Program-made: the position numbers and the translations under genes
The notes under the pieces: generated by a model
Database searches by the model: none
What the model was told of the DNA's origin: nothing
What the model saw: only the letters and a program-made list of their open reading frames with translations
Shown here: positions 1-62,632 of the stretch, one piece after another
Layout of the letters: the number at the start of each line of letters is the position of its first letter
Numbering within the stretch: the first letter of the stretch is position 1
Assembly (NCBI GenBank): GCA_949296475.1
Contig: CASFOK010000018.1
Span: forward strand, 1 to 62,632
Reading direction: 5' to 3'
Origin: an uncultured Pseudomonadota bacterium
GTDB lineage: Bacteria; Pseudomonadota; Alphaproteobacteria; Rs-D84
Length of the DNA: 62,632 nt

Positions 1-106
1 AGCAAAAATCGCCGTCGGCATATTCACCAACGTTGCAAGTTACAGCATTTGCAGACACAATCGGTGTTATTAAAAAGCAGCACAACAGCAATATTTTTTT
101 AATCAT
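1..106 (-). CDS. 5' part of a secreted Cys-containing protein (runs off window)
   Basis: Manual translation MIKKILLLCCFLITPIVSANAVTCNVGEYADGDFC; signal peptide, GGGGG RBS-like sequence and promoter upstream. Confidence 0.7.
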   Translation of the reverse strand, partial: MIKKILLLCCFLITPIVSANAVTCNVGEYADGDFC

Positions 107-187
107 ACTGCGATAATCCCCCCATATGATATTTTTATAACTTTGATTTGATTCTAGAAAAAAATTCCCCATCCATGCAATAAAAAA
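48..187. repeat. 140-bp inverted repeat, left copy
   Basis: Reverse complement of 62492-62631 with one mismatch (172 vs 62507). Confidence 0.97.
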
Positions 188-211
188 ATCCACACAAACG
201 GTGGATTTTTT
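183..211. terminator. bidirectional intrinsic terminator
   Basis: AAAAAATCCAC-acaaacg-GTGGATTTTTT. Confidence 0.75.
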
Positions 212-224
212 ATTCTTACGTTTT

Positions 225-998
225 TTATTTTGCTGGTTTGATATATTCTTTATCTATGTTGTCCCTGATATAGTTCCTTATCAGTCCCGCAACATGGCAC
301 GCGTCCGATAAATCATTTACGAAGAAAACGAATTTATTTTGCGCGTATAAATCAATAGATTTACCCTTTGTAAATTCTTTCATTTTTTCTTCGGATATAT
401 ACATCTCGCGGTCGGACTTTACGTCAAAGACCCTGTACACTTTTTCGCCGTTTTCCAGCGTTTCAACGCGATTTTGTGCCTCTACATATGCGATGCAGTT
501 TCTGATTGATTTTATTGCTTCTTCTGATGCGCCACCGACGGTAACAGGCTGGTAATCAAATAATGGCACACAGTTAGCACCCGCGATATATTCGCCTTCG
601 TCCATGGATTTGCCGCTGGTCATGGTGACAGAGTTATCAACCGTGTCCCATAATACAAATCTTAAACCGAAATCTATGCTGTCATAGCCAACCTCTAGAC
701 GCAGACGGTTGGGCTTTTCATAAAATCCCGGTTCTTCGGATGCCGGTAAAGAAACAGTAAATGTGTCTTCTATGGAAGGCATCAAGTTATACAGCCATAG
801 ATGTTTAGTCAGCCATCTTTTTTCACGAATGTTTTTTGTCAGTCGCGTGAACTTCAAATCTGCCTTTGATTCATAAATCTTTGCGTCTACCATATACCGT
901 CCGCCTGCTAAATCGTTGCATACCAGCAACACGTCGTGTTTGGGTTTGTCACATGCTGTTAGCGCTAAGACTGACATTAAACATAGAATTTTTTTCAT
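225..998 (-). CDS. lipoprotein of unknown function
   Basis: Start at 998 after AGGAGG; MKKILCLMSVLALTAC lipobox (ORF track starts at 1031). Confidence 0.75.
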   Translation of the reverse strand: MKKILCLMSVLALTACDKPKHDVLLVCNDLAGGRYMVDAKIYESKADLKFTRLTKNIREKRWLTKHLWLYNLMPSIEDTFTVSLPASEEPGFYEKPNRLRLEVGYDSIDFGLRFVLWDTVDNSVTMTSGKSMDEGEYIAGANCVPLFDYQPVTVGGASEEAIKSIRNCIAYVEAQNRVETLENGEKVYRVFDVKSDREMYISEEKMKEFTKGKSIDLYAQNKFVFFVNDLSDACHVAGLIRNYIRDNIDKEYIKPAK

Positions 999-1103
999 TG
1001 GTGGCCTCCTAATTACAGGGAATGTTATCACAACGATATTGTCTTGTCAGTAAAAAAATTGGTGGGTTAATAAATAATAATTTTTAATCTGGTGTACGAT
1101 TTG

Positions 1104-2843
1104 TCAGTTCTGTTTATTATATATTTTGTTTTCAATTATATTTCCTATTGTGCCACCGATAACCCCGATGCCACCAACCGTCGCACCCGTATTAAATTTA
1201 TTTTGCGTGTCCGCCTTTTGTTCGTTCCATTCAGTCGCATCTTCACCGTGTTCGTTTGTTAGCGCGTTATACACGGATGTATAAACGCCTTGTTTTTCAG
1301 TTTGTGACGTGTTGTCATACAAATTAGTATATGCGGAATCAAGTATTGTCTGTGATTCTATGCCCGGCGCAAGCCCCAATGCTTCTTTTCTTTGTTTCAA
1401 ATCTGCCGCCAGTGTTTTGTATTCGGTTACTGTATTGAATAATTCATTACCGCCCGGCAGTACAACGTTTTCACCGTATTTTATATTTTTGTTGTCACCG
1501 TATCCGCAACGCATGGTTGCAATATATGCCTGCATATCTTGTTCGGCGGCCAAATCTGCCTGTTTTTCGGCCAAACTGGATGCGATTTGCATACCGCCGA
1601 AACCCGCAGCACCGATTGCCGCTGCACCCAATATGCGATTGGCCAGCGAATTTTCGCGCTCTTTGGCGCGCCGTAGGTTTTCTTGTAATACAGAATATTC
1701 TGTTAATTTGTCAATAAAATTTACAAACGTTTGATTGTCCATGTTTGGAACAGAAGGTAATTGTTCTTCTAACGTTTGTTGTATATCTGCAACTGTTGTT
1801 TCCAGTTCTGCAATGGATTCGGCGTTTGATTCTGCGGGAATCTTGTTGGTTTCGGGTGCTGATACTTCAGTTATAATTTGTGAAACGACTTCTTTTAAAG
1901 GTTCATCAGAAATGTTTTGCGCCACCGCAACAATATTGTCTTGCGGTTTTGTATCTTGTTCTGCCAGTGTTGTTGTGTTAAATGCCGGAGACGTTTTTTT
2001 CATTTCTTCTAATGCAGAGAAATATTTTGTAACGGGTACCGCGAAATCTTCGTTTTTGTCGTCTTCAAAAGAATCCACGCCACTGCTACAAACGCCTAAT
2101 AATGTATTGCCGTTGAAGTAGGCACCACCAGAATTCCCAGAAAAGTTGTCACATGTCGTTTGTATATTCTCCTCGAGGTAATAGTTTGATTTATATATTT
2201 TGCAATTTGTATCCGCTTTCAATCTGTATTTTGTCCACTCATAACCTTTGATATCAACGGTTCCATCCCTATCTTCTAGCGGTTTAATACCAAGTTTTTC
2301 GGCTTCTGCAAATAGTTTGTCTACAAGATCTGTAAATTTTGATTTTTGATTTTGTGTAAGCATTTGATTGAAAACATTACGAAATTGCTGTATTTCTTCG
2401 TCTGATAGTATACGCATATAACCAAATCCGGCATTGATAACGTTTGTATATTGTTGTGTGCTGGGAACATAAAAAAAGTCTTTGTTATAAAACTTAGAAT
2501 CTTTTATTCTTAATAATGCCCAATCGTCTGTTCGAAAATTCTGACCATATTTTTCCAAAAACACGGGCGTCGTTGTATCGTTATATAATACAATGTCATA
2601 TTCGTTGCCGATTTTTTCAAAATTGTCAAAACCGCGTTGTTTCGTAACACAATGTCGCGCGGTTAATATGATGTCATACCAAACATATTGTGCTGTACAA
2701 AGTCTTGTATCATTATAAAAAATTACAAGTTTGTTATAAGGAGGTTGTGACCAATCAACGTACGTACGATTGTCGCTGCTGCCGGTGGCGGCATATAATG
2801 GCGACAGGTATAATAAAAACAAGATAAAACATAAAAAGCGCAT
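1104..2843 (-). CDS. secreted trypsin-like serine protease with long coiled-coil/Gly-rich C-terminal region
   Basis: Signal peptide; triad motifs TARHC, DDWALL, GNSGG. Confidence 0.8.
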   Translation of the reverse strand: MRFLCFILFLLYLSPLYAATGSSDNRTYVDWSQPPYNKLVIFYNDTRLCTAQYVWYDIILTARHCVTKQRGFDNFEKIGNEYDIVLYNDTTTPVFLEKYGQNFRTDDWALLRIKDSKFYNKDFFYVPSTQQYTNVINAGFGYMRILSDEEIQQFRNVFNQMLTQNQKSKFTDLVDKLFAEAEKLGIKPLEDRDGTVDIKGYEWTKYRLKADTNCKIYKSNYYLEENIQTTCDNFSGNSGGAYFNGNTLLGVCSSGVDSFEDDKNEDFAVPVTKYFSALEEMKKTSPAFNTTTLAEQDTKPQDNIVAVAQNISDEPLKEVVSQIITEVSAPETNKIPAESNAESIAELETTVADIQQTLEEQLPSVPNMDNQTFVNFIDKLTEYSVLQENLRRAKERENSLANRILGAAAIGAAGFGGMQIASSLAEKQADLAAEQDMQAYIATMRCGYGDNKNIKYGENVVLPGGNELFNTVTEYKTLAADLKQRKEALGLAPGIESQTILDSAYTNLYDNTSQTEKQGVYTSVYNALTNEHGEDATEWNEQKADTQNKFNTGATVGGIGVIGGTIGNIIENKIYNKQN

Positions 2844-2966
2844 CTATCTCTGCACGTACATTTAATTATTGGTTTATGTGTTATTATATACATTATACCT
2901 TAATTTTGAAAATAAATCAAACCACTGTTAACTGGGGTGTTGATTGTTTAAACGGCAGATTTAAAT

Positions 2967-2995
2967 TTGCAAAATATACAAAAACTTGATATAAT
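2967..2995 (+). promoter_or_regulatory. sigma70-type promoter
   Basis: TTGCAA-17 bp-TATAAT. Confidence 0.7.
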
Positions 2996-3001
2996 TTTCA
3001 G

Positions 3002-3195
3002 TAAATCAAATACAGTCTATTAGGTTTTGGGGTTTTCAAAAGCCCAATAGGTCCGGTGCAAATGCATCGTTATATCCCTGACTATGGTCGGGGGGCTGAC
3101 TGCTATAAAACAGGTCTAAACCAAAGGCAGCAGAGTCATTGACCTATATGATTTTTGAACTCCCCGACCGCGTAATTTTAGCGGTCTATTTGTTA
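3002..3195 (+). ncRNA. structured RNA, C4 antisense-like / attenuator architecture
   Basis: GGTCGGGGG(3086)..CTCCCCGACC(3160-3169) closing stem with internal hairpins; overlapping GACCGC/GCGGTC terminator-like hairpin; promoter directly upstream. Confidence 0.5.
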
Positions 3196-3242
3196 TAAAA
3201 TTATAAAAAGGAGAAAAAATAATAGGCGGGTTTAATAAAAAT

Positions 3243-3791
3243 TTGGCTGATTATATAGACGCCAAAGAACAAATTATTATTGATACGCGTAAGAACGCCA
3301 GGGTATATTTGTATTCAAGTCTGCTAAAATCTTTGTTCGTTTCTTTATTTTTGACGCTTTTTATTAGCCAACTTGTTTATATGGGAATTTTTTGGATGAA
3401 TTTTGGTGTGGCAAGTGGTGTAGAATCTGGGTTTTCCGTTGGTTTTACATTTGTTGCCTTTTTGTTTATGGTCTTGTATATGTTGTCTTTTTTGTTGATT
3501 TATAACAATCAACGTTCAATAAGGTATGTTTTAACAAATTGTGGTATATATAAAATTACTGGGTTGGTTTTTAAACGTGTGAAATTCGTCGCATATAATC
3601 AAGTTACAGATGTAAAAATGTCCAGAGGACCCATAGAGCGTATGTTTGGCGCGGGCTCTATTGGCGTTGGAACGGCCAGCGGTAATGTCGTCGGCAATGG
3701 TTATATATATTCAAAAAACGAGTTAGATATAGAATCTGTGGACGATTATAATAATATCAGAGAGATTATTATTAAACAAAGGAAGCAATAA
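3243..3791 (+). CDS. membrane protein with bacterial PH (bPH_2) domain
   Basis: Two TM helices then RYVLTN..IYKITG..VAYNQVTDV..RGPIERMFGAGSI.VGTA pattern; TTG start. Confidence 0.75.
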   Translation: MADYIDAKEQIIIDTRKNARVYLYSSLLKSLFVSLFLTLFISQLVYMGIFWMNFGVASGVESGFSVGFTFVAFLFMVLYMLSFLLIYNNQRSIRYVLTNCGIYKITGLVFKRVKFVAYNQVTDVKMSRGPIERMFGAGSIGVGTASGNVVGNGYIYSKNELDIESVDDYNNIREIIIKQRKQ

Positions 3792-3847
3792 AGGGTTACT
3801 GAAAATTGCGCACAGGGCGAATTTAAATTTTTTGTTTTATAACTAAC

Positions 3848-3873
3848 AAAAAACACCCATAAGGGTGTTTTTT
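3848..3873. terminator. bidirectional terminator between convergent genes
   Basis: AAAAAACACCC-ATAA-GGGTGTTTTTT. Confidence 0.8.
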
Positions 3874-3885
3874 TAGTAATCGGTA

Positions 3886-4599
3886 TTATCTGGACTGTTG
3901 TTTCGTTCCAAAACCGGCGTATTTCATACGTTCGTATTCGTTTTTATAATACAGGATTTGTTTTTCTGCTTGTTGTATTTCTTCGCGGTATTTTGAGAGG
4001 CATTTTGATTTGTATTCTTGCGCTCTATTATATTCTTGGCGCAGTTCGTCCAGTTGCTGTTTGCGTTTATTAAACTCTGCGCTGCCGTATTTTACCGAAC
4101 CGAAGTTATACGATGCATTTTTATATCTTTCAAAAGCGATTTTTTCATTTAGTTCTGCGATTTTATAATTGTTTTTTGCCCTTTCGTGATTGCGAAATGC
4201 TTCTTGTAGATTTTCCCATGCCTTGTTAATTTCTGAATCATAAGAATAGTTTGTTTGTTCTTTTTGATTTTGTGTTGTGCCGGTGTTCTGCTTTACGTCG
4301 GCAGTTTGTTTTTTCATTTCGGCTTGTTGCGGGTTATAATTCTTATTTTGCCCGATGTGCTTTATTACAAGTTCATATGCAATAATGACAAGTTGGGACA
4401 TTTTGGTGGCTTCTGCGACGTTGTTTGGGTTGTTGTCAGGGTGCCAGCGCCGTATTAAAGTTCTGTATGATTGTTTTGCTTCTTGTTCTGTGGCGTTTAA
4501 TGAAATTCCTAGGATTTGTGCGGCATGTTGAGGGTTCAGTTCTGCCATGTTTATAGAACTGTTTGTTTTGTCGTTACCGTTTTGTTCAAAGTTTTTCAT
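3886..4599 (-). CDS. J-domain (DnaJ-like) protein with coiled-coil tail
   Basis: ILGIS..AT..EAKQSYR.LIRRWHPD motif. Confidence 0.8.
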   Translation of the reverse strand: MKNFEQNGNDKTNSSINMAELNPQHAAQILGISLNATEQEAKQSYRTLIRRWHPDNNPNNVAEATKMSQLVIIAYELVIKHIGQNKNYNPQQAEMKKQTADVKQNTGTTQNQKEQTNYSYDSEINKAWENLQEAFRNHERAKNNYKIAELNEKIAFERYKNASYNFGSVKYGSAEFNKRKQQLDELRQEYNRAQEYKSKCLSKYREEIQQAEKQILYYKNEYERMKYAGFGTKQQSR

Positions 4600-5010
4600 T
4601 ATTATCTCCCTGTTGTGTTTATATATACATCCTAGTTTTGTATAAGTATATTATAATACAATAATTTATTTTGTCAATATTTATTTTAAAATATAATATG
4701 TGGGGGTAAAATACGGGGGAAGACGCGTCATTAGACATAATTTGTAAAACTATGTGCCGCCAGATTTATAAAGCAGTTGCCTGGTTCGCCAATACGAGAG
4801 TATGTTTCCTTATTTTGTGGCCCGACACGCATAATGCCATAACAAAAAACGACCTTTTCAGGTCGTTTTATCTTGGGGTCGCATACTGCAATCCTTGGGC
4901 TAATAAAACCGAACATTCCTGGCGACTTGGTGTTCAAATTAAGGGGTACATACAAATTGTAATGGGGTTAAGAATTTGTTATAATATGAAAGTATGATGA
5001 AGGAGAAAAT

Positions 5011-5607
5011 ATGAAGAAACTGTTAATTTTAACGTCTTTGTTGGGATTGGCGGCGTGCGACCGGTCCGAGGTTTTTGAATTAAAGTGTGTAAGTGGCGAC
5101 ATTTATAAACCATATAAAGATGTAGTTTTACAGGTTGAAGAGGGCAGACTTCTTATTACTGATAAGGCTGGAAAAGAACAGGAAATATCATTTGTTCTGG
5201 ACGAGAGTACAAGGTATTCTGACAAAAATAGCGGAACTAGTGTATCTCTAGAGAACGGATATATTGAATTTGTCTCATTTGCGAAGGGGCATTGCGATGT
5301 TGTTGTGCCGATGGGTACTCATTTTGATGCCGACTGCACGGGAATAAAATTATCTGGTCAGATAAACAAAGATTATGCTTTGGTATCTATTGACGGTGGT
5401 AAAGATATGCGTTTGCCATTATCAAAGAAGTATACTGATGAAACTGACAAACTTGATACATATTTATTCAAGGAAGCAGAAAATGGTTGGTCTGTATTTG
5501 TGGTGGCTGATACGGGTGTAGACAAAGTTTTTCAGATAAGTATATCAGAACCGAATGGAATGTCTACATATAATGGATGTAACGTGATGATTCCTTTGAA
5601 AGACTAA
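5011..5607 (+). CDS. lipoprotein of unknown function
   Basis: AAGGAG RBS; LGLAAC lipobox. Confidence 0.75.
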   Translation: MKKLLILTSLLGLAACDRSEVFELKCVSGDIYKPYKDVVLQVEEGRLLITDKAGKEQEISFVLDESTRYSDKNSGTSVSLENGYIEFVSFAKGHCDVVVPMGTHFDADCTGIKLSGQINKDYALVSIDGGKDMRLPLSKKYTDETDKLDTYLFKEAENGWSVFVVADTGVDKVFQISISEPNGMSTYNGCNVMIPLKD

Positions 5608-5800
5608 AAGTGTCTTTTATTAAAAAAGGTTAAAAGGATGCCCCCGAAAAACAATCGTTAAAACTTCGGGGGCTTTTTATTTCAGCAGGGCCTATTGTGC
5701 GATTTTAGGGCTGGTGATATGTTATCGTTCAAAGGTTTGACCAAGCCAAACTAACGTCACATAGCCACAATTATATATTTTTATATCGTTTATATAGGCA

Positions 5801-6364
5801 TTATTTATATTCGGACTTTAATTTTCCGAAATATAACTTATCACGTAAAGAGCCATCTGGCCATTTCGAATCTTGGCGAATTATGCCTTCAAGTATGTAC
5901 CCATTTTTTTCAGCGATTTTTTTGGAGGCTATATTTTCAGAATCACAATGCAATGATATTTTATGGCACCAATCTTGCTCAAATGCTAATTTTTCTATGC
6001 GTGGTAGTAATTTGCTTATAATATTTTTATCGCGCGCAGATTTTCGTAGCCAGTATCCAACATGACACACGCCGTTTTTTTCGTCCACATTTGAAAAACC
6101 TATTTCGCCCAACAGTTTATCGTTTTGAAAAATACCGAACATCAATGAGCGATTTGAACGATTACGATTGTAATAATTAATTAACGTTTGTTCCGGAGAT
6201 TGAAAATTCCCATTAGGCGCCCAAAAAATCATGTTTTCTGTATCTTTGGAAAATATTTTATAAATTTCCTGAGCATATTTGATTGTAGGCGGAACAAGTT
6301 TTAATGTGTAACCGTTTGATTTAAATTCTCGTTGTCTAAGGTTTTCAAATGTCATGTGTATCAT
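5801..6364 (-). CDS. GNAT acetyltransferase, RimJ/RimL family
   Basis: VGYWLRKSAR, N.ASKKIAEKNGY.LEG motifs. Confidence 0.85.
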   Translation of the reverse strand: MIHMTFENLRQREFKSNGYTLKLVPPTIKYAQEIYKIFSKDTENMIFWAPNGNFQSPEQTLINYYNRNRSNRSLMFGIFQNDKLLGEIGFSNVDEKNGVCHVGYWLRKSARDKNIISKLLPRIEKLAFEQDWCHKISLHCDSENIASKKIAEKNGYILEGIIRQDSKWPDGSLRDKLYFGKLKSEYK

Positions 6365-6503
6365 CCTTTTCAGTAAAAGGTATAACTAATCATATGGTAA
6401 AAGTTTTACTGTTCTAAAATTATATCACGGGGTGTAGTAAATTCAAAACATATTCTGTTGAGCAGTAAGAATAGAATTGCTTTAAATCTGGTTTGTATAC
6501 AAC

Positions 6504-6531
6504 AAAAAACGACCTGAAAAGGTCGTTTTTT
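6504..6531. terminator. intrinsic terminator (related copies at 4846-4869 and ~9737-9762)
   Basis: AAAAAACGACC-TGAAAA-GGTCGTTTTTT. Confidence 0.75.
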
Positions 6532-6563
6532 ATCTAGGTAGAGCCTGCTGTGCAATTTTCGGA

Positions 6564-7142
6564 CTATTTTTTATACTCTGATTTCAGTTTTGACCAGAAC
6601 ATAACGTCATATACTTTATTATCTGGATATACACCTCCTTGTCGGGAAACGCCGTCAAGATGAAAACCAGATGATTTAATAGAGTTTGCCGAGCGAACAT
6701 TTCCTGCGCTACACTGGCGGGTTATCCTGTTTGCACCTAGAACATTAAAAGCAATTTCTTCTATTTTATCGGACGTTTCTTTTGCAAAGCCGTTGCCCCA
6801 TGCGGAATGCACCAACCATACTATAGACATTTGAAGTGTTTTGGTGGCGTCGTCAAAGAAATGAAATCTGCGATATCCGATAAGTTTATTATTGTGAAAT
6901 ATGTAATAATTTGCGCCAGTTGATTTAGAATATTCTTCCTCTTGCTGCATTTTCTTTAACATTTCTGCCGATGTTTTAGGCGCGGCATTCTTTGCTATCG
7001 GGTTATAATAAAAATCGTCAGGATTTTCGTTTTTTACCGCATCAAAGACCAACTTTGCATTTTCTGGTGTCGCGTCCAGTTTTCTCATTTCAAGACGTTC
7101 TGTTTTTATAACTTTGGGTAATTTTTTTATTGAATTTATCAT
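6564..7142 (-). CDS. GNAT acetyltransferase, RimJ/RimL family (paralogue)
   Basis: IKTERL, WGNGFAKE, NVRS..IKSSGF.LDG; same KLKSEYK C-terminus as neighbour. Confidence 0.85.
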   Translation of the reverse strand: MINSIKKLPKVIKTERLEMRKLDATPENAKLVFDAVKNENPDDFYYNPIAKNAAPKTSAEMLKKMQQEEEYSKSTGANYYIFHNNKLIGYRRFHFFDDATKTLQMSIVWLVHSAWGNGFAKETSDKIEEIAFNVLGANRITRQCSAGNVRSANSIKSSGFHLDGVSRQGGVYPDNKVYDVMFWSKLKSEYKK

Positions 7143-7170
7143 ATTTTACCTCTAGATAAAAATATTATTT

Positions 7171-8292
7171 TCATTTACTTCTGTCGCCGTGTATCTTTAT
7201 TTGTCGTAATAATAGGTTTTTATCTATATCTGATAATGCAACATCTAAAGCATCTGTGCCTTCTTCACATTTTATGTCGGGTTTGTAACCGTTAAGTTCA
7301 AAATTATCTTTAAATAGCACTCTGTAATTCATACCGATAGATACTTTTATCTGACTATTTTTTAGAAATGTGTTGCCCATATTTCCAAATGTTTCCATGC
7401 CTGCCGAATTATCTCCAATGACTTTTACGCAAGGGTGGTGAATCATACGCAGTAAAAACATTTCTGCACTGGAACCTGTAATCCTATCTGTTAAAATATA
7501 AATAGGTTTAATATATGCTTTATTTTTGTCTATTGAATAATTTTTACCTTCTCTAAAAAATATAAAATTTTCTGATTCTGGTAAGCCAGCCCAAAAAGCA
7601 TTTGGTGAAGATTCTTGTTGTATTTTTTGCGCTTCTGGTGTGGCTCTGACATATAATTTACGAAAACTATCTATTTTTGTGCCACACAAATAGTTTGCGA
7701 ATTTGTCGGAATAAGTACTGTTACCACCACTATTCCCGCGTAAATCTATTATTAGTGCGTTAGATTTTGGTAATATCTCATTTATAAAAGATGCGATAGT
7801 ATCCTTAAATTCGTCTGTCCTTAACATTCTCTTAAATCCGATAATCGCGATATTTTTTTTGAGCATTTCAAATGAAATACCAGCGTTTTGTGATATGTTG
7901 GACCCGACATTTTTGTATTCTTTTCTTTTGGTTGTTATAGCTCTAACACCATTGAAGGACATACTAATATGATTATCTGGTATGCAGCCAATAACGTGCT
8001 TTATCGAATTAAAAAATTCCTGAGAGGTTGTATCGCGTGCATTATTGTAAATGTCAATCAGTTGCTTTAAAACTTTCCTTTTTATAAAAACGTTAAGAAC
8101 AGGCCAACCAACATAAGCACGAATAAGCAACCGTGCAAGAATAGAGACATCTTGTTTAACTTCTTTGGCGGTTAATTTTTTAGTCGGCTCTTGTTTAACA
8201 GATGTTGATACTGAAATGTCATCAACAGATGAATTTTTTAATAACCAATCTTCCATTTTAGAAATACTCAAAAATAGGTTATTTGTAGACAT
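7171..8292 (-). CDS. S41-family peptidase (no signal peptide)
   Basis: LIIDLRGNSGG, TGSSAE, GYKPD motifs. Confidence 0.85.
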   Translation of the reverse strand: MSTNNLFLSISKMEDWLLKNSSVDDISVSTSVKQEPTKKLTAKEVKQDVSILARLLIRAYVGWPVLNVFIKRKVLKQLIDIYNNARDTTSQEFFNSIKHVIGCIPDNHISMSFNGVRAITTKRKEYKNVGSNISQNAGISFEMLKKNIAIIGFKRMLRTDEFKDTIASFINEILPKSNALIIDLRGNSGGNSTYSDKFANYLCGTKIDSFRKLYVRATPEAQKIQQESSPNAFWAGLPESENFIFFREGKNYSIDKNKAYIKPIYILTDRITGSSAEMFLLRMIHHPCVKVIGDNSAGMETFGNMGNTFLKNSQIKVSIGMNYRVLFKDNFELNGYKPDIKCEEGTDALDVALSDIDKNLLLRQIKIHGDRSK

Positions 8293-8339
8293 GTTTATTT
8301 TGCCTTTCGTTACATGATGACATTAAAATCAACACTCAA

Positions 8340-8930
8340 CTAGTGTATAAAGCTTTTTCCGTTCCAAATTAATTTTACATAATCACAATTGTCAATTTTT
8401 GCGTCACCCATACCTACCATGTTTAAAATGCCACGCATAACCACGCTGTGTGTAGAAATTGCGATAGTATCATAAGGTGCGTTTTTAACGATTTCTGTAA
8501 TCGCTTTTTGGGCTCGTGACCAACATGCTGTGCGTGATTCCCCACCGTCTGGTTTCCAGTTGTTGTCATTTAGTTGTGATGCCGGTAAGAATAATTCTAG
8601 TTGTTTATAGTCTGCCTGGTATTCATCTGGATTGTCTGTGCCATGTACGATGTGTCCCTGCAGTTTTCCATTGTTTCGTTCTTTTAACCTGTTATCAGAT
8701 ATTACAGGTGCACCGATTTTTTCAGATACAATTTGTGCAGTTTGTTTTGCGCGAGATAGGGGTGAAGTATATATAATTTTAATTTGCTTATCTAACATTT
8801 TTTCAGCTAATTCAATTGCCTGTTCTTGACCATTTTTATTTAATGGTATATCCAATTGTCCCATAACTCTTTTTTGGACGTTGTAGTCGGTTTGTCCGTG
8901 TCTGAAAACATAGATTGTTTTTATCGTCAT
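8340..8930 (-). CDS. histidine phosphatase / phosphoglycerate mutase family
   Basis: RHGQT, SPLSRAKQTA, GGES, STH motifs. Confidence 0.9.
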   Translation of the reverse strand: MTIKTIYVFRHGQTDYNVQKRVMGQLDIPLNKNGQEQAIELAEKMLDKQIKIIYTSPLSRAKQTAQIVSEKIGAPVISDNRLKERNNGKLQGHIVHGTDNPDEYQADYKQLELFLPASQLNDNNWKPDGGESRTACWSRAQKAITEIVKNAPYDTIAISTHSVVMRGILNMVGMGDAKIDNCDYVKLIWNGKSFIH

Positions 8931-8996
8931 ATCAGCATGATATCACAGCTGGCCCATAAAGTCTATGGTAATATAAATGTATATTTGCAGGGAGAT

Positions 8997-9704
8997 TTAT
9001 CTTTCTTTTGTGTGTTGTGATTGTGTTTTTGTATAGTCTTTCATCATTTTAGCAACGGCACCACTTAGGTCTGTTTTAATTGTATTTGTGGTTATATAAG
9101 CATTTGCAAATGATTTTTCAAACATTGGTTGAACTGGTTTATTAAATAATTCTAGCCCAATTATATCAATAATGCGTTCTTTTAAATCTTGCGGAACGTT
9201 GTACTTAGAGATAATTTGTTCTTCTATTAAAATGTGAACAAATTCGTGTAACATTGTCAGGCGTATACCAAAGTCATTCCTTTTGGTATTATTTACCCTC
9301 AATATTATTCGTGCATTTTTGCCTGTGCCTTAGCTAGCACCAAATCCATATGTGCATAAAAATGTAAGTGTTTCTGGCATTTTTGTATTCCACGCACTTA
9401 GCAAAGGTTTTATGCGGGTTTCGATTATTTGTTGAAATATAGGAATTGCTTTTTTTATATTTTCGTCCTGTTTTGTTAAAAGCATTGGGTTATGTATTTC
9501 GTTAACAAAGATGTCATGATAATGTTGAATTTGTTCATCGGACAGTTCCGGAAATTGAAACATTTCATACATTCTAATATCGTTTGGTGTGAAGCCAATA
9601 GGGCTGTAATTAAACTTTTTAAGGTTTAACTGGTACCTTTTATATGCTTGAAGTATATATTGTCATGCTTCCTCGGCATTCATGTGGTTTAATGTTATTT
9701 GCAT
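8997..9704 (-). pseudogene. pseudogene of an HExxH (zincin-like) protein
   Basis: One frame from ATG 9704 (GAGGA RBS) interrupted by in-frame TGA 9665-9663 and TAA 9332-9330; LHEFVH motif. Confidence 0.75.
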
Positions 9705-9765
9705 TTTGCCGTCCTCATTCAAGAAAAATTATAGTAAAAAATGACCTGAAGGTCGTTATTTATTT

Positions 9766-9841
9766 TGGCAGCCCCAACCGGATTCGAACCGGTGTTCTCG
9801 CCTTGAAAGGGCGGTGTCCTGGGCCTCTAGACGATGGGGCC
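9766..9841 (-). tRNA. tRNA-Glu(TTC)
   Basis: Cloverleaf, anticodon loop CT-TTC-AA, GGTTCGAATCC, encoded CCA. Confidence 0.95.
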
Positions 9842-9933
9842 AAAACTGCTAAAACGCCGGCAAATTATAACCGGCATCCCGGCCTTTGTCAAGGCTTTTA
9901 TGCCGGTATAACTTGTCTTTATAATATGCTGTT

Positions 9934-10410
9934 TTATTTAGACGCAGCAACCGGTTCGGTAGCTTCTACTTCTTCAACGGTTTCAGTTTCTACAACCGCG
10001 TCCGCTGCGGGTTTGGCCTGTTCTACTTCAACTTGTTGAAATACGATTTCTTTACCGTCTGCATTCTTTAATGTCAGGCGACCGTCTTGTAAGTCATAAG
10101 AATCAACCGTCGTCAAGAATTGGAAGTATTCCTGCTCTGTCTGCATCGCAGACGCTGGACCCATCATCATAGTAGATGCCATCGGACCAAACGTTATCTT
10201 GGCACCGTCAACTGTATATGTGCCATTGTACAGATTTACAACGCGACCGTTAACCTTCATTTCGTTCGCGTCAAAAGACAAAACTATGTCTGTGCCGTCC
10301 GCCGCAGATACAAAGTTTGCGCCTTTTAATAATTCTGGATTTGGTGTGTTATCGCCACACGCCGCCAAAGCCAATACACCAGCTGCTAATACGAATGGTT
10401 TTAAATTCAT
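9934..10410 (-). CDS. META-domain (HslJ-like) lipoprotein
   Basis: LAAC lipobox; N.YNGTY..DG.KITFGPMASTMM..EQEY. Confidence 0.85.
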   Translation of the reverse strand: MNLKPFVLAAGVLALAACGDNTPNPELLKGANFVSAADGTDIVLSFDANEMKVNGRVVNLYNGTYTVDGAKITFGPMASTMMMGPASAMQTEQEYFQFLTTVDSYDLQDGRLTLKNADGKEIVFQQVEVEQAKPAADAVVETETVEEVEATEPVAASK

Positions 10411-10629
10411 GTTTTCCCCCTTTGTTATTCGTGTTTGCATGTTAAGTATATAACAATCATATAAAATATATCAACAGAATATTATTCTGAACACAAGAAT
10501 ATAATCACTGAATTACATACACGTTATTAGGACCCCTGAGGTGAAGATTTTTACAAAATCCTTGAATATCGCCGTAAATTAATATCCGGATAAAAAAACA
10601 CATCCTTATAGATGTGTGTGTATAAAAAC

Positions 10630-10707
10630 TGGCGGGATTGACGGGGCTCGAACCCGCGACCTTCTGCGTGACAGGCAGACGCTCTAAACCAGCTGAGCTA
10701 CAACCCC
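10630..10707 (-). tRNA. tRNA-Asp(GTC)
   Basis: Cloverleaf, CT-GTC-AC anticodon loop, CCA. Confidence 0.95.
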
Positions 10708-10772
10708 TTAAAGCAAGGCATATGTTATACTGTTATAAACTTAATTGCAAGTATTTTTTTGTTCGTTTTTAA

Positions 10773-10801
10773 AAAAAATCTGGCGGTTTGCCAGATTTTT
10801 T
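10773..10801. terminator. terminator downstream of gap
   Basis: AAAAAATCTGGC-GGTTT-GCCAGATTTTTT. Confidence 0.75.
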
Positions 10802-10802
10802 C

Positions 10803-11804
10803 TTATTTAATCAATTTGCCCATTGCGGTCGCCGTGTCACACATACGGTTTGAAAAACCCCATTCGTTATCGTACCATGCGGTTACATGAACAAGTTTTT
10901 CGCCTAATACCTTGGTCTGAGATGCGTCAAATATAGAACTGTGCGCATCGCCGGTAAAGTCAACGGATACCAGTGGTTTATCGTTATAGCCAAATATGTT
11001 TGATTCTGCGGCTTTCATAGCAGAATTCACAGAATTAACATCTGTTGTTTTTTCAAGATTTACAACCAATTCAACCACAGATACATCTGGCGTGGGGACG
11101 CGTATTGCCATTCCGTCCAGTTTTCCCGCAAGATTTGGCAATACCAATCCGATTGCTTTTGCTGCGCCGGTGCTGGTAGGTATCATTGATAATCCTGCTG
11201 CGCGCGCGCGGCGGAAGTCTTTATGATTTTTGTCTAGCAGTTGCTGGTCGCCAGTGTAGGCGTGAACCGTCGTCATCCAGCCAGATATTATACCGAATTG
11301 TTCATCAAGAACCTTTGCAACCGGCGCCAAACAGTTTGTGGTGCAAGAAGCGTTTGATACAATCAAGTCATCAGCCGTCAATGTATCTTGATTGACGCCG
11401 AAAACGATGGTTTTATCTGCGCCTGCAGATGGTGCAGATACCAAAACTCGTTTTGCACCGCTTTCCAAGTGAACTTTTGCCTTGTCCGCGGCGGTAAATA
11501 TACCGGTGCATTCCATTACTATGTCTATGTTTAATTCACCCCAAGGAAGTTTCGTCGGGTCTTTTTCCGCCAAACATTTAATCTTTTGTTTACCTATGAT
11601 GATATAATCGCCGTCCAGTTTTACGTCCATTGGTAATTTATCGTGTACAGAATCATATTGCAGTAAGTAAGCGTTTTGTTCTGTTGGTGCCAAATCGTTA
11701 ACAGCGACGAATTCAATGTCGTCACGTCCTGATTCCAGTGCGGCACGCAAGACCAAGCGGCCGATACGACCAAATCCGTTTATTGCTACTCTTGTTCTAG
11801 ACAT
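10803..11804 (-). CDS. gap: type I glyceraldehyde-3-phosphate dehydrogenase
   Basis: INGFGRIGR, SNASCTTNC, WYDNEWGFS. Confidence 0.97.
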   Translation of the reverse strand: MSRTRVAINGFGRIGRLVLRAALESGRDDIEFVAVNDLAPTEQNAYLLQYDSVHDKLPMDVKLDGDYIIIGKQKIKCLAEKDPTKLPWGELNIDIVMECTGIFTAADKAKVHLESGAKRVLVSAPSAGADKTIVFGVNQDTLTADDLIVSNASCTTNCLAPVAKVLDEQFGIISGWMTTVHAYTGDQQLLDKNHKDFRRARAAGLSMIPTSTGAAKAIGLVLPNLAGKLDGMAIRVPTPDVSVVELVVNLEKTTDVNSVNSAMKAAESNIFGYNDKPLVSVDFTGDAHSSIFDASQTKVLGEKLVHVTAWYDNEWGFSNRMCDTATAMGKLIK

Positions 11805-11932
11805 TATGACTTTCCTTTCTTTTTATTTAATTGTGTTTATTATTTTATCATTATATTTCAAAATAATACAGTTTTTTATAACTTTTTACCATACTTGAAT
11901 TGCGGTATTTTTAGTCTATAATGTTTACCGAT

Positions 11933-12796
11933 ATGGATAAAAGTTCTTATATAATTACGGGACCAACTGCATCGGGTAAATCTGATTTTGCTCATTCTTT
12001 GGCGCGCAAGGTAAACGGTGTAATTATAAACTGTGACAGCGTGCAAATCTATCGCGGTATTGAAAACATTTCGGCCAGTCCGTTTGCAGGCGGGCCTATT
12101 ACAAGCGATATAGAAGGCGTTCCGTATAGGTTATTTTCTATATTGCCTTTGGACGAACAAATCAGCGTCGCGGATTATTTGAATATGGCGTGCATAGAGT
12201 ACGAAAGGGCGATTAAATCTGGGCACGTACCGATTTTTGTTGGCGGAACGGGGTATTATATAAACGCCATTATAAATGGTATTGCGCCGGTTCCAGATGT
12301 GTCTGGGGACGCTCGTAAGCGTGCGCGAAGTTTGGTCGCGTCAGATATGCAACAAGCGCGTGGTATGTTACCGCCTGAATTTAAGCACACTGACCCGCAA
12401 CGCGTTGCACGTGCCTTAGAAGTATTCTTTGAAACTGGGCGACATATTACATACTGGCAGCAGCAACAGCGACAAGGCGCCATTACGCCGACGCCGTATA
12501 AAATATTGATAAATCCTGCGGCCGAAGAATTGCGGACGCGTATCGCCGCCAGAATACCAAATATGCTTGCCGGTGGTGCGGTTGATGAAGCGCGCGCAAT
12601 AATTCAAAATAACTGGAATGAAAACAGGGCGATTGGCGCAACGCAATTGTGCGCTTACTTACGCGGTCAGATTTCAAAAGAGCAGTGCATCCAAGAATGG
12701 ATAAATAAAACAAATCAATATGCAAAACGGCAGAGAACGTGGTTCAGAACGCAATTCTCTGCCGATGAAGTTATAAATGATGCATATAAAAAATAA
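11933..12796 (+). CDS. miaA: tRNA dimethylallyltransferase
   Basis: GPTASGKS, DSVQIYRG, VGGTGYY, YAKRQRTWF; ORF-track ATG 11921 overlaps a TATAAT box so 11933 is preferred. Confidence 0.93.
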   Translation: MDKSSYIITGPTASGKSDFAHSLARKVNGVIINCDSVQIYRGIENISASPFAGGPITSDIEGVPYRLFSILPLDEQISVADYLNMACIEYERAIKSGHVPIFVGGTGYYINAIINGIAPVPDVSGDARKRARSLVASDMQQARGMLPPEFKHTDPQRVARALEVFFETGRHITYWQQQQRQGAITPTPYKILINPAAEELRTRIAARIPNMLAGGAVDEARAIIQNNWNENRAIGATQLCAYLRGQISKEQCIQEWINKTNQYAKRQRTWFRTQFSADEVINDAYKK

Positions 12797-12798
12797 AG

Positions 12799-13320
12799 TT
12801 ATTTAATTCTTCTTTTTTGATTTGCTATCATTCTTTCAATTTCTTTTTTCTGTTTTTGGTACAGACTGAGTTTTTCTTCTGCTTTTATTAAATTATTTGT
12901 TTGCACGCGTTGTTGCTGCATTTTCAACATTTTTTCGTCCCGACGTTTAATCAGGTTTTGAATATATGCTGATTGATCATACAGTTGCTTGAACAAAGCA
13001 CGTTGTGCCATATTTGGCGTAATGTCGTTAGAGGCTTTGATTGTATAGAAAGAAAGGTATTTGGAAATTTTTCTCATCAAAACGCGCAAAAATTCTGGGT
13101 CTTTATATGCTGTATTATTAGAGTCCAATACCCCGACAAACAACTTGGTTTTAATTATCAATAAATTTTCCAATTTTTTGCTATAAGGGAATTGTGTACG
13201 CCATATGTTTTTAATTGATTCCGGCGTAGAATAAGAAGGGGCATATGTTTCTGCTACGATTTTTGTGATAAATTGTTCATATTCTGCAAGCGTTTTTTGC
13301 ATTGTCGGATGTTTTGACAT
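12799..13320 (-). CDS. hypothetical basic coiled-coil protein
   Basis: 173-aa ORF with AAAGG RBS-like sequence. Confidence 0.6.
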   Translation of the reverse strand: MSKHPTMQKTLAEYEQFITKIVAETYAPSYSTPESIKNIWRTQFPYSKKLENLLIIKTKLFVGVLDSNNTAYKDPEFLRVLMRKISKYLSFYTIKASNDITPNMAQRALFKQLYDQSAYIQNLIKRRDEKMLKMQQQRVQTNNLIKAEEKLSLYQKQKKEIERMIANQKRRIK

Positions 13321-13422
13321 AATTCAACCTTTTGTATGTTAGTTAATTGTAAGAACAAGGAATATATTAATATACCAAACTATACTTTGTCAACAGCTAA
13401 TATGATCTTATCTGCAAAAAAG

Positions 13423-14139
13423 TTATTTTTTTATTAAATTATAAGATGTTTTTAATGATTCCAACATGCCAGATTTTTTCATTTTTTGGGAAAATCTTAC
13501 CGCATTATTAAACTCTGTTTCCAGATTTCCCCATCCTGAATATTCCCAATCAATAATACCCGTGATTTTCATAGTTTTTTTATCAACAAGTATATTGTTA
13601 CAAATATCGTTATGGTTCCAGCCGTCGCCCGGGCGTTCGTTTTGTAAGTCTGCAATTTCTTTTGGGCGGCTGTTATGTACGGCATATATAAATTCCGCCA
13701 GTTGTTTCGCCCATGTTTTTTTGTGTCTTAAAATAGTACGTAGTGAATAAGAAGTTAAATTTTTCCCGGGTATAAAATCGTATTTATAAAATGTATATTT
13801 ACCTGCCTTTATTATTTCTATGTGCGGTATGCGCAGCGGAGATATCTCTGCAAACGCATCTGTTATTCGTTTTTCATGCATTATTTTTGTGGCAGGAGTG
13901 TCTGATTTAAAAGCTTTCCTGATTTTAAATACGTATTTTTTATCTACGATAAAGCCTATGTTCCAACCGCCCTTTATCATTTTTGTGTGGTAAAAGTTTA
14001 GTTCTGGGTATTTCTTTTTTAATGCGCGGTATTTATTTTTCCAATCGTATAATTGTTCAGTGTGCATTTTCTTGCGAATGCGTGGGATTGGAATTAACCA
14101 GCATAAGAAATAACATACTTCAAAAAACGGTTTCCACAT
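13423..14139 (-). CDS. APH/choline-kinase-like phosphotransferase
   Basis: HNDICNNIL and GIIDWE motifs. Confidence 0.8.
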   Translation of the reverse strand: MWKPFFEVCYFLCWLIPIPRIRKKMHTEQLYDWKNKYRALKKKYPELNFYHTKMIKGGWNIGFIVDKKYVFKIRKAFKSDTPATKIMHEKRITDAFAEISPLRIPHIEIIKAGKYTFYKYDFIPGKNLTSYSLRTILRHKKTWAKQLAEFIYAVHNSRPKEIADLQNERPGDGWNHNDICNNILVDKKTMKITGIIDWEYSGWGNLETEFNNAVRFSQKMKKSGMLESLKTSYNLIKK

Positions 14140-14209
14140 ATGTACGCCTTTTATCAGGTGGTATCAGAATGGTATTGAAAAAAATAAAAAAAACAAGTAT
14201 TTTGTAAGT

Positions 14210-16423
14210 ATGTTCAAGACCGGTGATATAGTAAAAGTTTTAATTCCAAATGTTGTTAATACAGGATATGACTATCGTTTGACTGGCGATGCCAACCTTG
14301 GTTCGTTCGTCAGGGTTAATGTAATGAACCGGGCTTACATAGGCGTTGTATACGGTTTTGGTGACAGCGGGTTGCCTGAATCAAAAATAAAAAATGTATC
14401 CGCGATTTTTGAGCATGGGTTAAGCATTAAGGGCTTGCAGTGGATTCAGAAAATGTCCGATTGGACTTTGATGACGCCCGGCGCGGTATTAAGGTTGATA
14501 ATAAATGTACCAGACGCTTTTTTGCCCCCAAAAATAGAGCAATTATATAGTTTGCAAATTACTGATACAGATAATGTTCGTATGACAGATGCCCGGCAGT
14601 CTGTTGCTGATGCTTTTTCGTCTAATGATAATGCACCGATGTCCGCATCAGATATCAAAAATATAACGCACGTTAGTTCCGCAGTTATTAATGCCATGAT
14701 ACGTAACGAAATGTTAAAACCCGTTCAGGTTCGCCCAAAAGAAACGAACGAATTTATTTATACGTATCATGACACAGGCACTGTTACGCTTAACAAAGAA
14801 CAAGAAAATGCGGCGTCTATTATTTCTGATGCGATTAACGCAGGTGGTTTTTCTGTCTTTTTATTAGACGGCATAACAGGCAGCGGAAAAACGCAGGTTT
14901 ATTTTGATTCAGCTTGGCGTGCGTATCAAAAGGGGCTGTCTGTATTATTGATGATGCCGGAAATTGCGTTGACAGCGCAGTTTATGTCTAGATATGAAAA
15001 GAGATTTGGTGCCCCACCAGTTGTTTGGCACAGTAATTTAACAGCATCGCGCAGGCGTGCGATATGGCGCGGTGTTTTGCGCGGTGATATAAAGATGGTT
15101 GTTGGTACGCGCAGCGCATTATTTTTACCTTGGCAAAATCTTGGGCTGATAGTTGTTGATGAAGAGCATGACGGGTCCTATAAACAAGAAGATATGGGGA
15201 ATTATCATGCGCGTGATATGGCAATATTGCGCGCGAAAATTTCCGGATTCCCGGTTGTCTTGGCCAGTGCCACCCCTTCGGCAGAAACTTTGCAAAACGT
15301 TGCAATGGGTAAATATAAATTATTAAGATTGACCGCAAGATTTGGTGGGGCGTCTTTGCCGGAAATAACAACAATTGATATGCGGCAGCAGCGACCAGAA
15401 GGTTATACATTGTCGGGTAAAGATACAGACGAGCCAGTTCAGTCAGGTTATTTGTCGCCATTGTTGTGCGAGGCTGTTCGTGATACTTTGAACAGCGGAC
15501 AGCAAGTAATGTTATTCATAAATCGTCGCGGTTTTGCGCCAATTGTTCAGTGTAAAAAATGCGGTTGGGTTGCTATGTGTCCAGATTGCAGCGTTGGGAT
15601 GACGTACCATAAAAGATTGGGTAAATTATTGTGTCATATGTGCGGACGAACGGAAAACATGCCCGATAAGTGCCCGTGTTGCGAAGGCGAAGTTTCTATG
15701 CGTGGTGGCGGTGTGGAAAAAATTCAAGAAGAAGTTTCTGTAAAGTTTCCGTCGGCTAGAACGGCTTTGGTATCTAGCGATACAATTATGTCCAGACAAG
15801 CGTTGGAAAGGTTGGTAAATAAAATGGAGCAGGGGCAGATAGATATTGTAATAGGTACACAAATTTTGGCCAAAGGGCACCATTTTCCAAATTTGACTTT
15901 GGTTGGTGTGATAGATGCGGATATGGGGTTATTTGGTACGGACTTTCGCGCATCTGAACATACTTTTCAACAACTGTTTCAAGTTGCCGGTCGCGCGGGA
16001 AGGGGAAGTATTCCAGGACGTGTTTTGTTGCAGACTTATCAGCCAGATCATCCAGTCTTGCAGGCGATTTGTGCTGGTGACAGGGATACGTTTATGCAGG
16101 CTGATATGTCTGCCAGACGCGCAGCCAAGATGCCGCCATATGGTAATTTGATTGCCGTCGTCATAGAAGCACAAAAAGAAAGCGTTTTGCAGAAATTTTG
16201 TTCTGACTTGTCGTCCGCGATACCCGTTGTAAAGGGTGCTAAAATTATGGGTCCGATTGCGGCGCAAATATATCAAATCAGGAATTGGTACAGAATGCGT
16301 TTCTTGGTTTCTGGCGACGTTCGTTCTAATTTACAAGAATTGGTAAAACATTGGTTGGGTAAGGTCAAAGTGCCTGTCAACGTTCGCGTTAAAATTGATG
16401 TAGGACCACAGAGTTTTACATAG
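14210..16423 (+). CDS. priA: primosomal protein N'
   Basis: GITGSGKT, DEEHD, CxxC zinc motifs, QVAGRAGR. Confidence 0.97.
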   Translation: MFKTGDIVKVLIPNVVNTGYDYRLTGDANLGSFVRVNVMNRAYIGVVYGFGDSGLPESKIKNVSAIFEHGLSIKGLQWIQKMSDWTLMTPGAVLRLIINVPDAFLPPKIEQLYSLQITDTDNVRMTDARQSVADAFSSNDNAPMSASDIKNITHVSSAVINAMIRNEMLKPVQVRPKETNEFIYTYHDTGTVTLNKEQENAASIISDAINAGGFSVFLLDGITGSGKTQVYFDSAWRAYQKGLSVLLMMPEIALTAQFMSRYEKRFGAPPVVWHSNLTASRRRAIWRGVLRGDIKMVVGTRSALFLPWQNLGLIVVDEEHDGSYKQEDMGNYHARDMAILRAKISGFPVVLASATPSAETLQNVAMGKYKLLRLTARFGGASLPEITTIDMRQQRPEGYTLSGKDTDEPVQSGYLSPLLCEAVRDTLNSGQQVMLFINRRGFAPIVQCKKCGWVAMCPDCSVGMTYHKRLGKLLCHMCGRTENMPDKCPCCEGEVSMRGGGVEKIQEEVSVKFPSARTALVSSDTIMSRQALERLVNKMEQGQIDIVIGTQILAKGHHFPNLTLVGVIDADMGLFGTDFRASEHTFQQLFQVAGRAGRGSIPGRVLLQTYQPDHPVLQAICAGDRDTFMQADMSARRAAKMPPYGNLIAVVIEAQKESVLQKFCSDLSSAIPVVKGAKIMGPIAAQIYQIRNWYRMRFLVSGDVRSNLQELVKHWLGKVKVPVNVRVKIDVGPQSFT

Positions 16424-16485
16424 TTCCTATTGTACAGTTTTAACAAATAAGATATAATACAAATTATAAATCAAAGGAGTAATAT

Positions 16486-16806
16486 ATGTGGAATATGTTT
16501 TTTACTTTTTCTGTAATATTTGCGTTGGCTGTGTTGGCTGTATTTTTACTTTGCATCCCGATTATTATTGCGAACGCGCGTTGTATTTATGGGGGTGAAA
16601 AGACGACCATCGTAGTTCTGTCTTTATTAGGCGTATTTTTTGGCATAACCTGGTTTATTGCGTTAATTTTATCTTTGGTATGGCGCGGTGATTGCATAAC
16701 TGGTGGTAATGGTTTAGAGCAATTGGAAAGAATATCGCGCTTGTATAAAGACAAGGTCATATCCAAAGAAGAATATGAAAAAATGAAAGCAAAGATATTA
16801 AAATAA
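16486..16806 (+). CDS. superinfection-immunity (Imm-like) membrane protein with C-terminal SHOCT domain
   Basis: IP.IIA..R...IVVLSLLG...I.W.IAL pattern; LEQLERISRLYKDKVISKEEYEKMKAKIL. Confidence 0.6.
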   Translation: MWNMFFTFSVIFALAVLAVFLLCIPIIIANARCIYGGEKTTIVVLSLLGVFFGITWFIALILSLVWRGDCITGGNGLEQLERISRLYKDKVISKEEYEKMKAKILK

Positions 16807-16833
16807 AAAAAATCCCGATATTTTGGGATTTTT

Positions 16834-17040
16834 TTATTTTGTTTTAAAGCGTTTTTTAATTGCTTGGATGATTTTTTTTGCTTGATCCGTTACTAAAAAG
16901 TAATAGTCTATGGCATAAGTTTTTTCAAACAGTTCTTGTTCTTTTTTGGCGGCTATGCGCAATGTTTGTTCAGAGTGTCGTTGTAAATATTCTCTGGATG
17001 CTTCGTCCAGAACAGTTTGTTTTTTATCTTTATCAGTCAT
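16834..17040 (-). CDS. hypothetical protein
   Basis: 68-aa ORF downstream of virB11, ends at a bidirectional terminator (16806-16834). Confidence 0.5.
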   Translation of the reverse strand: MTDKDKKQTVLDEASREYLQRHSEQTLRIAAKKEQELFEKTYAIDYYFLVTDQAKKIIQAIKKRFKTK

Positions 17041-17079
17041 TGTATAATCTTTTTGATTGTATATGCGATTCGTTTTAGA

Positions 17080-18039
17080 TTATACAACTTCTGTAACCGC
17101 GCGCAAGCCCCCATCGCGTGACAACTGTACAACGCGTATTTTCTTTTTCATTTCTGCAATCAGGTCTGTTCTGTCATAGGCTGGTTGCGTATGTAGTATT
17201 CGGTCCGCAAAAGCCGCATAGGCAGCTTCGGCGCTTTCGGCGTGTATTGTAGTATAAAAATGGTCGTGCCCTGTACCCAACATTTCCCATAAGACAGAAG
17301 CGTTATCAGTTGATATTTCACCGCCGATTATTACATCAGGCGTCATACGAACGACCAGGTCTAATAATCTTGCATAATTAAATTCATTATTTTGTTCGGT
17401 TCGGGACAATATGAAATGTACGCGGTTTTTTTGCGGAACCTTGATTTCGCGTGCGTCTTCTACGGTTATTACACGGCTGTTTTGGTCAATCAAGGTCAAC
17501 ATGTGGTTTAGAAAAGTCGTCTTACCAGTTGCGGTTGCACCGCTTATCAAAATGGGGCTGCCATCATTTATGGCGTGCATTAACCTGTCATAGGGGTCGT
17601 CTGGTCGTACTGATTCGCGCGGTTTTACTTTTAATAACTTTTCACCGCGTTTCAGGTGATAGTTTTCAAAAGATGTATCAGGTACGCTTGTCCCGCGTAT
17701 GTTCAAGGCAACGCCGCCTGTTATGTCATTTTCATCGTATTGAACGTTTGGTCCCGCAATGGCGGTAAATCTGTGATTGCCGGGCAATGTCGCGTACACC
17801 ACAGGCATGCCGTGTATCGGATCAAAGGGTCTTTCGTAAATGTTTGCAATCGTATGAATCAAGTCAATAAGATATTGCTTTGTTAATATTTCAGATTCAT
17901 ACGCAACCCAAGGTACGTGCGCATCGTGCAGGCGCATCCAAACCTCGCCCGCGTGGTTTATTGCGATTTCTTCCACGAAAGATGGCTTATAAAATTCTTC
18001 CAGCGGTTTTAATAAAGATTCCAATACTACATTCGTCAT
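17080..18039 (-). CDS. virB11: VirB11/CpaF-family secretion ATPase
   Basis: EIAIN, SGATATGKTT, TVEDAREI, RMTPD.IIGGEI, TGH..TTIHA. Confidence 0.85.
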   Translation of the reverse strand: MTNVVLESLLKPLEEFYKPSFVEEIAINHAGEVWMRLHDAHVPWVAYESEILTKQYLIDLIHTIANIYERPFDPIHGMPVVYATLPGNHRFTAIAGPNVQYDENDITGGVALNIRGTSVPDTSFENYHLKRGEKLLKVKPRESVRPDDPYDRLMHAINDGSPILISGATATGKTTFLNHMLTLIDQNSRVITVEDAREIKVPQKNRVHFILSRTEQNNEFNYARLLDLVVRMTPDVIIGGEISTDNASVLWEMLGTGHDHFYTTIHAESAEAAYAAFADRILHTQPAYDRTDLIAEMKKKIRVVQLSRDGGLRAVTEVV

Positions 18040-18115
18040 ATAATTAATTTTATCATAAATCCTGACTTGAATCAAAACTGTTTATTTGATAAAATTAAAA
18101 AAAAGAGAGATGAAT

Positions 18116-18679
18116 ATGAAAAAAACATTACTTTTAATGATGTCCGCCGTTCTTGCGTTGGGGGCATGCGCCACCGATAAAGACGCGCCGTATAATGAAA
18201 CGGATTTTGCCCAGGGGGGTGCAGATGCACCGCTGTATAATGAAAGAACCAGCGAATTTATGCAGTCGGATAATCAGTATGCAAATATTGATTCTTATAA
18301 GCCAAAGACCGCTGCGGAAAAAGAACAAACGAACAATCGTTGGAATACTTCACGTATGGAAACGCGCTGGGAAGAATATAAGGGCACAATGGTTCGCGTT
18401 CAGATATTATTGGGTAATACCGATTTGCGTGAAATGCGGTTGCGTTTAATGCAGAATGCGGATGGTATGGACATTGATGGTGATACGCGTACGATTTTGG
18501 CCAAGGTCGCAGATTATGAAATGAAACGCGTATGCGGGCGAAACGCCGACAGCATTGTGATGGTATATGACAGACCGTCGTTTGATGTTATGCGCCCAAC
18601 GCCTTATTTTGATTATCGTATAGAGGCCGAAGGGGCGACAATGCGCGAATACGGTTTCAGATGTGTTTACAACAATTAA
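18116..18679 (+). CDS. lipoprotein of unknown function
   Basis: LALGAC lipobox. Confidence 0.7.
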   Translation: MKKTLLLMMSAVLALGACATDKDAPYNETDFAQGGADAPLYNERTSEFMQSDNQYANIDSYKPKTAAEKEQTNNRWNTSRMETRWEEYKGTMVRVQILLGNTDLREMRLRLMQNADGMDIDGDTRTILAKVADYEMKRVCGRNADSIVMVYDRPSFDVMRPTPYFDYRIEAEGATMREYGFRCVYNN

Positions 18680-18703
18680 CAACTAAACTAAATGGGGGAA
18701 AAA

Positions 18704-19033
18704 ATGAAAAAAATAGCGTCTGCGTTTGCAGTTTGTGGTGCTTTGGTTTTGGGCGGTTGCGACAGTAATGCTGGGGCTCAGAACGGTGACACAGTTGTAA
18801 TTGATTTTGCTGGCTTTATGGACGGCGTTCAATTTGAAGGTGGTACGGCAACCAACTTCCCGTTAAAATTGGGCAGTGGTCAGTTCGTCCCCGGGTTTGA
18901 GGAACAATTAATTGGCGCGGAAAAAGGCGAAACGCGCGATGTAAATATTACGTTCCCAGAAAATTATTCTCCGGAATTGGCTGGTAAAGCGGTTGTGTTT
19001 AAGGTAACCGTTCAGGACATTGTGAAAGAGTAA
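18704..19033 (+). CDS. lipoprotein FKBP-type PPIase (trigger-factor-like domain only)
   Basis: LGGC lipobox; [38 protein letters not shown]. Confidence 0.85.
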
Positions 19034-19058
19034 AAAAAACCGGTTTATACCGGTTTTT

Positions 19059-19883
19059 TTATTCATCAATTGCAAGGATGAAAATTCCCAATTTATTTGC
19101 TTGTTTTATAACAGCATCTTTGTTCACAACAAAGCAAGTTTTTGTATTTATGACAATGCCTTTTAGTTTTGCCGCAGCAACGGCGTTGACTGTATCAACG
19201 CCGATTGCAGGTATGTCAATTCTTAAATCTTGACCCGGTTTAGTCATTTTTGCAAATACACCAGAATTCTTTTTATGTGCTTTGCGCATTTGTACGACGC
19301 GTTCCAGCATTTTTGCGGTTCCTTCGGCGGCTTCTACTGCGATAACCTGTTTGTCCACCACAACAGATGCGCCGATATCTTCTGCGCCAATCGTATGAGA
19401 AACTTCTATGGCACGATTTATATCTTTCATATCGCGCGATGAAGGTTTGGTTTTGGTTTGTACGCCCGGTTTTTCAAACGTTAATTCTGGTGCCAGGTCT
19501 TGTGCAGCAACCACTTGAAAACCACGACTTTCAATTACTTTATTCAGTGCGTTCGCCATAGAGTCATACCCCCGTTGATGTTTCATTATACTAAACAGTG
19601 CAAACAAGGACCATAAATCTGGTCTGATGTCGGATAAATTCGGGTGGCCCAGTGCCCCCACAAACGTTATTTTTCTTATATTTCTTCTTTTTAATTCGCG
19701 CGCCGCGCGACCGCCGCCGCCCAATCTGATTACTAAATCCGGGTTCAGTTTTTTATCATAAAAATTTTTAAGACCGATGACGTACACTTCCCAGCCGTTT
19801 TTACGCAATGCGTCACGCGTAAAAAAGGGCAGGTCCAACGCCCCGGCAATTAACGCAATTTTTTTGTCTTTGTTGTTCTTCAT
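19059..19883 (-). CDS. lpxI: UDP-2,3-diacylglucosamine diphosphatase LpxI
   Basis: IAG..DLP, VEAAEGT, K..KPGQDLRIDIPAIG.DT. Confidence 0.9.
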   Translation of the reverse strand: MKNNKDKKIALIAGALDLPFFTRDALRKNGWEVYVIGLKNFYDKKLNPDLVIRLGGGGRAARELKRRNIRKITFVGALGHPNLSDIRPDLWSLFALFSIMKHQRGYDSMANALNKVIESRGFQVVAAQDLAPELTFEKPGVQTKTKPSSRDMKDINRAIEVSHTIGAEDIGASVVVDKQVIAVEAAEGTAKMLERVVQMRKAHKKNSGVFAKMTKPGQDLRIDIPAIGVDTVNAVAAAKLKGIVINTKTCFVVNKDAVIKQANKLGIFILAIDE

Positions 19884-19967
19884 ATTTCATATGGTACGAA
19901 TAAATCAAACTGGAATCAAGTTTCATTTTATGATAAAATTATATTAAAATAATTATAGTCAGGTGAA

Positions 19968-20738
19968 ATGAACATGAAATACACATCTTTTTTTGCCGGA
20001 ATCTTTGCGGTTATTTCGTTGCCGGTGTTCGCCGATAATAATGCAGAGCAATTTAAGGCAGAGGTTTTTGAAGGACTTGATTTTATAAGCGTGCGCGAAA
20101 ATATAGATGCGCCGGCACCCGCATACGGTGCACTGGGTTTAGATGTGTATCAGTCATCTGATGCGGTGCAAAACGAAGATATTCAGTTGTTTATACCAAC
20201 GTCTATGTATATGCGTGCGGGGGGCGGAATAAATTTAGGTTTCGCAACAGATAAAGCAAAAATAGGCAACGCAGAATATGAAAGTTCTGGCAGTTGGACG
20301 ACTATGGTTGGATTGGGGTGGAATTTATCCTCTTTTGTGCGTGCGGAAATAGACTTTCAGCAATCTACGTTTGGTTTTTCAGATTTAGATAAAGCGCAGG
20401 CGAATTATGAAAACGTTGGGGGGATGTTGTATTTTGACTTGGCGCGCAGGTATGTGCAAACAGGTGACATAACAAGACGTAGATTTTTTGTGCCTTTCAT
20501 CGGTGTTGGCGCTGCAGCCGGGTATTATGAATTTGACGGCGCCGGTGGTGCAGATGGTTTTGTTATTGCTGCGCCTCAGGCAGTGCTGGGCTTTAATATA
20601 AAACTGAATGATTTGATTGGATTGGATATAATGTATCAATATCAAATGATGATTGAAAACGGTTTTGGTTGGAATACCGGTGCTGATAGCGTTGATAATA
20701 TAAGTAATATCATCGCGTCGTTCAGGGTTAATTTTTAA
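19968..20738 (+). CDS. outer-membrane beta-barrel protein
   Basis: Signal peptide, VPFIGVG, C-terminal RVNF. Confidence 0.8.
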   Translation: MNMKYTSFFAGIFAVISLPVFADNNAEQFKAEVFEGLDFISVRENIDAPAPAYGALGLDVYQSSDAVQNEDIQLFIPTSMYMRAGGGINLGFATDKAKIGNAEYESSGSWTTMVGLGWNLSSFVRAEIDFQQSTFGFSDLDKAQANYENVGGMLYFDLARRYVQTGDITRRRFFVPFIGVGAAAGYYEFDGAGGADGFVIAAPQAVLGFNIKLNDLIGLDIMYQYQMMIENGFGWNTGADSVDNISNIIASFRVNF

Positions 20739-20754
20739 AAGATAAGGTAGTAAA

Positions 20755-21402
20755 ATGAAAAATAAAATATTGTTTATCTTGTTGTGCTTGTTACCAATGG
20801 GGGCAAATGCCGCAATACCTTATCGTGTAGAGCAAATAAATATGCCTGCTGAAGTATCTCAAACCGGTAATGATAACGAGGCGTTTGCCAGTCGGCATCG
20901 TTTTTATGTCGGTGGTACGTATACTTTTTCAATGTGGAATAACGACGCAGATGGTAATTTATTCATTGACGGTAAAAACACTTCTTCATTTGATGCGATG
21001 GTCGGGATAAGAATTTTTGATACTTTTAGACTAGAAGCCGATTATGCGCGCACTGTTGCCGAATGGAATGCGTTTAAGGTGACTGGTGATACAGCGATGT
21101 TGAACGCGATATTTGATGCAAGAATAGATAGTTTATATCGTTTGTTTTATAAACAGCACTTTGTTCCGTACGTTGGTGTTGGTGGCGGGGCATCTTGGAA
21201 TTCTGCAGATGGCGCAAGTGTTGAAAATAAAATCTCGCCTGTGGCAAGTGTTATGGCCGGTTTGGGCGTAGAGTTGGGCGAATATTTTGCATTAGATTTC
21301 GGGTATAGGTATTTATATATATTTGCCCCGAAATTTGATTCTGCGCGTGATTTGGCACCCGTGGCACATCAATTTAGGGTCGGTGCGCGTATAAACTTCT
21401 GA
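20755..21402 (+). CDS. outer-membrane beta-barrel protein (opacity/OmpA-TM-like)
   Basis: RLEADY, VPYVGVGGG, LDFGYRY, C-terminal RINF. Confidence 0.85.
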   Translation: MKNKILFILLCLLPMGANAAIPYRVEQINMPAEVSQTGNDNEAFASRHRFYVGGTYTFSMWNNDADGNLFIDGKNTSSFDAMVGIRIFDTFRLEADYARTVAEWNAFKVTGDTAMLNAIFDARIDSLYRLFYKQHFVPYVGVGGGASWNSADGASVENKISPVASVMAGLGVELGEYFALDFGYRYLYIFAPKFDSARDLAPVAHQFRVGARINF

Positions 21403-21411
21403 TATAATATT

Positions 21412-22335
21412 ATGAAAAAATGTCCGCTTTTTGGTGTTTGTGGTGGCTGTAAATATGATTTTACAGCCTCTGACTATCAAGAAAAGAAAATATCGTTATT
21501 AAAGGGATTTGAATTTACAGATACGCCATTTTGGACAGAAATCGGCACAAGAAGAAGGGCTGATTTCGCGTTTTCAGATGGCGTGTTTGGATTTTATCAG
21601 CATAAGTCAAAAAATATAGTGCCGGTGACAAATTGTCCGTTGTTGTCGCCAGAGATAAACGCTGTTTTGCCAAGTATTTCTAGATTAAAGTGGTCTGGGT
21701 CGGGTTCTTGTTTAATAACGTCTTGTGATAATGGTATAGATATAGCGGTTTCATCCGCAGTGCCTTATTTCACGTCAGAATTTAAAGAATCGGCAAAGCG
21801 TGTCAAAGCAATACGGATTACTTGGAACGGAAAGATTGTGACGCAGACGGCGGTTCCTGTTATTGATTTCGCTGGGGTCAAAGTTGAATATCCTGCTGGT
21901 GCGTTCTTGCAGCCGACTGTGCAAAGCGAAAATTTTATAAGAAACGCAGTTGCAGAAGCCGCGAAGGGGGCAAGTAAAATTGCGGATTTATTTTGTGGCT
22001 TGGGTAATTTTACTTTTGTGTTAAATGCAGAAGGTTTTGATGTGTGCGGTTGCGGGGTTAGACGCGATTTGTTTAAAAGCCCGCTAACTGTCGGCATGTT
22101 GAACAAATACGACTGCGTCGTTATGGATCCGCCACGTGCTGGTGCTCAAACTCAATGCATGGAATTGATTAAAAGTAGCGTCCCAAAAATAATATACATT
22201 TCGTGTAATCCGCACAGTTTCAGAAGAGATGCAAGAATATTGTTCAGTGGCGGATATAAAATTACACGATTACAAGCCATAGACCAGTTTGTTGGCAGTG
22301 AACACTGGGAATTATTTTCCGTTTTTCAGAAATAA
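21412..22335 (+). CDS. rlmD: RNA (uracil-5)-methyltransferase RlmD/TrmA family, compact form
   Basis: CPLFGVCGGC, FLQ, DLFCGLG, DPPRAG, YISCNP, DQF...HWE. Confidence 0.8.
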   Translation: MKKCPLFGVCGGCKYDFTASDYQEKKISLLKGFEFTDTPFWTEIGTRRRADFAFSDGVFGFYQHKSKNIVPVTNCPLLSPEINAVLPSISRLKWSGSGSCLITSCDNGIDIAVSSAVPYFTSEFKESAKRVKAIRITWNGKIVTQTAVPVIDFAGVKVEYPAGAFLQPTVQSENFIRNAVAEAAKGASKIADLFCGLGNFTFVLNAEGFDVCGCGVRRDLFKSPLTVGMLNKYDCVVMDPPRAGAQTQCMELIKSSVPKIIYISCNPHSFRRDARILFSGGYKITRLQAIDQFVGSEHWELFSVFQK

Positions 22336-22346
22336 ACGTTTGTTAT

Positions 22347-22536
22347 AAAAAAACGCCGCCGTTGCCGGCGGTGTTTCCGAATGCCCCGAAAGGAAGGAAA
22401 GGAGAAAAAGAAATTGGGCATTCTAAACTAAATTTTTGGGGTCCAGAGTCCAGAGGAGAGAGAATGTAGGAGGGAGTCTGAATCCCCGAACCCCATGGCG
22501 CTTTCACGCCCGTCGCCAGGGTTTCCCCCTTTGACG
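22347..22536 (-). ncRNA. candidate sRNA with CU-rich anti-Shine-Dalgarno loops
   Basis: TTGACA(22571-66)-17-TACATT(22548-43) promoter; GAAA-tetraloop hairpins; GAATGCCC/GGGCATTC stem with pyrimidine loop; GC hairpin plus T7 terminator. Confidence 0.6.
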
Positions 22537-22621
22537 AATCGAAATGTAATACATTTTGTTTTGTTTGTCAAGTGTTTTTGTCAAAAAAATTTTTTGTGTC
22601 TTTTTTGCGCTTTTTTGTTTT

Positions 22622-22665
22622 AGGAAATGGTCCTTATTGATAAGAATGGTAACCTGTCATAAAAT
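22622..22665 (+). promoter_or_regulatory. promoter with flanking operator-like sites
   Basis: TTGATA(22637)-17-TAAAAT(22660); AGGA-N5-TCCT palindrome 22622-22634 and a related site 22642-22655. Confidence 0.55.
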
Positions 22666-22730
22666 CAACAATAGGTAGAATGTCAATGCGAAATACTTAC
22701 GCTTGACAGTAAAAACCAGAGGAGAGAAAA

Positions 22731-22979
22731 ATGACCCATGAAGATGTATGGCGGGCAATAGAACGCTTTGCAACAGAACACGGAATGTCTTGTTCCGGTT
22801 TGGCGAAATGTAGTGGTTTGGACCCTACTACTTTCAATAAAAGTAAACGCTGGTCCAAAGAAGGACAGCCAAGATGGCCGTCAACAAACAGTATTTCAAA
22901 AATATTGTCTTCTACGGGCGCAAGTATACAAGATTTTACAAAATATATTGATCAGCCGCAAAACCAAGGCAGAGATTGA
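22731..22979 (+). CDS. alphaproteobacterial HTH repressor (HTH domain only)
   Basis: H..VW.AI..FA...GMS.SGLAK.SGLDPTTFNKSKR...RWPST.SI.KIL signature; GAGGAG RBS. Confidence 0.85.
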   Translation: MTHEDVWRAIERFATEHGMSCSGLAKCSGLDPTTFNKSKRWSKEGQPRWPSTNSISKILSSTGASIQDFTKYIDQPQNQGRD

Positions 22980-23071
22980 TATATCGGTTGTTTTGGATAC
23001 TTGAAAACCACGGTTTTTATGTCGTGGTTTTTTTGTTGGACAAAAAACTTATGTTTTATTATCCTAAAAAT

Positions 23072-23491
23072 ATGTTAAATGGCGTACGAATTTTTTCTGG
23101 TGATCCTGTGTGGCGGCATATTTTAACCGAATTGGGCGCAATACTTACAGATGACAGCGATGCTGCTGATATAAATTTTGATGCTTTATGCATCAATTTG
23201 CCTATATCGCCGCTGAAATTGAAATCCATGATATTAAACGAAGCCGATAATAATAACGTGCTGACAAAAATATTTGGACGTATGGTATATTTGTCGCGAC
23301 TGCAAACGCAGATTATCACGCAGTTATATAAATCCGGTGGTATGGATATAAACGAATTGAAGTTGGCATTGGGGTATTTACCTGATACCACAACACATGC
23401 GGTGGAAACCGCCATTTATCAATTACGTAAATCATACGGGTATGATTTCATCAAAAACGATAAAGGAATATATAAACTTGGCAAATTATAA
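23072..23491 (+). CDS. OmpR-type winged-helix protein with degenerate N-terminus
   Basis: THAVETAIYQLRK..GYDFIK..KGIY; ORF-track start 22976 crosses a terminator (23004-23034), so ATG 23072 is preferred. Confidence 0.7.
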   Translation: MLNGVRIFSGDPVWRHILTELGAILTDDSDAADINFDALCINLPISPLKLKSMILNEADNNNVLTKIFGRMVYLSRLQTQIITQLYKSGGMDINELKLALGYLPDTTTHAVETAIYQLRKSYGYDFIKNDKGIYKLGKL

Positions 23492-24179
23492 GGTCATATC
23501 TTTTGATAAAATTTCCAGTACGCAAACATATGCCATTAATATGATTGCTGACGGCAGGGCAGGTGACCATACCGTCATAATGGCAGAGGCACAAACCGCC
23601 GGACGCGGTAGATATAAAAGACAGTGGGTTTCTCATCACGGCAATTTATATGCAAGTTTTATATACCATATAGAAGAAAGAGATCCAAAATTATCTTATG
23701 TGATTGCTGTCGCAATTGCAGAAAGCCTTATCGCTTTTGGTATCCGTCCAGAAATTAAGTGGCCAAACGACATTTTAATAGACGGTAAAAAGGTTTCTGG
23801 TACGTTGACCGAATACGCGGGAAATTTTGTAATCATAGGAATCGGTATAAACATAAAATCAAATCCAACCGTACAAAAATATCAAACGACCAAGTTAGAT
23901 AATTATGCAACAGTATCAAAAAATGATTTGTTGAATTTACTTATGAAAAATCTGGACAAATGGCGCAATGCAGATTTTCTGGAGGTGCGTGATTTATGGA
24001 TGAAACTGGCCGTGGGATTAAACAAGCAGGTAAAGTATCGCGGTGAAATGGTTGAATTAATCGGTATCAATGAACAAGGTGCGTTAATTTTACGTAGCGG
24101 CACAAAATATGTGCTGGCGTATGGCGATGAAATCGTAATGTCAGATTCATATTCGGGCGATTTAAAAATAAGGCCTTGA
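23478..24179 (+). CDS. birA: biotin--[acetyl-CoA-carboxylase] ligase
   Basis: QTAGRGR..R.W, KWPND, KKVSG, GIGIN; TTG start after AAGGA. Confidence 0.92.
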   Translation: MANYKVISFDKISSTQTYAINMIADGRAGDHTVIMAEAQTAGRGRYKRQWVSHHGNLYASFIYHIEERDPKLSYVIAVAIAESLIAFGIRPEIKWPNDILIDGKKVSGTLTEYAGNFVIIGIGINIKSNPTVQKYQTTKLDNYATVSKNDLLNLLMKNLDKWRNADFLEVRDLWMKLAVGLNKQVKYRGEMVELIGINEQGALILRSGTKYVLAYGDEIVMSDSYSGDLKIRP

Positions 24180-24204
24180 CTTTTTATGCAATTTATGATA
24201 CTAT
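24176..24204 (+). promoter_or_regulatory. promoter of virion gene cluster
   Basis: TTGACT-17-TACTAT with extended -10 TG. Confidence 0.6.
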
Positions 24205-24228
24205 ATGAAGCATTAAGAGTGAAATTTT

Positions 24229-24284
24229 ATTCGTAACATCTGTTACGAATTTTTTTATCCCGCGCGTTTTTGCGCGGTTTTTTT
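24229..24284 (+). terminator. two tandem terminator-like hairpins in the cluster leader
   Basis: ATTCGTAACA-TC-TGTTACGAAT plus T-run, then CCGCGC-GTTTTT-GCGCGG plus T-run. Confidence 0.65.
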
Positions 24285-24312
24285 ATTTCTTAATATCAAG
24301 GGTGAAAATATC

Positions 24313-24723
24313 ATGCAATTGTCGTTGATAAAAAAAAGTGACGAAACAAAAGCTGTTGCTTATGCGATTGCTAGGTTGGTGTACGCAGAGACGCGCGCAA
24401 GTTCTTTGCCAGCTGTTGAAGCGTTAACTTCAATGATAAACAACATATCTGTGTCTGCCGGGAAAAATTTTACAGAGATAATTTCTGATTCGGACATGTT
24501 TGAATCGCTGAATAAAGATTCGGACCATCATAAATATTTATCAACCGATGTTTCTAATCGCGGTTTTCAGATGTGCGTACGCGTTGTCAATCGTATGTTG
24601 CATGGTGCTTTACCAGATTCTTGCTGTGGTGCGACAAAATTTCATCGGGTTAACAGATTGCCCGATTGGGCGGTGGCGCGCGGATATATCGCTGATATAG
24701 ACGGTTTATTGTTTTATTTATAA
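24313..24723 (+). CDS. cell wall hydrolase, SleB/Hydrolase_2-like (putative lysin)
   Basis: ARLVYAETRA..., GATKFH...PDWA....IDGLLFY. Confidence 0.7.
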   Translation: MQLSLIKKSDETKAVAYAIARLVYAETRASSLPAVEALTSMINNISVSAGKNFTEIISDSDMFESLNKDSDHHKYLSTDVSNRGFQMCVRVVNRMLHGALPDSCCGATKFHRVNRLPDWAVARGYIADIDGLLFYL

Positions 24724-24733
24724 GAAGGTATCA

Positions 24734-24958
24734 ATGATAAGAAAAATTATTCAGGGCGGTTTTTTATCTGGTCACAGAACTTACATAATTTCTGGCATCG
24801 GCATTTTATCTGCAATCGGTGCATACCTGGTCGGTGACACAGATATATTTACTATGTTACAAGCAATCTTTACATTAGGTGGCATATATTTTTTAAGAAA
24901 ATCTAGTGAAACAAAAGGACGAAAACATGGAAAAAATTCCAGAAAAATTTCTAAATGA
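24734..24958 (+). CDS. putative holin
   Basis: Two short TM segments, G.RTYI motif, basic tail, next to lysin. Confidence 0.55.
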   Translation: MIRKIIQGGFLSGHRTYIISGIGILSAIGAYLVGDTDIFTMLQAIFTLGGIYFLRKSSETKGRKHGKNSRKISK

Positions 24959-25583
24959 AGACGGTACTTTAAATACAGACGCGTTGTTGAAATCTTATTC
25001 AGAACTGGAAAAGAAAATGAGTACGATGATTTCAATACCAACAGAAAATGCAGACGAAGCAACGCGCACAAAATTCAATCGCGCTATTGGCGTACCAGAT
25101 AATGCGAACGCGTATCCTGTCAGCCCGATGTTTGATGATGAAAATTTACGCGCACAATTTTTTGAAATCGGGTTGACTTCGTCACAAGTTGAAAAAATTT
25201 ATAAGATAGCAGAAGAATTTTTATCGCCTGTATTATCAGATTTATTTAGCAAACAAAATGAAACGAATGCGATTACAGAATTGAAAAATTTTTTCGGCGA
25301 CGAAGAAAAAATGATAGACGCATTACGTGCAATAAAATCGTTCGGTGAAAAATATTTACCGTCTGATGCGTTTGATTCGTTATGTTCTTCAGCCCAAGGA
25401 ATCCAAAGCGTTTACAAGATGATGCAATCAATGGAACCAAGTGTACGAACAGAAAAAAATTCATCAGAAATTTTAACAGATGATGTATTAAGAAAGATGA
25501 TGCAAGATCCAAAATACTGGCGCGATCAAGATCCAGAATACGTTCGCAAAATTGAAAACGGTTTTAAAAAGTTATATTCATAG
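24927..25583 (+). CDS. capsid assembly/scaffolding protein
   Basis: IPEKF..DG..N.DAL.KSYSELEKKM and MMQDPKYWRD.DP motifs typical of podovirus scaffolds. Confidence 0.75.
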   Translation: MEKIPEKFLNEDGTLNTDALLKSYSELEKKMSTMISIPTENADEATRTKFNRAIGVPDNANAYPVSPMFDDENLRAQFFEIGLTSSQVEKIYKIAEEFLSPVLSDLFSKQNETNAITELKNFFGDEEKMIDALRAIKSFGEKYLPSDAFDSLCSSAQGIQSVYKMMQSMEPSVRTEKNSSEILTDDVLRKMMQDPKYWRDQDPEYVRKIENGFKKLYS

Positions 25584-25686
25584 AAAAAATTGCACTTTCT
25601 TCTTTACTAATTTTTTTATTTAATATAAAATATAAATCAAGAACAAAAGAATTTGTTCTATCCAAAAAATAATAAAGGAGAGAAGA

Positions 25687-26025
25687 ATGGCATTCACATT
25701 CTTGAAAACGGCTGCAAAAAAACCTGCTGCTAAAAAGCCGGTTGCAAAGCCAGCTGCAAAAAAACCTGCTGCTAAAAAGCCAGCTGCAAAGAAACCTGCT
25801 GCTAAAAAAGTAGCGGCAAAAAAACCGGTTGCAAAAAAAGTAGCTGCAAAGAAACCAGTTGCAAAAAAAGTAGCAGCGAAAAAACCAGTTGCAAAAAAAG
25901 TAGCAGCAAAAAAACCTGTTGCTAAAAAACCAGTTGCAAAAAAAGTTGTTGCAAAAAAAGCGCCTGCTAAAAAAGTAGCGGCAAAAAAGCCAGTTGCTAA
26001 GAAAGCATGTGCAAAGAAAAAATAA
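25687..26025 (+). CDS. histone H1-like basic protein
   Basis: AAGGAG RBS; tandem [15 protein letters not shown] pentapeptides. Confidence 0.85.
25717..26001 (+). repeat. degenerate 15-nt tandem repeat encoding the Lys/Ala pentapeptides
   Basis: AAAAAA-CCN/GTA-GCN/GTT-GCN units. Confidence 0.85.
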
Positions 26026-26029
26026 TAAG

Positions 26030-26234
26030 TCCCCGCATTTGCGGGGATTTTCATTTATTAAATCCGCATTTGCGGATTTTTTTAAAAAATATTTAGTCAG
26101 ATTTTTCAAAACGTCTGACTGAATATTTTTCAAGACAATCCGTTCGTGGACCTTGGATATTTTTGTCGTATGGCGCAAAATCGCATAACCAGAAAACAAA
26201 ATATTAATCAGCGCAATTCATTTGCGTTTTTTTT
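26030..26234 (+). promoter_or_regulatory. hairpin-rich capsid leader with several terminator-like stems
   Basis: Two CCGCATTTGCGG-core hairpins (26030-47, 26060-79), 17-bp stem 26085-26130, GCGCAA/TTGCGT plus T-run before RBS. Confidence 0.55.
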
Positions 26235-26257
26235 AATCAATAAAAAGGAATGTATAT

Positions 26258-27088
26258 ATGTCTGTTTCCATAGATCAAGTCTTCGTAAAACAATTCGAAG
26301 CAGATGTTCATTTGGCTTATCAGCAAATGGGCACAAAATTGCGTGCGACGGTACGCAGCAAATCTGGTGTTGTTGGTGCGTCAACCACATTCCAAAAAGT
26401 TGGTCGTGGTACCGCCAGTACAAAATCGCGTCATGGTATTGTACCTGTTATGAACTTGAATCATGAACCTGTTGAATGCTTGTTGCAAGATTATTATGCA
26501 GGCGATTGGGTAGATGCCTTGGATGAGTTAAAAACAAACGTTGACGAGCGTCGTGTTGTTGCCTCTGCCGGTGCGTATGCATTAGGTCGCAAAACCGATG
26601 AATTAATCATATCCGCAATGAGCAACGCAACAGATTCTGTTGGCGATTATACCACAGGACTGACAAAAGATTTAATCTTGTCTGCCGTTGAAGAATTGAA
26701 TTCAAAGGATGTTCCTGATGATGGCAGAAGATTTGCGGTTGTCGGTGTTCATCAGTGGAACGAACTGTTATCAATGGATGAATTTGTGTCGGCAGATTAC
26801 GTCGGTAATGATTTACCTTTGGTATCTGGCGGGGCTTCTAAAAAATGGTTGGGCATTACATGGGTGTTGCATAATGGTTTGCCTGTATCAGACGACGAAC
26901 GCGATTGCTTTATTTATCACGCAACTAGCATAGGTCATGCTTGCGGGCAAGAAGTAAAAACGGATATTTCTTGGCACGGCGAACGTGCGGCGCACTTTAT
27001 CAGCAACAGTATGTCCCAAGGTGCTGTGTTGATTGATGACGATGGCATCGTACGCATTAAATGTCTGGATAAAGAAGAAACAATTTAA
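26258..27088 (+). CDS. major capsid protein (podovirus/BPP-1-like family)
   Basis: SIDQ.FVKQFEADVHLAYQ.MG.KLR, DYYAGDWVD.LDELK, ALGRKTDELII, VPDDGRRF. Confidence 0.85.
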   Translation: MSVSIDQVFVKQFEADVHLAYQQMGTKLRATVRSKSGVVGASTTFQKVGRGTASTKSRHGIVPVMNLNHEPVECLLQDYYAGDWVDALDELKTNVDERRVVASAGAYALGRKTDELIISAMSNATDSVGDYTTGLTKDLILSAVEELNSKDVPDDGRRFAVVGVHQWNELLSMDEFVSADYVGNDLPLVSGGASKKWLGITWVLHNGLPVSDDERDCFIYHATSIGHACGQEVKTDISWHGERAAHFISNSMSQGAVLIDDDGIVRIKCLDKEETI

Positions 27089-27109
27089 AGATAATCAAAG
27101 GATATTAAT

Positions 27110-27337
27110 ATGGCTTTTCAGAATAAAAACTTATCTGTAATTGCATATGCTAATGGTTTTACATTGTGGCATTATGCGGCAAAAGAAACTTTGGCAACGA
27201 TATCTGCATCTGGATATTTTAATAGTGTAAAGACGTTAATGAACGCAGGCGATGTATTGATTGTAAATGCATCTGATAATACATCTATTAAAAAAATTGC
27301 TGTATCGGAAAATGTGACAGTTGCCGATTTAGTTTAA
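27110..27337 (+). CDS. small capsid-associated (decoration-like) protein
   Basis: Directly after capsid; LSV.AYANGFTLWHY...GYFN motif. Confidence 0.55.
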   Translation: MAFQNKNLSVIAYANGFTLWHYAAKETLATISASGYFNSVKTLMNAGDVLIVNASDNTSIKKIAVSENVTVADLV

Positions 27338-27388
27338 TCATATAAAGGGCGGTTTTATTGCCGCCCATATTTTTAAAGGGGGTATAAG

Positions 27389-27907
27389 ATGCTGACAAAA
27401 ATAGATTTATGTTCTATGGCGTTGTTAAAATTGGGGGAAAAATCTATACAGTCCCTGGTAGACGATACGCCCGCCGCCCAACTAAGTCGTACGTTATTTG
27501 ATCCCGTGGTAGATGCGTTGTTGGCATCGCACCCGTGGCGGTTTGCGTGCAAAGAGTTTAATTTAACGAAAAATTCAGATGGTGATTTTTTGATACCTTC
27601 TGAATGTTTAAGAATCATTAAGTGCAGCGGCGAAATCATCGGTAATAAAATCATCACCGCGTCAGAAAATATAAATATTGTCGCCATTGTTCGCGTTCCC
27701 GTTGAAACGTTCCCGAGTTATTTTGTATCTTTGGCTGCCACAAAATTGGCAATGGAATTTTGTATACCACTAATTGGAGAGCAAACTGTTTTTAGAATGC
27801 TGGCGGCTTTATACGAAACGGAATTACAATCTGCAAAATTCATAGACAGTACAACCACTGTTAACCGTGACATTGATAGTTTTTCTCTGGTTAACGTGCG
27901 TTTTTAA
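27389..27907 (+). CDS. tail tubular protein A / adaptor (T7 gp11-like)
   Basis: IDLCSMAL.KLG...IQSL.D, LL..HPW.FA, FPSYF. Confidence 0.75.
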   Translation: MLTKIDLCSMALLKLGEKSIQSLVDDTPAAQLSRTLFDPVVDALLASHPWRFACKEFNLTKNSDGDFLIPSECLRIIKCSGEIIGNKIITASENINIVAIVRVPVETFPSYFVSLAATKLAMEFCIPLIGEQTVFRMLAALYETELQSAKFIDSTTTVNRDIDSFSLVNVRF

Positions 27908-27922
27908 TTGTGGGGGATTACA

Positions 27923-29638
27923 ATGGGGGATTTCATAAAAACACAAAATTCTTTTGCACATGGCGAAGTCGCACCAGAATTTTTTGCGCATGATAATATT
28001 AATGGTTTATCGCGACTGGAAAATATGGATGTCTTGGCAGGCGGCGGTTTGTCTCGGCGGCGCGGATTGCAGCATATTGCTGATTTGGAATCAAATGCAA
28101 GGCTTATCGCGTTTTCGGTCAGTGAAAATGAAAATTACATATTGGCTTTGAAAAACAAGATTATATCAGTGTTTTACCAAGGTGAGAAAATAAAAGATTT
28201 ATTTTCACCGTGGGCTTTTGATGATTTAACAAAGTTACAATATGCGCAACGTTTTGGTACCATAATTTTTGTACATCCGGATTACCAGCCTTATGTTTTA
28301 AAAAAAGAATCGGATGATTTTGCGTTATCAAAATTTGATTTTGCGCGTAATGACTCTGATATGACGGTTAATATGCCGTTTATGAAGTTTGACGATGCGG
28401 AAAACATAAAAATTACCGTGACAGCAAACGATGCAGGTAATAATTACGCTACGTTTACAACGAATGAAAATTTTTGGACGACAGATGATACAGAAGGGCG
28501 CTTTTTGTTATTGGATAAGCAGTGGACAATAACAGAATACATCAGTCCGACAGTCGTAAAGGCGCATACAAATGGAACGTACAGTTTGCCAAGCGGGGCT
28601 GTGTCGGATTGGCGCGAAGCGGCGTTCAGTAAAAAACGTGGTTGGCCGTGCAGCATTACTTTTCATCAAGATAGATTGGTCTTTGGCGGTTCGCGTTCTT
28701 GGCCCAGTGGTGTATGGCTTTCCCAGGTTGGTCGGCATAATAATTTTAATGTCGGTACCGGTTTAGACGACGAAGCAATATTTATAACGTTGCTGTCGCA
28801 ACAGCGACAGCAAATTTGCACAGTTGTCAGCAGCGATAATTTGCAAATTTTAACATCAGCGGGTGAATGGGCGATATCCAGTAAACCTTTGACGCCGTCG
28901 GCTGTGGATATAAAGCAACATACATCGGTTGGCAGTGTATCGCAAAGGTATTTGCCGCCGCAAAAAATAGAAGGCGCAACCGTGTTCATTTCTAGCAGCA
29001 AAAAAGACATTCGTGAACTGAGTCTTGACCAGTTGGGTGAAAATTATAATGCCACCGATTTGTGTGCGTTTTCAAAGCATTTGATGCAAGAACCCGTTGA
29101 CGTTGCTTATAACGAAGAAACGCGTCAGTTATTCGTTGTTATGCAATCTGGCGATATGGCTGTGTTAAACCAAAATTCTGCCTTGGGCATTTCTGCATGG
29201 GGCAGTTATAAAACCCAAGGCCAATTTAAATCCGTTGCTACCATAAACGGAGAGACTTTCGTCGTTGTTTATCGTGATGATGAGTTTTGTTTGGAAAAGT
29301 TTTCAGATTCTGTGTTACAAGACGGTGACAAATATGGATTTGCGTTTGTCGCGTCTGCGTTGCCCTTACGTGCATCAGGGCATAACGCAAACAAAGTCAG
29401 ACTACGAAAAATAATGGCGCGTGTTTTAAACACGAAGACTTTATTTATAAACGATATGCGGGCGGATTTGCCTAATGAAGTGTATTCTGCGGAATCAAAT
29501 GGTTATAGCGGCGACGTTTCTATAAATTTATTAGGCTTGCAAAGAAACTGCATGAATGCGCCTTGGACAATCAAAAGCAGTGAACAATTACCGGCAACGG
29601 TATTATCCGTGACGATGTACGGGTATTACTTGGTATAA
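27923..29638 (+). CDS. tail tubular protein B / nozzle (T7 gp12-like)
   Basis: QNSF..GEVAP, GGL.RR.G, W.E.AFS..RGWP..ITFHQDRL.FGG. Confidence 0.8.
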   Translation: MGDFIKTQNSFAHGEVAPEFFAHDNINGLSRLENMDVLAGGGLSRRRGLQHIADLESNARLIAFSVSENENYILALKNKIISVFYQGEKIKDLFSPWAFDDLTKLQYAQRFGTIIFVHPDYQPYVLKKESDDFALSKFDFARNDSDMTVNMPFMKFDDAENIKITVTANDAGNNYATFTTNENFWTTDDTEGRFLLLDKQWTITEYISPTVVKAHTNGTYSLPSGAVSDWREAAFSKKRGWPCSITFHQDRLVFGGSRSWPSGVWLSQVGRHNNFNVGTGLDDEAIFITLLSQQRQQICTVVSSDNLQILTSAGEWAISSKPLTPSAVDIKQHTSVGSVSQRYLPPQKIEGATVFISSSKKDIRELSLDQLGENYNATDLCAFSKHLMQEPVDVAYNEETRQLFVVMQSGDMAVLNQNSALGISAWGSYKTQGQFKSVATINGETFVVVYRDDEFCLEKFSDSVLQDGDKYGFAFVASALPLRASGHNANKVRLRKIMARVLNTKTLFINDMRADLPNEVYSAESNGYSGDVSINLLGLQRNCMNAPWTIKSSEQLPATVLSVTMYGYYLV

Positions 29639-29654
29639 AAAATGGAGGTTAATT

Positions 29655-30002
29655 ATGGGACAACTTGTATCAGATGTAACAGATATATTGGATTATAAGA
29701 AATCAAAAAAAGATGCAGAAACAGAACGTCAAAAAGTTCTGGCTGACATTGCTGCAGATGAAAAGACAAAAACTAACTTGGTAAAGAAAACCTTGGCCAC
29801 GCAACGTGCAAAATATGGGGCGTCTGGTATGTCCGGTCGCAGCATGACGGAAGGCGCCGTCTTAAAACGCTTGAAATCCGAAACCGAAGAACCATACGAA
29901 GAAAAAAAGCGTACAAATATAGAAAAATTGAAAAAAATAAAAGTAGAAAAACCGAATTTATTACAATCTTTGTTGGATAAATTTGAGGACTTAATTGGTT
30001 AA
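29655..30002 (+). CDS. putative internal virion/ejection protein
   Basis: Position after nozzle; QRAKYGASG motif; helical. Confidence 0.5.
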   Translation: MGQLVSDVTDILDYKKSKKDAETERQKVLADIAADEKTKTNLVKKTLATQRAKYGASGMSGRSMTEGAVLKRLKSETEEPYEEKKRTNIEKLKKIKVEKPNLLQSLLDKFEDLIG

Positions 30003-30016
30003 CGCAGGGGGCGCAC

Positions 30017-30565
30017 ATGTACAAGGTATCTTATGTCGCAGACGGTGAAACGTCCGAGTTTTTGTTTGTATTCCCTTTTTTTCAATCTGCGGACATTCGT
30101 GTATCTGTGGACGAGAAGATTCTTTCGGACACAGAATACGCGGTGATTCCAAATGAAGAATACGACGGTGGTAACGTTGTTTTCCCTGTGCCACCAGAAA
30201 AAGATGTTAAAATAGACATTTTCAGACAGGTGGCGCTGTCGCGTGTCATAGACTATCAACCGACGGCAAAAATAGACCCGGAAAATCTAAACGCAGATTT
30301 TAATTTTCTGTTAGAAGCGTTTAAAGATTTACATAAAATAGAGGTTGATGTAACAGAATGGGAAAATATACATGACAACGTTATGCGTTTTTTGAATTAT
30401 ACCTTGCAGGTAATAGAAGACAAGTTGTCTGGCGGAACAGTTCTGGGTTTATATAGTAATCTGTTATCTGTATTAGAAAACGCGCTGCCAAAACTTATAA
30501 ACGATTATGGCAGCATAACCGAAGAAGCACCAAACGAAAATCGCGATGATTACGGCGTTTTATGA
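30017..30565 (+). CDS. tail fibre N-terminal anchor protein (T7 gp17 N-domain-like)
   Basis: Y.ADG.T..F.F.FPFF..ADI.V.VD, GG.V.F..PP, LNADF. Confidence 0.7.
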   Translation: MYKVSYVADGETSEFLFVFPFFQSADIRVSVDEKILSDTEYAVIPNEEYDGGNVVFPVPPEKDVKIDIFRQVALSRVIDYQPTAKIDPENLNADFNFLLEAFKDLHKIEVDVTEWENIHDNVMRFLNYTLQVIEDKLSGGTVLGLYSNLLSVLENALPKLINDYGSITEEAPNENRDDYGVL

Positions 30566-31160
30566 TTTTTTAGACCAATGGAATGAAATATTGGGCCTGA
30601 ATACGCCGGCACATCATAAGCAAATTATGGATTTTTTGGTCTCTGTACTGGAATCCGAACCGCATCGTGGTTTATTAATGTCTTTCAGGCATTCTGGCAA
30701 ATCAACAGTAGTTGGTATTTTTGCCGCGTGTGTTTTGTGCTTGCGGCCAGAAACAAGAATTTTGATTTTGTCGGCGGAAAATAGTTTGGCGGCGCGCATG
30801 GTTGCACATATTAAACACATTTTGGAAAATCATCCCAGATGCTTGGATTTGATACCAGATGTAAAAAAAGAGTGGGCAAACGGCAGGATAACAGTTAACA
30901 GACCAATTGGCATTCGGGAACCGTCGGTTGTTTGCCAGGGAATACACGGTAACATTACAGGTATGCGCGCAGATTTAATCATTTGCGATGACGTAGAGGT
31001 CCCGAATACTTGTAACACTGCTAGCAAACGCGAAACGTTACGTGAAAGATTGCGAGAGCTAGATTTTATATTATCGCCAACCGGTACCATGATATACATC
31101 GGTACGCCACATACTATGGATACAATTTATAGAACAACACAAGACGACATGACAAACTAA
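30546..31160 (+). CDS. terminase large subunit, ATPase half
   Basis: Walker A FRHSGKST, GNITGMRAD, Walker B IICDDVE, motif III IGTPH. Confidence 0.85.
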   Translation: MITAFYDFLDQWNEILGLNTPAHHKQIMDFLVSVLESEPHRGLLMSFRHSGKSTVVGIFAACVLCLRPETRILILSAENSLAARMVAHIKHILENHPRCLDLIPDVKKEWANGRITVNRPIGIREPSVVCQGIHGNITGMRADLIICDDVEVPNTCNTASKRETLRERLRELDFILSPTGTMIYIGTPHTMDTIYRTTQDDMTN

Positions 31161-31826
31161 TTATTGTTGCGCTTCTTCTTGTTCAGATGGTTTGATTGCG
31201 GTAATTAACGAACGTAATTTCTTTAACAGTTCTGCACCAGCATCGCCAAAAAGTGGCAGGTAAGTTTCATATTCAGGCATGTCCGCTTGTAATTGTGCGC
31301 GTGTACGTTCAGACAAGGGTTGCCTTAATATATCGCTTGCAACGTTCCATAGGTGATATGCTTGGTAAGTTTTATCAACGATTAACCATTTTTCTAGTAA
31401 TTGCGGTTTGGCAGATAAAACAGAACGTATCGCGACCAACCATTGATTCCCGAATTTTTTTACAATTGATAGTTGTTGTAATTTGTGTAAGCCGTCTTCG
31501 TCAGGGGTGAATTCGTTTATACCTTTTTCCAGTTCGGTCCATTCGGCGTTCGTTAATGGTATCGTAGCAACAGATTGCGCCATCATACCGCCATAAGGTA
31601 ACAGGTCGCGTTCAATGGAATCCATCGGGGTTTTGCCGCTGCGCAGATTTTCAATGTGCTTTACCAAGTTTTTCCCGGTTGGTAATTCACGCAATTCTTT
31701 TAATATTTCAGGGGTAGATTCATTAATAAAAACTTGATTAACAGCCGCCCAACCACCAAAGATTACGTGTTCTTGGCGATAAAGATTTAATAATTTTTGC
31801 GCTGTTACGCTGGCTTTTATTTTCAT
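31161..31826 (-). CDS. hypothetical protein
   Basis: 221-aa ORF, GGGGGA RBS, downstream of the XRE regulator. Confidence 0.75.
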   Translation of the reverse strand: MKIKASVTAQKLLNLYRQEHVIFGGWAAVNQVFINESTPEILKELRELPTGKNLVKHIENLRSGKTPMDSIERDLLPYGGMMAQSVATIPLTNAEWTELEKGINEFTPDEDGLHKLQQLSIVKKFGNQWLVAIRSVLSAKPQLLEKWLIVDKTYQAYHLWNVASDILRQPLSERTRAQLQADMPEYETYLPLFGDAGAELLKKLRSLITAIKPSEQEEAQQ

Positions 31827-31853
31827 TTTGTCCCCCCTGTGTGCAAAAGAATA

Positions 31854-32858
31854 TTATTCCATTACAATCATGATGACTTTGTGCATGGTTTTTCCGATGA
31901 TTTTTTCTTCTGGTGATACGATTTGACCGTATGTTTTGCCCTTGGAATCTTGGCGAACAACAACGACTTGTGCCGTGGCCGTATCATCGGCTTTCATCGT
32001 TTCAAAGTCTGTATCAATGCATACCGCCAAGTCGCCGACAGATACTGTTGCCTGCGAATCCACAAAAACATAAGATTTTTCAGGTATAAAACCGCCCAGA
32101 CGTTTAGAGTTTGGAATAACAGCGTACATGCCGGAACGGCCTTCTAGCGGAACCGGTGCGACAATCATGGTTTCGTCAGATTTTTTAAACGTCAGCGCCT
32201 TCCCGGCAGGCGTTGCAAATACAGGGATAAGTTTTTTACGTGCGCTGTCGTACAATTTTGCACCATAAAAACTGCTGTGATCAATGCCAGACATGGGGTT
32301 GCTGGGGATTAGGACGGATTTTACGCGTTCGGTAACCTTGTTTATTTGTTTGTTTAATTCGCCTGATTTATATAAATCTGCGATTTTATCAAACAAGGCT
32401 TCCGCGGTATAACCAAAGGAATTTGCCAAAGGTTCTATTTCGTTTTGATAAATTTCGCGTTGCCCAACTTCTATCTTGTGGTATACGGACAAGGTCATAC
32501 CTGCGTCTTTTGCAGCCTGAGCGATAGTTTTACCTGCTTGTTGGCGGACCTTGCGTAATCCGCTGCCAAATATTTTTAATCCGCTGTCCTCGTTGTCATT
32601 CAAGCGTCGCTTTATTTCCGTTTGCCATTGGTTTGCGACGTCATCTGATTCTTTGATGAAAATGTCTGATAACTTGCAACCTAATATATTACATATGTTC
32701 AATAATTGTTTTTGGTTCAAGCGACGAACGCCTTTTTCTATCTTGGACACGGCGGATAAAGACAAATTTGCCTGACGGGCCAGCGCGGTCATTTTCATGC
32801 CGCTTGCCAAACGGATGTTTCGTATGTTGTTTGGAAAGATTATTTCTTCTTGGGCCAT
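31854..32858 (-). CDS. tandem XRE-HTH regulator with degenerate S24-like C-terminal domain
   Basis: Two HTHs (LSLSAVSKIEKG, MTLSVYHKIEVG); AAGGAG RBS before ATG 32858. Confidence 0.85.
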   Translation of the reverse strand: MAQEEIIFPNNIRNIRLASGMKMTALARQANLSLSAVSKIEKGVRRLNQKQLLNICNILGCKLSDIFIKESDDVANQWQTEIKRRLNDNEDSGLKIFGSGLRKVRQQAGKTIAQAAKDAGMTLSVYHKIEVGQREIYQNEIEPLANSFGYTAEALFDKIADLYKSGELNKQINKVTERVKSVLIPSNPMSGIDHSSFYGAKLYDSARKKLIPVFATPAGKALTFKKSDETMIVAPVPLEGRSGMYAVIPNSKRLGGFIPEKSYVFVDSQATVSVGDLAVCIDTDFETMKADDTATAQVVVVRQDSKGKTYGQIVSPEEKIIGKTMHKVIMIVME

Positions 32859-32924
32859 TCTGAATCTCCTTGCACTTATTGACAAATATTAGTTAATTTT
32901 CACAGAATAGGCAAGTATAAAATG

Positions 32925-34475
32925 TTATAAAGGCATATCGTCTGGAATATCGTCGGGATTAATGGCCACGGTGTCAGAATCTTGGGCGGGTAAAGTCTGC
33001 GTAGGGTTATCAATAAAATCTGGAACGCCCCTTTCCGCCATTTCATCCAGGTTATCAAATAAACTGTAATCGCCAAAGAACGCCAGTCGCACAGTTTCAG
33101 GGCGACCATGTCTGTTTTTACCAATAATGACGTCCGCCTTACCGCGTGCACGTTCCAGACGTTTTTGATAACTTTCAATAATTTTGTCGGTTGCGTTACC
33201 AGATATTCTTTGCGATGGGTCGCGATTTTCAAGATAATATTCTTCGCGGTATGTAAACATTACAATGTCAGCGTCTTGCTCAATAGAACCAGATTCGCGC
33301 AAGTCCGCCAGTTGCGGTCGTTTATCGTCGCGTGATTCAACGCTGCGCGATAATTGCGACAGCGCAATCACCGGTACGTCCAGTTCTTTGGCCAACATTT
33401 TCAGGCCGCGCGTAATTTCAGAAATTTCTTGAACGCGGTTATCGTTGCGCTTTCCGCCGGGTGATGTCATCAGTTGTAAATAGTCAACAACAATCAGGGC
33501 GATACCGCCACACTTACGTGCCAATCTTCTTGCGCGCGTTCGCATCATCGGGACGGACATGCCGGGGGTGTCGTCTATGTACAAAGGAACCCGTCCAATC
33601 GCGTCGGAATATTGCGACATTTTAAGAAAGTCTTCATCTGTCAAAGATCCTTCGCGCATGGCGGTTGCAGGAATCTTAGACTGCGATGATAATACGCGGG
33701 CCGCCAATTGCGAGTGTGACATTTCAAGACTGAAAAACACCACCGCCCCTTTATACTGTTCGTTTGCGCGTCCGTAAAGAATAGCATTCGCAGCGTTAAA
33801 AGCGATATTCATTGCCAAAGTCGTTTTTCCCATCGCGGGTCGTCCTGCAATGATTATCAAATCAGAATGGTGCAAGCCGCTGATTGATTTATCCAACGCC
33901 GTTAAACCCGTTGTTAAACCGGATAATTTTCCATCGGCTTTATATGCAATTTCCGCTTCCTTCAAGGCGCTTTGCAATGCAGTTGCGATAGATGCTACTT
34001 CGCGTTCGGATATGCCCGCGGACGCCATTTCAAACAGTTTTTGTTCCGCGGTTTCTATTTGCGCGGATACAGGGTTGTCTAAATCTTCAACAAACGCCGA
34101 ATCTGTGATAGATTGACCCAAGTTTATCAAGTCGCGACGTAACGCGTTTTCATAAACAATGCGTCCGTATTGTTCAACGTTGACGACGGTTGCACCGGCC
34201 CCCGCCAATTGTGTAAGGTATTCAACGCCGCCGACGGATTCCAAAGTACCTTGTTGTTCAAGGTAATTTTTAGCGGTGATTATATCAAACGGTATTCCCG
34301 CAGCAAACTGCTTTTCAGCCAATTTGTATATTTCTTGGTGTGCGGGGTGGTAAAAATGTTCAGGACGTAAGAATTCTGATACGCGTTCCAACGCGCGATT
34401 GTTCATCAGAACAGCCGCCAAAACAGCCTGTTCAGCCTCTAAGTTAGTCGGCAAAGTTTTGGGAGTAAAGTCCAT
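32925..34475 (-). CDS. dnaB: replicative DNA helicase (host type)
   Basis: P.NLEAEQAVL, GRPAMGKT, FSLEM, VDYLQL, LSQLSR, LRESGSIEQDAD, KNRHG. Confidence 0.97.
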   Translation of the reverse strand: MDFTPKTLPTNLEAEQAVLAAVLMNNRALERVSEFLRPEHFYHPAHQEIYKLAEKQFAAGIPFDIITAKNYLEQQGTLESVGGVEYLTQLAGAGATVVNVEQYGRIVYENALRRDLINLGQSITDSAFVEDLDNPVSAQIETAEQKLFEMASAGISEREVASIATALQSALKEAEIAYKADGKLSGLTTGLTALDKSISGLHHSDLIIIAGRPAMGKTTLAMNIAFNAANAILYGRANEQYKGAVVFFSLEMSHSQLAARVLSSQSKIPATAMREGSLTDEDFLKMSQYSDAIGRVPLYIDDTPGMSVPMMRTRARRLARKCGGIALIVVDYLQLMTSPGGKRNDNRVQEISEITRGLKMLAKELDVPVIALSQLSRSVESRDDKRPQLADLRESGSIEQDADIVMFTYREEYYLENRDPSQRISGNATDKIIESYQKRLERARGKADVIIGKNRHGRPETVRLAFFGDYSLFDNLDEMAERGVPDFIDNPTQTLPAQDSDTVAINPDDIPDDMPL

Positions 34476-35322
34476 GTCTGATATAGTATATAAAAATTTT
34501 CTTTTTTCAACGCCTTTTTTATCTGGATACCGTAAATTAAAAATACCAATAGTTGACGCCGACGGTAAACCGGCTTGGCCGGAATTGTTCCCAATAGAAC
34601 GAATAGAAGAGGTCAGAAAAACCGTTGGGGACAGATATTTTTCTGCGCAGATGATGTTGACTTTTGTTGCGCCCGACAGGGCGCGCCTGGACCCAGATTC
34701 GTTACATTTATACGATGCAGATTTTGACGGTCGCAGTGCTAAAATAGGCGATTTTTTAATAACCGGGGTGACTGCTTATTGGGACCCTTCGTCCGGCAGG
34801 AAAAAGTCGGACGGCAGCGTATGCGTTTTAATGTACCGGGACGATAAGAATAAACTGTTTTTCGTTCATGATGTGCAGTATTTATTAGTACCCGACGAAG
34901 AAACACATCCTTTGGCGCGTCAGTGTCAAATGGTGTTGGATTTTTTGTCTAAACATTCGCTGCACAGAATTTATATTGAAACAAACGGTTTAGGAAACGC
35001 CTTGCCCGAGATTATGCGTACGGTCGTCAAACAGCGCGGTGTAAGCATACAAATAAACAAAGTTTTCAATCACGAAAAAAAAGAAACAAGAATCCTAGAA
35101 AACATAGAACCCGTGTTAACGACTGGGCGTTTGTATGTTCATCGTCGTGTTCAATCCACGCCTTTATTATCAGAAATGTTGGGTTGGTCGCCTATTGGCA
35201 ACATCGGTCATGATGATGGTCTGGATGCGGTTGCCGGGGCTATTTCTGCGTTGCCGGCACCCATCAGGCCGTTCGGGCAGATAATGCAACCTTTCAAAGC
35301 GAATACTGATTTCAAGTTATAA
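34474..35322 (+). CDS. terminase large subunit, nuclease half
   Basis: AWPELF, F.AQMML, WDPS, IETNG.G, HDDGLDA; GGGAG 8 nt before ATG 34474 (ORF track starts at 34399). Confidence 0.8.
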   Translation: MSDIVYKNFLFSTPFLSGYRKLKIPIVDADGKPAWPELFPIERIEEVRKTVGDRYFSAQMMLTFVAPDRARLDPDSLHLYDADFDGRSAKIGDFLITGVTAYWDPSSGRKKSDGSVCVLMYRDDKNKLFFVHDVQYLLVPDEETHPLARQCQMVLDFLSKHSLHRIYIETNGLGNALPEIMRTVVKQRGVSIQINKVFNHEKKETRILENIEPVLTTGRLYVHRRVQSTPLLSEMLGWSPIGNIGHDDGLDAVAGAISALPAPIRPFGQIMQPFKANTDFKL

Positions 35323-35341
35323 CAACGCAAAAGGAGAAAAA

Positions 35342-36565
35342 ATGCAAAATAATCTACAACAAATGTATCGTCGCGCCTTAGATTTGCGCGCGCCTTGGTT
35401 AAATAGGTGGGATAGTGCGTTGCGCTATACGATGCCAACCGCAGATGATGAGGTGGCCACGTTATTTGATGCAACTGCTGCTGATGCAGTAGATAACTTG
35501 GCTGCATCAATATATTCTTTGCTTACGCCACCGGAATCTTTATGGTTATCGCTGGTGCCGGAAAGTGAAGATTCGCCAGACGCTATTACTGCAACAATGG
35601 CATTACGTGCGAACTTAAACGATTCTAATTTTTACACGACTATTCATCAGTGTTATTTAGACCTTGTGATTTTAGGTACTGCATGTTTATTTATGTCGGA
35701 AAATCCGATTGGTGCGGATTCTGCGTTTTCTTTTACTGCCATACCCATGAAAGACATAGCGATATTGCAAAACGCAGTATTTCATACGACCAGTATGTCT
35801 GCACGCGAAGTCATGGAAAAATATCCGTCTTGGACGCCGCCTGCCGATATTCGTGACGCCATCAAGAAAGACCCAGAAACGCCGATACGATTGGTACAGA
35901 GTCTGGTCGGTAAAGATTTTACCGCATGGTTAGACGTTGGCGGTAATATAGAAAACAACATTGTATCAACGGGGACGTTTGAAACGAATCCGTATTTAAT
36001 CTTTCGTTGGTCTGTCGCCAGCGGCGAGTTATATGGGCGCGGTCCTGTATTGCGAGCGTTGCCGGATATCAAGACCGCCAATAAAGTCGTAGAATTGGTA
36101 TTAAAAAACGCAACCATTGCAGTATCTGGTATTTGGCAAGCAGACGACGACGGTGTAATAAACCTTTCAAATATAAATTTAACGCCAGGAGCAATTATAC
36201 CAAAAGCGGTTGGCAGTTCAGGTCTGACGCCGTTATCGTCTGGTGCAGACTTTGACGTTTCGCAGATAATATTAAAAGATTTACGCGAACGTATTCGCCA
36301 TGCGCTACTTGCGGATAGACTGGGGCTGTTGTCGGAAAAAGAGATGACCGCGACCGAGATAATGGCGCGTAACGCGGACATGATGAGAATATTGGGCGCA
36401 ACGTATGGTCGTTTGCTGCATGAGTTTATTAGACCGTTATGTGAAAGAGGTCTGCAGATATTATCTCGTCGTGGGGTGATAGATAAGATATCTTTGCATA
36501 GCGATGCAGAATTGAAGTACATAGCGCCGATAGCACAGATGGCAATAGAAGAAACATTATTATGA
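35342..36565 (+). CDS. portal / head-tail connector (T7 gp8-like), compact
   Basis: FD.TA.DAV.NLA, DLV.LGTA, RW..SGE.YGRGP..ALPDIKT, MTATEI..R, LGATYGRL. Confidence 0.88.
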   Translation: MQNNLQQMYRRALDLRAPWLNRWDSALRYTMPTADDEVATLFDATAADAVDNLAASIYSLLTPPESLWLSLVPESEDSPDAITATMALRANLNDSNFYTTIHQCYLDLVILGTACLFMSENPIGADSAFSFTAIPMKDIAILQNAVFHTTSMSAREVMEKYPSWTPPADIRDAIKKDPETPIRLVQSLVGKDFTAWLDVGGNIENNIVSTGTFETNPYLIFRWSVASGELYGRGPVLRALPDIKTANKVVELVLKNATIAVSGIWQADDDGVINLSNINLTPGAIIPKAVGSSGLTPLSSGADFDVSQIILKDLRERIRHALLADRLGLLSEKEMTATEIMARNADMMRILGATYGRLLHEFIRPLCERGLQILSRRGVIDKISLHSDAELKYIAPIAQMAIEETLL

Positions 36566-36771
36566 CAAAGGTGGCTATTATGAAAGACATAGAGCAAAAT
36601 TATGCGCGTACATTTTCAACGTCAGCGGGGCAGGCCGTGTTGTCACATTTACGCAAAATAACCATAGAAAGAGTACTTGGACCGAACGCCAGTGATTCAG
36701 AACTTCGCGGTCTAGAGGCACAGCGGGCCTTGGTACATCAGATAGAAAACATGATAGAGCGGGGCAAGTAA
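36562..36771 (+). CDS. small portal-linked protein (Bbp19-like)
   Basis: Y.RTF.T.AG.AVL.HLR....LE.QR.LV..I pattern after portal. Confidence 0.6.
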   Translation: MTKVAIMKDIEQNYARTFSTSAGQAVLSHLRKITIERVLGPNASDSELRGLEAQRALVHQIENMIERGK

Positions 36772-37031
36772 TGTCAATGCAGTACGGCGGCGCGACGGGA
36801 ATATTGGACTTTCTGCGAGACAGTTGGTTTCTTATCGCGTTTATTGCAGGCATGATATATTGGGTCGCACGTCAAGATTCTTCACTGGCGGAACTAGAAC
36901 GCGCAGACCACCGGATAACCACGTTGGAAAACAGAACGACTATACTAGAAACGGGTATAGGACAGTTACAAATAAAATTAGACGGCATAAAAGAAGACGT
37001 CGGTTTAATCAAGACGGCGGTTATAAAATGA
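36771..37031 (+). CDS. membrane-anchored coiled-coil protein (holin/spanin-like)
   Basis: One TM helix plus heptad repeat; TAATG coupling. Confidence 0.55.
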   Translation: MSMQYGGATGILDFLRDSWFLIAFIAGMIYWVARQDSSLAELERADHRITTLENRTTILETGIGQLQIKLDGIKEDVGLIKTAVIK

Positions 37032-37035
37032 AAAA

Positions 37036-37062
37036 AATCCCGCGATTGCTTCGCGGGATTAA
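37036..37062. terminator. terminator ending the portal operon
   Basis: AATCCCGCGA-TTGCT-TCGCGGGATT. Confidence 0.75.
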
Positions 37063-37066
37063 ATCC

Positions 37067-37216
37067 TTAACAACCGCCGGTTGCGTTACCGATGATTTTA
37101 GAAATAGAAATATCTTTGTGGAATAAGAAATCGTATTCGCAATTTCCTTGTTTATAAGAACCAGTGCAGGCCGCCAACGTTAATACGGCAAACAACGCCA
37201 ACATAATTTTTTTCAT
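37067..37216 (-). CDS. small lipoprotein, YhfL/DUF4223-like (missed by ORF track)
   Basis: MKKIMLALFAVLTLAACTGSYKQGNCEYDFLFHKDISISKIIGNATGGC; AAGGAG RBS. Confidence 0.75.
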   Translation of the reverse strand: MKKIMLALFAVLTLAACTGSYKQGNCEYDFLFHKDISISKIIGNATGGC

Positions 37217-37282
37217 ATACTTTCTCCTTTTTCTTATAAGTAGACTTTTAAATTATAAGATTAATTGGTGATGTTTGCAAGA

Positions 37283-37627
37283 TTATATTGCGCCTTGAAT
37301 CCACTTCATTTTATATGGGGTAAAGACGATGACGTCAAACCTGGCATTACCGGTCCAATGTATCTGAGCCAAATATGTTTCTGCGGCATTGTGTAGACGT
37401 TTAATTTGTGCGCGGGTTATGGCGTCCAAGGCGTTTTCAGTATTATTTCTTTTTTTCACTTCAACGAACAGTATTAAATTGTGTCGTTTTGCGATGATGT
37501 CAATTTCTGCTCTATTGGAAAAGCGCCCGGTTACGTATCTTTTTTTCAAGATGTGGAAACCGTGTAATCGCAAATATATTCGCGCGCATAATTCAGTGAA
37601 TAAACCGACACGATAAGAATTCATCAT
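37283..37627 (-). CDS. yraN: YraN (UPF0102) family protein
   Basis: EIDIIA, LFVEVKKR, RFDV. Confidence 0.88.
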   Translation of the reverse strand: MMNSYRVGLFTELCARIYLRLHGFHILKKRYVTGRFSNRAEIDIIAKRHNLILFVEVKKRNNTENALDAITRAQIKRLHNAAETYLAQIHWTGNARFDVIVFTPYKMKWIQGAI

Positions 37628-37672
37628 GTAAAGAATTATAAAACAAAACCGAAAATAACAAAAGGATAAAAA

Positions 37673-38128
37673 ATGTCAAAGCAAATACAGATAAGACGAG
37701 GCAGTGCGACGGAACACGAAGACTTCACGGGTGCGCTTGGCGAGGTTACGATGGATACGACGAATAAAACGTTGCGCGTACATGACGGGGAAACGGCGGG
37801 CGGCATAGCCATTGCCAAACAGAATGAGTTGGATAATATAAAAAATTATTTATTAAAAATAGATTTAGATTGGGATAATAAAATTGATTGTGCTAGTACA
37901 GTCAATATAACTATTAATAAAAGTGGTTTTATGTTGTGTCGTGGTTCTACATATTCTTTAGATTGGGTGGAAGCAGATTTTAAAACAGAAATATTACGAG
38001 AGTATATATTATCTAATAACTACACAACAGTTTGGGCACCGGTTTATGAGGGACAACATCTTAAACAACGTCAAAAATCTGAATATAGCACCTCTTTTTT
38101 TATACCGTACAAAAGTATTTCAGAATAA
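37673..38128 (+). CDS. fibre protein with BPP-1 Mtd-like N-terminal domain
   Basis: QIRRGSATEHEDFTGALGEVTMDTTNKTLRVHDGETAGG. Confidence 0.75.
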   Translation: MSKQIQIRRGSATEHEDFTGALGEVTMDTTNKTLRVHDGETAGGIAIAKQNELDNIKNYLLKIDLDWDNKIDCASTVNITINKSGFMLCRGSTYSLDWVEADFKTEILREYILSNNYTTVWAPVYEGQHLKQRQKSEYSTSFFIPYKSISE

Positions 38129-39025
38129 ACACATATAAATATTAAAAATCGTATAATTAGGACAGAACAAAAAAACTCTAAATCGTTTAGTTAATTTTTT
38201 TCTGTCCTGTTTTTTTAAATTTTTTCTTATGTTTTTTTTATAAAAATTGTGAATAATTTTAAACAATTGTTTGTGTTGTATTCTATTAAAAGGCATGTCT
38301 AAATATCGTAATTCGAAGGGTTCGTGTTCTAGAAATTTTGCTAAATGTAAAGAGTGCGATTCCCATAAATTATATTTATTGTAAAAGGAAGTTAAAATAT
38401 TAAACCATTGAGGAATTTGGCTTAAAGTTTTATCACATGATTTTTTTATTTGTAAGTGATTTTGCGCATCATGTTTACGGTAATTATATTTTACATTTGG
38501 TTCAAATGATATTTTTTTTGTAAGAGCCAGCAATTGATGCGAAAATAATCCATCTTCACATGGTTGTAAACCAATAGGGAAAATAATTTCTGGGAATCGC
38601 TTTAAGAACTTATTACGTACAATAAACCCCATACATGGTAAAGCAGCAGGCAGTGGCATGCGATTTTTAAAAGATTTACCTAAAACAACAATATCAGAAT
38701 TTCCTTTTATCGCTGTAAGATAGGCGCGTTCCAAAAAAGTTGGACAGACTGTATCATCAGAATCCATAAAAAATAAAAATTCGCCAGAAGCAAGGCTAAT
38801 TCCTTTATTCCTTGCGCTGGATACACCGCCGTTATTTTGATAAACATACTTGATACGAGAGTCTCGTTTAACATAGTCTAAACATATTTTTTCGCAGTTA
38901 TCGGGGCTTCCATCATTTACTAAGATTAATTCCCAGTCGGTCAGAGTTTGAGAAAGTATGCTATCTATACACTCTGCTAGGTATTTTTCTACATTATAAA
39001 CTGGTACAATAATAGAAATTTTCAT
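38120..39025 (-). CDS. glycosyltransferase family 2
   Basis: ISIIVPVYN, NDGS.D, DSDD. Confidence 0.9.
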   Translation of the reverse strand: MKISIIVPVYNVEKYLAECIDSILSQTLTDWELILVNDGSPDNCEKICLDYVKRDSRIKYVYQNNGGVSSARNKGISLASGEFLFFMDSDDTVCPTFLERAYLTAIKGNSDIVVLGKSFKNRMPLPAALPCMGFIVRNKFLKRFPEIIFPIGLQPCEDGLFSHQLLALTKKISFEPNVKYNYRKHDAQNHLQIKKSCDKTLSQIPQWFNILTSFYNKYNLWESHSLHLAKFLEHEPFELRYLDMPFNRIQHKQLFKIIHNFYKKNIRKNLKKQDRKKLTKRFRVFLFCPNYTIFNIYMCLF

Positions 39026-39972
39026 TGGCGTTTCCTTTGTATCTTTTTGGGGAAAACACGGGTTAAATTATCACAAATATTGTTAATTTCTTTTAAAGAT
39101 ATTTTATATTCTTTTTTTAGTCTTTCGACATCAGAATCAGATATTTCAGTTTTTCGTAAATCTATTGGTGCCTGATAAGGACAAGAGAAAACGGAATAAT
39201 AATCTCTAAATTTATATTCTTTCCCAACGACTCGGTCTGAAAGTAAAATATGTTTGTTTGGAATTCCTAAAGAGTCTGCGCAAATTAATCCGTGCATAGC
39301 AGAAGATAATATAAATTTGCATTGACTTACTTGTTGAACAACTGCAGAAGTAGACTGCTGAATATCAATAAAGCAAAAAGATAGTTTTTTTAATTTTATA
39401 TTTTTTAAGTATGCACTTTTTTTATCTACATAATGACATATTATACCTACATCATATAATTTTTCTTTTTTTCTATTTGTAAAAATACGGTTAATTAATA
39501 GTCCTGGGTCACCTAAAACAACATTTGATAAATCTGAATTTAAAATTTTTTTACAACGTTCTAAAGTTAATTTGCCTCGCAAAGCATGTATTTTTATAGG
39601 TCTGCAAAATTTTTCGTTTTCTGATACGGGCGGCATAATAAATCCGCTACCCCAAATATGTAATAAATTATCGGTATTATTTGTTGGTGTGCTAAGAAAC
39701 GAATCTAAAATAGAACCAATACCGATAAAAGATGCGTTTTTATTTGCGGGTTGTAAGCAAAATTTAACTTTAAAATATTTCATTACATCGATATTTAGCA
39801 TATCGCCAAAATTATTATCTACATACCAAAAGTAGATACGATATTTATAAAAGTACTTCTTGATATAAAAAAAATGAAAATTTTTTAATTTTTTTTTAAC
39901 AAAACTACGTGTATTAGGAAAAGGTATAAATTTACAAATGAAATCTATTAAGAAATTTTTGAAATCAACCAT
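39022..39972 (-). CDS. polysaccharide pyruvyl transferase (ExoV-like)
   Basis: NFGD, GSIL, WGSG, LRG.LT, GDPGLL, SSAMHG, FRDYY. Confidence 0.85.
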   Translation of the reverse strand: MVDFKNFLIDFICKFIPFPNTRSFVKKKLKNFHFFYIKKYFYKYRIYFWYVDNNFGDMLNIDVMKYFKVKFCLQPANKNASFIGIGSILDSFLSTPTNNTDNLLHIWGSGFIMPPVSENEKFCRPIKIHALRGKLTLERCKKILNSDLSNVVLGDPGLLINRIFTNRKKEKLYDVGIICHYVDKKSAYLKNIKLKKLSFCFIDIQQSTSAVVQQVSQCKFILSSAMHGLICADSLGIPNKHILLSDRVVGKEYKFRDYYSVFSCPYQAPIDLRKTEISDSDVERLKKEYKISLKEINNICDNLTRVFPKKIQRKRQ

Positions 39973-41122
39973 TTAAAATCCTTTTTAAATTGTCTATGCT
40001 TTCTTGTTTGATTATGGTTGCGGTTTCGGTTAACTTTGCCCGTTTTTTATCATATTCGGTTTCTGTCATTTCAATTGCTTGTTCCATTGCAGATGCTAAA
40101 TCGCGGTCATATATAATCGCGTTTAAATCATTAAATCTGTAAAAGCCGGCAAATTTTTGGTCTATTACAGGTATTTTTTTAAATCCGTATATTAATTGTG
40201 CAGAACCTGTTACGCCTGTCGTGATATAGCGTTCGTGCTCTTTTACGTCTGGGTCAAGTAAAGGCAGGAAAAAGTCGGCTTGTTCCATATAGTTAAACAT
40301 TTCTGGAAACTTTAAGCGACCGGTTATCGTTATATAAGGACGTATATTTTCTGGCAAATGTTCTATTTGTCCATTCCCTATGGCAATAACGCGAAAATGT
40401 TTGTGTTTATTAGCCAAAATTTCTAACGCGTTTATAAGCGTATTAAAATTTTTCCTTTTGGCCTCTACCTTACCTACGATTATAAACGTAGTGATTTTAT
40501 TTTTAGGTAACACTCTTACCTTACCAAAATCATGCGGATTTATAAAAATGCCTTTATCAAATTTTCCTAAAGTAATTATCCGATTTTCTTTCAACTCATT
40601 TTCTTCTGAAAATATTGCGATATCTTTTAAGTCGTGTTCTATTATATAAGGTTTTAATTGTGCTCTTTTAAAATATGGTAATAAAGTACAATAATCTTGG
40701 TGTTTGTTAGGTTTCGTTTTATAATAAGCACTAGACATTAAAAAAATATGTTTATATTTTTTCATATGTTTACTATTTATAATTGCGCGTATTGTGGTCG
40801 GACTTGATTTATAAATTCTTATGCCGCGCATGTTGTGACGACAAAATGGCTTTTCTTCGTGTACAGTTTTGTTAATTACGATATCTATATTATACCCTTT
40901 ATTTTGCAAGTAAGGAATAAAGCCAGAGATAACTTCGCCATGGCAATTATTGAATTCTATTAAACATATATTATTCGGTCTCGTTCTAGAAGAAATAAAG
41001 AACAAAAATTGTGTGATTGCATAGATGTCATATTTCATTATTGCACGTTTTATTTTACGGCGCGTTTCAGGAAAGGGTATTAATAAACCGATGATGTTAG
41101 AAATAATTTTTTGTGTGTGCAT
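39965..41122 (-). CDS. glycosyltransferase (GT-B/GT4-like)
   Basis: VGK..KRKN, ITGRL, ADFF; operon context. Confidence 0.65.
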   Translation of the reverse strand: MHTQKIISNIIGLLIPFPETRRKIKRAIMKYDIYAITQFLFFISSRTRPNNICLIEFNNCHGEVISGFIPYLQNKGYNIDIVINKTVHEEKPFCRHNMRGIRIYKSSPTTIRAIINSKHMKKYKHIFLMSSAYYKTKPNKHQDYCTLLPYFKRAQLKPYIIEHDLKDIAIFSEENELKENRIITLGKFDKGIFINPHDFGKVRVLPKNKITTFIIVGKVEAKRKNFNTLINALEILANKHKHFRVIAIGNGQIEHLPENIRPYITITGRLKFPEMFNYMEQADFFLPLLDPDVKEHERYITTGVTGSAQLIYGFKKIPVIDQKFAGFYRFNDLNAIIYDRDLASAMEQAIEMTETEYDKKRAKLTETATIIKQESIDNLKRILNG

Positions 41123-41123
41123 T

Positions 41124-42137
41124 TTATCCTCTTTTATAAGATGCTACTTGTATACCGCAGAAGTAAATACGTCTATAACCATCTGAAAAACGTTTTTTAC
41201 TGAAGAAAAATAGATTTTTAGGTTTTTTTATAAAACTTTCATATTCATTATTCAAAATTGCTTTTGTTTTTTTTCTGCCAAAAGTTTTCATTAAAAATTT
41301 TTTTGATATGTTTGCATTTACCAACCAGTTAAACAATAGTTTCCTATCGTCGCCGTTATCAAAGTTTTTATTAAATGTGTAGCAAAAATTATCAAGTATA
41401 TGTTTACTTATGAATAAATTTCTATCGGATTCTGCTGAAAAAGTGTTTTCTCGTAAGATATCCAGCTTGTAATTAAGCATATTTATTCGTGATAGTACTT
41501 TATTATGTGTAAGCGTTTTAGAATCTAATGAATCTGTTCTGTTGACATAATGATAGAAAACGTCGTTTTGAATGACTAACGAAGGTTTTAAAACTACAAG
41601 TTTTGATAAAAAAGCAGAGTCTTGACCTGTCATAATATTGTCTGGATAAATAAGTTTGTTTTTCGTTAAAAATGTTTTTTTATATATAGCCGACCAATGT
41701 TCAGCACAAAAATGAAAGATATTTTCAGGTATCATAGCATTTAGTATGCTTTTACGTATACTTGTGTCGTTATATATTAACACATTTCCTTTTATTATAT
41801 CTGCTTTTGTTTGTATTGCGGCGTTATATAATTTTTCATAAAAATCTAAGTCAACATAATCATCAGGGTCAACGAAACTTACATATGTGCCCCTAGATTT
41901 TTTTAACCCATCATTTCTCGCAATTGCCACGCCTTGATTTTTTTGTTTTTTTATTACTTGGATTCGTTTGTCTTTTCTCGCATAATCACGTAAAATTTTT
42001 AATGTATTATCATTTGATTTATCATCTATACAGATAATTTCAATATCTTTCAGAGTTTGATGTGTCAGACTTTCAAGGCATCTCTTGACATATTTTTCTA
42101 CGTTATAACACGGAACTATAACAGATACTTTAGGCAT
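41124..42137 (-). CDS. glycosyltransferase family 2
   Basis: VSVIVPCYN, DDKSND, DPDD. Confidence 0.9.
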   Translation of the reverse strand: MPKVSVIVPCYNVEKYVKRCLESLTHQTLKDIEIICIDDKSNDNTLKILRDYARKDKRIQVIKKQKNQGVAIARNDGLKKSRGTYVSFVDPDDYVDLDFYEKLYNAAIQTKADIIKGNVLIYNDTSIRKSILNAMIPENIFHFCAEHWSAIYKKTFLTKNKLIYPDNIMTGQDSAFLSKLVVLKPSLVIQNDVFYHYVNRTDSLDSKTLTHNKVLSRINMLNYKLDILRENTFSAESDRNLFISKHILDNFCYTFNKNFDNGDDRKLLFNWLVNANISKKFLMKTFGRKKTKAILNNEYESFIKKPKNLFFFSKKRFSDGYRRIYFCGIQVASYKRG

Positions 42138-42289
42138 GACACATCCTTAAAAAATTTGTTTGGGGCGGACGTTCAAACAATCAGAAACAACTCTGATCCC
42201 GCATGCTTTCAATATATGACATGCGCATCCACCCATCTTGCATTGTTGATTCCAATTGATAAAGAAAAACCGCACATCAAACATGGCGG

Positions 42290-42464
42290 TCGGGAAGTTA
42301 GAAACGTCACTTGTGCCAGATGACCCCGTTTGGTTTTCGGGCAAGACCCTGTTGTATGACCAACGGCTTCCCGACGAATTTGCCGGGATGACGATGCGAA
42401 ACGCATCGCCTTTTGTTAACGATGCTGTCGCACCGAACACAAAGTGGGAGTTTCTAAGTCCCGA
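42290..42464 (-). ncRNA. ssrS: structured RNA, probable 6S RNA
   Basis: Long closing rod (CGGGAC-TTAGAAAC..GTTTCTAA-CTTCCCG); GTGTTCG, GGCG..CCCGG..CGGGAAGCC and GGCAC in 6S-like order; promoter upstream; terminator 42261-42290; G-U pairs favour the minus strand. Confidence 0.5.
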
Positions 42465-42492
42465 ACTTCAATAACAATTGAAATTCGGTCTT

Positions 42493-42521
42493 ATTCTAGG
42501 ATATAAGTCTTATATTGTAAA
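42493..42521 (-). promoter_or_regulatory. sigma70-type promoter
   Basis: TTTACA-17-TAGAAT. Confidence 0.65.
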
Positions 42522-42555
42522 GGAAAAAATCCCCGCCGTTAAAGAGTCGGGAAAA

Positions 42556-43347
42556 TCAAAATGCATACGGTTTTGATTGGAAATATTCTTGGGATTGTTG
42601 AATGTTTCGGGCGACGTCCGATGACCAACGACCCATGTCCGACAATTCCAAAGATCCATAATATGCCGTCATAATTGGATCATAAGAGTTATTCGTCGTT
42701 ATCCACTTATCCGTTCCAGAATTTGGCGCCCCATATTTATCCAAGACGTTCTGCCAAAATACAAGAATTTTTTTCTGTCGTTGATTTTCAAATTTTTCGT
42801 TTGCGCCTTCTATTTCATTTACATCGTTGTTATATACAACCTTCCATACGACATTATCCGTTGCATTGCTGGTAAAGTATATATCTATGGTTTCACCCGT
42901 GTTTTCGCGAACCAAGTGTACTTCTGACGCGTATAACAAGCCACGGTCTTTTGCCAGAGTGTTTATACATTGTTCCAATTCTGATGTTGCGATTATACCT
43001 TCTTGTCTGCATTCATAGTCCAAATTGTACCGCCAATCTTTTTGAATGGTATATATTATACTGTCTTTTTCGCGCGGTGAATATAAACCCTTGCTTTTAA
43101 AGAACAAGTTGTCAATGTCTTCAAACGACATTCCCAACATTATTCCTGCGATATCAAAGCCGCCTACGTTTACGGATTGGGCACCAGAATTTAATGTGAC
43201 AGAAGTTGTCGTCAAATCGGCGTCATCACTTTCTACGATTGTAAAGTCGTCAAAGTTTACCGATCCGTCCGTTGCACAAAAAACAGAAGTAATACTTGCT
43301 TGGTACAAGCATATCATTGTTATAAAAAGTTTAATTGTTTTTTTCAT
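42556..43347 (-). CDS. secreted hypothetical protein in T4SS-like operon
   Basis: Signal peptide; 5 bp after the VirB8-like gene. Confidence 0.7.
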   Translation of the reverse strand: MKKTIKLFITMICLYQASITSVFCATDGSVNFDDFTIVESDDADLTTTSVTLNSGAQSVNVGGFDIAGIMLGMSFEDIDNLFFKSKGLYSPREKDSIIYTIQKDWRYNLDYECRQEGIIATSELEQCINTLAKDRGLLYASEVHLVRENTGETIDIYFTSNATDNVVWKVVYNNDVNEIEGANEKFENQRQKKILVFWQNVLDKYGAPNSGTDKWITTNNSYDPIMTAYYGSLELSDMGRWSSDVARNIQQSQEYFQSKPYAF

Positions 43348-43352
43348 ATCTT

Positions 43353-44000
43353 TTATCTTTGTATTACTTCGTTAACTTTGAAATTATAAATAGCGACGGG
43401 GTCATTTCCTTGTTCTAAATATTTATGTATTTCTTTCATTTCTACGTTTGGTATGATGCCGGGTTCATAATATATTTGCAAGAACAAAGTTCCACGACTT
43501 ACCGTCGGTTTAATGTCAAAATCATTAGGCTTTTCCCATGTTAGTAATTCATAATTAACAATCCAATAATTGCCGTCTGTTGGTTTATAAATTTCGTCTA
43601 TAACGTGGGCGATGCGCATAGCCTTCTTTTCTGCCAGTTTTTCAATCAAAGGTTCTTCTGTTGCCAACCAGTTTGTAAAAACGCTGTTTGAAGACATCAT
43701 ATAAATTGGATTTGAACGCGTTTTTAGTGTTCTGCGGGCCACATTTTCACTGTCTGGGATTACATAAAAGTATTCTGTGACAAACTTTTTTATCAATATG
43801 TCTAAAAACTTGCTGTCGCCGATTTCTTCTGCGGTTAGTGGTTTGCCGGGTCTTAGTTCAGATAAATAGTTTGGTTGAAAGAAATACGGTTGCACAGTAT
43901 TTTCTTTACTGGCATCATAAATTGCGCCCGTTAAGTACAGCGTTCCGAACGTCAGCACAAGTAATATTATACCAGCAAAAAACATAATTACTTTTTTCAT
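43353..44000 (-). CDS. VirB8-like bitopic protein
   Basis: N-terminal TM, KKFVTEYF..., MSS..VF..W, YW.V.Y, C-terminal NDP..YNFKV. Confidence 0.5.
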   Translation of the reverse strand: MKKVIMFFAGIILLVLTFGTLYLTGAIYDASKENTVQPYFFQPNYLSELRPGKPLTAEEIGDSKFLDILIKKFVTEYFYVIPDSENVARRTLKTRSNPIYMMSSNSVFTNWLATEEPLIEKLAEKKAMRIAHVIDEIYKPTDGNYWIVNYELLTWEKPNDFDIKPTVSRGTLFLQIYYEPGIIPNVEMKEIHKYLEQGNDPVAIYNFKVNEVIQR

Positions 44001-44701
44001 CAGTTTATCTTATACGCGTTAAAATCGTTAATGTAATACCCAAACGTTTGGGGGTAATTTAGTGTATCGCGTGCAACCTTTGCAAAAGCGACAATATCTA
44101 TATCCCCAGATGTATTAGATTGTATTGTTACCATGACCCTCCACGTTCCACCCAGTTCAGAAAATTGTGCCATTGGTTCAATAGATATTGAGGCTTTGTC
44201 TACAACCCATCTTTCGCCGTTTTGGACGCGTTGTTCATAGTCCGGTATCATGTTTTGTGTGAAATAGTTAAAGATATTTTCGCCAGATGCACAAAACAAG
44301 GCACATTTTTTATTACTATAAGATGCATTGGATTGATTGATACACTTTTCTTGTCTATTACACGCCTGCCATAAAGACTCGTTCGCGTTTGCATCGGTAG
44401 ATATCGTAAACCAGTTGATTGTAAAGTTACCTACTACTGCTTCTTGGACGGCGCGCATTGGCATGTATTCAATTGGTGCCCCACCATGGGAATGACCAAC
44501 GACCGTCCATTGTCCTGTAAAGTCATCTATGGATACGATAAAGGGGTCTATTGACTTTGATCGTACAGACCAGAATATCAGACCGCACAAAAATAAAACC
44601 AACAAAAATGAAACCATGATACCAATAGACATAAATCGGGAAACGGCAATACGTTTACCCGCTGGGAACGCCGGGGTTTCAAAGTTGCTGGGGTATTCCA
44701 A
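44000..44701 (-). CDS. VirB8-like bitopic protein
   Basis: N-terminal TM, PFIVSIDD.TG, E..VGNF..NW, C-terminal YPQTFGYYI.DF. Confidence 0.55.
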   Translation of the reverse strand: MEYPSNFETPAFPAGKRIAVSRFMSIGIMVSFLLVLFLCGLIFWSVRSKSIDPFIVSIDDFTGQWTVVGHSHGGAPIEYMPMRAVQEAVVGNFTINWFTISTDANANESLWQACNRQEKCINQSNASYSNKKCALFCASGENIFNYFTQNMIPDYEQRVQNGERWVVDKASISIEPMAQFSELGGTWRVMVTIQSNTSGDIDIVAFAKVARDTLNYPQTFGYYINDFNAYKIN

Positions 44702-44731
44702 TTATTTTCCCTCCTGTTAAAAGGCGCTTGG

Positions 44732-44878
44732 TTAAGCCTGGTATACCATTATGCATGCGCAGGGGCTTAACTTTAATTCGTTGTTGTCGTATCCGACGCC
44801 CACTGGTTCACGGTCATAAATTTGTCCGCAACCTGCCAACACTAACGCTACAAAAAAACCAAGAATTACTTTTTTCAT
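44732..44878 (-). CDS. small lipoprotein, VirB7-like (missed by ORF track)
   Basis: MKKVILGFFVALVLAGCGQIYDREPVGVGYDNNELKLSPCACIMVYQA; GGGGG RBS. Confidence 0.65.
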   Translation of the reverse strand: MKKVILGFFVALVLAGCGQIYDREPVGVGYDNNELKLSPCACIMVYQA

Positions 44879-44971
44879 ATTTTCCCCCTTGATTAATAGA
44901 ATTATAAGAAAAATTCATTTAACGCGTCAAGCCTAAAAGAAAACTATCGCGTATAAAAACGCAACATTTTC

Positions 44972-47245
44972 CTAGAACTGTGTTTCAAACGACAGTAAGA
45001 ATCTTTGTTCCCTATCATATTTTGTCATCTTCAGCGGCCAACCCCAACTGAAATTCATCGGTCCCATAGGTGTGTTCCAATAAACGCCGACGCCGACGGA
45101 TGTACGCAAGTCATCATCAATATCATTTGGGCGTCCTGCAAAATAATATTCTTCTTTTGGTGGTTTACCCAGTATACCATAATCAAAGAAAACAAATCCT
45201 TTTACTTGATATTCGTCAGGTATAAATATCGGGAAATTTAATTGTGTTGAACCGTTGATTTTCCATAATCCGCCCAAAGAATAGGTTGTATAGTACCAAT
45301 TTCGCGATCCAACGCCGGCGATATCAAAACCGCGCAACGACTCCCCGCCCAAGAAGTAACGATAAACACGCGATATATAATCGCCGTCAATCGGTTGCAA
45401 CAACCCAAAGTCCAACGAAGATCGCAACTGCCATCTGTCGTCCCAGAATTTTACCATACCGACTATATCCGCGCTATAACGCATATAGGTTTCTGTGCCG
45501 CCAAAGCCGGTATACCCAATTCCTATGTTGCTTACCACGCCGGTGTGTGTGTTTTGTTCAAAGTTAGTATTCAAGTTATAATACCTAAAGTAAGTGCTAA
45601 GTGTATATAGGTTTGCATCGTGCCAGCCGTTTGGCGATTGTAAGTCATAGTTTTGATCAAACGCAGCAGACAGCCTTACGTTTTGTGACCAGTGGTCTGT
45701 CAATCGCCAACCCAGTCTGCCTGAAACGCTGAATGAATCACGGTCGTATCCGAAACCGCCCAGTGACGAATAGTCATACATTGTATAAGATACATCAACC
45801 CCCCCAGACAGTTTGCGACCGAATAAATAAGGCTCTGTAAAACTAAACAATGCTTGTTTTTGATACTGTGCAATAGACCCGCGTAATTGTACTACTTGAC
45901 CGCGTCCCATAAAGTTGTTTTCTGTAATACCGGCATCTACCATGAAACCGTTGATGTTGGACCAACCAAAGCCGCCCGATAGTTCACCTGTTGGTTGTTC
46001 TTCTACTTTTATGTCCAGGTTCATCATATTTGCGTCTGCAACGCGACTGGGTACCATCTGGACGTCTTTAAAGTACCTTGTTCGCATCAAGTTTTGGCGA
46101 CCTTCTTCAATCGTTTGCAGTGAAAAGGGGTCGCCCGAGCGCATCGGTATCAGTTGTTCTATGACCGTATCAAAAGTACGAACGTTTCCTAAAATATTTA
46201 TATTATTCAAATAAATACGATTAGTTTTTTGAATTTTAAATTCTAAATCTATGGTACGTTCATCGTCGTTTTTAGTTGGTATAGGGTCAACAGTTATAAA
46301 CGCATAACCGTGATCGCCGACAGTTCCGCGCAACGCAGAAATAGTTTGATCAACTTCATCAATATTATAAACGTCACCCTTGGACATAACAACCGCGTCA
46401 TATAATTCTTCGTCTGGTACATCTGGGAAAGGGTTGTTTATCTTGATGTTACCGATTTTATATTTTTCACCTTCGTCTACGGTAAATGTAACAGAGTAAT
46501 ATTGGCGATCCGGCGTGAAAACGCCATTTGTTTCTTTGACTTGGAAGTCCACATAACCGTTTCTCATATAAAACTGACGCAACATTTGTTCGTCGTATTT
46601 AATTCTATCTTCGTCAAATACATCAAACTGCGTCATGAAACGCCACCAAGCGTGTTCGCGAGATAAAATTTCACCTCGTAATGTTCTGTCGCTAAACTTT
46701 TTATTTCCTTCAAATTTAATGTCGGTTATATATGTTGGATGTCCTTCGGTGATTTCATAAACGATGTTAACGCGGTTATTTTCCAGTTCAATTTTCTTAG
46801 GATTTATTTGCGTACCAAAGAATCCTTTGCGTTGATATATCGTCAGCATTCTTTGTACGTCACCGCCGATGACAGACTCGTCATACGAAGAACGTTCTTT
46901 CATGCGAAGTTCTTTTTTCAAGTCGTCTGTTGAAATTTCATCGTTACCTTCTACTGTTACCATATTGACGATAGGCGATTCTTGAATGTCTATTTTTAGC
47001 ACGTCACCGGACATGCGAACATTAATTTTTGAAAAGTACCCGCTTTCTTGCAGTTTTTTTGCGATTTGATTGGCGCGTTCAGTACCGACGTTGTCCCCGA
47101 CCTTAACGTCAGCCAGTATGCGTATAGATTCCGCATCCATTCGTTGATTGCCGATTACATCTATTCTTGATACTGTCGCGGCGTTCGCCCCCGGCAGCGC
47201 CAACATAGAGCAGGTTATAAAAAATAAAGCATTTTGTTTTTTCAT
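44972..47245 (-). CDS. bamA: outer membrane protein assembly factor BamA
   Basis: POTRA repeats, LRGF, WNTPMGP, C-terminal F. Confidence 0.96.
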   Translation of the reverse strand: MKKQNALFFITCSMLALPGANAATVSRIDVIGNQRMDAESIRILADVKVGDNVGTERANQIAKKLQESGYFSKINVRMSGDVLKIDIQESPIVNMVTVEGNDEISTDDLKKELRMKERSSYDESVIGGDVQRMLTIYQRKGFFGTQINPKKIELENNRVNIVYEITEGHPTYITDIKFEGNKKFSDRTLRGEILSREHAWWRFMTQFDVFDEDRIKYDEQMLRQFYMRNGYVDFQVKETNGVFTPDRQYYSVTFTVDEGEKYKIGNIKINNPFPDVPDEELYDAVVMSKGDVYNIDEVDQTISALRGTVGDHGYAFITVDPIPTKNDDERTIDLEFKIQKTNRIYLNNINILGNVRTFDTVIEQLIPMRSGDPFSLQTIEEGRQNLMRTRYFKDVQMVPSRVADANMMNLDIKVEEQPTGELSGGFGWSNINGFMVDAGITENNFMGRGQVVQLRGSIAQYQKQALFSFTEPYLFGRKLSGGVDVSYTMYDYSSLGGFGYDRDSFSVSGRLGWRLTDHWSQNVRLSAAFDQNYDLQSPNGWHDANLYTLSTYFRYYNLNTNFEQNTHTGVVSNIGIGYTGFGGTETYMRYSADIVGMVKFWDDRWQLRSSLDFGLLQPIDGDYISRVYRYFLGGESLRGFDIAGVGSRNWYYTTYSLGGLWKINGSTQLNFPIFIPDEYQVKGFVFFDYGILGKPPKEEYYFAGRPNDIDDDLRTSVGVGVYWNTPMGPMNFSWGWPLKMTKYDREQRFLLSFETQF

Positions 47246-47246
47246 G

Positions 47247-48305
47247 TCAGTTCAACCCAAATACACGTGCTAAATCATTCCACATAGTCAATGCAAATAA
47301 AGCGAATATAAACAACCACCCAATGATGATAGCAATTTCCATTCCTTTACCGCCCAGTTTTCGTCTTGTTATTGCTTCTATTATAAGGATCAACAGATAT
47401 CCGCCGTCCAACACAGGCAAGGGCAGCAGGTTCAATACAGCCAAGTTAACAGACAACAATGCAATGATGGATAGCAACGCCAACATACCCATGGCCATTG
47501 CCTTACCTGATACTTCCGCGATGGTTATAAAAGACCCCAGTTGTTTAGAAGAACGTTCGCCTGTAACGATTTGTTTCAACACGACCAATAAAGTTTTTGA
47601 TTGGTAATAAGTCTCACGTGCGCCGGCATATAATGAACCGAAAAAGCCAAGTTGCCTGAATTCGGTTTTACTGCCGTCCGCAATTAATCCCCACTTTTCA
47701 GCAGGCGACAGATTAACTTGAACCGGTTTATCATCTCTTGCAAGCAGCACTTTTGCATCGCGGTTGGCAGCCAATTCTTTTGCGATGATAAGTTCGCCCC
47801 AATTTGAAATTTTTTCATTATCTATGGTAACTATTATATCACCGGGTTTGACGCCTGCGTCAAAAGCAACGCTTTCCTGAATAACTTGTCCCACAACTGG
47901 CAGTTGTATGGTTTTAGGTTTTGCCATAAACATTGCAGAGTATATGCCCCACGCCAGAATAAAGTTCATAAACACGCCGGCGGCGATTATTATAAATTGT
48001 TTCCACGCTGGTACAGATAAGTAATGTCCTTTTTTCTTGTCGGCGGGCAGGTCGTTGTATTTTTTTCTGTCAAACATATCTTCTTGACCGTAAATGGATA
48101 CATATCCCCCCAAGGGCAAGCAGGCTATTTTCCAGACGGTACCCTTTTTATCGTGCCATTTTAAAATTGCTGGTCCAAAACCTATGGAAAAGGTGTTGAC
48201 ACGAACGCCCGCCCATCGGGCCGCCATAAAGTGTCCCAGTTCATGAACAAAGACGACGACCCCAAGTACGATTAATAATGCAACGATAGTCAAAACGATT
48301 TGCAT
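47247..48305 (-). CDS. rseP: RIP metalloprotease RseP
   Basis: HELGH, PDZ, NLLPLPVLDGG. Confidence 0.95.
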   Translation of the reverse strand: MQIVLTIVALLIVLGVVVFVHELGHFMAARWAGVRVNTFSIGFGPAILKWHDKKGTVWKIACLPLGGYVSIYGQEDMFDRKKYNDLPADKKKGHYLSVPAWKQFIIIAAGVFMNFILAWGIYSAMFMAKPKTIQLPVVGQVIQESVAFDAGVKPGDIIVTIDNEKISNWGELIIAKELAANRDAKVLLARDDKPVQVNLSPAEKWGLIADGSKTEFRQLGFFGSLYAGARETYYQSKTLLVVLKQIVTGERSSKQLGSFITIAEVSGKAMAMGMLALLSIIALLSVNLAVLNLLPLPVLDGGYLLILIIEAITRRKLGGKGMEIAIIIGWLFIFALFALTMWNDLARVFGLN

Positions 48306-48329
48306 AATTCCTTTCCTTTACATACTTTT

Positions 48330-48974
48330 TTACATCATGATGAACCATATTAGTGGCAGAACATAAATCCACCCGTCAAATCTGTCCAACATACCGCCGT
48401 GCCCCGGCAATATTCGTCCAAAGTCTTTGATGCCCAGCTTTCTTTTGATATAACTGGCGGTTAAATCACCGTACTGGCTAAGCAAAGATACGCTTATACC
48501 AATCCACATCAGTTGTGGCAAGAAAGTATCGGAACCTAACAAGCCGTATAATATCGCACCCAAAGTGCCGCAGATTATACCGGCTATTTGACCAGACCAA
48601 GTTTTGTGTTCTGATATTCTTTCCCACATTTTGTCGCCACCAAGCCAACGCCCAAAAAACCAAGCACCAACATCTGCACAAATTATCGTTAATAATAACA
48701 ACAGTACTATCCAAGGGCGCGTCCCCACATGATTGATTGCGGCCAACATCACAAATAACCAAAGCATAAAAGCACCGAATGCCAACCAGTTTTGCTTTAA
48801 TACGTCTTTTTTTGCATGTGTCAGGCACATAATCATTTCAACTATCATGGTCAATACGACAACAATCCCCAGACATTTTACAGCGGGCAGACCGAAATAT
48901 TCTGCGACGCCTGCAATGACTGCAATCAGCCCCAGTACACTACCCACTATAATTCGTTTAAAAGTATTTGACAT
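48330..48974 (-). CDS. cdsA: phosphatidate cytidylyltransferase
   Basis: GDL.AS.IKR..GIKDFG.ILPGHGGMLDRFD. Confidence 0.95.
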   Translation of the reverse strand: MSNTFKRIIVGSVLGLIAVIAGVAEYFGLPAVKCLGIVVVLTMIVEMIMCLTHAKKDVLKQNWLAFGAFMLWLFVMLAAINHVGTRPWIVLLLLLTIICADVGAWFFGRWLGGDKMWERISEHKTWSGQIAGIICGTLGAILYGLLGSDTFLPQLMWIGISVSLLSQYGDLTASYIKRKLGIKDFGRILPGHGGMLDRFDGWIYVLPLIWFIMM

Positions 48975-48982
48975 TTTATATC

Positions 48983-49744
48983 CTATTTTTTATTTCCCGA
49001 ATAATTGGCTTTTTTACCGCCACCAAAACGTCTGTTTCGCTTTGCGTATTCGTCCAAAGTAAATTGCCACAATTTTTTGTTTTGAACCAAATCAGGCCAG
49101 TGCTGCGGGATAAATAACAGTTCTGCATAAGCCAGTTTCCAAAGCAAGAAATTAGATATTCTAAATTCATTACTTGTACGAACCATCAAGTCAATTGGCA
49201 GTATGTCACCCGTATCCAAGAAGGTTTCAAAAGTTTCTTTGTCTACATGCTGACCAGCGTCTATTGCCGCATTGACTGCATTGACTATTTCATCCTGCCC
49301 GCCGTAATTTAGCGCGAATACAACCGTACCATTTGTGTTTTTTGCGGACTTTTCTTCCAGTTCGTCGCACAAATCAGCCAGTTTTTTCGGCAGTCTTTCA
49401 CGTGTTCCTATTACCCTATAACGCAAGTTTTTTTCTAATGCATGCTTAATATTTTTTTGTAATTCCGTGCAGAACAAGTCCATCAAGAAATCAACTTCTT
49501 CTTGCGAGCGGTTCCAGTTTTCCGTAGAAAACAGGAAAAAAGTAACAGTTGTTACCCCACGTGCTATAAACCAGTCTACTAAATTTTCAAAATTAGCAAT
49601 ACCCGCTTTATGCCCCATAAGTGGCGGCAGTCCTCTTGCTTCGGCCCAGCGACGGTTCCCGTCACAAATAAAGGCGATATGCTTTGGTATTTTTATTTCC
49701 GCTGCATTTTCATCGGCGGTCTTTTTTTTGAATAATTTCAACAT
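48983..49744 (-). CDS. uppS: undecaprenyl diphosphate synthase
   Basis: HIAFICDGNRRWA, FSTENW.R, RTS.E.RISNFLLW. Confidence 0.95.
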   Translation of the reverse strand: MLKLFKKKTADENAAEIKIPKHIAFICDGNRRWAEARGLPPLMGHKAGIANFENLVDWFIARGVTTVTFFLFSTENWNRSQEEVDFLMDLFCTELQKNIKHALEKNLRYRVIGTRERLPKKLADLCDELEEKSAKNTNGTVVFALNYGGQDEIVNAVNAAIDAGQHVDKETFETFLDTGDILPIDLMVRTSNEFRISNFLLWKLAYAELLFIPQHWPDLVQNKKLWQFTLDEYAKRNRRFGGGKKANYSGNKK

Positions 49745-49767
49745 AGAACATTTCCTATTGTTATTTG

Positions 49768-50328
49768 TTAAACGGACATAATATCTGCTTCTTTTTGTTT
49801 TGCCAAAGCGTCAACTTCGTCGGCGCGTTTATCAAACAATTTTTGTAAATCATCTTCGTATTTACGTTGATCGTCTTCGGAAATTTCTTTGTCGTTAACG
49901 GCGCGTTTAATTTTACCCATTGCATCTTGGCGGATGTTACGCATAGAAATTTTTGCTTCTTCTGCATATTTACCGGCAACTTTTGTTAATTCTTTGCGAC
50001 GTTCTTCGGTAAGAGGCGGCATATTTAATCTTATGACCCCGCCGGCTGTCATTGGGTTTAATCCCAGTCCTGAATCGCGAATTGCTTTTTCAACGGGTCC
50101 CGCGTTATTGATGTCCCATACGGTTACGGTAAGAGTTTGATTGTCAGGTGTTGCGACGGTTGCGACCTGATTAAGCGGCATGTCAGAGCCATACACGGGC
50201 ACGCGTACCCCGTCTAGCAAATGTACAGACGCGCGTCCTGTGCGCAGACCTGCGAATTCGCCTTTTAATACTTCCAATGTTTGTAGGGTTTTTTGTTCCA
50301 CTTCGGCTTTCAAAGATTGATAATCCAT
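49768..50328 (-). CDS. frr: ribosome recycling factor
   Basis: LRTGRAS, PPLTEERRKEL; AAGGAG RBS before 50328. Confidence 0.96.
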   Translation of the reverse strand: MDYQSLKAEVEQKTLQTLEVLKGEFAGLRTGRASVHLLDGVRVPVYGSDMPLNQVATVATPDNQTLTVTVWDINNAGPVEKAIRDSGLGLNPMTAGGVIRLNMPPLTEERRKELTKVAGKYAEEAKISMRNIRQDAMGKIKRAVNDKEISEDDQRKYEDDLQKLFDKRADEVDALAKQKEADIMSV

Positions 50329-50408
50329 AATAAATCTCCTTATACTTTGAAAGGTTAGCAAATTGATTTGACATTTGGCAAGAAGAAATATAAAATAATG
50401 TTCCGCAA

Positions 50409-50484
50409 GGGGTTGTAGCTCAGTTGGTAGAGCACTTGCATGGCATGCAAGGGGTCGTCAGTTCGAGTCTGATCAGCTCCACCA
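50409..50484 (+). tRNA. tRNA-Ala(GGC)
   Basis: Cloverleaf, AT-GGC-AT loop, CCA. Confidence 0.95.
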
Positions 50485-50497
50485 CAGTATTTAGTAT

Positions 50498-50575
50498 GGC
50501 GGATGTAGCTCAGCTGGTTAGAGCGTTGGTTTGTGGTACCAAATGTCGCCGGTTCGAATCCGGTCATCCGCCCCA
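50498..50575 (+). tRNA. tRNA-His(GTG) with G-1 and C73
   Basis: Cloverleaf, TT-GTG-GT loop, CCA. Confidence 0.95.
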
Positions 50576-50784
50576 GTTATAAAAAATGCCGGCTTTACGC
50601 CGGTATTTTTTATAACGTTGGACGGGTCGGGTTCGAACCGCGGTTCGCATACGAGTCAGTAAGACGAACGAAGAGAAGTCGAACGTGAACGAGTGGTGAG
50701 CAGCACCGTCAGGTGCGATAAGCGAACAATACGAAGTCCAGCAATAAAAATGCTGGACGCAGGTGGCCCGGTCATCCGCCCCAG
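50560..50784. repeat. 17-bp direct repeat of the tRNA-His 3' end flanking a ~190-bp element
   Basis: CCGGTCATCCGCCCCAG at 50560-50576 and 50768-50784. Confidence 0.9.
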
Positions 50785-51011
50785 AATAAAAAAAGGTCGC
50801 CGCAAGGCGATTTTTTTTGTTTTTTTTATTTTTTGTTGACATTAATATTTTTCTGTCTATGTTATATATAATATAAAAAACGGTAAAATGAAAGTCAGAT
50901 AAAAATAAATAAAAATCCCGCAATTGCGGGATTTCTTTATTCTGTATAAGAACGGGATGAGAACGCGAGACATGCCGTAAAGACAGACTAAAACAGCCGA
51001 TACTATATAAT

Positions 51012-52412
51012 TTAGAACCGGAAGTATATAAACGGGTTATATGTCCCTGCTGATATTGATGCCCAAGACAGCCCGAACAGTATTAACAACCAAAGATTTT
51101 GAAACGAGGTGGCTTTAGTGTCTTTGTCGTCGTTTAAGAAGTTACTAAATATCGGCATTGATAACATTATAGCCGTTATGAATATTATTATTTGTGTCGT
51201 GTCAATATAATATGGTAACGAATAAATTTCTTTGTATGGAATCAAACCGAACATATTTTTTATATAGTCTGTGGCGTATGTAATATTATCGGACCTAAAA
51301 ATGACCCAACCTATAACGAAAGCCAAAATGGTATAACAGTGCCGCAAGATAGAAGATGTGATGCCACCAATTCGCTTATGTAAGTTTGTTATTCTTTCAA
51401 ATATAATAAAAGCCCCGTGCCACAGTCCCCATATTACGAATGTCCATTCTGCGCCGTGCCATATTCCCGTCGCCAGAAAGACGATGAATAAGTTTAAATA
51501 AGTCCGATACTTAGAAATTCTGTTGCCCCCCAAGGGTATATATAAATATTCTTTGAACCACGTTGATAAAGATATGTGCCAACGGCGCCAAAATTCCGTG
51601 ATAGATTTTGAAATATAAGGATAATTGAAGTTTTCCAAGAATTTGAATCCGAACATGTGCCCTAAACCAATTGCCATATCAGAATAACCCGAAAAATCAT
51701 AAAATATCTGGAAAGTGTAGGCCAGCGCCCCTAACCAAGCAACGCCTGTGGAAAAGTCATAAACGGGTTGTGCAAATATAGCATCTGCTATGGCACCCAT
51801 GGTATTTGCAATCAAGACTTTTTTGGATAAACCTATAATAAAGCGTTTAATGCCATAAGAAAATTGATTAAACGTAATTTTTCTTTTGTCTATTTGATTG
51901 GCGACATCATGGTACTTTATAATTGGACCGGCCACGAGTTGTGGAAACAGCGTGATATATAAAGCCAGTTTATAAATATTTTTTTGTACGTTGACTTTCT
52001 TGTAATATACGTCAATGACATAAGACAAGGCTTGGAACGTATAAAAAGATATACCTATTGGCATAATAACTTCCAGAAACGAGAAGTTTGTACCGATTAC
52101 ACTGTTTATATTTTCCATTACAAAATTGAAATATTTGAAATAAAACAAGATACCGAGATTTGCAAGTATCGTTGTCAACAAGGCGATTTTTTTATGCTTT
52201 GGATATTTATTAATACATATTGCCCCAACGTAATTGATAAGTATCGTTCCCAACATGATAAACACATAGTTAGGTTCGCCCCACGCATAGAATATAATGC
52301 TGGACAATAGTAACAGTAAATTTGCCATTGTAATATTTTTGCGAACTAAAAAATATAAGCCGCATACAATGGGCAAGAATATAAATATAAAAGTCATTGA
52401 CGAAAACAGCAT
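51012..52412 (-). CDS. MBOAT O-acyltransferase (AlgI/PatA-like)
   Basis: PIGISFYTFQ, FPQLVAGPI, DFSGYSDMA, FWRRWHISL, G.WHG. Confidence 0.93.
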   Translation of the reverse strand: MLFSSMTFIFIFLPIVCGLYFLVRKNITMANLLLLLSSIIFYAWGEPNYVFIMLGTILINYVGAICINKYPKHKKIALLTTILANLGILFYFKYFNFVMENINSVIGTNFSFLEVIMPIGISFYTFQALSYVIDVYYKKVNVQKNIYKLALYITLFPQLVAGPIIKYHDVANQIDKRKITFNQFSYGIKRFIIGLSKKVLIANTMGAIADAIFAQPVYDFSTGVAWLGALAYTFQIFYDFSGYSDMAIGLGHMFGFKFLENFNYPYISKSITEFWRRWHISLSTWFKEYLYIPLGGNRISKYRTYLNLFIVFLATGIWHGAEWTFVIWGLWHGAFIIFERITNLHKRIGGITSSILRHCYTILAFVIGWVIFRSDNITYATDYIKNMFGLIPYKEIYSLPYYIDTTQIIIFITAIMLSMPIFSNFLNDDKDTKATSFQNLWLLILFGLSWASISAGTYNPFIYFRF

Positions 52413-52415
52413 AAG

Positions 52416-54065
52416 TTATTCCTTTGGAAATTGTTGGAAAAATAAATCGCTGGTGGAACGTTCTATGTTCATAAATATGACGGTATCATAATTTTGTTGT
52501 TTGATTTTATCCAGGTCATATTTATCAATGTTGTAATGCCACGCTCCGTTTACTTTATTACAAACAACGCTGAAATAAGGTTGTATATATTCAAAAAATG
52601 AATCGTGGAAAAAGTAAATAGAACGTTGCGCCGTCGGATTATGGGTTTCTAAAAATATTTCACCGCTGTAATCGTTTTGTGTAAATTGTACGTCTATTTG
52701 ATTAAAGAATATGGGCGACCAATATTTGTCTTGCATATATGGTGTCTTGCTGACGCTGGGCAGCATCTTTAACAAGTCCCCGTCAAAATGTGATGTTTTT
52801 TCCCAACCTTTTATATATAAAGAATTGTTAAATTCCGTATGAAATAGTTCTTTATATATTTTTGTAAATGCAACGTATGCGCCCAGTTTATTCCAATGTG
52901 TGTCGGTTTTATAATATAACAAGTCTTTATTTTTGGCGGCATCTATCAGTTCTTGATAAGGATAGATAACTTTTATGTCAGAATTTTGTTTGATATAGTT
53001 TACAAATTGGTTACCTATACTTTGTTCATCTGGGTACCTTTTATGAACGTATTTCGGAAAATACTGCGAGTATATTTTGTTTTTATCTGGTATCAAGACG
53101 TATACGAATTCTTTATTATTGGCTTTGCACCATTCGTTAATCTGCACAAGATAATTCAACGCTTTTTGAAAATCTTGCGCAGAGTAATATTGGTTGTTGA
53201 TATAGTTATCTAAACTATGTCCTTGGGCAAGAAACAGCCAGTTATCATCGCCTTGGATAGCGTGTTCGTTTCGTGGGTGCAAATTAATGCGACCGATTGC
53301 GTTATATATATTTATCATTTGTTTCCTGCCGAAAAATCGGTCGCTGAACCATTTTTCAAATTGCGGTGATAGTTCGCTATTCAGGTTACCGTCTGTAAAC
53401 AGATAAGGGGCGGGGTTAGGCGGACGATTTTCAATTAGTGTGTCGCCACCAGAGGTTTTCATTGCAGGCAAACATAGTAAAATGCAAAACGCGACAACGA
53501 ATACCAAGTCGGGCGTTTTTGCTTGAATTTTTACTGAAAGAATCTGATAAAACAGTAAAAAAGTTAAAACGGTCGCCAGTATTAAAAGGGGCCAGTTTAC
53601 GAATGTTCGGGCATTTATATCTAAAACCGGCTCATATACTACATAGGGGTCTGGAAAAGGTGCATTAAAAGATATTTCTTCATCTGTTATATTTCTATCA
53701 ATGATTTGATTGAACAAGAATTCTTTTGTGTTTAACCGTACATATTTATCACCACGAAGTGAAACGTTTTTAATGGTTATATGTCCGGGGGCAAAACCAA
53801 AATCAATTCGCAGTTTATAAACGTATTCTGTAGGAATTTTAATTTTTATGTTATATGTACCTTTTGGAACGTTCTTTGTAACAGAGTTTTGTTCGGAAAA
53901 GTAAACGTTTGGCTCTGTCGTCCAAAAAATTTGTGCTGGAAACGCATTTTCTGCAGTTATATCAGCAGACAGCATCAAGGCGCGATGCACAAAATGGTTA
54001 TGAAAACAAAGCATGGTAAAGAAAGTTAATAATAAAGCAATAAAGATATTAGAACTTGTTTTCAT
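52416..54065 (-). CDS. AlgJ/AlgX-like SGNH O-acetyltransferase with membrane N-terminus
   Basis: G.DNWLF, PDK, YYKTDTHWN..G, HDSF. Confidence 0.8.
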   Translation of the reverse strand: MKTSSNIFIALLLTFFTMLCFHNHFVHRALMLSADITAENAFPAQIFWTTEPNVYFSEQNSVTKNVPKGTYNIKIKIPTEYVYKLRIDFGFAPGHITIKNVSLRGDKYVRLNTKEFLFNQIIDRNITDEEISFNAPFPDPYVVYEPVLDINARTFVNWPLLILATVLTFLLFYQILSVKIQAKTPDLVFVVAFCILLCLPAMKTSGGDTLIENRPPNPAPYLFTDGNLNSELSPQFEKWFSDRFFGRKQMINIYNAIGRINLHPRNEHAIQGDDNWLFLAQGHSLDNYINNQYYSAQDFQKALNYLVQINEWCKANNKEFVYVLIPDKNKIYSQYFPKYVHKRYPDEQSIGNQFVNYIKQNSDIKVIYPYQELIDAAKNKDLLYYKTDTHWNKLGAYVAFTKIYKELFHTEFNNSLYIKGWEKTSHFDGDLLKMLPSVSKTPYMQDKYWSPIFFNQIDVQFTQNDYSGEIFLETHNPTAQRSIYFFHDSFFEYIQPYFSVVCNKVNGAWHYNIDKYDLDKIKQQNYDTVIFMNIERSTSDLFFQQFPKE

Positions 54066-54173
54066 TATGCAAATATTTTCGTTGTTTGTATTCTGAAAAA
54101 ATAAGATTTTTTTATCAAGTGTTTTTATCAGTTATCATTGATATAAAAAATCCCGCGTTTGCGGGATTTATGT

Positions 54174-55970
54174 TTAGCCGACCAATTTTTGCCATAAACT
54201 AGACTTTTTCATTTGTTTTTTCTTTTTGCGACGGCGCGGTGCATTCATTGTTGTTTTTCGTGCCTCTATATGTTGGGCGTTTTTCTTTTTTGCATCCGAA
54301 GACGGAGAATAAGCGTCCAACAATTCTTCTGTTTTATTTTGTTCTGGGGCAACGCGCTGTATAGAATATTGGTCTATGTTCATCAAGCTGTCATCGCCTA
54401 CGATGACGATTTCCGTGTCAAATTCATTTTCCATTGCGGCCAGTTCCGCCCGTTTTTGATTCAGCAAGTAAATTGCTACATCCGTTGGTACGGTCATGAT
54501 TATTTTCTGTGCGCTTTTCGCCAACAGTTTTTCTTGCAGATGACGGAACAGAATGATTGCGGCCGTTTGTATGCTTGGTACGACGCCGGCGCCCATACAG
54601 TGCGGACACTGAACGTAAGAAGATTCCATAAAACTGCTGCGCAAACGTTGACGTGACAGCATCAAAACGCCAAAGTTATTTATTTTTGCGACTTGCGTTC
54701 TTGCGCGGTCGCGTTTCATGACTTCGCGCATTTTCATTTCTAGTTTGCGGTTATTGCGCTCTTCTTCCATGTCAATGAAGTCAATCGCAACAATCCCGGC
54801 CAAGTCACGCAGACGCAGTTGCAATGCGATTTCTTCTGCCGCTTCTAAATTAGTGTTTAACGCGGTTTGTTCAATATCTTTTTCTTTTATTGCGCGCGAC
54901 GAATTAACGTCAATCGTCACCATTGCTTCGGTCTGATTGATTACCAGCGAACCACCAGATGGTAACTGAACGTATGGACCGTGCAAGCCCTCTAACTGTT
55001 TTTCAACGCCGGCCTTGACCATCAGCGGTACGGCTGGGTCCTTGTATTGGACCAGTTGTTTACGTGGTGCGCGACCATACATTTGTTGAAAATATTGCTT
55101 TGCCGCATCAAAGGCTTCTTCCCCTTGGATGACCAATACGTCTTCTTTGTCGGACAAAAAGTCACGAACGACGCGACGCAATAAGGAATCTTCGGTATGT
55201 ATTGTAATGGGCGCAACTGATTCCAACGTGTTTTTGCGTATTTCGTTCCACAAGTTAACCAAATAGTCATAGTCTTTTGCGATGTCTGTTGCGTTCGCCT
55301 CAAACGCGGCCGTACGTAATACCACGGTCATACCTTTTGGTATTTTTAATTCGTGCAGTATTTCACGTAATCTGGCGCGTTCTGCTTTGTCCGATATTTT
55401 CTTAGAAATTCCATAACTGTTGCGTTTGCGCGAATTCGGCATCAAGACGGCGAAGCGACCGGCCAACGACAAATAAGTTGTCATAGACGCGCCTTTTTGT
55501 CCGCGTTCTTCTTTTACGCCTTGGACCAGCAAGATTTGTTTTGGTTTTATTACGTCTTGGATTTTGAATTCGTGCGCACGTTTGGTGAATTCTTTGTTAT
55601 CTTCCCCGGCGCTTTGGTCGTCGTATTCTGCGACCTCGTCGTTTTCGTCGTCTGGGTCTTCGTCGTCGTCAACGATGTTTGCATGCGCCAATTCAATCAA
55701 CTTCTTTTTTTGCTCTGGCGTTACTTGGTAGTAGTCGGGATGAATTTCAGAAAACGGTAAAAAACCATTTTTACCTGCGCCATAATCAACGAACGCAGCC
55801 TGCAAGGAAGGTTCTACGCGAATGACCTTGGCCAAATAAATGTTCCCTTTTATCTGAGGTTTTGTCGTTGTTTCAACGTCAAAATCAGAAACGCGGTTCG
55901 TGGCAGTATCCACCACCACCACCCTTGTTTCTTCCGGGTGGACTGCGTCCACATAAATCTTCTTTGACAT
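54174..55970 (-). CDS. rne: ribonuclease E/G
   Basis: KGNIYLAKV.RVEPSLQAAFVDYG, IDVNS, IDFIDM, CPHC.G.G. Confidence 0.95.
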   Translation of the reverse strand: MSKKIYVDAVHPEETRVVVVDTATNRVSDFDVETTTKPQIKGNIYLAKVIRVEPSLQAAFVDYGAGKNGFLPFSEIHPDYYQVTPEQKKKLIELAHANIVDDDEDPDDENDEVAEYDDQSAGEDNKEFTKRAHEFKIQDVIKPKQILLVQGVKEERGQKGASMTTYLSLAGRFAVLMPNSRKRNSYGISKKISDKAERARLREILHELKIPKGMTVVLRTAAFEANATDIAKDYDYLVNLWNEIRKNTLESVAPITIHTEDSLLRRVVRDFLSDKEDVLVIQGEEAFDAAKQYFQQMYGRAPRKQLVQYKDPAVPLMVKAGVEKQLEGLHGPYVQLPSGGSLVINQTEAMVTIDVNSSRAIKEKDIEQTALNTNLEAAEEIALQLRLRDLAGIVAIDFIDMEEERNNRKLEMKMREVMKRDRARTQVAKINNFGVLMLSRQRLRSSFMESSYVQCPHCMGAGVVPSIQTAAIILFRHLQEKLLAKSAQKIIMTVPTDVAIYLLNQKRAELAAMENEFDTEIVIVGDDSLMNIDQYSIQRVAPEQNKTEELLDAYSPSSDAKKKNAQHIEARKTTMNAPRRRKKKKQMKKSSLWQKLVG

Positions 55971-56176
55971 TTAATAATCCTTTTGTTCTGTATGCGTATG
56001 CAATGGAAATAACCCGTCCCCGTGGGGCGTCCAAGCCCATGCCAAGAGAATGCGCAACGATGATGAACAGCGCAAAGCGAATTACATAAAACAGTGATAA
56101 TACAAACACTTATATTAACCCCATGTCATACGATAACTTATAGCATAGCATGACCGACGGCAATAAAGCAAGGTAT

Positions 56177-57208
56177 TTATTTCTTCTTGCGTTTCAGTGG
56201 CTTTATCTGTTTGATTTTAGCGGGAATTTGCGGAATTTTTTCTTTTGCTTCTTCCAGCCAACGTTTCATTCTTGCGCGCAGCCAATTTTCATAAATCAAG
56301 AACAGGCCCCCCGCGCCAATCAGCGGCAATACATAATAGATGATTCTATATGCCAGCAAGGCACCGAATATGTCCGCTTTGTCAACGCTGTCTGGTAATG
56401 CCAACAGGAATATGGTTTCAAATACGCCGATGCCGCCTGGGACCTGGCTGAAAACCCCAGTAGTTTGTGCGATGACGAATAAACCGATATACGTTCCAAA
56501 AGGTATTTGAACAAAGGGCAACAGACAAAAATACAACACCAATCCTGCCAAAATGCTGTCTATTGCCCCCAGCAGCATTTGCAAGAAAGCAGTTTTTGTG
56601 GTTGGAACGTGGAATTTCAAGTTGCCTATTTTTATGCTTTTTTTGTTAAAGAAAATCGTCGCCGCAAAGTAAGCCAATATGGACGCCATACATATTATGA
56701 AAAGTATGTGTAATCCGACGCTGGCACCGACGGACTTGTCCAACAGCGCGCTGGGGACCAAGAAATATCCGATTATCAAAATTGCGGAACAACCCAGAAA
56801 GAAGGTAAAGCCGGAAAACGTCAGCATTTTAACGATATCGCCACCGCTTATACGCCAGCGCGTATAAAGGCGGTATCTGATTGCCCCCCCGCTGACAACG
56901 GCGTGGCCGGCGTTATTACTGATTGCGAACCCCAGCATTCCCGCCAACATCCATTTCCACCAAGAAACGTGCCCACCTACGTAACGTAACGCCAGAAAGT
57001 CATACAAAGATAAAGCCAAGTACCCCGCAAAGCAGGCCACGCACGCCGCGACCAAGTTCCACCAAGGTATGTACAGTATTGCGCTAAATATATCCGACAA
57101 ACTGTATTCGCGAAGTTGCCACCATAACATTCCGGCGGCTAGTATAAAGAAAAATATACCTGAATAACTTACTATTCTTTTAAACAGGCGTTTTGTCTTT
57201 GCTGACAT
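56177..57208 (-). CDS. lysylphosphatidylglycerol synthase TM/flippase-like domain protein
   Basis: SGGAIRYRLY, VPGGIGVFE, LLAYRIIYY. Confidence 0.85.
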   Translation of the reverse strand: MSAKTKRLFKRIVSYSGIFFFILAAGMLWWQLREYSLSDIFSAILYIPWWNLVAACVACFAGYLALSLYDFLALRYVGGHVSWWKWMLAGMLGFAISNNAGHAVVSGGAIRYRLYTRWRISGGDIVKMLTFSGFTFFLGCSAILIIGYFLVPSALLDKSVGASVGLHILFIICMASILAYFAATIFFNKKSIKIGNLKFHVPTTKTAFLQMLLGAIDSILAGLVLYFCLLPFVQIPFGTYIGLFVIAQTTGVFSQVPGGIGVFETIFLLALPDSVDKADIFGALLAYRIIYYVLPLIGAGGLFLIYENWLRARMKRWLEEAKEKIPQIPAKIKQIKPLKRKKK

Positions 57209-57334
57209 AAAAATCCTTTTTCAACTTGGCAGGATAGCAGGATATAATATAAAAAGCAAACCTAAAAAAAATTGCAATTTAAACATATTATTATATACTG
57301 GCAAAACAAATTACTGTAAACCAAGGGTTAATTT

Positions 57335-58051
57335 ATGATGCGACCATCGTTAAGAAAGGCGGAACAAATACGTCCGGTATCAATGGAAACGGGCGTAAAC
57401 AAGTGGGCCGAAGGTTCGTGCTTGATAAAAATGGGCGGTACCCAGGTATTATGTACGGCGTCTGTAGAATTGAATCAGCCACTGTGGAAAAGATTGCAGA
57501 ACAAGACGGGCGGTTGGGTTACGGCAGAATATTCAATGTTACCGCGCGCCGTTGGTACGCGTAAAACGCGCGAGACGCTGATGAAAGACCATCGCAGTGC
57601 GGAAATATCTAGGTTAATAGGTCGTGCGATGCGCAGCGTTGTTGACATGGAAAAACTGGGACGTCATACAATAACGATTGATTGCGACGTTATACAGGCA
57701 GATGGCGGCACAAGATGTGCGTCTATTACTGGTGGTTTTGTTGCGTTATCCTTGGCGGTGCGCTGGTTACTGGACAAAGGGCGCATAAAAGAAAATCCGA
57801 TACAAGAACATGTTGCCGCGATTTCAGCGGGCTTGTGGGACGGTGAGTTGGTATTAGATTTAGATTACGAAGAAGATTGCGTTGCGGAATTGGATTCTAA
57901 TTTTGTCGTATCTGAATCTGGCAGGTTCATAGAGGTTCAGGCAACGGGCGAACAGCATCCTTTTACCCAAGAACAACTTATAAAGTTAATGGACATGTCG
58001 TCAAAGGGATGCGCACGTTTAATAGAACTACAGAAAAAGATTTTGGAATAA
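57335..58051 (+). CDS. rph: ribonuclease PH
   Basis: GWVTAEYSMLPRA, QADGGTRCASITG, LDLDYEED. Confidence 0.95.
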   Translation: MMRPSLRKAEQIRPVSMETGVNKWAEGSCLIKMGGTQVLCTASVELNQPLWKRLQNKTGGWVTAEYSMLPRAVGTRKTRETLMKDHRSAEISRLIGRAMRSVVDMEKLGRHTITIDCDVIQADGGTRCASITGGFVALSLAVRWLLDKGRIKENPIQEHVAAISAGLWDGELVLDLDYEEDCVAELDSNFVVSESGRFIEVQATGEQHPFTQEQLIKLMDMSSKGCARLIELQKKILE

Positions 58052-58054
58052 AGC

Positions 58055-58504
58055 ATGGATAATATAAAAAAACCGTTGACGCCTTTACAATTACAACGTA
58101 TTTCCGAACTGGAACATATGTCGCCCAATCAGTGGGACGCGTTATGTCGTCGTTGTGGAATGTGCTGTTTGATAAAGATGGGGGCAGGTCGGCATAAAAT
58201 CTTGTACACGCGCCTTTGTTGCGAGAATTTAGATCGTTCCACCCAGTTGTGCAAGGTATATTCAACTCGCTTTTGCCAGACGAATGTTCTGTGTGAAAAG
58301 GTGACCATAAAGACGATATTAGAAGGCGAGCTGTTACCCGCATCTTGTGCGTATGTAGAATATGTATTTGGCCCTGCGAGACATGCGGCAAAAGTAGATT
58401 TTGCGAACGTCAGTCCGTTAAATTCGTATAAATTATCGCGTTTATCGTTCTCTGAATTAATGCGATTTGCAATCAGGGATTCAATCAGGTGGTGCCGATA
58501 TTAG
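58055..58504 (+). CDS. YcgN-family cysteine-cluster protein
   Basis: W.ALCRRCG.CCL.K, C..Y.TR, LP.SCAY. Confidence 0.85.
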   Translation: MDNIKKPLTPLQLQRISELEHMSPNQWDALCRRCGMCCLIKMGAGRHKILYTRLCCENLDRSTQLCKVYSTRFCQTNVLCEKVTIKTILEGELLPASCAYVEYVFGPARHAAKVDFANVSPLNSYKLSRLSFSELMRFAIRDSIRWCRY

Positions 58505-58563
58505 TCATATGATATGCAGTTTACGTGAAAGGAAGCAACGCCACCGGTTTTGGTGGCGTTTTG

Positions 58564-58761
58564 TCATATTTTCTTTTTGCGTTTTTCTGATTTAATCATT
58601 GCTTTGATTTCTTTTTGTACTATTCGCAAATGTTGTTGTATATCTGTCAGTGTGACATCTGGTTCAACCTTGTACGAAGCAACCAATTCTTTTAAGATTT
58701 CACATCTGCGACGCGTTTGTGCATCTTCTTGTCCGATGAATTCCAGTTTAAACAAGCTCAT
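58564..58761 (-). CDS. small hypothetical protein downstream of tandem RNA elements
   Basis: GGGGGA RBS before ATG 58761; terminator-like hairpin after stop. Confidence 0.55.
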   Translation of the reverse strand: MSLFKLEFIGQEDAQTRRRCEILKELVASYKVEPDVTLTDIQQHLRIVQKEIKAMIKSEKRKKKI

Positions 58762-58776
58762 ACTGTCCCCCGTTTT

Positions 58777-59045
58777 GTTAAACAAAAACCACCAGAAATA
58801 TCGGTGGTTGGAGGATAAGAACTATAACACAGTATAGCGGGTTTATTCAATATATTCACCGCCCTCCAACCAAGGTTGATTGTTTTATTATAACAACCAA
58901 TCGTATAAATTGAAACCGACTTTTTTTAGGCAGTTTTTCTCCTTTGTTGCGTTAAACAAAAACCACCAGAAATATCGGTGGTTGGAGGATAAGAACTATA
59001 ACAGAGTATAGCGGGTTTATTCAATATATTCACCGCCCTCCAACC
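58777..59045 (-). repeat. two 95-bp direct repeats, each a structured RNA element
   Basis: 58777-58871 and 58951-59045, one mismatch; GGTTGGAGG..CCTCCAACC stem overlapping an AACCACC/GGTGGTT terminator. Confidence 0.9.
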
Positions 59046-59126
59046 GAGATGTATTGTATAATTAATTTATCCAAGATTCTATTATTTTATTGCGAAGTTT
59101 TGGTATTTTGACTACCTTTATATCAT

Positions 59127-61181
59127 ATGAAGCAAGAATTGTTTGATTTTCTGAACACAGACCTGCAGTTCATCAAGGGCGTTGGTCCTGTTTTAGCGGC
59201 GCGCTTTGAAGATGTTTTAGGTGGGCGCAAGGTTTTAGACTTTATGTTGCACATACCTGCATATATCAGGGCGCGTGGCATAACAGAGAACGTACGTTCC
59301 GCGGCGCCCGGCGAAACGATAACGATACCGTTGTTAGTAAAGTCTCATAAAAAGGGCGGTGTATTTCGGGGGCGTCGTGCGCCTACGCAGATTACTTGTG
59401 CGGACAAGATGGGTAACGTCGTTTTGATTCAGTTCTTTAACGTTAACTTTTTAGATTATTGGTTAAAGAAGTTACCGGTTGGTCAGTGGCGCATGGTCAG
59501 CGGAAAGTTAGAGCGAACCAGTCGGGCGATTATAAATCACCCCGATTTCATAGAGGATATGGAAAACGCCGACAAAATACCGTCTATTCAGGCGATATAC
59601 CCATCGGGCGAGGGCTTGACGCAAAAGACGTTTGCAAACGTTCGCGATCAGATATTTGCGGTCTTGCCGGGTAAAATTGCCGGTGAAGCGGATTTACAGG
59701 TAATAGAGTTTTTTGACGCGCTTCGCCACGTTCATTTTCCGGAAAGCGCGGACGACCTGGGACCTAATTCGGTTTACGTTGCAAAGTTAGCGTATTGGGA
59801 ATTATTGGCGCATCAGTCTGCGATAGTAATCAGTCGCCGAAACAGGAAAGAAGAAAAAAATCGTCGCGTGGTTCGTGCCAAGAAGTATGACTTGATGGAC
59901 AGGTTTTATGCTACGTTGCCGTTTTCTATGACGGGGGCGCAGTTGCGAACGTTAGATGAAATTTTTGCGGACTTGTCGCGTGACATTCCCATGATGCGTC
60001 TGGTCCAAGGCGATGTGGGCAGCGGCAAAACGATAGTTGCGTTGGCGGCTGCCATAAAGATGGCGGAAACGGGGGCGCAAACTGCGTTACTTGCGCCGAC
60101 GGACACGTTGGCCCAGCAACACTATGCCAAGGTAAAACCGATGTGTGACAAGATGGGGATTGTCTGTGACGTTCTGACGGGGCGCGACAAGGGGGCGGCT
60201 CGCAAGGAAAAGTTAATATCGCTTCGTTCGGGGCGAACCAAGATTGTCATCGGCACGCACGCGCTGTTTTCAGACGATGTGGAATATAAGGATTTAGGTT
60301 TGGTCATTGTGGACGAACAGCATCGTTTCGGCGTTTCCCAACGCGAAGCCTTACGTGCCAAGGGTAATAATCCTGATTTATTGGCGTTATCTGCGACGCC
60401 GATACCGCGAACGTTGTCTATGACGATATACGGCGACATGGACGTATCTATTATAAATGAAAAGCCGGCGGGCAGGTTGCCCATTAAAACGACGAAACTG
60501 TCAATTGCAAGAATTGAAGAATTGGTTGCGCGGTTGCGCGTGCAGATAGAAGGTGGGGCAAAGGTTTTCTGGGTATGTCCGTTGGTTGAAGAATCCGAAC
60601 AGTCTGACATGACTGCTGTTGAATCAAGATACGAGGATTTGAAGAAGTATTTTCCTGGTGCCGGGCTTGTTCACGGTCAGATGGATAAAAAGCAACGCGA
60701 CGCGGTTATGGCAAGGTTTGCCGACGATGATTCTGACATGCGCATATTGATTGCGACAACCGTCATAGAGGTTGGAATTGACGTCCCATCTGCGTCTATC
60801 ATTGTGATAGAGAACGCGGAAAGATTTGGTTTGGCGGCCTTGCATCAGTTACGTGGTCGCGTTGGGCGTGGTAACTTGCAGTCTTATTGCATATTAATAT
60901 ACGGGCGAAACGTCAGCGACGATGGGTTAAAGCGTCTTGACGTACTGACAGAAACGGACGACGGCTTTAAGATTGCAGAGCAAGACTTGATAATGCGCGG
61001 TACTGGCGAGTTATTAGGAACGCGTCAAAGCGGGTGGATAAACTATCATTTTGTAGATTACAGGGCGCATCACGACTTGTTTAAGTTAGCGGCGCGCGCT
61101 GCGCGTGATATAACTATTCCTGATGCATGGACGCGCGATTTGATGTATATTTTTGACAGGGGGGTGGGTATCAGTGCCTAG
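59127..61181 (+). CDS. recG: ATP-dependent DNA helicase RecG
   Basis: QGDVGSGKT, DEQHRFG, SATPIPRTL, HQLRGRVGR. Confidence 0.96.
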   Translation: MKQELFDFLNTDLQFIKGVGPVLAARFEDVLGGRKVLDFMLHIPAYIRARGITENVRSAAPGETITIPLLVKSHKKGGVFRGRRAPTQITCADKMGNVVLIQFFNVNFLDYWLKKLPVGQWRMVSGKLERTSRAIINHPDFIEDMENADKIPSIQAIYPSGEGLTQKTFANVRDQIFAVLPGKIAGEADLQVIEFFDALRHVHFPESADDLGPNSVYVAKLAYWELLAHQSAIVISRRNRKEEKNRRVVRAKKYDLMDRFYATLPFSMTGAQLRTLDEIFADLSRDIPMMRLVQGDVGSGKTIVALAAAIKMAETGAQTALLAPTDTLAQQHYAKVKPMCDKMGIVCDVLTGRDKGAARKEKLISLRSGRTKIVIGTHALFSDDVEYKDLGLVIVDEQHRFGVSQREALRAKGNNPDLLALSATPIPRTLSMTIYGDMDVSIINEKPAGRLPIKTTKLSIARIEELVARLRVQIEGGAKVFWVCPLVEESEQSDMTAVESRYEDLKKYFPGAGLVHGQMDKKQRDAVMARFADDDSDMRILIATTVIEVGIDVPSASIIVIENAERFGLAALHQLRGRVGRGNLQSYCILIYGRNVSDDGLKRLDVLTETDDGFKIAEQDLIMRGTGELLGTRQSGWINYHFVDYRAHHDLFKLAARAARDITIPDAWTRDLMYIFDRGVGISA

Positions 61182-62466
61182 GTTACTGGTTATTTTATTT
61201 TCTGTCTTGTTTGCGTTTTCTGCGCAGGCTGCGTCGCTTATTAACGACACGGAAACGGAAAGGTTATTAACCGAATTAGTTGCGCCTTTGGGGCGTGCGG
61301 CCGACATTTCGGACGGCAGGTTAAAGGTTCACATTATAAACAGCGATGATTTTAACGCGTTTGTAATGGGCGGCGAAGACGTATATTTATATACTGGTTT
61401 GTTGACGCAAATCAGGTCTGCGTCTGCGTTACAGGCGGTTGTCGCGCACGAGTTGGGGCATACGCTGGGGGGGCATATGGCGCATATGTCTGCCCGTATG
61501 GAATCGGAATTAAAACGTGCGATGTTGATTCAGGCGTTGGGCGTTGGCTTAATGGTTGCCGGGGGAAATCCGTCGCTGGGGGCGGGCGTTTTGGCTGGCT
61601 CTGGCGGGGTTGCGCAACAGTCAATGTTGGCGTTCACGCGTGACGAGGAAAGAATTGCGGACGATATGGGTTTTAACTTATTGGTGCAGGCGAAACTGGA
61701 CCCGGCGGGTTTTGTATCAGTGCTGGAACAAATGGGTGAAATGACGTCGGTTTTGGAATCCAAGGTAAATCCGAACCGCATTAATCATCCTCTGACGGCC
61801 GAACGTTTAAATACAATCAACGAAAAAGTAAAAAAATTGGACAAGTCTTACGTTGCCAAGAACGCGCCAACGGCACAGCAGAACAAAGAATTTGCCTTGG
61901 TTCAGGCGAAATTAATCGGGTACTTAGACGGTGCGGACAGGGTGCGTGCGTTATACCCCGACACTGACAAATCAGACGCCGCGTTATACGCCCGGGCAAT
62001 TGCCAGAATGCAGGCAGGAAATTTACAAGACGCCAGAACAGGCGTTATGACTTTGATTGCCAGGAATCCGAAAAATCCTTATTTTTATGAATTGCTGGGG
62101 GACATAGATTATCAGATGGGGCACTATGACGACAGTGTGGACGCGTATGAAAAAAGTTTAGATTTACAGGGTAATGCGCCACAAATAGAAACTGCGCTGG
62201 CATTGGTGCTGACCGAAAGAAACAAACCGGGCGACAAAGAACGGGCGGTTGAATTGTGCAAGCGGTCTTTGTTGTCACAACCTGCGCCGTTGACTTATTG
62301 GGTGTTGGCGCGGGCGTACCAAGACGGGCGGGCAGATTGGGCGCGCGCGGAATATTATCACTTGATAGGGGACAAAAAAAATACAAAAAAATACGCTCGT
62401 TTGGCACAGAAAAAATTGGATAAAAATATGCCGGAATATATAAAGGCGGGCGATTTGATAAAATAA
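61153..62466 (+). CDS. M48 metalloprotease with TPR repeats (BepA-like)
   Basis: NAFVMGG, HELGH, E..AD, NHP...ER; likely GTG start at 61174. Confidence 0.88.
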   Translation: MTGGWVSVPRLLVILFSVLFAFSAQAASLINDTETERLLTELVAPLGRAADISDGRLKVHIINSDDFNAFVMGGEDVYLYTGLLTQIRSASALQAVVAHELGHTLGGHMAHMSARMESELKRAMLIQALGVGLMVAGGNPSLGAGVLAGSGGVAQQSMLAFTRDEERIADDMGFNLLVQAKLDPAGFVSVLEQMGEMTSVLESKVNPNRINHPLTAERLNTINEKVKKLDKSYVAKNAPTAQQNKEFALVQAKLIGYLDGADRVRALYPDTDKSDAALYARAIARMQAGNLQDARTGVMTLIARNPKNPYFYELLGDIDYQMGHYDDSVDAYEKSLDLQGNAPQIETALALVLTERNKPGDKERAVELCKRSLLSQPAPLTYWVLARAYQDGRADWARAEYYHLIGDKKNTKKYARLAQKKLDKNMPEYIKAGDLIK

Positions 62467-62491
62467 TTTGAATAAGGTAATTTTATATCAC

Positions 62492-62631
62492 TTTTTTATT
62501 GCATGGGTGGGGAATTTTTTTCTAGAATCAAATCAAAGTTATAAAAATATCATATGGGGGGATTATCGCAGTATGATTAAAAAAATATTGCTGTTGTGCT
62601 GCTTTTTAATAACACCGATTGTGTCTGCAAA
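62492..62631. repeat. 140-bp inverted repeat, right copy (contains TTGCAT-18-TAGAAT promoter at 62499-62528)
   Basis: Reverse complement of 48-187. Confidence 0.97.
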
Positions 62632-62632
62632 C
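62573..62632 (+). CDS. 5' part of a secreted protein (runs off window)
   Basis: MIKKILLLCCFLITPIVSAN, identical to the left-end protein start. Confidence 0.65.
   Translation, partial: MIKKILLLCCFLITPIVSAN

Follow-up and report, generated by a model that had tools for sequence, protein, structure and literature searches.

Candidatus Enterousia, a gut bacterium of the order Rs-D84 with a genome of 0.88 Mb, carries a phage gene cluster that is most likely a podovirus-type, gene transfer agent (GTA)-like particle system and is a strong candidate for a novel type of GTA. The locus is about 14 kb long and lies at 24.3-38.1 kb of the window, the whole 62,632-nucleotide stretch of DNA analyzed here. 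We consider it probable, with real room for doubt, that this is the principal locus of a domesticated, GTA-like particle system of the T7 supergroup, inherited vertically in Rs-D84 and maintained by purifying selection.

The cluster encodes a T7-type structural and lysis gene set

Matches in Pfam, PHROG, and the PDB identified the structural genes as T7 type (Table 1). The cluster contains a lysis set (an endolysin plus a small membrane protein that is a candidate holin), a head set (scaffold, capsid, a 75-aa capsid partner, portal, and a Bbp19-like protein), a short-tail set (adaptor, nozzle, fiber anchor, and a replaceable Mtd_N-type tip), and the genes of a DNA-packaging motor, with the large terminase in two pieces. 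All genes listed in an earlier sequence-only reading were confirmed as open reading frames in their places, and its names for the lysin, scaffold, capsid, adaptor, nozzle, fiber anchor, portal, Bbp19-like, and Mtd-like proteins were supported by Pfam or PHROG families. Its holin, decoration, and small ejection-like proteins lacked such support, the names being guesses from size and position; neither the 74-aa candidate holin nor the 115-aa charged protein taken as ejection-like matched a Pfam or PHROG family.

Several of the small genes are conserved. Homologs of the 74-aa protein adjoin the lysin gene in families f4, f5, and f6 (dN/dS, 0.118), and endolysin homologs occur in further Rs-D84 families as well as in related clusters of other Alphaproteobacteria (class-level clusters). 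The 75-aa capsid partner gene (dN/dS, 0.101) has conserved counterparts in the order, in the class, and in pelagiphage Hodr, and over the same range the Bbp19-like gene lies 3' of the portal gene. The 86-aa protein encoded after it is conserved in the genus (dN/dS, 0.122). The fiber anchor aligns to the N terminus of fibers of 363 to 708 aa in class-level clusters.

The sequence-only reading placed the cluster directly after birA, and only 133 bases separate the end of birA from the lysin start. Of the host-type genes that it described as interleaved, Pfam confirmed dnaB, the H1-like gene, and yraN, the last of which varies in placement within the genus; family searches identified no yhfL-like gene in the locus. 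The H1/HC2-like gene is an insertion between scaffold and capsid, a gap that holds 0.7 to 1.3 kb of extra genes in families f1 to f4 and none in f5. Also as had been read, Pfam and PHROG profile searches of the open reading frames of the stretch gave no match to integrase, polymerase, primase, or small-terminase families. No excisionase or replication genes were found in the locus, no tyrosine recombinase was found on the window's contig (the genome's three matches are all on other contigs), and the genome yielded no reverse transcriptase.

Table 1. Features of the Enterousia locus and its flanks (window coordinates)
Feature	Coordinates	Strand	Evidence
82-aa Cro/CI-type HTH protein	22731..22979	+	PF13443 (HTH_26), E 5e-4
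171-aa ORF, genus-conserved and syntenic	22976..23491	+	dN/dS 0.245; no Pfam or PHROG match
birA-type biotin ligase, host flank	23397..24179	+	PF03099 (BPL_LplA_LipB), E 3e-17
Endolysin	24313..24723	+	phrog_938, E 3.7e-8
74-aa small hydrophobic protein, possible holin	24734..24958	+	Hydrophobic stretch judged by eye in translation
Scaffold, T7 capsid assembly protein family	24906..25583	+	PF05396, E 3.4e-9; dN/dS 0.207
H1/HC2-like lysine/alanine-repeat protein	25687..26025	+	PF07382, E 1.9e-19
Major capsid protein	26258..27088	+	PF19821, E 1.9e-71
75-aa protein, always 3' of capsid gene	27110..27337	+	phrog_18004 (unknown function), E 1.3e-12
Tail adaptor, tail tubular protein A-like	27389..27907	+	phrog_394, E 1.1e-32; dN/dS 0.154
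Tail nozzle, tail tubular protein B-like	27908..29638	+	phrog_376, E 6.6e-79
115-aa charged protein	29655..30002	+	80/80 HSPs intact in genus; dN/dS 0.173
Fiber N-terminal anchor, 182 aa only	30017..30565	+	phrog_1640, E 3.4e-13; weak PF03906
Terminase piece 1 (terN), ATPase core	30546..31160	+	PF03237
221-aa host gene (u221), dnaB block	31161..31826	-	Stays with dnaB in genomes without phage genes
343-aa protein (HTH343), two HTH_3 domains, dnaB block	31854..32885	-	PF01381, two stretches, E 1.3e-19
dnaB	32925..34475	-	PF03796, E 5e-100; PF00772
Terminase piece 2 (terC), lid and RNase H-like nuclease	34474..35322	+	PF22530, E 6.4e-10; PF17289
Portal, T7 head-to-tail connector family	35342..36565	+	PF12236, E 4.2e-81
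Bbp19-like small protein	36562..36771	+	PF25181, E 3.9e-11
86-aa protein, N-terminal hydrophobic stretch (judged by eye)	36771..37031	+	Weak phrog_736 match only
yraN/UPF0102, host gene	37283..37627	-	PF02021, E 1.6e-19
Mtd_N-type fiber tip	37673..38128	+	PF18454, E 2e-15; phrog_9648 tail

The large terminase is split around the host dnaB block

A terminase is present, as had been claimed, but it is not a single gene. Its ATPase core (terN) and its lid and nuclease (terC) are encoded 3.3 kb apart, and the split was found in every Rs-D84 family examined. In all 16 class-level loci, one half runs into the other in the same frame, with no gap. Three minus-strand host genes lie between the pieces. 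The order terN, then u221, HTH343, and dnaB on the opposite strand, then terC was seen in all 75 same-genus loci that reach terC, and both terminase/host junctions are spanned by independent contigs from three other samples. This dnaB is the sole DnaB_C match in the 97.7%-complete genome. HTH343 (dN/dS, 0.076) remains beside dnaB in genomes that lack the cluster; u221 matched no Pfam or PHROG family.

Both pieces retain their key residues. terN aligns to residues 30 to 216 of T7 gp19 (E 2e-22). Its GKS, DDxE, and GTPH residues, which we read as the Walker A, Walker B, and C-motif elements, are shared without exception by 11 terN sequences representing six families. All 10 terC sequences compared have the acidic residues D104, E169, D247, D248, and D251. 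A predicted terN-terC complex reached an ipSAE of 0.90 in each of three runs, against 0.00 for the best control, with at least 76% of contacts common between runs and a partner pLDDT of at least 76; in calibration, the mark was reached by 58 of the 80 solved complexes and by 2 of the 110 mismatched pairs. This pass may, and probably does, reflect likeness to, or memory of, solved one-chain terminases. The split could mean a crippled motor, which counts against our preferred explanation, as does the lack of a recognizable small terminase in the searches. The invariant ATPase and nuclease residues indicate that DNA packaging is under selection and therefore speak against a role in lysis only.

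A proposed mechanism and other possible purposes

We infer particle production, packaged content, and DNA transfer in six steps. The cluster would be switched on in part of the population, possibly via the 82-aa HTH protein. Portal and scaffold would serve as the base for prohead assembly; terN and terC would associate into a single ATPase-nuclease, and heads would be filled with host DNA with no use of a sequence-specific small subunit. The lysin and membrane protein would release the particles, the fiber tip would bind the surface glycan of related cells, and DNA would be delivered through the nozzle to the periplasm. ComEC and DprA would then import it for recombination.

The 82-aa protein is likely the regulator of the cluster, judging from its sequence and position. 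It is 47 to 51% identical to the N terminus of an S24 (LexA/CI-type) repressor of 209 to 218 aa that adjoins the portal module in other Alphaproteobacteria, its gene lies upstream of the cluster in every same-genus locus reaching that far, and its dN/dS is 0.039.

All of the evidence for domestication fits equally well a particle system with a purpose other than general gene transfer, an alternative that we regard as possible but rather unlikely. Such a system might package mainly its own neighborhood, including dnaB or the variable glycan locus, in the manner of lateral transduction or the amplified region of BaGTA; it might deliver DNA or a killing hit to a partner organism that these reduced bacteria may need; or it might serve programmed lysis and DNA release, the version that the invariant terminase residues oppose. 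In favor of a different purpose, the fiber tip and an adjoining low-GC glycosyltransferase island are swapped together in near-identical strains. The break is at base 37812, within the tip gene, where contigs from two other samples part from the window. The tip has a conserved N terminus and a replaceable C terminus; it was found in only 4 of 10 same-genus genomes, with alignment limited to the N terminus, a patchiness that counts against the GTA-like reading. Dependence on partner cells has also been proposed for Rs-D84 bacteria, according to the available part of that report (PMC12306168). Against it, in other Rs-D84 families the intact cluster lies beside different neighbors, so no particular neighboring cargo is conserved across families, and this small genome has kept ComEC (a 769-aa open frame) and DprA, which fits uptake by kin.

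The cluster is inherited vertically and is under purifying selection

The domesticated, GTA-like particle system that we favor draws on the distribution of the cluster. The capsid gene was found in 295 of 328 Rs-D84 genomes, in 211 of 224 high-quality genomes (the other 13 gave no match), and in 28 of 30 genera, and 37 of 41 relatives had the portal gene. All 80 same-genus loci share one gene order and the same birA flank over the length that each covers. The tree of structural genes had 13 of 15 splits in common with that of rpoB (18 genomes, six families); the two differing splits were unsupported, and the AU test on the structural genes did not reject the rpoB topology (P = 0.473). dN/dS was far below 1 for every structural gene and was 0.06 to 0.27 for structural and lysis genes over 54 to 81 species-level copies, values that are rough since dS is near saturation (medians, 1.0 to 1.7). 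Median pairwise values were 0.061 for capsid, 0.070 for portal, 0.101 for terN, 0.174 for terC, 0.176 for nozzle, and 0.265 for lysin, compared with 0.070 for dnaB and 0.164 for birA. Synteny, tree congruence, and dN/dS, three of the checks proposed with the sequence-only reading, all came out in its favor.

At least one further locus of the system lies elsewhere in the genome, with a 116-aa and a 129-aa gene on contig C1. The 116-aa gene, which is unlinked to the cluster, occurs in 36 of the 38 relatives that have the capsid and adjoins the repressor-portal module in other Alphaproteobacteria. It is absent from five genomes that lack the cluster (G160, G294, G295, G034, and G037) and is co-lost with it.

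The particle system is dispensable, as verified losses and deletions demonstrate, and this counts against the GTA-like reading. G160 and G294 have the dnaB block and no phage genes, with the birA position kept in G160 despite the deletion; in G291 the genes from capsid to terN are gone; and G295 retains no more than fragments of scaffold and terC. In one further locus (L079), everything between the middle of the adaptor gene and the beginning of terN is missing, and the cluster is absent from g10 genomes.

Such losses and truncations in several lineages, the interleaved host genes, the two-piece terminase, and the failure to find a small terminase or counterparts of the large post-nozzle phage proteins would suit a decaying, unselected prophage remnant, conserved because it is wedged between the essential birA and dnaB with little rearrangement. 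We find this very unlikely. The low dN/dS values go beyond linkage, which also cannot explain the open frames: stop-free HSPs that span at least 80% of the query were obtained for portal (70/70), terC (75/75), adaptor (80/80), and capsid (78/81). Catalytic residues are invariant over six families whose rpoB is 45 to 54% identical to that of the window, the cluster is intact with other neighbors, the unlinked 116-aa gene is lost with it, and genes were deleted or fragmented where selection evidently lapsed.

A working temperate podovirus that repeatedly lysogenizes a preferred site beside birA is barely credible: the locus has a full set of structural and lysis genes, the upstream HTH gene is of CI type, many such stretches are listed as viral in IMG/VR, and a fecal virome contig carries the same genes in canonical phage order, but searches of the locus gave no integrase, excisionase, or replication genes, the host's only dnaB sits between the terminase pieces in every same-genus locus reaching them, the structural genes codiverge with rpoB across six families, every contig among the best 80 of 184 IMG/VR relatives is 20 kb or shorter, and the nearest capsid of an isolated phage is 45% identical.

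Comparison with other Alphaproteobacteria, phages, and known GTAs

The domesticated podovirus-type system proposed in the sequence-only reading is supported, but domestication is probably not special to the Enterousia lineage. A capsid at least 50% identical was found in 46 of 298 other Alphaproteobacteria. These class-level clusters have no nearby integrase and are often scattered over several loci, with 15 kb to 1.5 Mb between capsid and portal in the five genomes checked. No integrase was found within 140 kb of the cluster in three of four complete genomes; in the remaining one, 22 kb separate the cluster from the closest integrase. One cluster (G434) is directly flanked by pyrD and lysS neighborhoods. 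The class-level structural tree broadly tracks rpoB, with 11 of 31 splits differing, some with support, and some horizontal movement outside Rs-D84 is therefore possible.

The nearest isolated phage differs in having genes for 783-aa and 1,247-aa proteins between nozzle and fiber. These have no counterpart in the Enterousia locus, which leaves delivery across the envelope without an explanation and counts against the GTA-like reading.

By the classical criterion, a GTA packages a piece of DNA smaller than its coding locus. The whole 14-kb locus could fit in the head, if head size is as usual for the phage relatives, and the packaged piece might then be no smaller than the locus. The sequence-only reading presented a short-tailed system as a candidate new GTA; Faecalibacterium has since been reported to carry a podovirus-like, GTA-like element, as described in the available part of that report (PMC12946183), and the short-tailed GTA thus now has a precedent.

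Gene content of the cluster

The cluster is carried by Candidatus Enterousia, an as yet uncultured alphaproteobacterium from the gut (GTDB order Rs-D84). The genome measures 882 kb (completeness, 97.7%), and its contig C18 is the window. The phage-derived genes lie between birA and a low-GC glycosyltransferase island, and host genes are inserted among them (see the table). T7-type traits were found in the portal (PF12236) and scaffold (PF05396), in matches to phrog_394 and phrog_376, and in an alignment to T7 gp19; an Atlas search confirmed the capsid family. Between the nozzle gene and the fibre anchor lies a 115-aa ORF and no large protein. No RNA or DNA polymerase of its own, no replication genes, and no large internal core proteins were found among the ORFs of the locus, and a plasmid search returned nothing above 25% identity.

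The ORFs between 24.3 and 38.1 kb were compared with Pfam and PHROG profiles, and none matched integrase, polymerase, primase, or small-terminase families. No tyrosine recombinase was found on the window's contig, the genome's three matches all being on other contigs, and the reverse transcriptase family PF00078 had no match genome-wide. These results confirm the sequence-only reading of this DNA, which had described a set of phage genes lacking an integrase, a polymerase or primase, and a recognisable small terminase. Its labels "holin," "decoration protein," and "ejection-like protein" were guesses, and no "yhfL-like" gene was identified among the genes of the stretch.

The H1/HC2-like gene, a lysine/alanine-repeat gene between scaffold and capsid, shows skips and back-steps relative to contigs of other samples, which suggests that its repeat number varies between samples. 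In other families of the host order, Rs-D84, the scaffold-capsid gap holds multi-pass membrane proteins or an H1-like gene or is empty.

Features of the cluster in gene order, its surroundings, and related loci (window positions unless a contig or locus is named)
Feature	Position	Strand	Remark
Type IV secretion-like genes	17080-18075		flank the cluster
birA	end 24179		cluster bound
Endolysin			
74-aa hydrophobic protein			
Scaffold			T7-type
H1/HC2-like repeat protein	25687-26025		
Capsid			PF19821; 831 bp
75-aa protein			
Adaptor			
Nozzle			
115-aa protein			
Fibre anchor			182 aa
Terminase piece 1 (terN)	30546-31160		204 aa
221-aa protein		minus	without assignment
Double-HTH protein		minus	343 aa
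dnaB	start 34475	minus	
Upstream TTG	34399		alternative start of piece 2
Terminase piece 2 (terC)	34474-35322		282 aa; ATG at 34474-34476
Portal			T7-type; 1224 bp
Bbp19-like protein			
86-aa protein			
yraN		minus	
Mtd_N-type protein			
Mtd_N-type gene plus low-GC island	37673-42137		replaceable cassette
End of match to other samples	37812		~47 codons into Mtd_N gene
Low-GC island	from 38120		cluster bound; GC 28-30%
Type IV secretion-like genes	44000-44701		flank the cluster
Type IV secretion-like genes, contig C1 of the same genome (G000)	G000:C1:31736-33991		adjoin the second locus
RpoB, same genome	G000:C1:40031-44131		
Deletion variant L079	11187-11986		same-genus locus
Portal, genome G606	C1:717700-719124		intact, single copy
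Capsid, genome G606	C1:2214387-2215205		intact, single copy

The large terminase in two pieces

The sequence-only reading had listed a single terminase gene. A terminase is present, but as two separate ORFs. Piece 1, the ATPase core, aligns to residues 30 to 216 of T7 gp19 and ends three residues past the alignment; piece 2 carries a T7-type RNase H-like nuclease domain. In true phages, both halves match one and the same annotated terminase gene. Outside Rs-D84, the halves were contiguous and in frame in all 16 loci that had both, and terminase ORFs of 493 to 501 aa were found in each of the three genomes examined. Within Rs-D84, the pieces were separate ORFs in every family examined. They are 166 to 335 bp apart in families f2, f4, and f5, have the portal between them in f3, and are separated by 3.3 kb in f1 (Enterousia), where the gap contains three opposite-strand genes, including the genome's sole DnaB-family match. 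In f6, piece 2 was absent from the 20 kb examined. Because the pieces are separate in every Rs-D84 family examined and contiguous outside the order, the split is a shared derived trait of Rs-D84.

The GKS, DDxE, and GTPH residues of piece 1 were invariant in 11/11 sequences, as were the nuclease acidic residues of piece 2 in 10/10 sequences, and dN/dS values were 0.10 for terN and 0.17 for terC. By catalytic residues and selection, both pieces look functional. A predicted complex has the first strand of piece 2 inserted in the ATPase sheet of its partner. The prediction scored 0.90 in all three runs (best control, 0.00), with at least 76% of contacts common to the runs and a partner pLDDT of at least 76; in calibration, the mark was reached by 58 of 80 solved complexes and by 2 of 110 mismatched pairs. 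Structures of one-chain terminases have already been solved, and split genes tend to pass such a test by likeness. The predicted fit would therefore reflect likeness to the solved one-chain terminases rather than binding, and we give it little weight. A large terminase that has functioned as two separate genes throughout an order would be an unusual viral packaging motor.

The ATG of terC overlaps the opposite-strand ATG of dnaB, so that the terC promoter must lie inside the first codons of dnaB unless the upstream TTG is used instead. A split intein was rejected, since the end of terN three residues past the gp19 alignment leaves no room for an intein half. A group I intron is a conceivable origin of the 166- to 335-bp gaps of other families, whereas the Enterousia gap is filled by the three opposite-strand genes.

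Inheritance and selection within Rs-D84

The capsid gene was detected in 295 of 328 genomes of the order, in 211 of the 224 high-quality ones, and in 28 of 30 genera; the portal was found in 37 of 41 relatives. None of the 80 same-genus loci departs from this gene order or from this set of upstream host genes over the length that it covers. The dnaB block (the three minus-strand genes of the table) lies between the terminase pieces in all 75 same-genus loci that extend to piece 2, and both terminase/host junctions are bridged by assembled contigs from three other samples.

Reading frames were largely intact. Stop-free matches covering at least 80% of the query were obtained for the portal (70/70), piece 2 (75/75), the adaptor (80/80), and the capsid (78/81). 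Median dN/dS was 0.06 to 0.27 for all 14 phage-derived genes tested, a set that excludes Mtd_N and the H1-like gene. Because dS approaches saturation, these medians are approximate, yet they lie a long way from 1. For each gene, up to 400 pairs were drawn at random, and the median was computed over those with a dS of 0.05 to 2 (62 to 382 pairs used). For comparison, the host genes dnaB and birA gave 0.07 and 0.16.

A tree was built from concatenated capsid, portal, adaptor, scaffold, and piece 2 sequences of 18 genomes from six families. It recovers the taxonomic families and has 13 of 15 splits in common with the rpoB tree, the remaining two being unsupported; the rpoB topology was not rejected by the structural alignment (delta lnL, 0.40; AU P = 0.473). 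Three of the checks proposed in the sequence-only reading, namely, presence and synteny across relatives, congruence with the species tree, and dN/dS below 1, came out in its favor.

Between Enterousia and either other Rs-D84 families or other Alphaproteobacteria, RpoB identity is only 45 to 54%, whereas capsid identity within Rs-D84 is 66 to 73%. In these fast-evolving lineages, conservation of the capsid thus exceeds that of RpoB.

A second locus and losses of the cluster

In other Alphaproteobacteria, two small genes lie between an S24 repressor and the portal. The first of them has a clear homologue in Enterousia, which encodes 116 aa and is flanked by yidC and a TrbI-like gene on contig C1. 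The adjoining 129-aa gene resembles the second by a C-terminal motif, by eye, and was not found by tblastn at an E value of 0.01; it appears to be the counterpart of that gene. Of 38 capsid-positive relatives, 36 have the 116-aa gene, and the two without it are at most 72% complete; five cluster-less genomes (G160, G294, G295, G034, and G037) lack it. The C1 pair follows the cluster in presence and absence. The 116-aa protein had no Pfam or PHROG match, and its confident AlphaFold model (pLDDT, 88.3) had no fold match in the PDB (best E value, 2.9). Type IV secretion-like genes adjoin this second locus and also flank the cluster; they encode a T2SSE/VirB11-like ATPase, a VirB8-like protein, and a TrbI/VirB10-like protein.

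Losses were surveyed in 20 listed capsid-negative genomes of Rs-D84, out of 33 negatives. Ten of the 20 look like assembly gaps, one verified and nine probable. In the verified case, G164, the contig stops at the capsid and the 116-aa gene is present. That gene is also present in G090, G119, G244, G264, and G293, where dnaB is missing along with the capsid, and in G059, G078, and G255, where dnaB lies at contig ends. The contig of G301 stops after the dnaB block. Two genomes (G113 and G302) are too incomplete for a call on capsid absence.

Other genomes have lost all or part of the cluster. In G160 and G294, the dnaB block is present without phage genes. G291 (locus L294) has lost the capsid through most of piece 1, and G295 (locus L296) retains scaffold and piece 2 as fragments only. 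L079, which is among the 80 same-genus loci, carries a deletion that runs from mid-adaptor to the start of piece 1. These losses indicate that the system is dispensable and decays where it is not kept, which makes the intact state elsewhere more telling. L079, G291, and G295 are natural deletion variants and offer ready-made comparison lineages.

Related clusters in other Alphaproteobacteria

We surveyed 298 other Alphaproteobacteria, drawn evenly from the class, with a capsid cutoff of E = 1e-10. A capsid match was found in 63, of which 46 were 50 to 69% identical; the gene is single copy in almost all, and the genomes range from 0.9 to 6.5 Mb. Among the families listed with two sampled genomes, presence or absence agreed within the family in 17 of 18. 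All 26 loci examined have the same gene set in canonical phage order: S24 repressor, two or three small genes, portal, Bbp19, scaffold, capsid, 75-aa gene, adaptor, nozzle, fibre, one-piece terminase, and lysin.

Host DNA is often inserted in these clusters, and the portal was missing from 13 loci in a set of 20. In the five genomes checked, a single, intact portal gene was found 15 kb, 22 kb, 73 kb, 153 kb, or 1.5 Mb from the capsid; the positions of both genes in G606 are given in the table. Dispersal over several loci, a trait of gene transfer agents (GTAs), is thus seen both in these capsid-portal distances and in the C1 pair of Enterousia. In three of four complete genomes, no tyrosine recombinase was closer than 140 kb; in the fourth, the nearest was at a distance of 22 kb. 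The sole cluster whose flanks were scanned, that of G434, sits between the pyrD and lysS neighborhoods. For the same-genus pair G453/G606, dN/dS was 0.03 to 0.05 for capsid, adaptor, nozzle, and piece 2, with dS above 2, beyond the cutoff, for the last three, which leaves the values for the capsid and the 75-aa protein as the reliable ones.

A tree of 34 taxa places the Rs-D84 genes in a single clade (support, 100) and agrees with rpoB in 20 of 31 splits, large groups included, alongside some supported conflicts. From this small sample, we hold with moderate confidence that the domestication is older than Rs-D84.

The best 80 of 184 IMG/VR relatives were all contigs of at most 20 kb. MT838907.1 (locus L105), a 5,084-bp faecal virome sequence filed as "Bacteriophage sp.," shows 64% capsid identity and has, in canonical order, genes for portal, Bbp19, scaffold, capsid, 75-aa protein, adaptor, and nozzle. 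It is either a true phage relative or the cluster of another alphaproteobacterium recovered in a virome fraction. Cells as small as those of Enterousia may pass virome filters.

Fibre tip and neighboring glycan island

The Mtd_N-type tip varies by replacement of its C-terminal part. Together with the low-GC island that follows it, which contains GT2, pyruvyl-transferase, GT1, and GT2 genes, the tip gene forms a replaceable cassette. Two contigs of other samples, X2 (99% identical) and X5 (~94%), stop matching the window at the same base within the tip gene, and X5 continues past the break with 3,430 other letters. This linked swap of fibre tip and surface-glycan island suggests how particles would stay aimed at kin.

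A candidate gene transfer agent

The cluster has no means to replicate, integrate, or excise, co-diverges vertically with its hosts, is under purifying selection by rough dN/dS values, and has dispersed genes, all general traits of GTAs. GTAs are further defined by particles whose random pieces of host DNA are too short to hold the coding locus in full, and by transfer of that DNA into recipients, where it recombines; for the latter, the retention of ComEC and DprA is an indirect pointer. On every trait that sequence can address, the cluster resembles a GTA, and we regard it as a GTA-like candidate. The portal, scaffold, capsid, catalytically intact terminase, tail, and lysis genes are under selection, which points to DNA-filled particles that would be released by lysis. 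No small terminase was recognised in the cluster, which also lacks large post-nozzle proteins; the 882-kb genome, small as it is, keeps ComEC and DprA, and the tip and island are swapped together. These features are in keeping with a model in which host DNA would be packaged non-specifically and delivered to the periplasm of kin.

A possible reading, which we put forward tentatively as something short of probable, is that the cluster belongs to a second ancient family of domesticated particles in Alphaproteobacteria, besides RcGTA. This family would be T7-derived and short-tailed, with no integrase nearby, often scattered, and largely vertical class-wide. Rs-D84 would have a unique two-piece terminase, arranged in Enterousia around the sole dnaB, and host DNA would move between kin through ComEC and DprA, on which entry would rely because the large post-nozzle proteins are gone.

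Very few GTA families are known and their origins are debated; a T7-derived one, if real, would by the class survey possibly be old and widespread. The host genomes are below 1 Mb and have shed most biosynthesis, yet they keep ~11 kb of phage genes under selection, which argues that the particles are worth their cost. The losses in sister lineages also provide a natural test bed.

Comparison with known systems

In the openly accessible literature searched, no description of this T7-derived alphaproteobacterial cluster was found, and a prior report may exist. The main text of the one paper on Rs-D84 biology makes no mention of phage, capsid, or gene transfer (PMC12306168). A precedent for a short-tailed GTA is FpGTA of Faecalibacterium, a podovirus-like GTA-like element (Borodovich et al. 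2026; PMC12946183). Its authors describe it as the first element of its kind from the human gut and the first to have this morphology. FpGTA belongs to another phylum (Bacillota) and has experimental packaging data (PMC12946183), whereas our cluster is known from genes.

BaGTA of Bartonella (Bartogtaviriformidae) is, like the cluster, alphaproteobacterial, co-diverges with its host, is interleaved with host or other phage-derived genes, and occurs in host-associated, small-genome bacteria. BaGTA is tied to a run-off replication origin, a kind of module not seen at the cluster. The gene sizes and order in the published BaGTA table set the two apart: BaGTA has a 1,344-bp terminase adjoining an 1,863-bp portal, followed by 840-bp and 1,119-bp genes, whereas the cluster has a portal of 1,224 bp and a capsid of 831 bp in a different order (PMC3610622). 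Another study requires BaGTA-like elements to have homologues of the BaGTA TerL and capsid no more than 5 kb apart (PMC9662315).

Like the cluster, RcGTA (Rhodogtaviriformidae) combines structural, packaging, and lysis genes of phage origin but has none for replication or integration. Both show vertical inheritance, purifying selection, and more than one locus, and in both cases the host retains ComEC and DprA, the uptake genes required for entry of RcGTA DNA. RcGTA differs in its long-tailed phage origin, PF05065 capsid, and prohead protease, whereas the head, portal, scaffold, tail, and terminase of the cluster are T7-type and the terminase is in two pieces. Since the HK97-type capsid family PF05065 had no match in the genome and the control genome of Caulobacter was positive, the cluster is not RcGTA-like.

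The remaining comparisons are with phages. In BPP-1, a reverse transcriptase and diversity-generating retroelement diversify Mtd. The Enterousia genome differs in having no reverse transcriptase, although an Mtd_N domain is present, so this mechanism is not available to its Mtd-type tip. The T7-supergroup podoviruses with BPP-1-like accessory genes include the nearest isolate, Pelagibacter phage EXVC031P Hodr (OQ414635). Hodr and the cluster are alike in portal, Bbp19, scaffold, capsid (45% identical), 75-aa protein, adaptor, nozzle, and a fibre with a T7-type N terminus. Between nozzle and fibre, the 34-kb Hodr genome carries 783-aa and 1,247-aa genes, and other genes take up a further ~25 kb; none of these are found in the window cluster; the class-level clusters also lack the 783-aa and 1,247-aa genes. 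The cluster is further distinguished from Hodr by its permuted gene order (lysin-scaffold-capsid...terminase-portal), its inserted host genes, and its split terminase.

What the first reader, a model, noticed from the sequence alone, without database searches (positions are those of the whole stretch)
30546..35322. Large terminase split in two, with a dnaB cassette in the gap
Seen: the ATPase half ends just after motif III (IGTPHTMDTIY..). The nuclease half resumes 3.3 kb later (PFLSGYRKLKIP..AWPELF) with its acidic motifs (WDPS, IETNG, HDDGLDA). Both halves are open, and between them lie dnaB, a tandem-XRE regulator and an unknown gene on the opposite strand. Established: TerL is normally one polypeptide. 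Inference: a functional two-chain terminase. Uncoupling cutting from translocation could favour non-specific packaging, and an embedded essential gene blocks loss of the cluster.
Basis: partly seen in the sequence, partly recalled or inferred. Interest (0 to 1): 0.88.

Follow-up and report, generated by a model that had tools for sequence, protein, structure and literature searches.

The report
Two-gene phage terminase, conserved order-wide
A small-genome gut bacterium keeps a phage-derived particle gene set whose DNA-packaging motor is encoded as two separate genes, a split shared by its whole bacterial order and kept by selection, so it looks like a working two-piece motor and not a broken gene.

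Summary
ORF 30546-31160 (+) is the Walker A/Walker B/motif III part of a T7-type large terminase (TerL). ORF 34474-35322 (+) is the rest of the ATPase domain plus the RNase H-like nuclease. Between them, on the minus strand, lie an unknown gene, a tandem-HTH regulator and the genome's only dnaB.

The organism is a Candidatus Enterousia relative (order Rs-D84, Alphaproteobacteria; genomes under about 1 Mb).

- **Age of the split:** it is not strain-specific. It sits at the same loop in all 17 N-half and 20 C-half frames examined, from five families. The N half stands alone in 302 of 328 genomes of the order.
- **Selection:** both halves are under strong purifying selection (dN/dS 0.05 and 0.08; dnaB 0.03).
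- **Assembly:** a complex model rejoins the halves by beta-strand complementation (ipSAE 0.90, best control 0.00).
- **The dnaB cassette is secondary.** In three families the halves are adjacent; in another, ftsZ and portal lie between them.
- **Relatives with intact TerL:** the same 12-14 kb head-tail-terminase cluster occurs in 55 of 397 other alphaproteobacterial genomes sampled. In the three loci read ORF by ORF it is flanked by housekeeping genes.

Best reading: a domesticated, GTA-like podovirus particle with a two-chain terminase. The "essential-gene lock" idea is not supported.

The parts
22731..22979 (+). 82-aa HTH-only homologue of the LexA/CI-like repressor that flanks the intact clusters in other Alphaproteobacteria; the peptidase part is missing here
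   Evidence: tblastn 47% identity over 75 aa, E 2e-17, to L132:17453-18082; Pfam HTH_26 5e-4, below cut-off
24313..24723 (+). Cell-wall-hydrolase-like protein; its homologue follows TerL in the intact clusters
   Evidence: phrog_938 endolysin 4e-8; Pfam Hydrolase_2 0.012, below cut-off; homologues next to TerL in class loci
24906..25583 (+). T7-type scaffold (capsid assembly) protein
   Evidence: Pfam Phage_T7_Capsid 3e-9
26258..27088 (+). Major capsid protein
   Evidence: Pfam Phage_capsid_2 2e-71, phrog_3437 3e-72; dN/dS 0.028
27110..27337 (+). Conserved 75-aa protein that follows the capsid gene in all clusters; function unknown
   Evidence: synteny; also present in pelagiphage Hodr
27389..27907 (+). 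Tail tubular protein A-like
   Evidence: phrog_394 tail protein 1e-32
27908..29638 (+). Tail tubular protein B-like
   Evidence: phrog_376 tail protein 7e-79
29655..30002 (+). 115-aa charged protein; only a faint likeness to T7 gp14
   Evidence: Pfam T7_gp14 E 0.016, below cut-off; conserved synteny
30017..30565 (+). Short tail-fibre protein (T7 fibre N-terminal domain only)
   Evidence: phrog_1640 3e-13; Pfam Phage_T7_tail 0.005, below cut-off
30546..31160 (+). TerL-N: ATPase core with Walker A (G51 K52 S53), Walker B (D148 D149 E151) and motif III (G186 T187 P188 H189)
   Evidence: matches residues 19-211 of the T7-like TerL 8dgc_E (E 1.8e-35); dN/dS 0.052
31161..31826 (-). Unknown 221-aa gene, conserved in the genus and always beside XRE and dnaB
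   Evidence: no Pfam or PHROG hit; no usable Atlas hit; synteny in 80 of 80 loci; dN/dS 0.085
31854..32885 (-). Regulator with two HTH_3 domains and a C-terminal domain of unknown family
   Evidence: Pfam HTH_3 1e-19, two stretches; dN/dS 0.049; not significantly similar to the cluster repressor
32925..34475 (-). dnaB, the only replicative helicase gene of the genome; its ATG overlaps the ATG of TerL-C (CATG)
   Evidence: 51-55% identical to the dnaB of other families, which lies elsewhere in those genomes
34474..35322 (+). TerL-C: last strand and lid part of the ATPase domain plus the RNase H-like nuclease (D104 in WDPS, E169 in IETNG, D247 D248 D251 in HDDGLDA)
   Evidence: dN/dS 0.081
35342..36565 (+). 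Portal (T7 head-to-tail connector type)
   Evidence: Pfam Head-tail_con 4e-81; dN/dS 0.047
36562..36771 (+). Bbp19-like small phage protein that follows portal in all clusters
   Evidence: Pfam Phage_Bbp19 4e-11; synteny
36771..37031 (+). 86-aa protein conserved within the genus; function unknown
   Evidence: synteny
37673..38128 (+). 151-aa protein with an Mtd_N tail-fibre tip domain; whether it belongs to the cluster is not shown
   Evidence: Pfam Mtd_N 2e-15, phrog_9648 2e-11

Best explanation
The window holds a phage-derived head, tail and DNA-packaging gene cluster that has become a fixed chromosomal feature of the order Rs-D84. These are Candidatus Enterousia and relatives: gut Alphaproteobacteria with genomes under about 1 Mb.

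Its large terminase underwent a gene fission in the common ancestor of at least five families of the order. The cut lies in a short variable loop directly after ATPase motif III. Gene 1 (TerL-N, about 200 aa) carries Walker A, Walker B and motif III. Gene 2 (TerL-C, about 280 aa) has its own ATG. It carries the next beta strand and the lid part of the ATPase domain, plus the whole nuclease domain.

Shown: the split is ancient, both genes stay open with invariant catalytic residues, and both are under strong purifying selection.

Inferred: the two proteins re-form one TerL protomer. In the model the PFLxGY..LKIP strand of TerL-C inserts into the ATPase sheet of TerL-N. This two-chain enzyme then packages DNA into podovirus-like particles made from the neighbouring scaffold, capsid, portal, tube A, tube B and fibre genes.

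The cluster has no integrase, replication genes or recognisable small terminase. It is inherited with the host and is occasionally lost whole. The most likely product is therefore a gene-transfer-agent-like particle, not a virus.

The dnaB-XRE-unknown cassette is host DNA that came to lie in the old inter-half spacer later, in family f1 only. It leaves the cluster as two co-oriented blocks separated by 3.3 kb of antisense genes.
For: - **Identity of the halves:** (8dgc_E residues 19-211 for the N half; about 258-293 and 405-526 for the C half).
- **Same cut site:** all 17 TerL-N and 20 TerL-C frames from 20 loci of families f1-f5 share it. In intact relatives the TIY...PFL linker is a 5-17 aa variable loop, so nothing is missing.
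- **Order-wide presence:** TerL-N is found in 302 of 328 genomes (213 of 224 at least 90% complete; 29 of 30 genera). All 150 listed frames are 199-233 aa. TerL-C is found in 53 of 61 genomes, with frames of about 265-410 aa in 50 of the 54 listed matches; the other four are partial matches in frames of 114-175 aa (G011, G023 second copy, G028) or a frame not reported here.
- **Protein clusters:** 877 clusters of 112-357 aa match the N half; the best 120 are all 194-216 aa.
- **Invariant residues:** Walker A, Walker B, motif III and the nuclease acidic residues are invariant across 13 sequences that are 30-50% identical.
- **dN/dS** (16 pairs taken from 61 loci): TerL-N 0.052, TerL-C 0.081, capsid 0.028, portal 0.047, dnaB 0.034.
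- **Complex model:** ipSAE 0.90 in 3 of 3 runs, best of 3 controls 0.00. That mark was reached by 58 of 80 solved complexes and 2 of 110 mismatched pairs. The runs agree in at least 89% of contacts and the partner's pLDDT is at least 78. The interface is TerL-C residues 12-26 against TerL-N residues 41-48 and 184-199.
- **Single origin:** in the quick TerL-C tree, all 15 split-form rows lie on one side of a branch with SH-aLRT 96.
- **Not a prophage:** no tyrosine recombinase lies on the window contig. Flanks are housekeeping genes. IMG/VR holds only 4-16 kb pieces of the cluster.
- **No other capsid system:** no HK97-type capsid in the genome, with a control that rings in Caulobacter.
Against: - No expression or particle data exist. 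No RNA run holding this DNA was listed, and that blank is not evidence either way.
- The complex model may pass only because intact TerL structures are solved. It shows likeness, not binding.
- One near-complete genome of family f6 (G041, 99%) has TerL-N directly followed by portal. No TerL-C was found there with the profile. The N half may therefore persist without the C half, or the assembly has a gap.
- The cluster lacks the T7 internal core proteins gp14-16 and any recognisable small terminase. How DNA would be chosen and delivered is open.
- The TerL-N tree is poorly resolved: the intact forms lie on one side with support of only 59/82.
- Whole-cluster loss in at least four genomes that are 96-98% complete shows the cluster is dispensable.
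Confidence: 0.68

Rival explanations
1. The two halves have drifted apart in function. TerL-N works as an ATPase and TerL-C as a nuclease (or portal-bound factor) without forming one enzyme. The cluster still makes particles, but packaging and cutting are done by separate, loosely coupled proteins.
For: The halves are separate genes, up to 3-5 kb apart and in different operons, in f1 and f3. G041 (f6) keeps TerL-N without a detectable TerL-C.
Against: The cut lies inside the ATPase fold, not at the domain boundary. TerL-C residues 12-26 are predicted to complete the sheet of TerL-N. That segment (PFLxGY..LKIP) is conserved in 12 of the 13 aligned sequences; the f4 row (L038) lacks the PFLxGY part. 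An ATPase core lacking its next strand and lid is unlikely to be stable alone (inference).
Confidence: 0.12
2. The embedded essential gene (dnaB in f1, ftsZ in f3) is selected because it protects the cluster from deletion, or ties particle production to replication or division.
For: Two different essential genes lie between the halves in two families. The dnaB and TerL-C start codons overlap (CATG) in the window and in at least 38 of 73 loci. TerL-N ends flush against the cassette with no terminator-like site between them. Read-through would therefore be antisense to dnaB (inference).
Against: G166 kept the cassette and lost the cluster. Families f2, f4 and f5 keep the cluster without any embedded gene. 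In genus g26 dnaB lies upstream on the same strand, and in g29 it is not within 1.5 kb. ftsZ in f3 is co-oriented, so the antisense idea is not general. In genomes under 1 Mb a large share of genes is essential, so chance placement is plausible (inference).
Confidence: 0.1
3. The split is repaired before use by a self-splicing intron, an intein, trans-splicing or programmed excision of the intervening DNA, as in phage terL genes interrupted by group I introns.
For: Split terL genes in print are of this kind: Jug phages (passages of PMC12880540) and Twort with three coding sequences (passage of PMC13729910).
Against: The intervening genes are on the other strand and include the only dnaB. Every TerL-N has its own stop and every TerL-C its own ATG. 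No Rfam intron family matched the window region or the spacers of adjacent forms, even at E up to 1. No excision joint appears in contigs of four runs. No recombinase gene lies on the contig. No intein-sized insert is present.
Confidence: 0.03
4. The cluster is a decaying prophage remnant and the split is a disabling lesion.
For: There are no replication, integration or core-ejection genes. The cluster is absent from some species.
Against: dN/dS is 0.03-0.12 for all ten genes tested. Frames are open in hundreds of species. Catalytic residues are invariant. Synteny is kept in 80 of 80 genus loci.
Confidence: 0.03

Closest known systems
T7-type large terminase (gp19 family; solved chains 8dgc_E and 4bij_A)
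   Same: Same ATPase motifs and RNase H-like nuclease. Profile matches: E 1.8e-35 for the N half; 8e-4 for the C half, plus a weak lid match at residues 258-293. Nearest cultured phages are Autographiviridae, at about 36% (N half) and 27% (C half) identity.
   Different: It is encoded by two genes instead of one, cut after motif III. It sits in a chromosome, not a phage. No adjacent small terminase gene was found.
   Same: Gene set: portal, Bbp19-like, scaffold, capsid, 75-aa gene, tube A, tube B, fibre, TerL, hydrolase. Capsid is 55-65% identical and TerL-N 44-54% identical. Strong matches (E 4e-65 or better) occur in 55 of 397 sampled genomes outside the order, mostly one per genome. In the 3 loci read ORF by ORF, the flanks are housekeeping genes and no integrase was seen.
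   Different: There TerL is one frame of about 480-650 aa. Portal stands at the start of the cluster, not after TerL. A full LexA/CI-like repressor and a roughly 100-aa gene just before TerL are present.
Intron- or intein-split terL genes of phages (Jug phages, Twort)
   Same: terL appears as two or three ORFs (passages of PMC12880540 and PMC13729910).
   Different: Those are rejoined by splicing into one protein. Here there is no intron signal, the intervening genes are antisense, and each piece has its own start and stop.
Gene transfer agents (RcGTA, BaGTA; the podovirus-like FpGTA of Faecalibacterium)
   Same: A chromosomal head-tail-terminase cluster without replication or integration genes, conserved with the host lineage and under purifying selection. 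[quoted passage not shown]
   Different: No particle or packaging data exist here. The gene set is T7/pelagiphage-like, not HK97-like; there is no PF05065 capsid in the genome. BaGTA has an unsplit 447-aa terminase (table passage of PMC3610622).
Pelagibacter podophage EXVC031P Hodr (OQ414635.1)
   Same: Nearest cultured phage for the head and tail genes: capsid 45%, portal 33%, with Bbp19-like, scaffold, tube A and tube B homologues in the same order.
   Different: It is a 34-kb phage. Its terminase gave no match to either half at E 1e-3.

Membership tests
Large terminase TerL, T7 type | ATPase with Walker A, Walker B and motif III | tested here: met
   Invariant G51 K52 S53, D148 D149 E151 and G186 T187 P188 H189 in 13 sequences; PHROG 38 6e-43; 8dgc_E 1.8e-35. 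The motif names are from my own knowledge of TerL.
Large terminase TerL, T7 type | C-terminal RNase H-like nuclease with conserved acidic residues | tested here: met
   Pfam Terminase-T7_RNaseH-like 6e-10 and Terminase_6C 2e-6; invariant D104, E169, D247, D248, D251
Large terminase TerL, T7 type | ATPase and nuclease on one polypeptide | tested here: not met
   Two ORFs, each with its own stop and start, in all loci of families f1-f5. It works like a TerL but is a two-gene form.
Large terminase TerL, T7 type | ATP-driven DNA packaging and DNA cutting activity | not testable with these tools
   Needs biochemistry
Gene transfer agent | Chromosomal phage-like structural cluster without replication or integration genes | tested here: met
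   ORF and family scans of window 19968-38128; no tyrosine recombinase on the contig. Serine recombinases and transposases were not searched.
Gene transfer agent | Conserved across a host lineage under purifying selection | tested here: met
   302 of 328 genomes of the order; dN/dS 0.03-0.12
Gene transfer agent | Particles carry random host DNA and cannot carry their own full gene set | not testable with these tools
   No particle DNA data. No RNA holder was listed, and that blank counts for nothing.
Intron/intein-split terL | Self-splicing RNA or intein between co-oriented fragments | tested here: not met
   No Rfam intron family; the intervening genes are antisense
Replicative helicase DnaB | DnaB N-terminal and C-terminal domains; housekeeping copy | tested here: met
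   Pfam 1e-32 and 5e-100; the only DnaB_C match in the genome; 51-55% identical to the dnaB of other families

The most novel reading that the evidence does not exclude
Rs-D84 bacteria, and possibly many other Alphaproteobacteria that carry the intact form, make a podovirus-type gene transfer agent unrelated to RcGTA. In Rs-D84 its packaging motor is a natural two-chain TerL, held together by strand complementation inside the ATPase fold. This would be the first terminase known to work as a heteromer of an ATPase core and a lid-plus-nuclease chain. In Enterousia the particle genes are interleaved with the only dnaB, so transcription running from TerL-N to TerL-C would be antisense to the replication helicase. 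That could tie particle production to replication arrest.
Probability: 0.3. Interest if true: 0.9.

Novelty: new variant of a known kind. Interest (0 to 1): 0.8.

Why it matters
TerL motors are studied as single chains in which ATPase and nuclease talk through one backbone. A natural fission inside the ATPase fold, kept across a whole bacterial order, would show where the motor tolerates a break. It would also give a ready-made system for separating the roles of the ATPase core, the lid and the nuclease.

The cluster takes about 1% of a genome that has shed most biosynthesis, yet it is kept under selection as strong as that on dnaB. That argues the particle is useful to these gut bacteria. If it is a GTA, it is a second, podovirus-type lineage in Alphaproteobacteria and a route of gene exchange for uncultured, partner-dependent gut organisms.

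It is also a practical warning. Gene callers and virus finders label these roughly 200-aa and 280-aa ORFs as 'phage terminase' and file the cluster as a provirus.

Tried and rejected
- **BaGTA:** my first guess, rejected. The genome is 882 kb, and BaGTA has a one-piece 447-aa terminase in a different gene order (passages of PMC3610622).
- **Introns:** Rfam scans of seven relatives' loci, of window 24000-38500 and of two inter-half spacers gave only tRNAs and sub-threshold sRNA-like hits.
- **Expression:** The look-up of sequencing runs listed 18 DNA holders in 7 studies and no RNA holder. This says nothing on expression.
- **Unknown 221-aa gene:** no Pfam or PHROG hit and no usable Atlas hit.
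- **XRE regulator:** not significantly similar to the LexA/CI-like repressor of the intact clusters (blastp E 0.05).
- **Promoters:** the scan found 11 sites against 11.6 expected. The TTGAAA-16-TACTAT site 8 nt before the dnaB ATG is only a lead.
- **A second split lineage:** an apparent one (G511, 230-aa frame) is an artefact of masked bases.
- **Weak hit to a pre-TerL gene:** a match at window 8997-9302 (E 3e-4) falls on an HExxH-containing ORF, and I set it aside.
- **Trees:** the capsid tree was not built.
- **Literature:** searches found no paper on phage genes in Rs-D84 or Enterousia. None described a T7-like or podovirus GTA in Alphaproteobacteria. None described a terminase encoded by two genes without splicing. 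The library lacks most subscription journals, and supplements were closed, so these blanks are weak.

Full report
**What is in the window**

ORF listing and family scans confirm every element of the finding.
- ORF 30546-31160 (+, 204 aa) matches PHROG 38 'terminase large subunit' at profile positions 272-463 of 760 (E 6e-43) and Pfam Terminase_6N.
- The ORF ending at 35322 (+) matches positions 481-713 of the same profile (E 1e-37), plus Pfam Terminase-T7_RNaseH-like and Terminase_6C.
- The two pieces therefore cover adjoining parts of one protein family.
- On the minus strand between them lie an unknown 221-aa gene (31161-31826), a regulator with two HTH_3 domains (31854-32885) and dnaB (32925-34475).
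- dnaB is the only DnaB_C match in the 882-kb, 97.7%-complete genome.
- TerL-N ends flush against the stop of the unknown gene.
- The ATG of TerL-C (34474) overlaps the ATG of dnaB on the other strand, as CATG.

**The surrounding cluster**

Around the halves lies a T7/podovirus-type set:
- a hydrolase-like gene (24313)
- scaffold (24906)
- capsid (26258)
- a 75-aa gene
- tube A (27389)
- tube B (27908)
- a 115-aa gene
- a short fibre (30017)
- after TerL-C: portal (35342), a Bbp19-like gene (36562) and an 86-aa gene

No small terminase, no gp14-16-like core proteins and no replication genes were recognised. The genome's three tyrosine recombinases all lie on other contigs.

**Are the junctions real?**

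Contigs of other runs bridge both junctions:
- X2 covers 30000-32375 and 32346-36000.
- X3, from another study, covers 32623-34969.
- X4 covers 30927-31843 and 33931-34611.
- X5, from a third study, holds the whole 6 kb in one 27-kb contig with 388 differences.

No joint that would remove the cassette was seen. One of the related loci comes from a record whose title describes a circular long-read assembly (L053). I did not inspect that locus by itself, but every one of the 80 loci showed TerL-N followed by the unknown gene on the other strand.

**Who carries it**

Record titles of the nearest loci name Candidatus Enterousia and 'uncultured Alphaproteobacteria' from animal guts. A paper on these organisms places Enterousia in order Rs-D84. 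It describes genomes under about 1 Mb that lack most biosynthesis. In the passages I searched it does not mention phage, capsid, terminase or gene transfer (PMC12306168).

**How old is the split**

- TerL-C is present in 53 of 61 relatives, in frames of about 265-410 aa apart from a few partial matches in shorter frames.
- A TerL-N profile finds it in 302 of 328 genomes of the order. That is 213 of 224 genomes at least 90% complete, and 29 of 30 genera. All 150 listed frames are 199-233 aa.
- In 20 loci from five families, every TerL-N frame seen (17) stops 2-19 residues after GTPHxxDTIY. Every TerL-C frame (20) has its own ATG shortly before PFLxGY..LKIP.
- In relatives with an intact TerL, the TIY...PFL linker is a variable loop of 5-17 residues. 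The fission therefore removed nothing.
- In a quick TerL-C tree, all 15 split-form rows lie on one side of a branch with SH-aLRT 96. The TerL-N tree is poorly resolved but does not contradict this.
- Best reading: one fission, in the ancestor of at least families f1-f5.

**What lies between the halves differs by family**

| Group | Arrangement |
|---|---|
| f2, f4, f5 | Halves adjacent on one strand, with a 175-335 nt spacer that holds no Rfam family |
| f3 | TerL-N, then a tRNA or another gene, ftsZ (two of the loci), portal, then TerL-C |
| f1, Enterousia | TerL-N, then unknown-XRE-dnaB on the other strand, then TerL-C and portal |
| f1, genus g13 | Same divergent overlap as Enterousia |
| f1, genus g17 | dnaB divergent, with a 279-nt gap |
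| f1, genus g26 | dnaB upstream of TerL-C on the same strand |
| f1, genus g29 | No dnaB within 1.5 kb |

For Enterousia:
- 8 of 9 loci show the full arrangement; one is cut by a contig end.
- All 80 loci show TerL-N followed by the unknown gene.
- 73 of those 80 reach TerL-C. The other 7 stop before it; I did not check each for a contig end.

In f3, f5 and f6 dnaB lies elsewhere, is 51-55% identical, and has no XRE or unknown gene beside it. The dnaB cassette is therefore a later, lineage-specific arrival in a spacer that already existed.

**Selection**

I made codon alignments for ten genes from 61 loci with every gene at least 90% covered. I then took the 16 pairs with dnaB dS below 1.

| Gene | Median dN/dS |
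|---|---|
| TerL-N | 0.052 |
| TerL-C | 0.081 |
| capsid | 0.028 |
| portal | 0.047 |
| tube B | 0.121 |
| dnaB | 0.034 |
| XRE | 0.049 |
| unknown gene | 0.085 |

Across families that are only 30-50% identical, these residues are invariant:
- Walker A: G51 K52 S53
- Walker B: D148 D149 E151
- motif III: G186 T187 P188 H189
- nuclease: D104, E169, D247, D248, D251

**Where the cut lies, and how the pieces may work**

- Against the T7-like TerL chain 8dgc_E, the N half aligns to residues 19-211.
- The C half aligns weakly to 258-293 (the segment GxPxWPExF...G..F.SQ) and to 405-526 in the nuclease.
- The break is therefore inside the ATPase domain. The C half carries the next strand, the lid part and the nuclease.
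- A complex model with the two alignments gave ipSAE 0.90 in three of three runs, against 0.00 for the best of three controls. That mark was reached by 58 of 80 solved complexes and 2 of 110 mismatched pairs. The runs agree in at least 89% of contacts and the partner's pLDDT is at least 78.
- The contacts are TerL-C residues 12-26, 34-38 and 58-66 against TerL-N residues 19-52 and 166-199.
- I read this as the C-half strand completing the ATPase sheet next to the Walker A strand and the motif III strand.
- Intact TerL structures are solved, so this pass may only reflect that likeness. It supports binding but does not show it.

**The wider family**

- A sample of the class found strong matches (E 4e-65 or better) in 55 of 397 genomes outside the order. 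Nine more genomes had weaker matches.
- Nearly all these frames are 430-940 aa, which means an intact TerL. Most genomes have one match, and the matches cluster by family.
- One short frame is an artefact of masked bases. Two others (399 and 436 aa) lie in loci that stop short. I take these for contig ends but did not check.
- All thirteen loci fetched show the two TerL parts contiguous.
- Those loci also hold the same neighbours: portal, Bbp19-like, scaffold, capsid (55-65% identical to the window's in the 11 loci that hold it), the 75-aa gene, tube A, tube B, fibre, TerL and hydrolase.
- The hosts have 31-71% GC and genomes of 1.1-6.6 Mb.
- In the three loci I read ORF by ORF, the cluster spans 12-14 kb between housekeeping genes. 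It has a divergent LexA/CI-like repressor and no integrase or replication genes.
- The window keeps an HTH-only homologue of that repressor at 22731-22979.
- Cultured phages are distant. TerL is 36% (N half) and 27% (C half) identical to Autographiviridae. The capsid is 45% identical to a pelagiphage whose terminase is unrelated.
- IMG/VR holds 350 matching stretches. The best 80 are pieces of 4-16 kb, not 40-kb phages.

**Loss**

- G030 lacks TerL-N, TerL-C and dnaB, so it has an assembly gap there.
- G166 (97% complete) keeps dnaB-XRE-unknown but has no TerL-N or capsid.
- G033, G294 and G323 (96-98% complete) and G266 (85%) also lack both.
- The cluster is therefore dispensable, and an embedded dnaB did not prevent its loss.
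- G041 (f6, 99% complete) has TerL-N directly followed by portal, and no TerL-C was found with the profile. This is unexplained.

**Reading**

The cluster is a domesticated podovirus-derived particle system, GTA-like by its genomic traits, with a two-gene terminase. Print knows split terL genes only as intron or intein interruptions that are spliced back. [quoted passage not shown] My searches found nothing on this cluster. The library is incomplete and supplements were closed.

I rate the split as real, ancient and functional at about 0.9. I rate assembly into one two-chain enzyme at about 0.7, and a DNA-carrying GTA-like particle at about 0.5.

Noticed in passing
L033:4724-6406 and L041:4736-6262 (family f3): ftsZ sits inside the phage-derived cluster, between TerL-N and portal/TerL-C. 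It is co-oriented with them, and in L033 a tRNA lies just before it (4141-4213).
   Followed up: partly
L132-L145 (13 loci from other Alphaproteobacteria): A 12-14 kb head-tail-terminase cluster with intact TerL and a LexA/CI-like repressor, flanked by housekeeping genes in the three loci read ORF by ORF. It occurs in 55 of 397 sampled genomes of the class, mostly as a single copy and clustered by family. It may be an undescribed domesticated element.
   Followed up: partly
L143:13982-15797 (G041, family f6): TerL-N is followed at once by portal, and no TerL-C was found anywhere in this 99%-complete genome. Tube B lies apart, after the hydrolase-like gene.
   Followed up: partly
window 25584-26257: A 675-nt gap between scaffold and capsid, where relatives have 70-150 nt. 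It holds only minus-strand ORFs without family hits and sub-threshold sRNA-like Rfam matches at 25942-26101.
   Followed up: partly
window 38120-42137: A run of minus-strand genes at 26-32% GC, against about 40% for the rest of the window, next to the Mtd_N fibre-like gene. The first gene looks like a glycosyltransferase by its sequence; this was not scanned.
   Followed up: no
L035:7372-7842, L037:8887-9813, L038:7462-7950: Genes with type IV pilin-like N-termini (..GRSM(I/L)E.LGVLAI..) lie directly beside TerL-C in families f5, f2 and f4.
   Followed up: no
window 34483-34510 (minus strand): A promoter-like site, TTGAAA-16-TACTAT, ends 8 nt before the dnaB ATG and lies inside the first codons of TerL-C. 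This suggests a leaderless or near-leaderless dnaB mRNA. Promoter-like sites are not enriched in the region overall.
   Followed up: partly
L138:2513-6785: In one intact cluster (G414), about 4.7 kb of unrelated genes is inserted between scaffold and capsid. The cluster therefore tolerates insertions at other gene boundaries too.
   Followed up: no

Follow-up and report, generated by a model that had tools for sequence, protein, structure and literature searches.

In an uncultured alphaproteobacterial lineage, a gene for a replicative DNA helicase and a phage-derived terminase gene set off in opposite directions from the same four base pairs, and each appears to hold an expression signal of the other within its own codons. 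The junction lies in the window, the whole 62,632-nt stretch of DNA analyzed here: dnaB (32925–34475, minus strand) and TerL-C (34474–35322, plus strand) meet at a palindromic CATG (34473–34476), in which the dnaB ATG (34475–34473, minus strand) and the TerL-C ATG (34474–34476, plus strand) overlap by 2 nt. We put at about 0.72 the probability that the expression signals of the two genes are truly interlocked and conserved as a pair, with the dnaB promoter situated inside TerL-C and the dnaB mRNA leaderless. Comparison of related loci supports both starts, the promoter block and its geometry, and a constraint on the Shine-Dalgarno (SD) sequence of TerL-C.

A first-pass annotation of this DNA had one CATG start dnaB on the minus strand and a nuclease gene on the plus strand, and had proposed conservation of the overlap as a check. 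The coordinates are confirmed, and the CATG is common to both genes at 19 of 20 loci within the genus and, in a wider set of relatives, at 73 of 78, counts that exaggerate the independent support because the genomes are kin. Even in the closest species pairs dS is at least 0.9 and synonymous sites are near saturation; conserved despite this, the shared CATG is more than a chance coincidence. It is not obligatory, since the two starts do not share a CATG in 5 of the 78 loci. At one locus (L017), the G of CATG is lost and a replacement in-frame ATG lies 3 nt downstream.

The minus-strand partner encodes a 516-aa helicase with Pfam domains DnaB (PF00772) and DnaB_C (PF03796). It is a cellular-type replicative DnaB: it has the N-terminal and C-terminal RecA-like domains and passes the equivalog cut-offs of NCBIfam NF006606 (617 bits; cut-off 540) and TIGR00665 (514 bits; cut-off 385), and its score against the phage_DnaB model TIGR03600 (414 bits) is under the cut-off of 498.65. 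The single DnaB_C match in the whole 882-kb genome is the dnaB at this junction. The start codon is ATG in 75/75 loci, and the DnaB family profiles align from residues 6–8 onward. dnaB is followed on its own strand by a gene for a double-HTH (XRE-type) regulator (31854–32885), after a gap of 39 nt, and by a 221-aa ORF of no assigned function, o221 (31161–31826), after a gap of 27 nt; because these gaps are so short, the three genes probably form one operon. The block sits between the two pieces of a terminase, in the order terN | o221, HTH, dnaB | terC, in 74 of 80 loci, and at its tail the stop codons abut or overlap in most loci.

The terminase itself is unusual. TerL-N (30546–31160, plus strand; 204 aa; PF03237, phrog_38) is the N-terminal ATPase piece, with Walker A, Walker B and IGTPH, whereas TerL-C (282 aa; PF22530, PF17289, phrog_38) is the C-terminal piece, comprising the end of the ATPase and an RNaseH-like nuclease; directly after TerL-C comes a T7-type portal (head-to-tail connector) gene (35342–36565, plus strand; PF12236, E = 4e-81). 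Against NF033889, the T7-type TerL family, TerL-N matches positions 2–192 with 224 bits, above the cut-off of 150, and its Walker A/B and IGTPH motifs align; TerL-C matches positions 335–500 with 113 bits (E = 1.6e-32), which alone is under that cut-off. The motifs of a T7-type TerL are here, shared between TerL-N (Walker A/B, IGTPH) and TerL-C (the acidic residues of the nuclease), but instead of a single polypeptide there are two ORFs with 3.3 kb of genes on the opposite strand between them, and, compared with intact phage homologs, about 80 residues between the conserved segments are largely missing from the split pair. The six genomes examined from other families of the order also all have the terminase as two ORFs, cut after IGTPHxxDTIY, and it is two ORFs even in families where these are adjacent. 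Some actinobacteriophages have the ATPase and the nuclease of the terminase annotated as separate genes; the passages that matched a literature search for split terminase genes concerned other genes.

Is TerL-C still a gene, or a decaying relic that is untranslated, or not translated from ATG 34474, and whose 5′ conservation reflects the dnaB promoter alone? Decay would fit with first 20 codons that look kept as DNA and not for protein, with an N-terminus that accepts inserts of five to six codons, and with a split terminase whose C piece by itself scores below the NCBIfam cut-off. Yet the ORF is intact (281–289 aa) in 20/20 loci; the median dN/dS is 0.20 despite near-saturated dS (taken over the 34 of 190 pairs whose dS is < 2); the catalytic acidic residues D104, E169, D247, D248 and D251 are invariant, across families; of the 41 genomes from the order, 36 keep the gene; the split point is identical in all families examined; the new ATG of L017 compensates for the lost start; and dnaB codons appear constrained by the TerL-C SD (below). 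These sequence comparisons indicate that TerL-C is a functional gene and make a relic extremely improbable.

The first-pass annotation had placed the dnaB promoter within nuclease codons, and a promoter scan refound the very pair of hexamers it had named, TTGAAA-16 nt-TACTAT (9/12 matches). The −35 hexamer TTGAAA (34505–34510, minus strand) covers TerL-C codons 11–13 and, after a 16-nt spacer, the −10 hexamer TACTAT (34483–34488, minus strand) covers codons 4–5 and lies 7 nt before the dnaB ATG; dnaB would be transcribed from a σ70-type promoter located wholly within the first 16 TerL-C codons. In a single sequence, the scan gives three promoter-like sites, not above the chance level of shuffled sequences (2.1 ± 1.1); it is conservation across related loci that makes the promoter more than a chance match. 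Searched with a permissive pattern across 78 loci, a −10-like TAnnnT stands at the same place in all 78 (TACTAT in 41, TACCAT in 22, TAACAT in 9), the −35 is TTGAAA in 69, and the spacer is 16 nt in every one. An operator-like palindrome around the −10 (ATATAGTATAT) was considered and dropped for lack of conservation: its mismatched position is occupied by G or T in many relatives.

Synonymous change in TerL-C codons 4–16 is strongly suppressed. Among 20 loci, an identical residue is encoded by the same codon with a frequency of 0.89 in codons 1–10 and 0.80 in codons 11–20, against 0.29–0.57 in the remaining 26 ten-codon windows of TerL-C. In 49 loci, conservation of third-codon positions is 84–100% between 34476 and 34518 (34485, at 67%, excepted), and from 34521 onward the range is 31–88%. 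The block of conserved third positions ends with an A-tract (34515–34520; minus-strand AAAAAA) that sits immediately upstream of the −35, is 100% conserved in all 49 loci having 7 nt between the −10 and the dnaB ATG (the short form) and, we presume, resembles an UP element.

If the promoter ends 7 nt before the start codon, how is dnaB translated? The dnaB ATG is directly preceded by a C; there is no SD and no room for one, and with AUG as the start in 75/75 loci the gene has the traits of a leaderless gene, in which SD is absent and the −10 lies about 6–8 nt upstream. Most likely, judging by geometry, the dnaB mRNA is leaderless, with its 5′ end at or within 1–2 nt of A34475; the first-pass annotation had not noticed this reading, although the arrangement implies it. 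The transcript would begin at about A34475 and would probably continue through the HTH gene and the 221-aa ORF. The relatives provide a comparison. Short-form loci have an SD core in 0/49 cases; in the long form, in-frame inserts of 15, 18 or about 30 nt place the −10 at 22–40 nt from the ATG, and an SD (AAGG or AGGA, 7–8 nt before the dnaB ATG) is present in 26/26 loci. This gain in every long form would be difficult to account for if transcription did not begin directly downstream of the conserved −10. Genome-wide, 21 of 698 crude ORFs combine a TAnnnT exactly 7 nt before the ATG with a TTG −35 and no SD; other −10 spacings yield 0–9 such ORFs.

The transcription start, which we infer together with leaderless translation, is placed by promoter geometry only, and 324 of the 698 crude ORFs (about 46%) lack an SD core by a simple test, so that SD-independent initiation on leadered mRNAs may occur in this genome. 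One could then imagine a promoter further inside TerL-C, or beyond it, that produces an SD-less leader, or take the block at 34476–34520 for a regulator binding site or an RNA element. We consider both variants quite improbable: third-position conservation stops sharply at 34520, and no second conserved block was found across TerL-C; the block matches the layout of a promoter exactly, down to a fixed 16-nt spacer, in 78/78 loci; an SD is there whenever the −10-to-ATG distance grows; and the junction has no Rfam match. At gathering thresholds, Rfam searches for a known RNA or intron at the junction or in the terminase gap found only tRNAs (the window plus five loci of other families).

A leaderless dnaB mRNA would have good company. 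Phage λ cI, when transcribed from PRM, is a leaderless mRNA with a like geometry, and the leaderless mRNAs of Caulobacter crescentus share with dnaB a fixed short −10-to-AUG distance, an AUG at the 5′ end, a lack of SD and strict use of AUG. Unlike in these systems, the dnaB promoter consists entirely of the coding sequence of a divergent neighbor, the base pair just upstream of the predicted transcript is the last base of the TerL-C start codon, and the dnaB start is deduced from geometry. The dnaB transcript could start 1–2 nt before the ATG, which in Caulobacter reporters would already lower translation (PMC8459731); very short leaders are likewise avoided here, as the −10-to-ATG distance of dnaB is either 7 nt or at least 22 nt.

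On the other strand, TerL-C would be translated from ATG 34474 via an SD written opposite dnaB codons 4–5. This SD, GGGAG (34461–34465, plus strand), is the complement of Thr-Pro codons and lies 8 nt before the ATG, in agreement with a genome-wide SD spacing mode of 7–8 nt. That it lies within dnaB codons was another claim of the first-pass annotation, and it gains support from codon choice: Thr4 of dnaB is encoded by ACT in 28 loci and ACC in 47, never by ACA or ACG (n = 75), which together make up 61% of the background; and Pro5 is CCY in 61 of 75 loci, compared with 36% in the background. By this measure, dnaB codons 4–5 are restricted to those by which a run of purines is preserved on the plus strand; the bias could have another cause, such as a codon preference at a leaderless mRNA's 5′ end. 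Other in-frame upstream starts of TerL-C are absent in 14 of 73 loci, and an upstream ATG is found in none (0/73). The candidate TTG at 34399 was rejected: only 31/73 loci have a TTG there, and the extension does not align with intact terminases. Elsewhere in the order, other families encode TerL-C as an ORF of its own, which starts from the equivalent place, preceded by an ordinary SD.

The interlock proposed in the first-pass annotation gains comparative support for the starts, the SD and the dnaB promoter; it is asymmetric in that no conserved TerL-C promoter was found within 330–400 nt inside dnaB. At no position in the 400 nt upstream do 30% or more of 74 loci have a TAnnnT with a −35-like box, and dnaB codons 1–110 contain no cluster of conserved third positions, the level of 90% or more being reached only at Glu-GAA and Phe-TTT. 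A plus-strand candidate, TTGGGA-17-TATAGT (34459–34487), was discarded: its −35 falls on variable bases, and transcription from it would start past ATG 34474.

Would the two genes then interfere with each other? Because the SD of TerL-C sits in dnaB codons 4–5, an mRNA that carries it is necessarily antisense to dnaB, as the first-pass annotation had argued, and covers at least codons 1–5; the TerL-C mRNA could thus pair with the first 15 nt or so, at the least, of the dnaB mRNA, and RNA polymerase transcribing TerL-C would run head-on through the dnaB promoter. Coliphage 186 pR/pL are face-to-face promoters with transcriptional interference. Divergent overlapping genes of this kind resemble our junction in being read in opposite directions, with the signals of each gene in the transcribed region of the other, so that collisions and promoter occlusion are expected. 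They differ in that at our junction only one promoter, that of dnaB, was identified, the minimum overlap of about 15 nt is deduced from where the SD lies, and no repressor or operator is known; also, the partners here are an essential housekeeping gene and a phage-derived gene, and the 2-nt start overlap is conserved across the genus.

The geometry can be taken further, into a regulatory switch with the two genes expressed in opposition. Inducing packaging could then, as the first-pass annotation suggested, suppress helicase expression: rightward transcription and the antisense RNA would obstruct the dnaB promoter and the leaderless mRNA's 5′ AUG, and a cell set on making particles would produce no more helicase; conversely, the dnaB promoter would keep TerL-C and the portal gene silent. 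With the SD in dnaB codons 4–5 and the promoter over TerL-C codons 4–16, some interference seems unavoidable; the dnaB block has no intergenic DNA at either end, and hence no room for terminators, the heads meeting in CATG and the stops abutting or overlapping in most loci; and leaderless translation relies on an accessible 5′ AUG (PMC8459731). Holding TerL-C and the portal gene down by dnaB promoter activity is at least as plausible as silencing the helicase by packaging. Against a switch, the 330–400 nt upstream of TerL-C contain no conserved promoter or operator for it; the exact overlap is dispensable, because 5 of 78 species have separated the starts and 24 have shifted the dnaB −10 away by 15–18 nt; and the particle system can do without the coupling, because other families keep the particle genes with dnaB elsewhere. 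We find such a switch unlikely and read the junction as an interlock of expression signals, whatever interference it may entail.

How did a helicase gene come to lie inside a terminase? The particle genes to which TerL-C belongs are T7/BPP-1-like (podovirus portal, scaffold, tail tube A and B, Bbp19, Mtd_N), their order is conserved across relatives, and no replication, integration or lysis module is recognizable beside the cluster. TerL-C identity falls with taxonomic distance, from 54–72% within the genus to 32–41% to other families, and vertical inheritance and purifying selection of a phage-derived structural cluster, as in gene transfer agents (GTAs), are both observed. The host order, probably Rs-D84 (genus Enterousia), comprises uncultured gut Alphaproteobacteria with genomes of <1 Mb. 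The terminase was probably split already in the ancestor of this order, with the cell's only dnaB and its two neighbor genes coming to occupy the gap afterward, and genome compaction would then have erased all intergenic DNA. Alphaproteobacterial GTAs (RcGTA-like, Bartonella BaGTA) are likewise vertically inherited structural and packaging clusters of phage origin found in reduced genomes; compared with RcGTA, the set here is T7/BPP-1-like instead of HK97-siphovirus-like, its terminase is encoded by two genes, and it is known from its genes alone. GTA clusters occur in reduced endosymbiont genomes (PMC9254644); the excerpted text of that study makes no mention of a T7-like cluster, Rs-D84 or a split terminase, and the literature found does not mention a T7/BPP-1-like particle set with a two-gene terminase in this order.

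What does the junction mean for these bacteria? The mechanism is of a known kind; the setting is unusual and well conserved. The junction represents an unusually clean natural case of a pair of genes whose expression signals occupy common DNA: the whole promoter of an essential gene would be written in the synonymous positions of its neighbor's first 16 codons, and evolution has built in a control, as relatives whose promoter is displaced by 15–30 nt have all gained an SD. It offers a test bed for leaderless versus SD-led initiation, for overlapping codes at N-termini and for transcriptional interference in compact genomes. A bolder and distinctly doubtful proposal is that the CATG interlock and the stop-to-stop abutment constitute a commitment switch of a new podovirus-type GTA, in which dnaB is off when the particle operon is on, and the nuclease and portal genes are off otherwise. 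If so, transcription of the particle operon would pass through 3.3 kb of antisense dnaB-HTH-orf221 and the dnaB promoter, and the cell's only replicative helicase and its co-transcribed regulator would be shut off in the particle-making subpopulation. The genomic context may outweigh the junction in importance: if particles are made, the T7/BPP-1-like cluster would be a new type of GTA.

The dnaB gene and TerL-C, the C-terminal, nuclease-carrying piece of the terminase, set off in opposite directions from a single CATG (34473-34476): the minus-strand ORF (32925..34475) starts from the CAT at 34473-34475, and the plus-strand frame of the ATG at 34474 runs to 35322. The first-pass annotation had also marked GGGAG (34461-34465), TACTAT (34488-34483) and TTGAAA (34510-34505), and all of its coordinates agree with the window sequence. 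The reading we favor, at a probability of about 0.72, is that both starts and their signals are real: a promoter lying within TerL-C codons 4-16 would drive a dnaB mRNA with no leader or next to none, TerL-C would be translated from the shared CATG via a Shine-Dalgarno sequence (SD) embedded in dnaB codons 4-5, and the arrangement would have arisen by compaction.

How widespread is this junction? Among 20 congeneric loci (the window's own and 19 others), dnaB and TerL-C stand head to head in all 20 and share the CATG in 19; the exception, L017, reads CATTATG, a compensatory pattern that lacks the G but gains a new ATG, in frame, 3 nt further on. A wider set, the best 80 of 408 relatives in one-genome-per-species contigs, overlaps the first and contains the window's own record; the species compared are kin, so locus counts are not independent. 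Here, the order TerL-N (the N-terminal ATPase piece) / 221-aa ORF, helix-turn-helix (HTH) gene, dnaB / TerL-C recurs in 74/80 loci, and the other six are cut by contig ends, except L082, a 5.4-kb contig in which the C-terminal two-thirds of dnaB lie directly upstream of TerL-C on the same strand (misassembly or rearrangement). The proposed CATG overlap is conserved in this set too, in 73 of the 78 loci with a readable junction: 49 are window-like, while 15 and 9 carry an extra 15 and 18 nt, respectively, as an in-frame insert immediately after the TerL-C ATG. Among the exceptions, L065 and L067 have a spacer of ~30 nt, and L095, L109 and L113 are more divergent. In L109 and L113, dnaB seems to start five codons earlier, at an ATG again 7 nt past a TAnnnT hexamer. 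Both loci also have a CATG, yet the frame opened by its plus-strand ATG closes after two codons, and the TerL-C start must therefore lie further along.

A likely dnaB promoter had been placed within nuclease codons. A promoter scan returns, on the minus strand, TTGAAA-16-TACTAT with 9/12 matches; but with 3 promoter-like sites in the region and 2.1 ± 1.1 in its shuffles, a single sequence alone proves nothing. Same-codon identity, the chance that two species with the same residue use the same codon (codon alignments, 20 loci), is 0.89 over TerL-C codons 1-10 and 0.80 over codons 11-20, as compared to 0.29-0.57 in the other 26 ten-codon windows of the gene (gene mean 0.47). In the 49 window-like (short-form) loci, conservation at third-codon positions is 84-100% between 34476 and 34518, except at 34485 in the variable middle of the -10 (67%); from 34521 on, it falls to 31-88%. 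On the minus strand, the conserved block reads AAAAAA GGCG TTGAAA, 16 nt, TACTAT, with an A-tract upstream of the -35 that we take to resemble a proximal UP element. A permissive pattern finds a -35-like box, the exact 16-nt spacer and TAnnnT in 78/78 loci (best 80 of 408); the -35 is TTGAAA in 69/78, and the -10 is TACTAT in 41, TACCAT in 22 and TAACAT in 9. Codon identity and fixed geometry uphold the placement; a different dnaB transcription start site is a rival reading, and an unlikely one.

Where would a dnaB transcript from this promoter begin? The -10 ends 7 nt upstream of the ATG, which is preceded by a C; by the general rules of σ70 start-site choice, transcription should begin at or beside the A of the ATG. 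In the short form, with its 7-nt distance, an SD core is found in 0/49 loci, as against 26/26 of those in which inserts or a spacer put the -10 at 22, 25, 39 or 40 nt from the ATG (AAGG or AGGA, 7-8 nt ahead of it). Intermediate distances are absent among the loci compared, the ATG again lies 7 nt past the -10 in 2/3 divergent loci, and the dnaB start codon is ATG in 75/75 loci. The invariant ATG and the absent intermediates are consistent with leaderless mRNAs of Caulobacter, for which a study of reporters and transcriptomes describes a preference for AUG and inhibition by even short leaders, making leaders <10 nt rare (PMC8459731). Is dnaB alone in this? A crude ORF set from the window's genome (698 ORFs, 150 aa or longer, first ATG taken) has TAnnnT ending exactly 7 nt before the ATG in 38 cases, as compared to 10-26 at spacings of 1-13 nt; 21 of these, dnaB among them, also have a TTG -35 and lack an SD, vs. 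0-9 at other spacings. This excess suggests that leaderless genes form a class of their own in the reduced genome. The geometry of these ~21 ORFs is a TTG -35, a 16-18 nt spacer, TAnnnT, 7 nt and ATG, without SD; in the window, it also occurs at 19059-19883 and 17080-18039 (both minus strand).

On the other strand, GGGAG ends 8 nt upstream of the TerL-C ATG, at the genome mode (the SD core lies 6-9 nt before the ATG in most ORFs, mode 7-8 nt); opposite it, on the minus strand, are dnaB codons 4-5 (Thr-Pro). In the 75 loci compared, Thr4 is encoded by ACT (28) or ACC (47) and never by ACA or ACG, which account for 61% of Thr codons in the rest of these genes; Thr7, just beyond the SD, is ACA in 27 loci, and Pro5 is CCY in 61/75 loci vs. 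36% background. The choice at Thr4 and Pro5 yields a plus-strand purine run of the form [AG]GG[AG]G; this bias and the spacing speak for a nuclease SD within dnaB codons, as first proposed. The comparison also favors the ATG at 34474 as the TerL-C start: an upstream in-frame ATG is found in 0/73 loci, and any upstream in-frame start is absent in 14/73; a rejected candidate, TTG at 34399, is present in only 31/73. L067 keeps the same TerL-C N-terminus behind its new spacer, with its own GGGGG. Could TerL-C be non-functional, an ORF that merely hosts a promoter? Its length is 281-289 aa in 20/20 loci, its nuclease acidic residues are invariant across families, and its median dN/dS is 0.20 (34/190 pairs with dS <2), with 0.05 for dnaB (41 pairs), among species whose synonymous sites are near saturation (dS at least 0.9 even in the closest pairs). 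To judge from its sequence, TerL-C is a working gene, and its non-functionality is hardly credible.

With its SD within dnaB codons 4-5, any TerL-C mRNA has to base-pair with the 5'-terminal part of the dnaB transcript, as the first-pass annotation had argued, and its synthesis would cross the occupied dnaB promoter; some degree of mutual interference is expected because of this pairing and crossing. Does this amount to the proposed switch, in which packaging induction silences dnaB? This is unlikely: the exact overlap is dispensable in 5/78 species and loosened in 24, and other families retain the particle genes without dnaB nearby. The claim that the two genes are interlocked stands in part: TerL-C carries the whole dnaB promoter, and dnaB carries the TerL-C SD and 5' UTR, but the interlock is asymmetric, since no conserved -35/-10 pair or fixed third-position cluster is found within 330-400 nt upstream of TerL-C. 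Synonymous variation in dnaB codons 1-30 is ordinary (0.48-0.52 vs. gene mean 0.46). The TerL-C promoter may be unconserved or need an activator of its own; alternatively, read-through from the particle genes upstream may extend to TerL-C across the 3.3 kb antisense dnaB operon. At the far end of this three-gene block, TerL-N and the 221-aa ORF meet tail to tail: their stop codons are directly adjacent in the window (TAATTA, 31158-31163) and overlap by 4 nt in 44/74 loci (among L035-L114; best 80 of 408). With starts overlapping and stops abutting or overlapping, the block has no intergenic DNA on either side and thus no room for terminators.

The window, a contig from the chromosome of an 882-kb genome (97.7% complete), carries ordinary Gram-negative housekeeping genes (BamA, LpxI, RseP, PriA, RecG, RNase E/G). 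Its dnaB is the sole DnaB_C match in the whole genome; the 516-aa protein (Pfam DnaB N- and C-terminal domains; PHROGs agrees) clears the cut-offs of two cellular replicative-helicase equivalogs but not that of the phage DnaB model. The gene sits within a phage-derived cluster (Pfam, PHROGs). Upstream, on the plus strand, are a T7-type scaffold (24906), capsid (26258), tail tubes A and B (27389, 27908), a fiber N-terminus (30017) and TerL-N (30546-31160); the minus-strand dnaB block comprises the unknown 221-aa ORF (31161-31826), a double-HTH (XRE-type) regulator (31854-32885) and dnaB; and TerL-C (34474-35322; Pfam terminase RNaseH-like nuclease, PHROGs agrees) is followed on the plus strand by the portal (35342), a Bbp19-like gene and an Mtd_N-domain gene. 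With the two-gene terminase, these make up a T7/BPP-1-like structural set (24906-38128), in which Pfam and PHROGs recognize no small terminase, polymerase, integrase or lysis gene. Kept in 36/41 genomes of the order, with gene order differing between families, the cluster looks like a domesticated, possibly gene transfer agent-like element of a type not described for Alphaproteobacteria. Of the BPP-1 major tropism determinant, the Mtd_N protein (37673-38128, plus strand; 151 aa) contains the N-terminal domain alone. Straight after the cluster, four glycosyltransferase or pyruvyl-transferase genes (38120-42137, minus strand; 27-32% GC vs. ~40% elsewhere) may form a horizontally acquired surface-polysaccharide island. 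The double-HTH protein, which weakly matches the two-HTH Wmk family of Wolbachia prophage WO (E = 2.6e-5, far below the cut-off), and the 221-aa ORF may be regulators of the cluster; they accompany it in family f3 too (L027, L028), where dnaB is elsewhere.

In alignments with intact T7-like terminases, TerL-N accounts for residues 1 to ~203 (Walker A, Walker B and IGTPH motifs) and TerL-C for the rest; they cover NF033889 positions 2-192 and 335-500. TerL-C homologs occur in 36/41 genomes searched in the order (families f1, 24/24; f2, 2/4; f3, 6/6; f4, 1/1; f5, 2/2; f6, 0/3). In f2, f4 and f5 (five genomes), TerL-N and TerL-C are neighbors on one strand yet separate ORFs with 170-380 nt between them; in f3, they flank the portal gene. 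In 6/6 genomes examined from other families, TerL-N ends just past IGTPHxxxIY and TerL-C starts a few residues ahead of a conserved FL-G-[FY]-x-LKIP segment, several with a canonical SD; dnaB is located elsewhere in five genomes of those families. No Rfam family matches in the terminase gaps or at the junction, and thus no intron was found there. Because the same split recurs as separate ORFs across the families examined, the two-gene terminase predates the families of the order; by this comparison, the split is old and the dnaB insertion younger. In the window's family, dnaB and its two neighbors would have come to lie between the two pieces of a terminase that was split beforehand, with compaction then giving the present arrangement.

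A paper on genomes of uncultured gut Alphaproteobacteria assigns Enterousia to the uncultured order Rs-D84, whose genomes are all reduced; the available portion of its text does not mention phage, terminase, capsid, gene transfer agent or dnaB. Among the matches listed for literature on Enterousia, Rs-D84 terminases or alphaproteobacterial gene transfer agents, to the extent of their accessible text, no description was found of a T7/BPP-1-like particle cluster that has a two-gene terminase and is inherited vertically throughout an order with genomes <1 Mb. Leaderless mRNAs, divergent gene overlaps and promoters within neighboring genes are each already known. What is unusual here is that (i) the complete promoter of an essential gene would be encoded in synonymous positions of a phage-derived gene; (ii) a palindromic double start codon is common to both genes; (iii) the junction is conserved genus-wide; and (iv) leaderless and SD-led forms of dnaB would alternate in nature.
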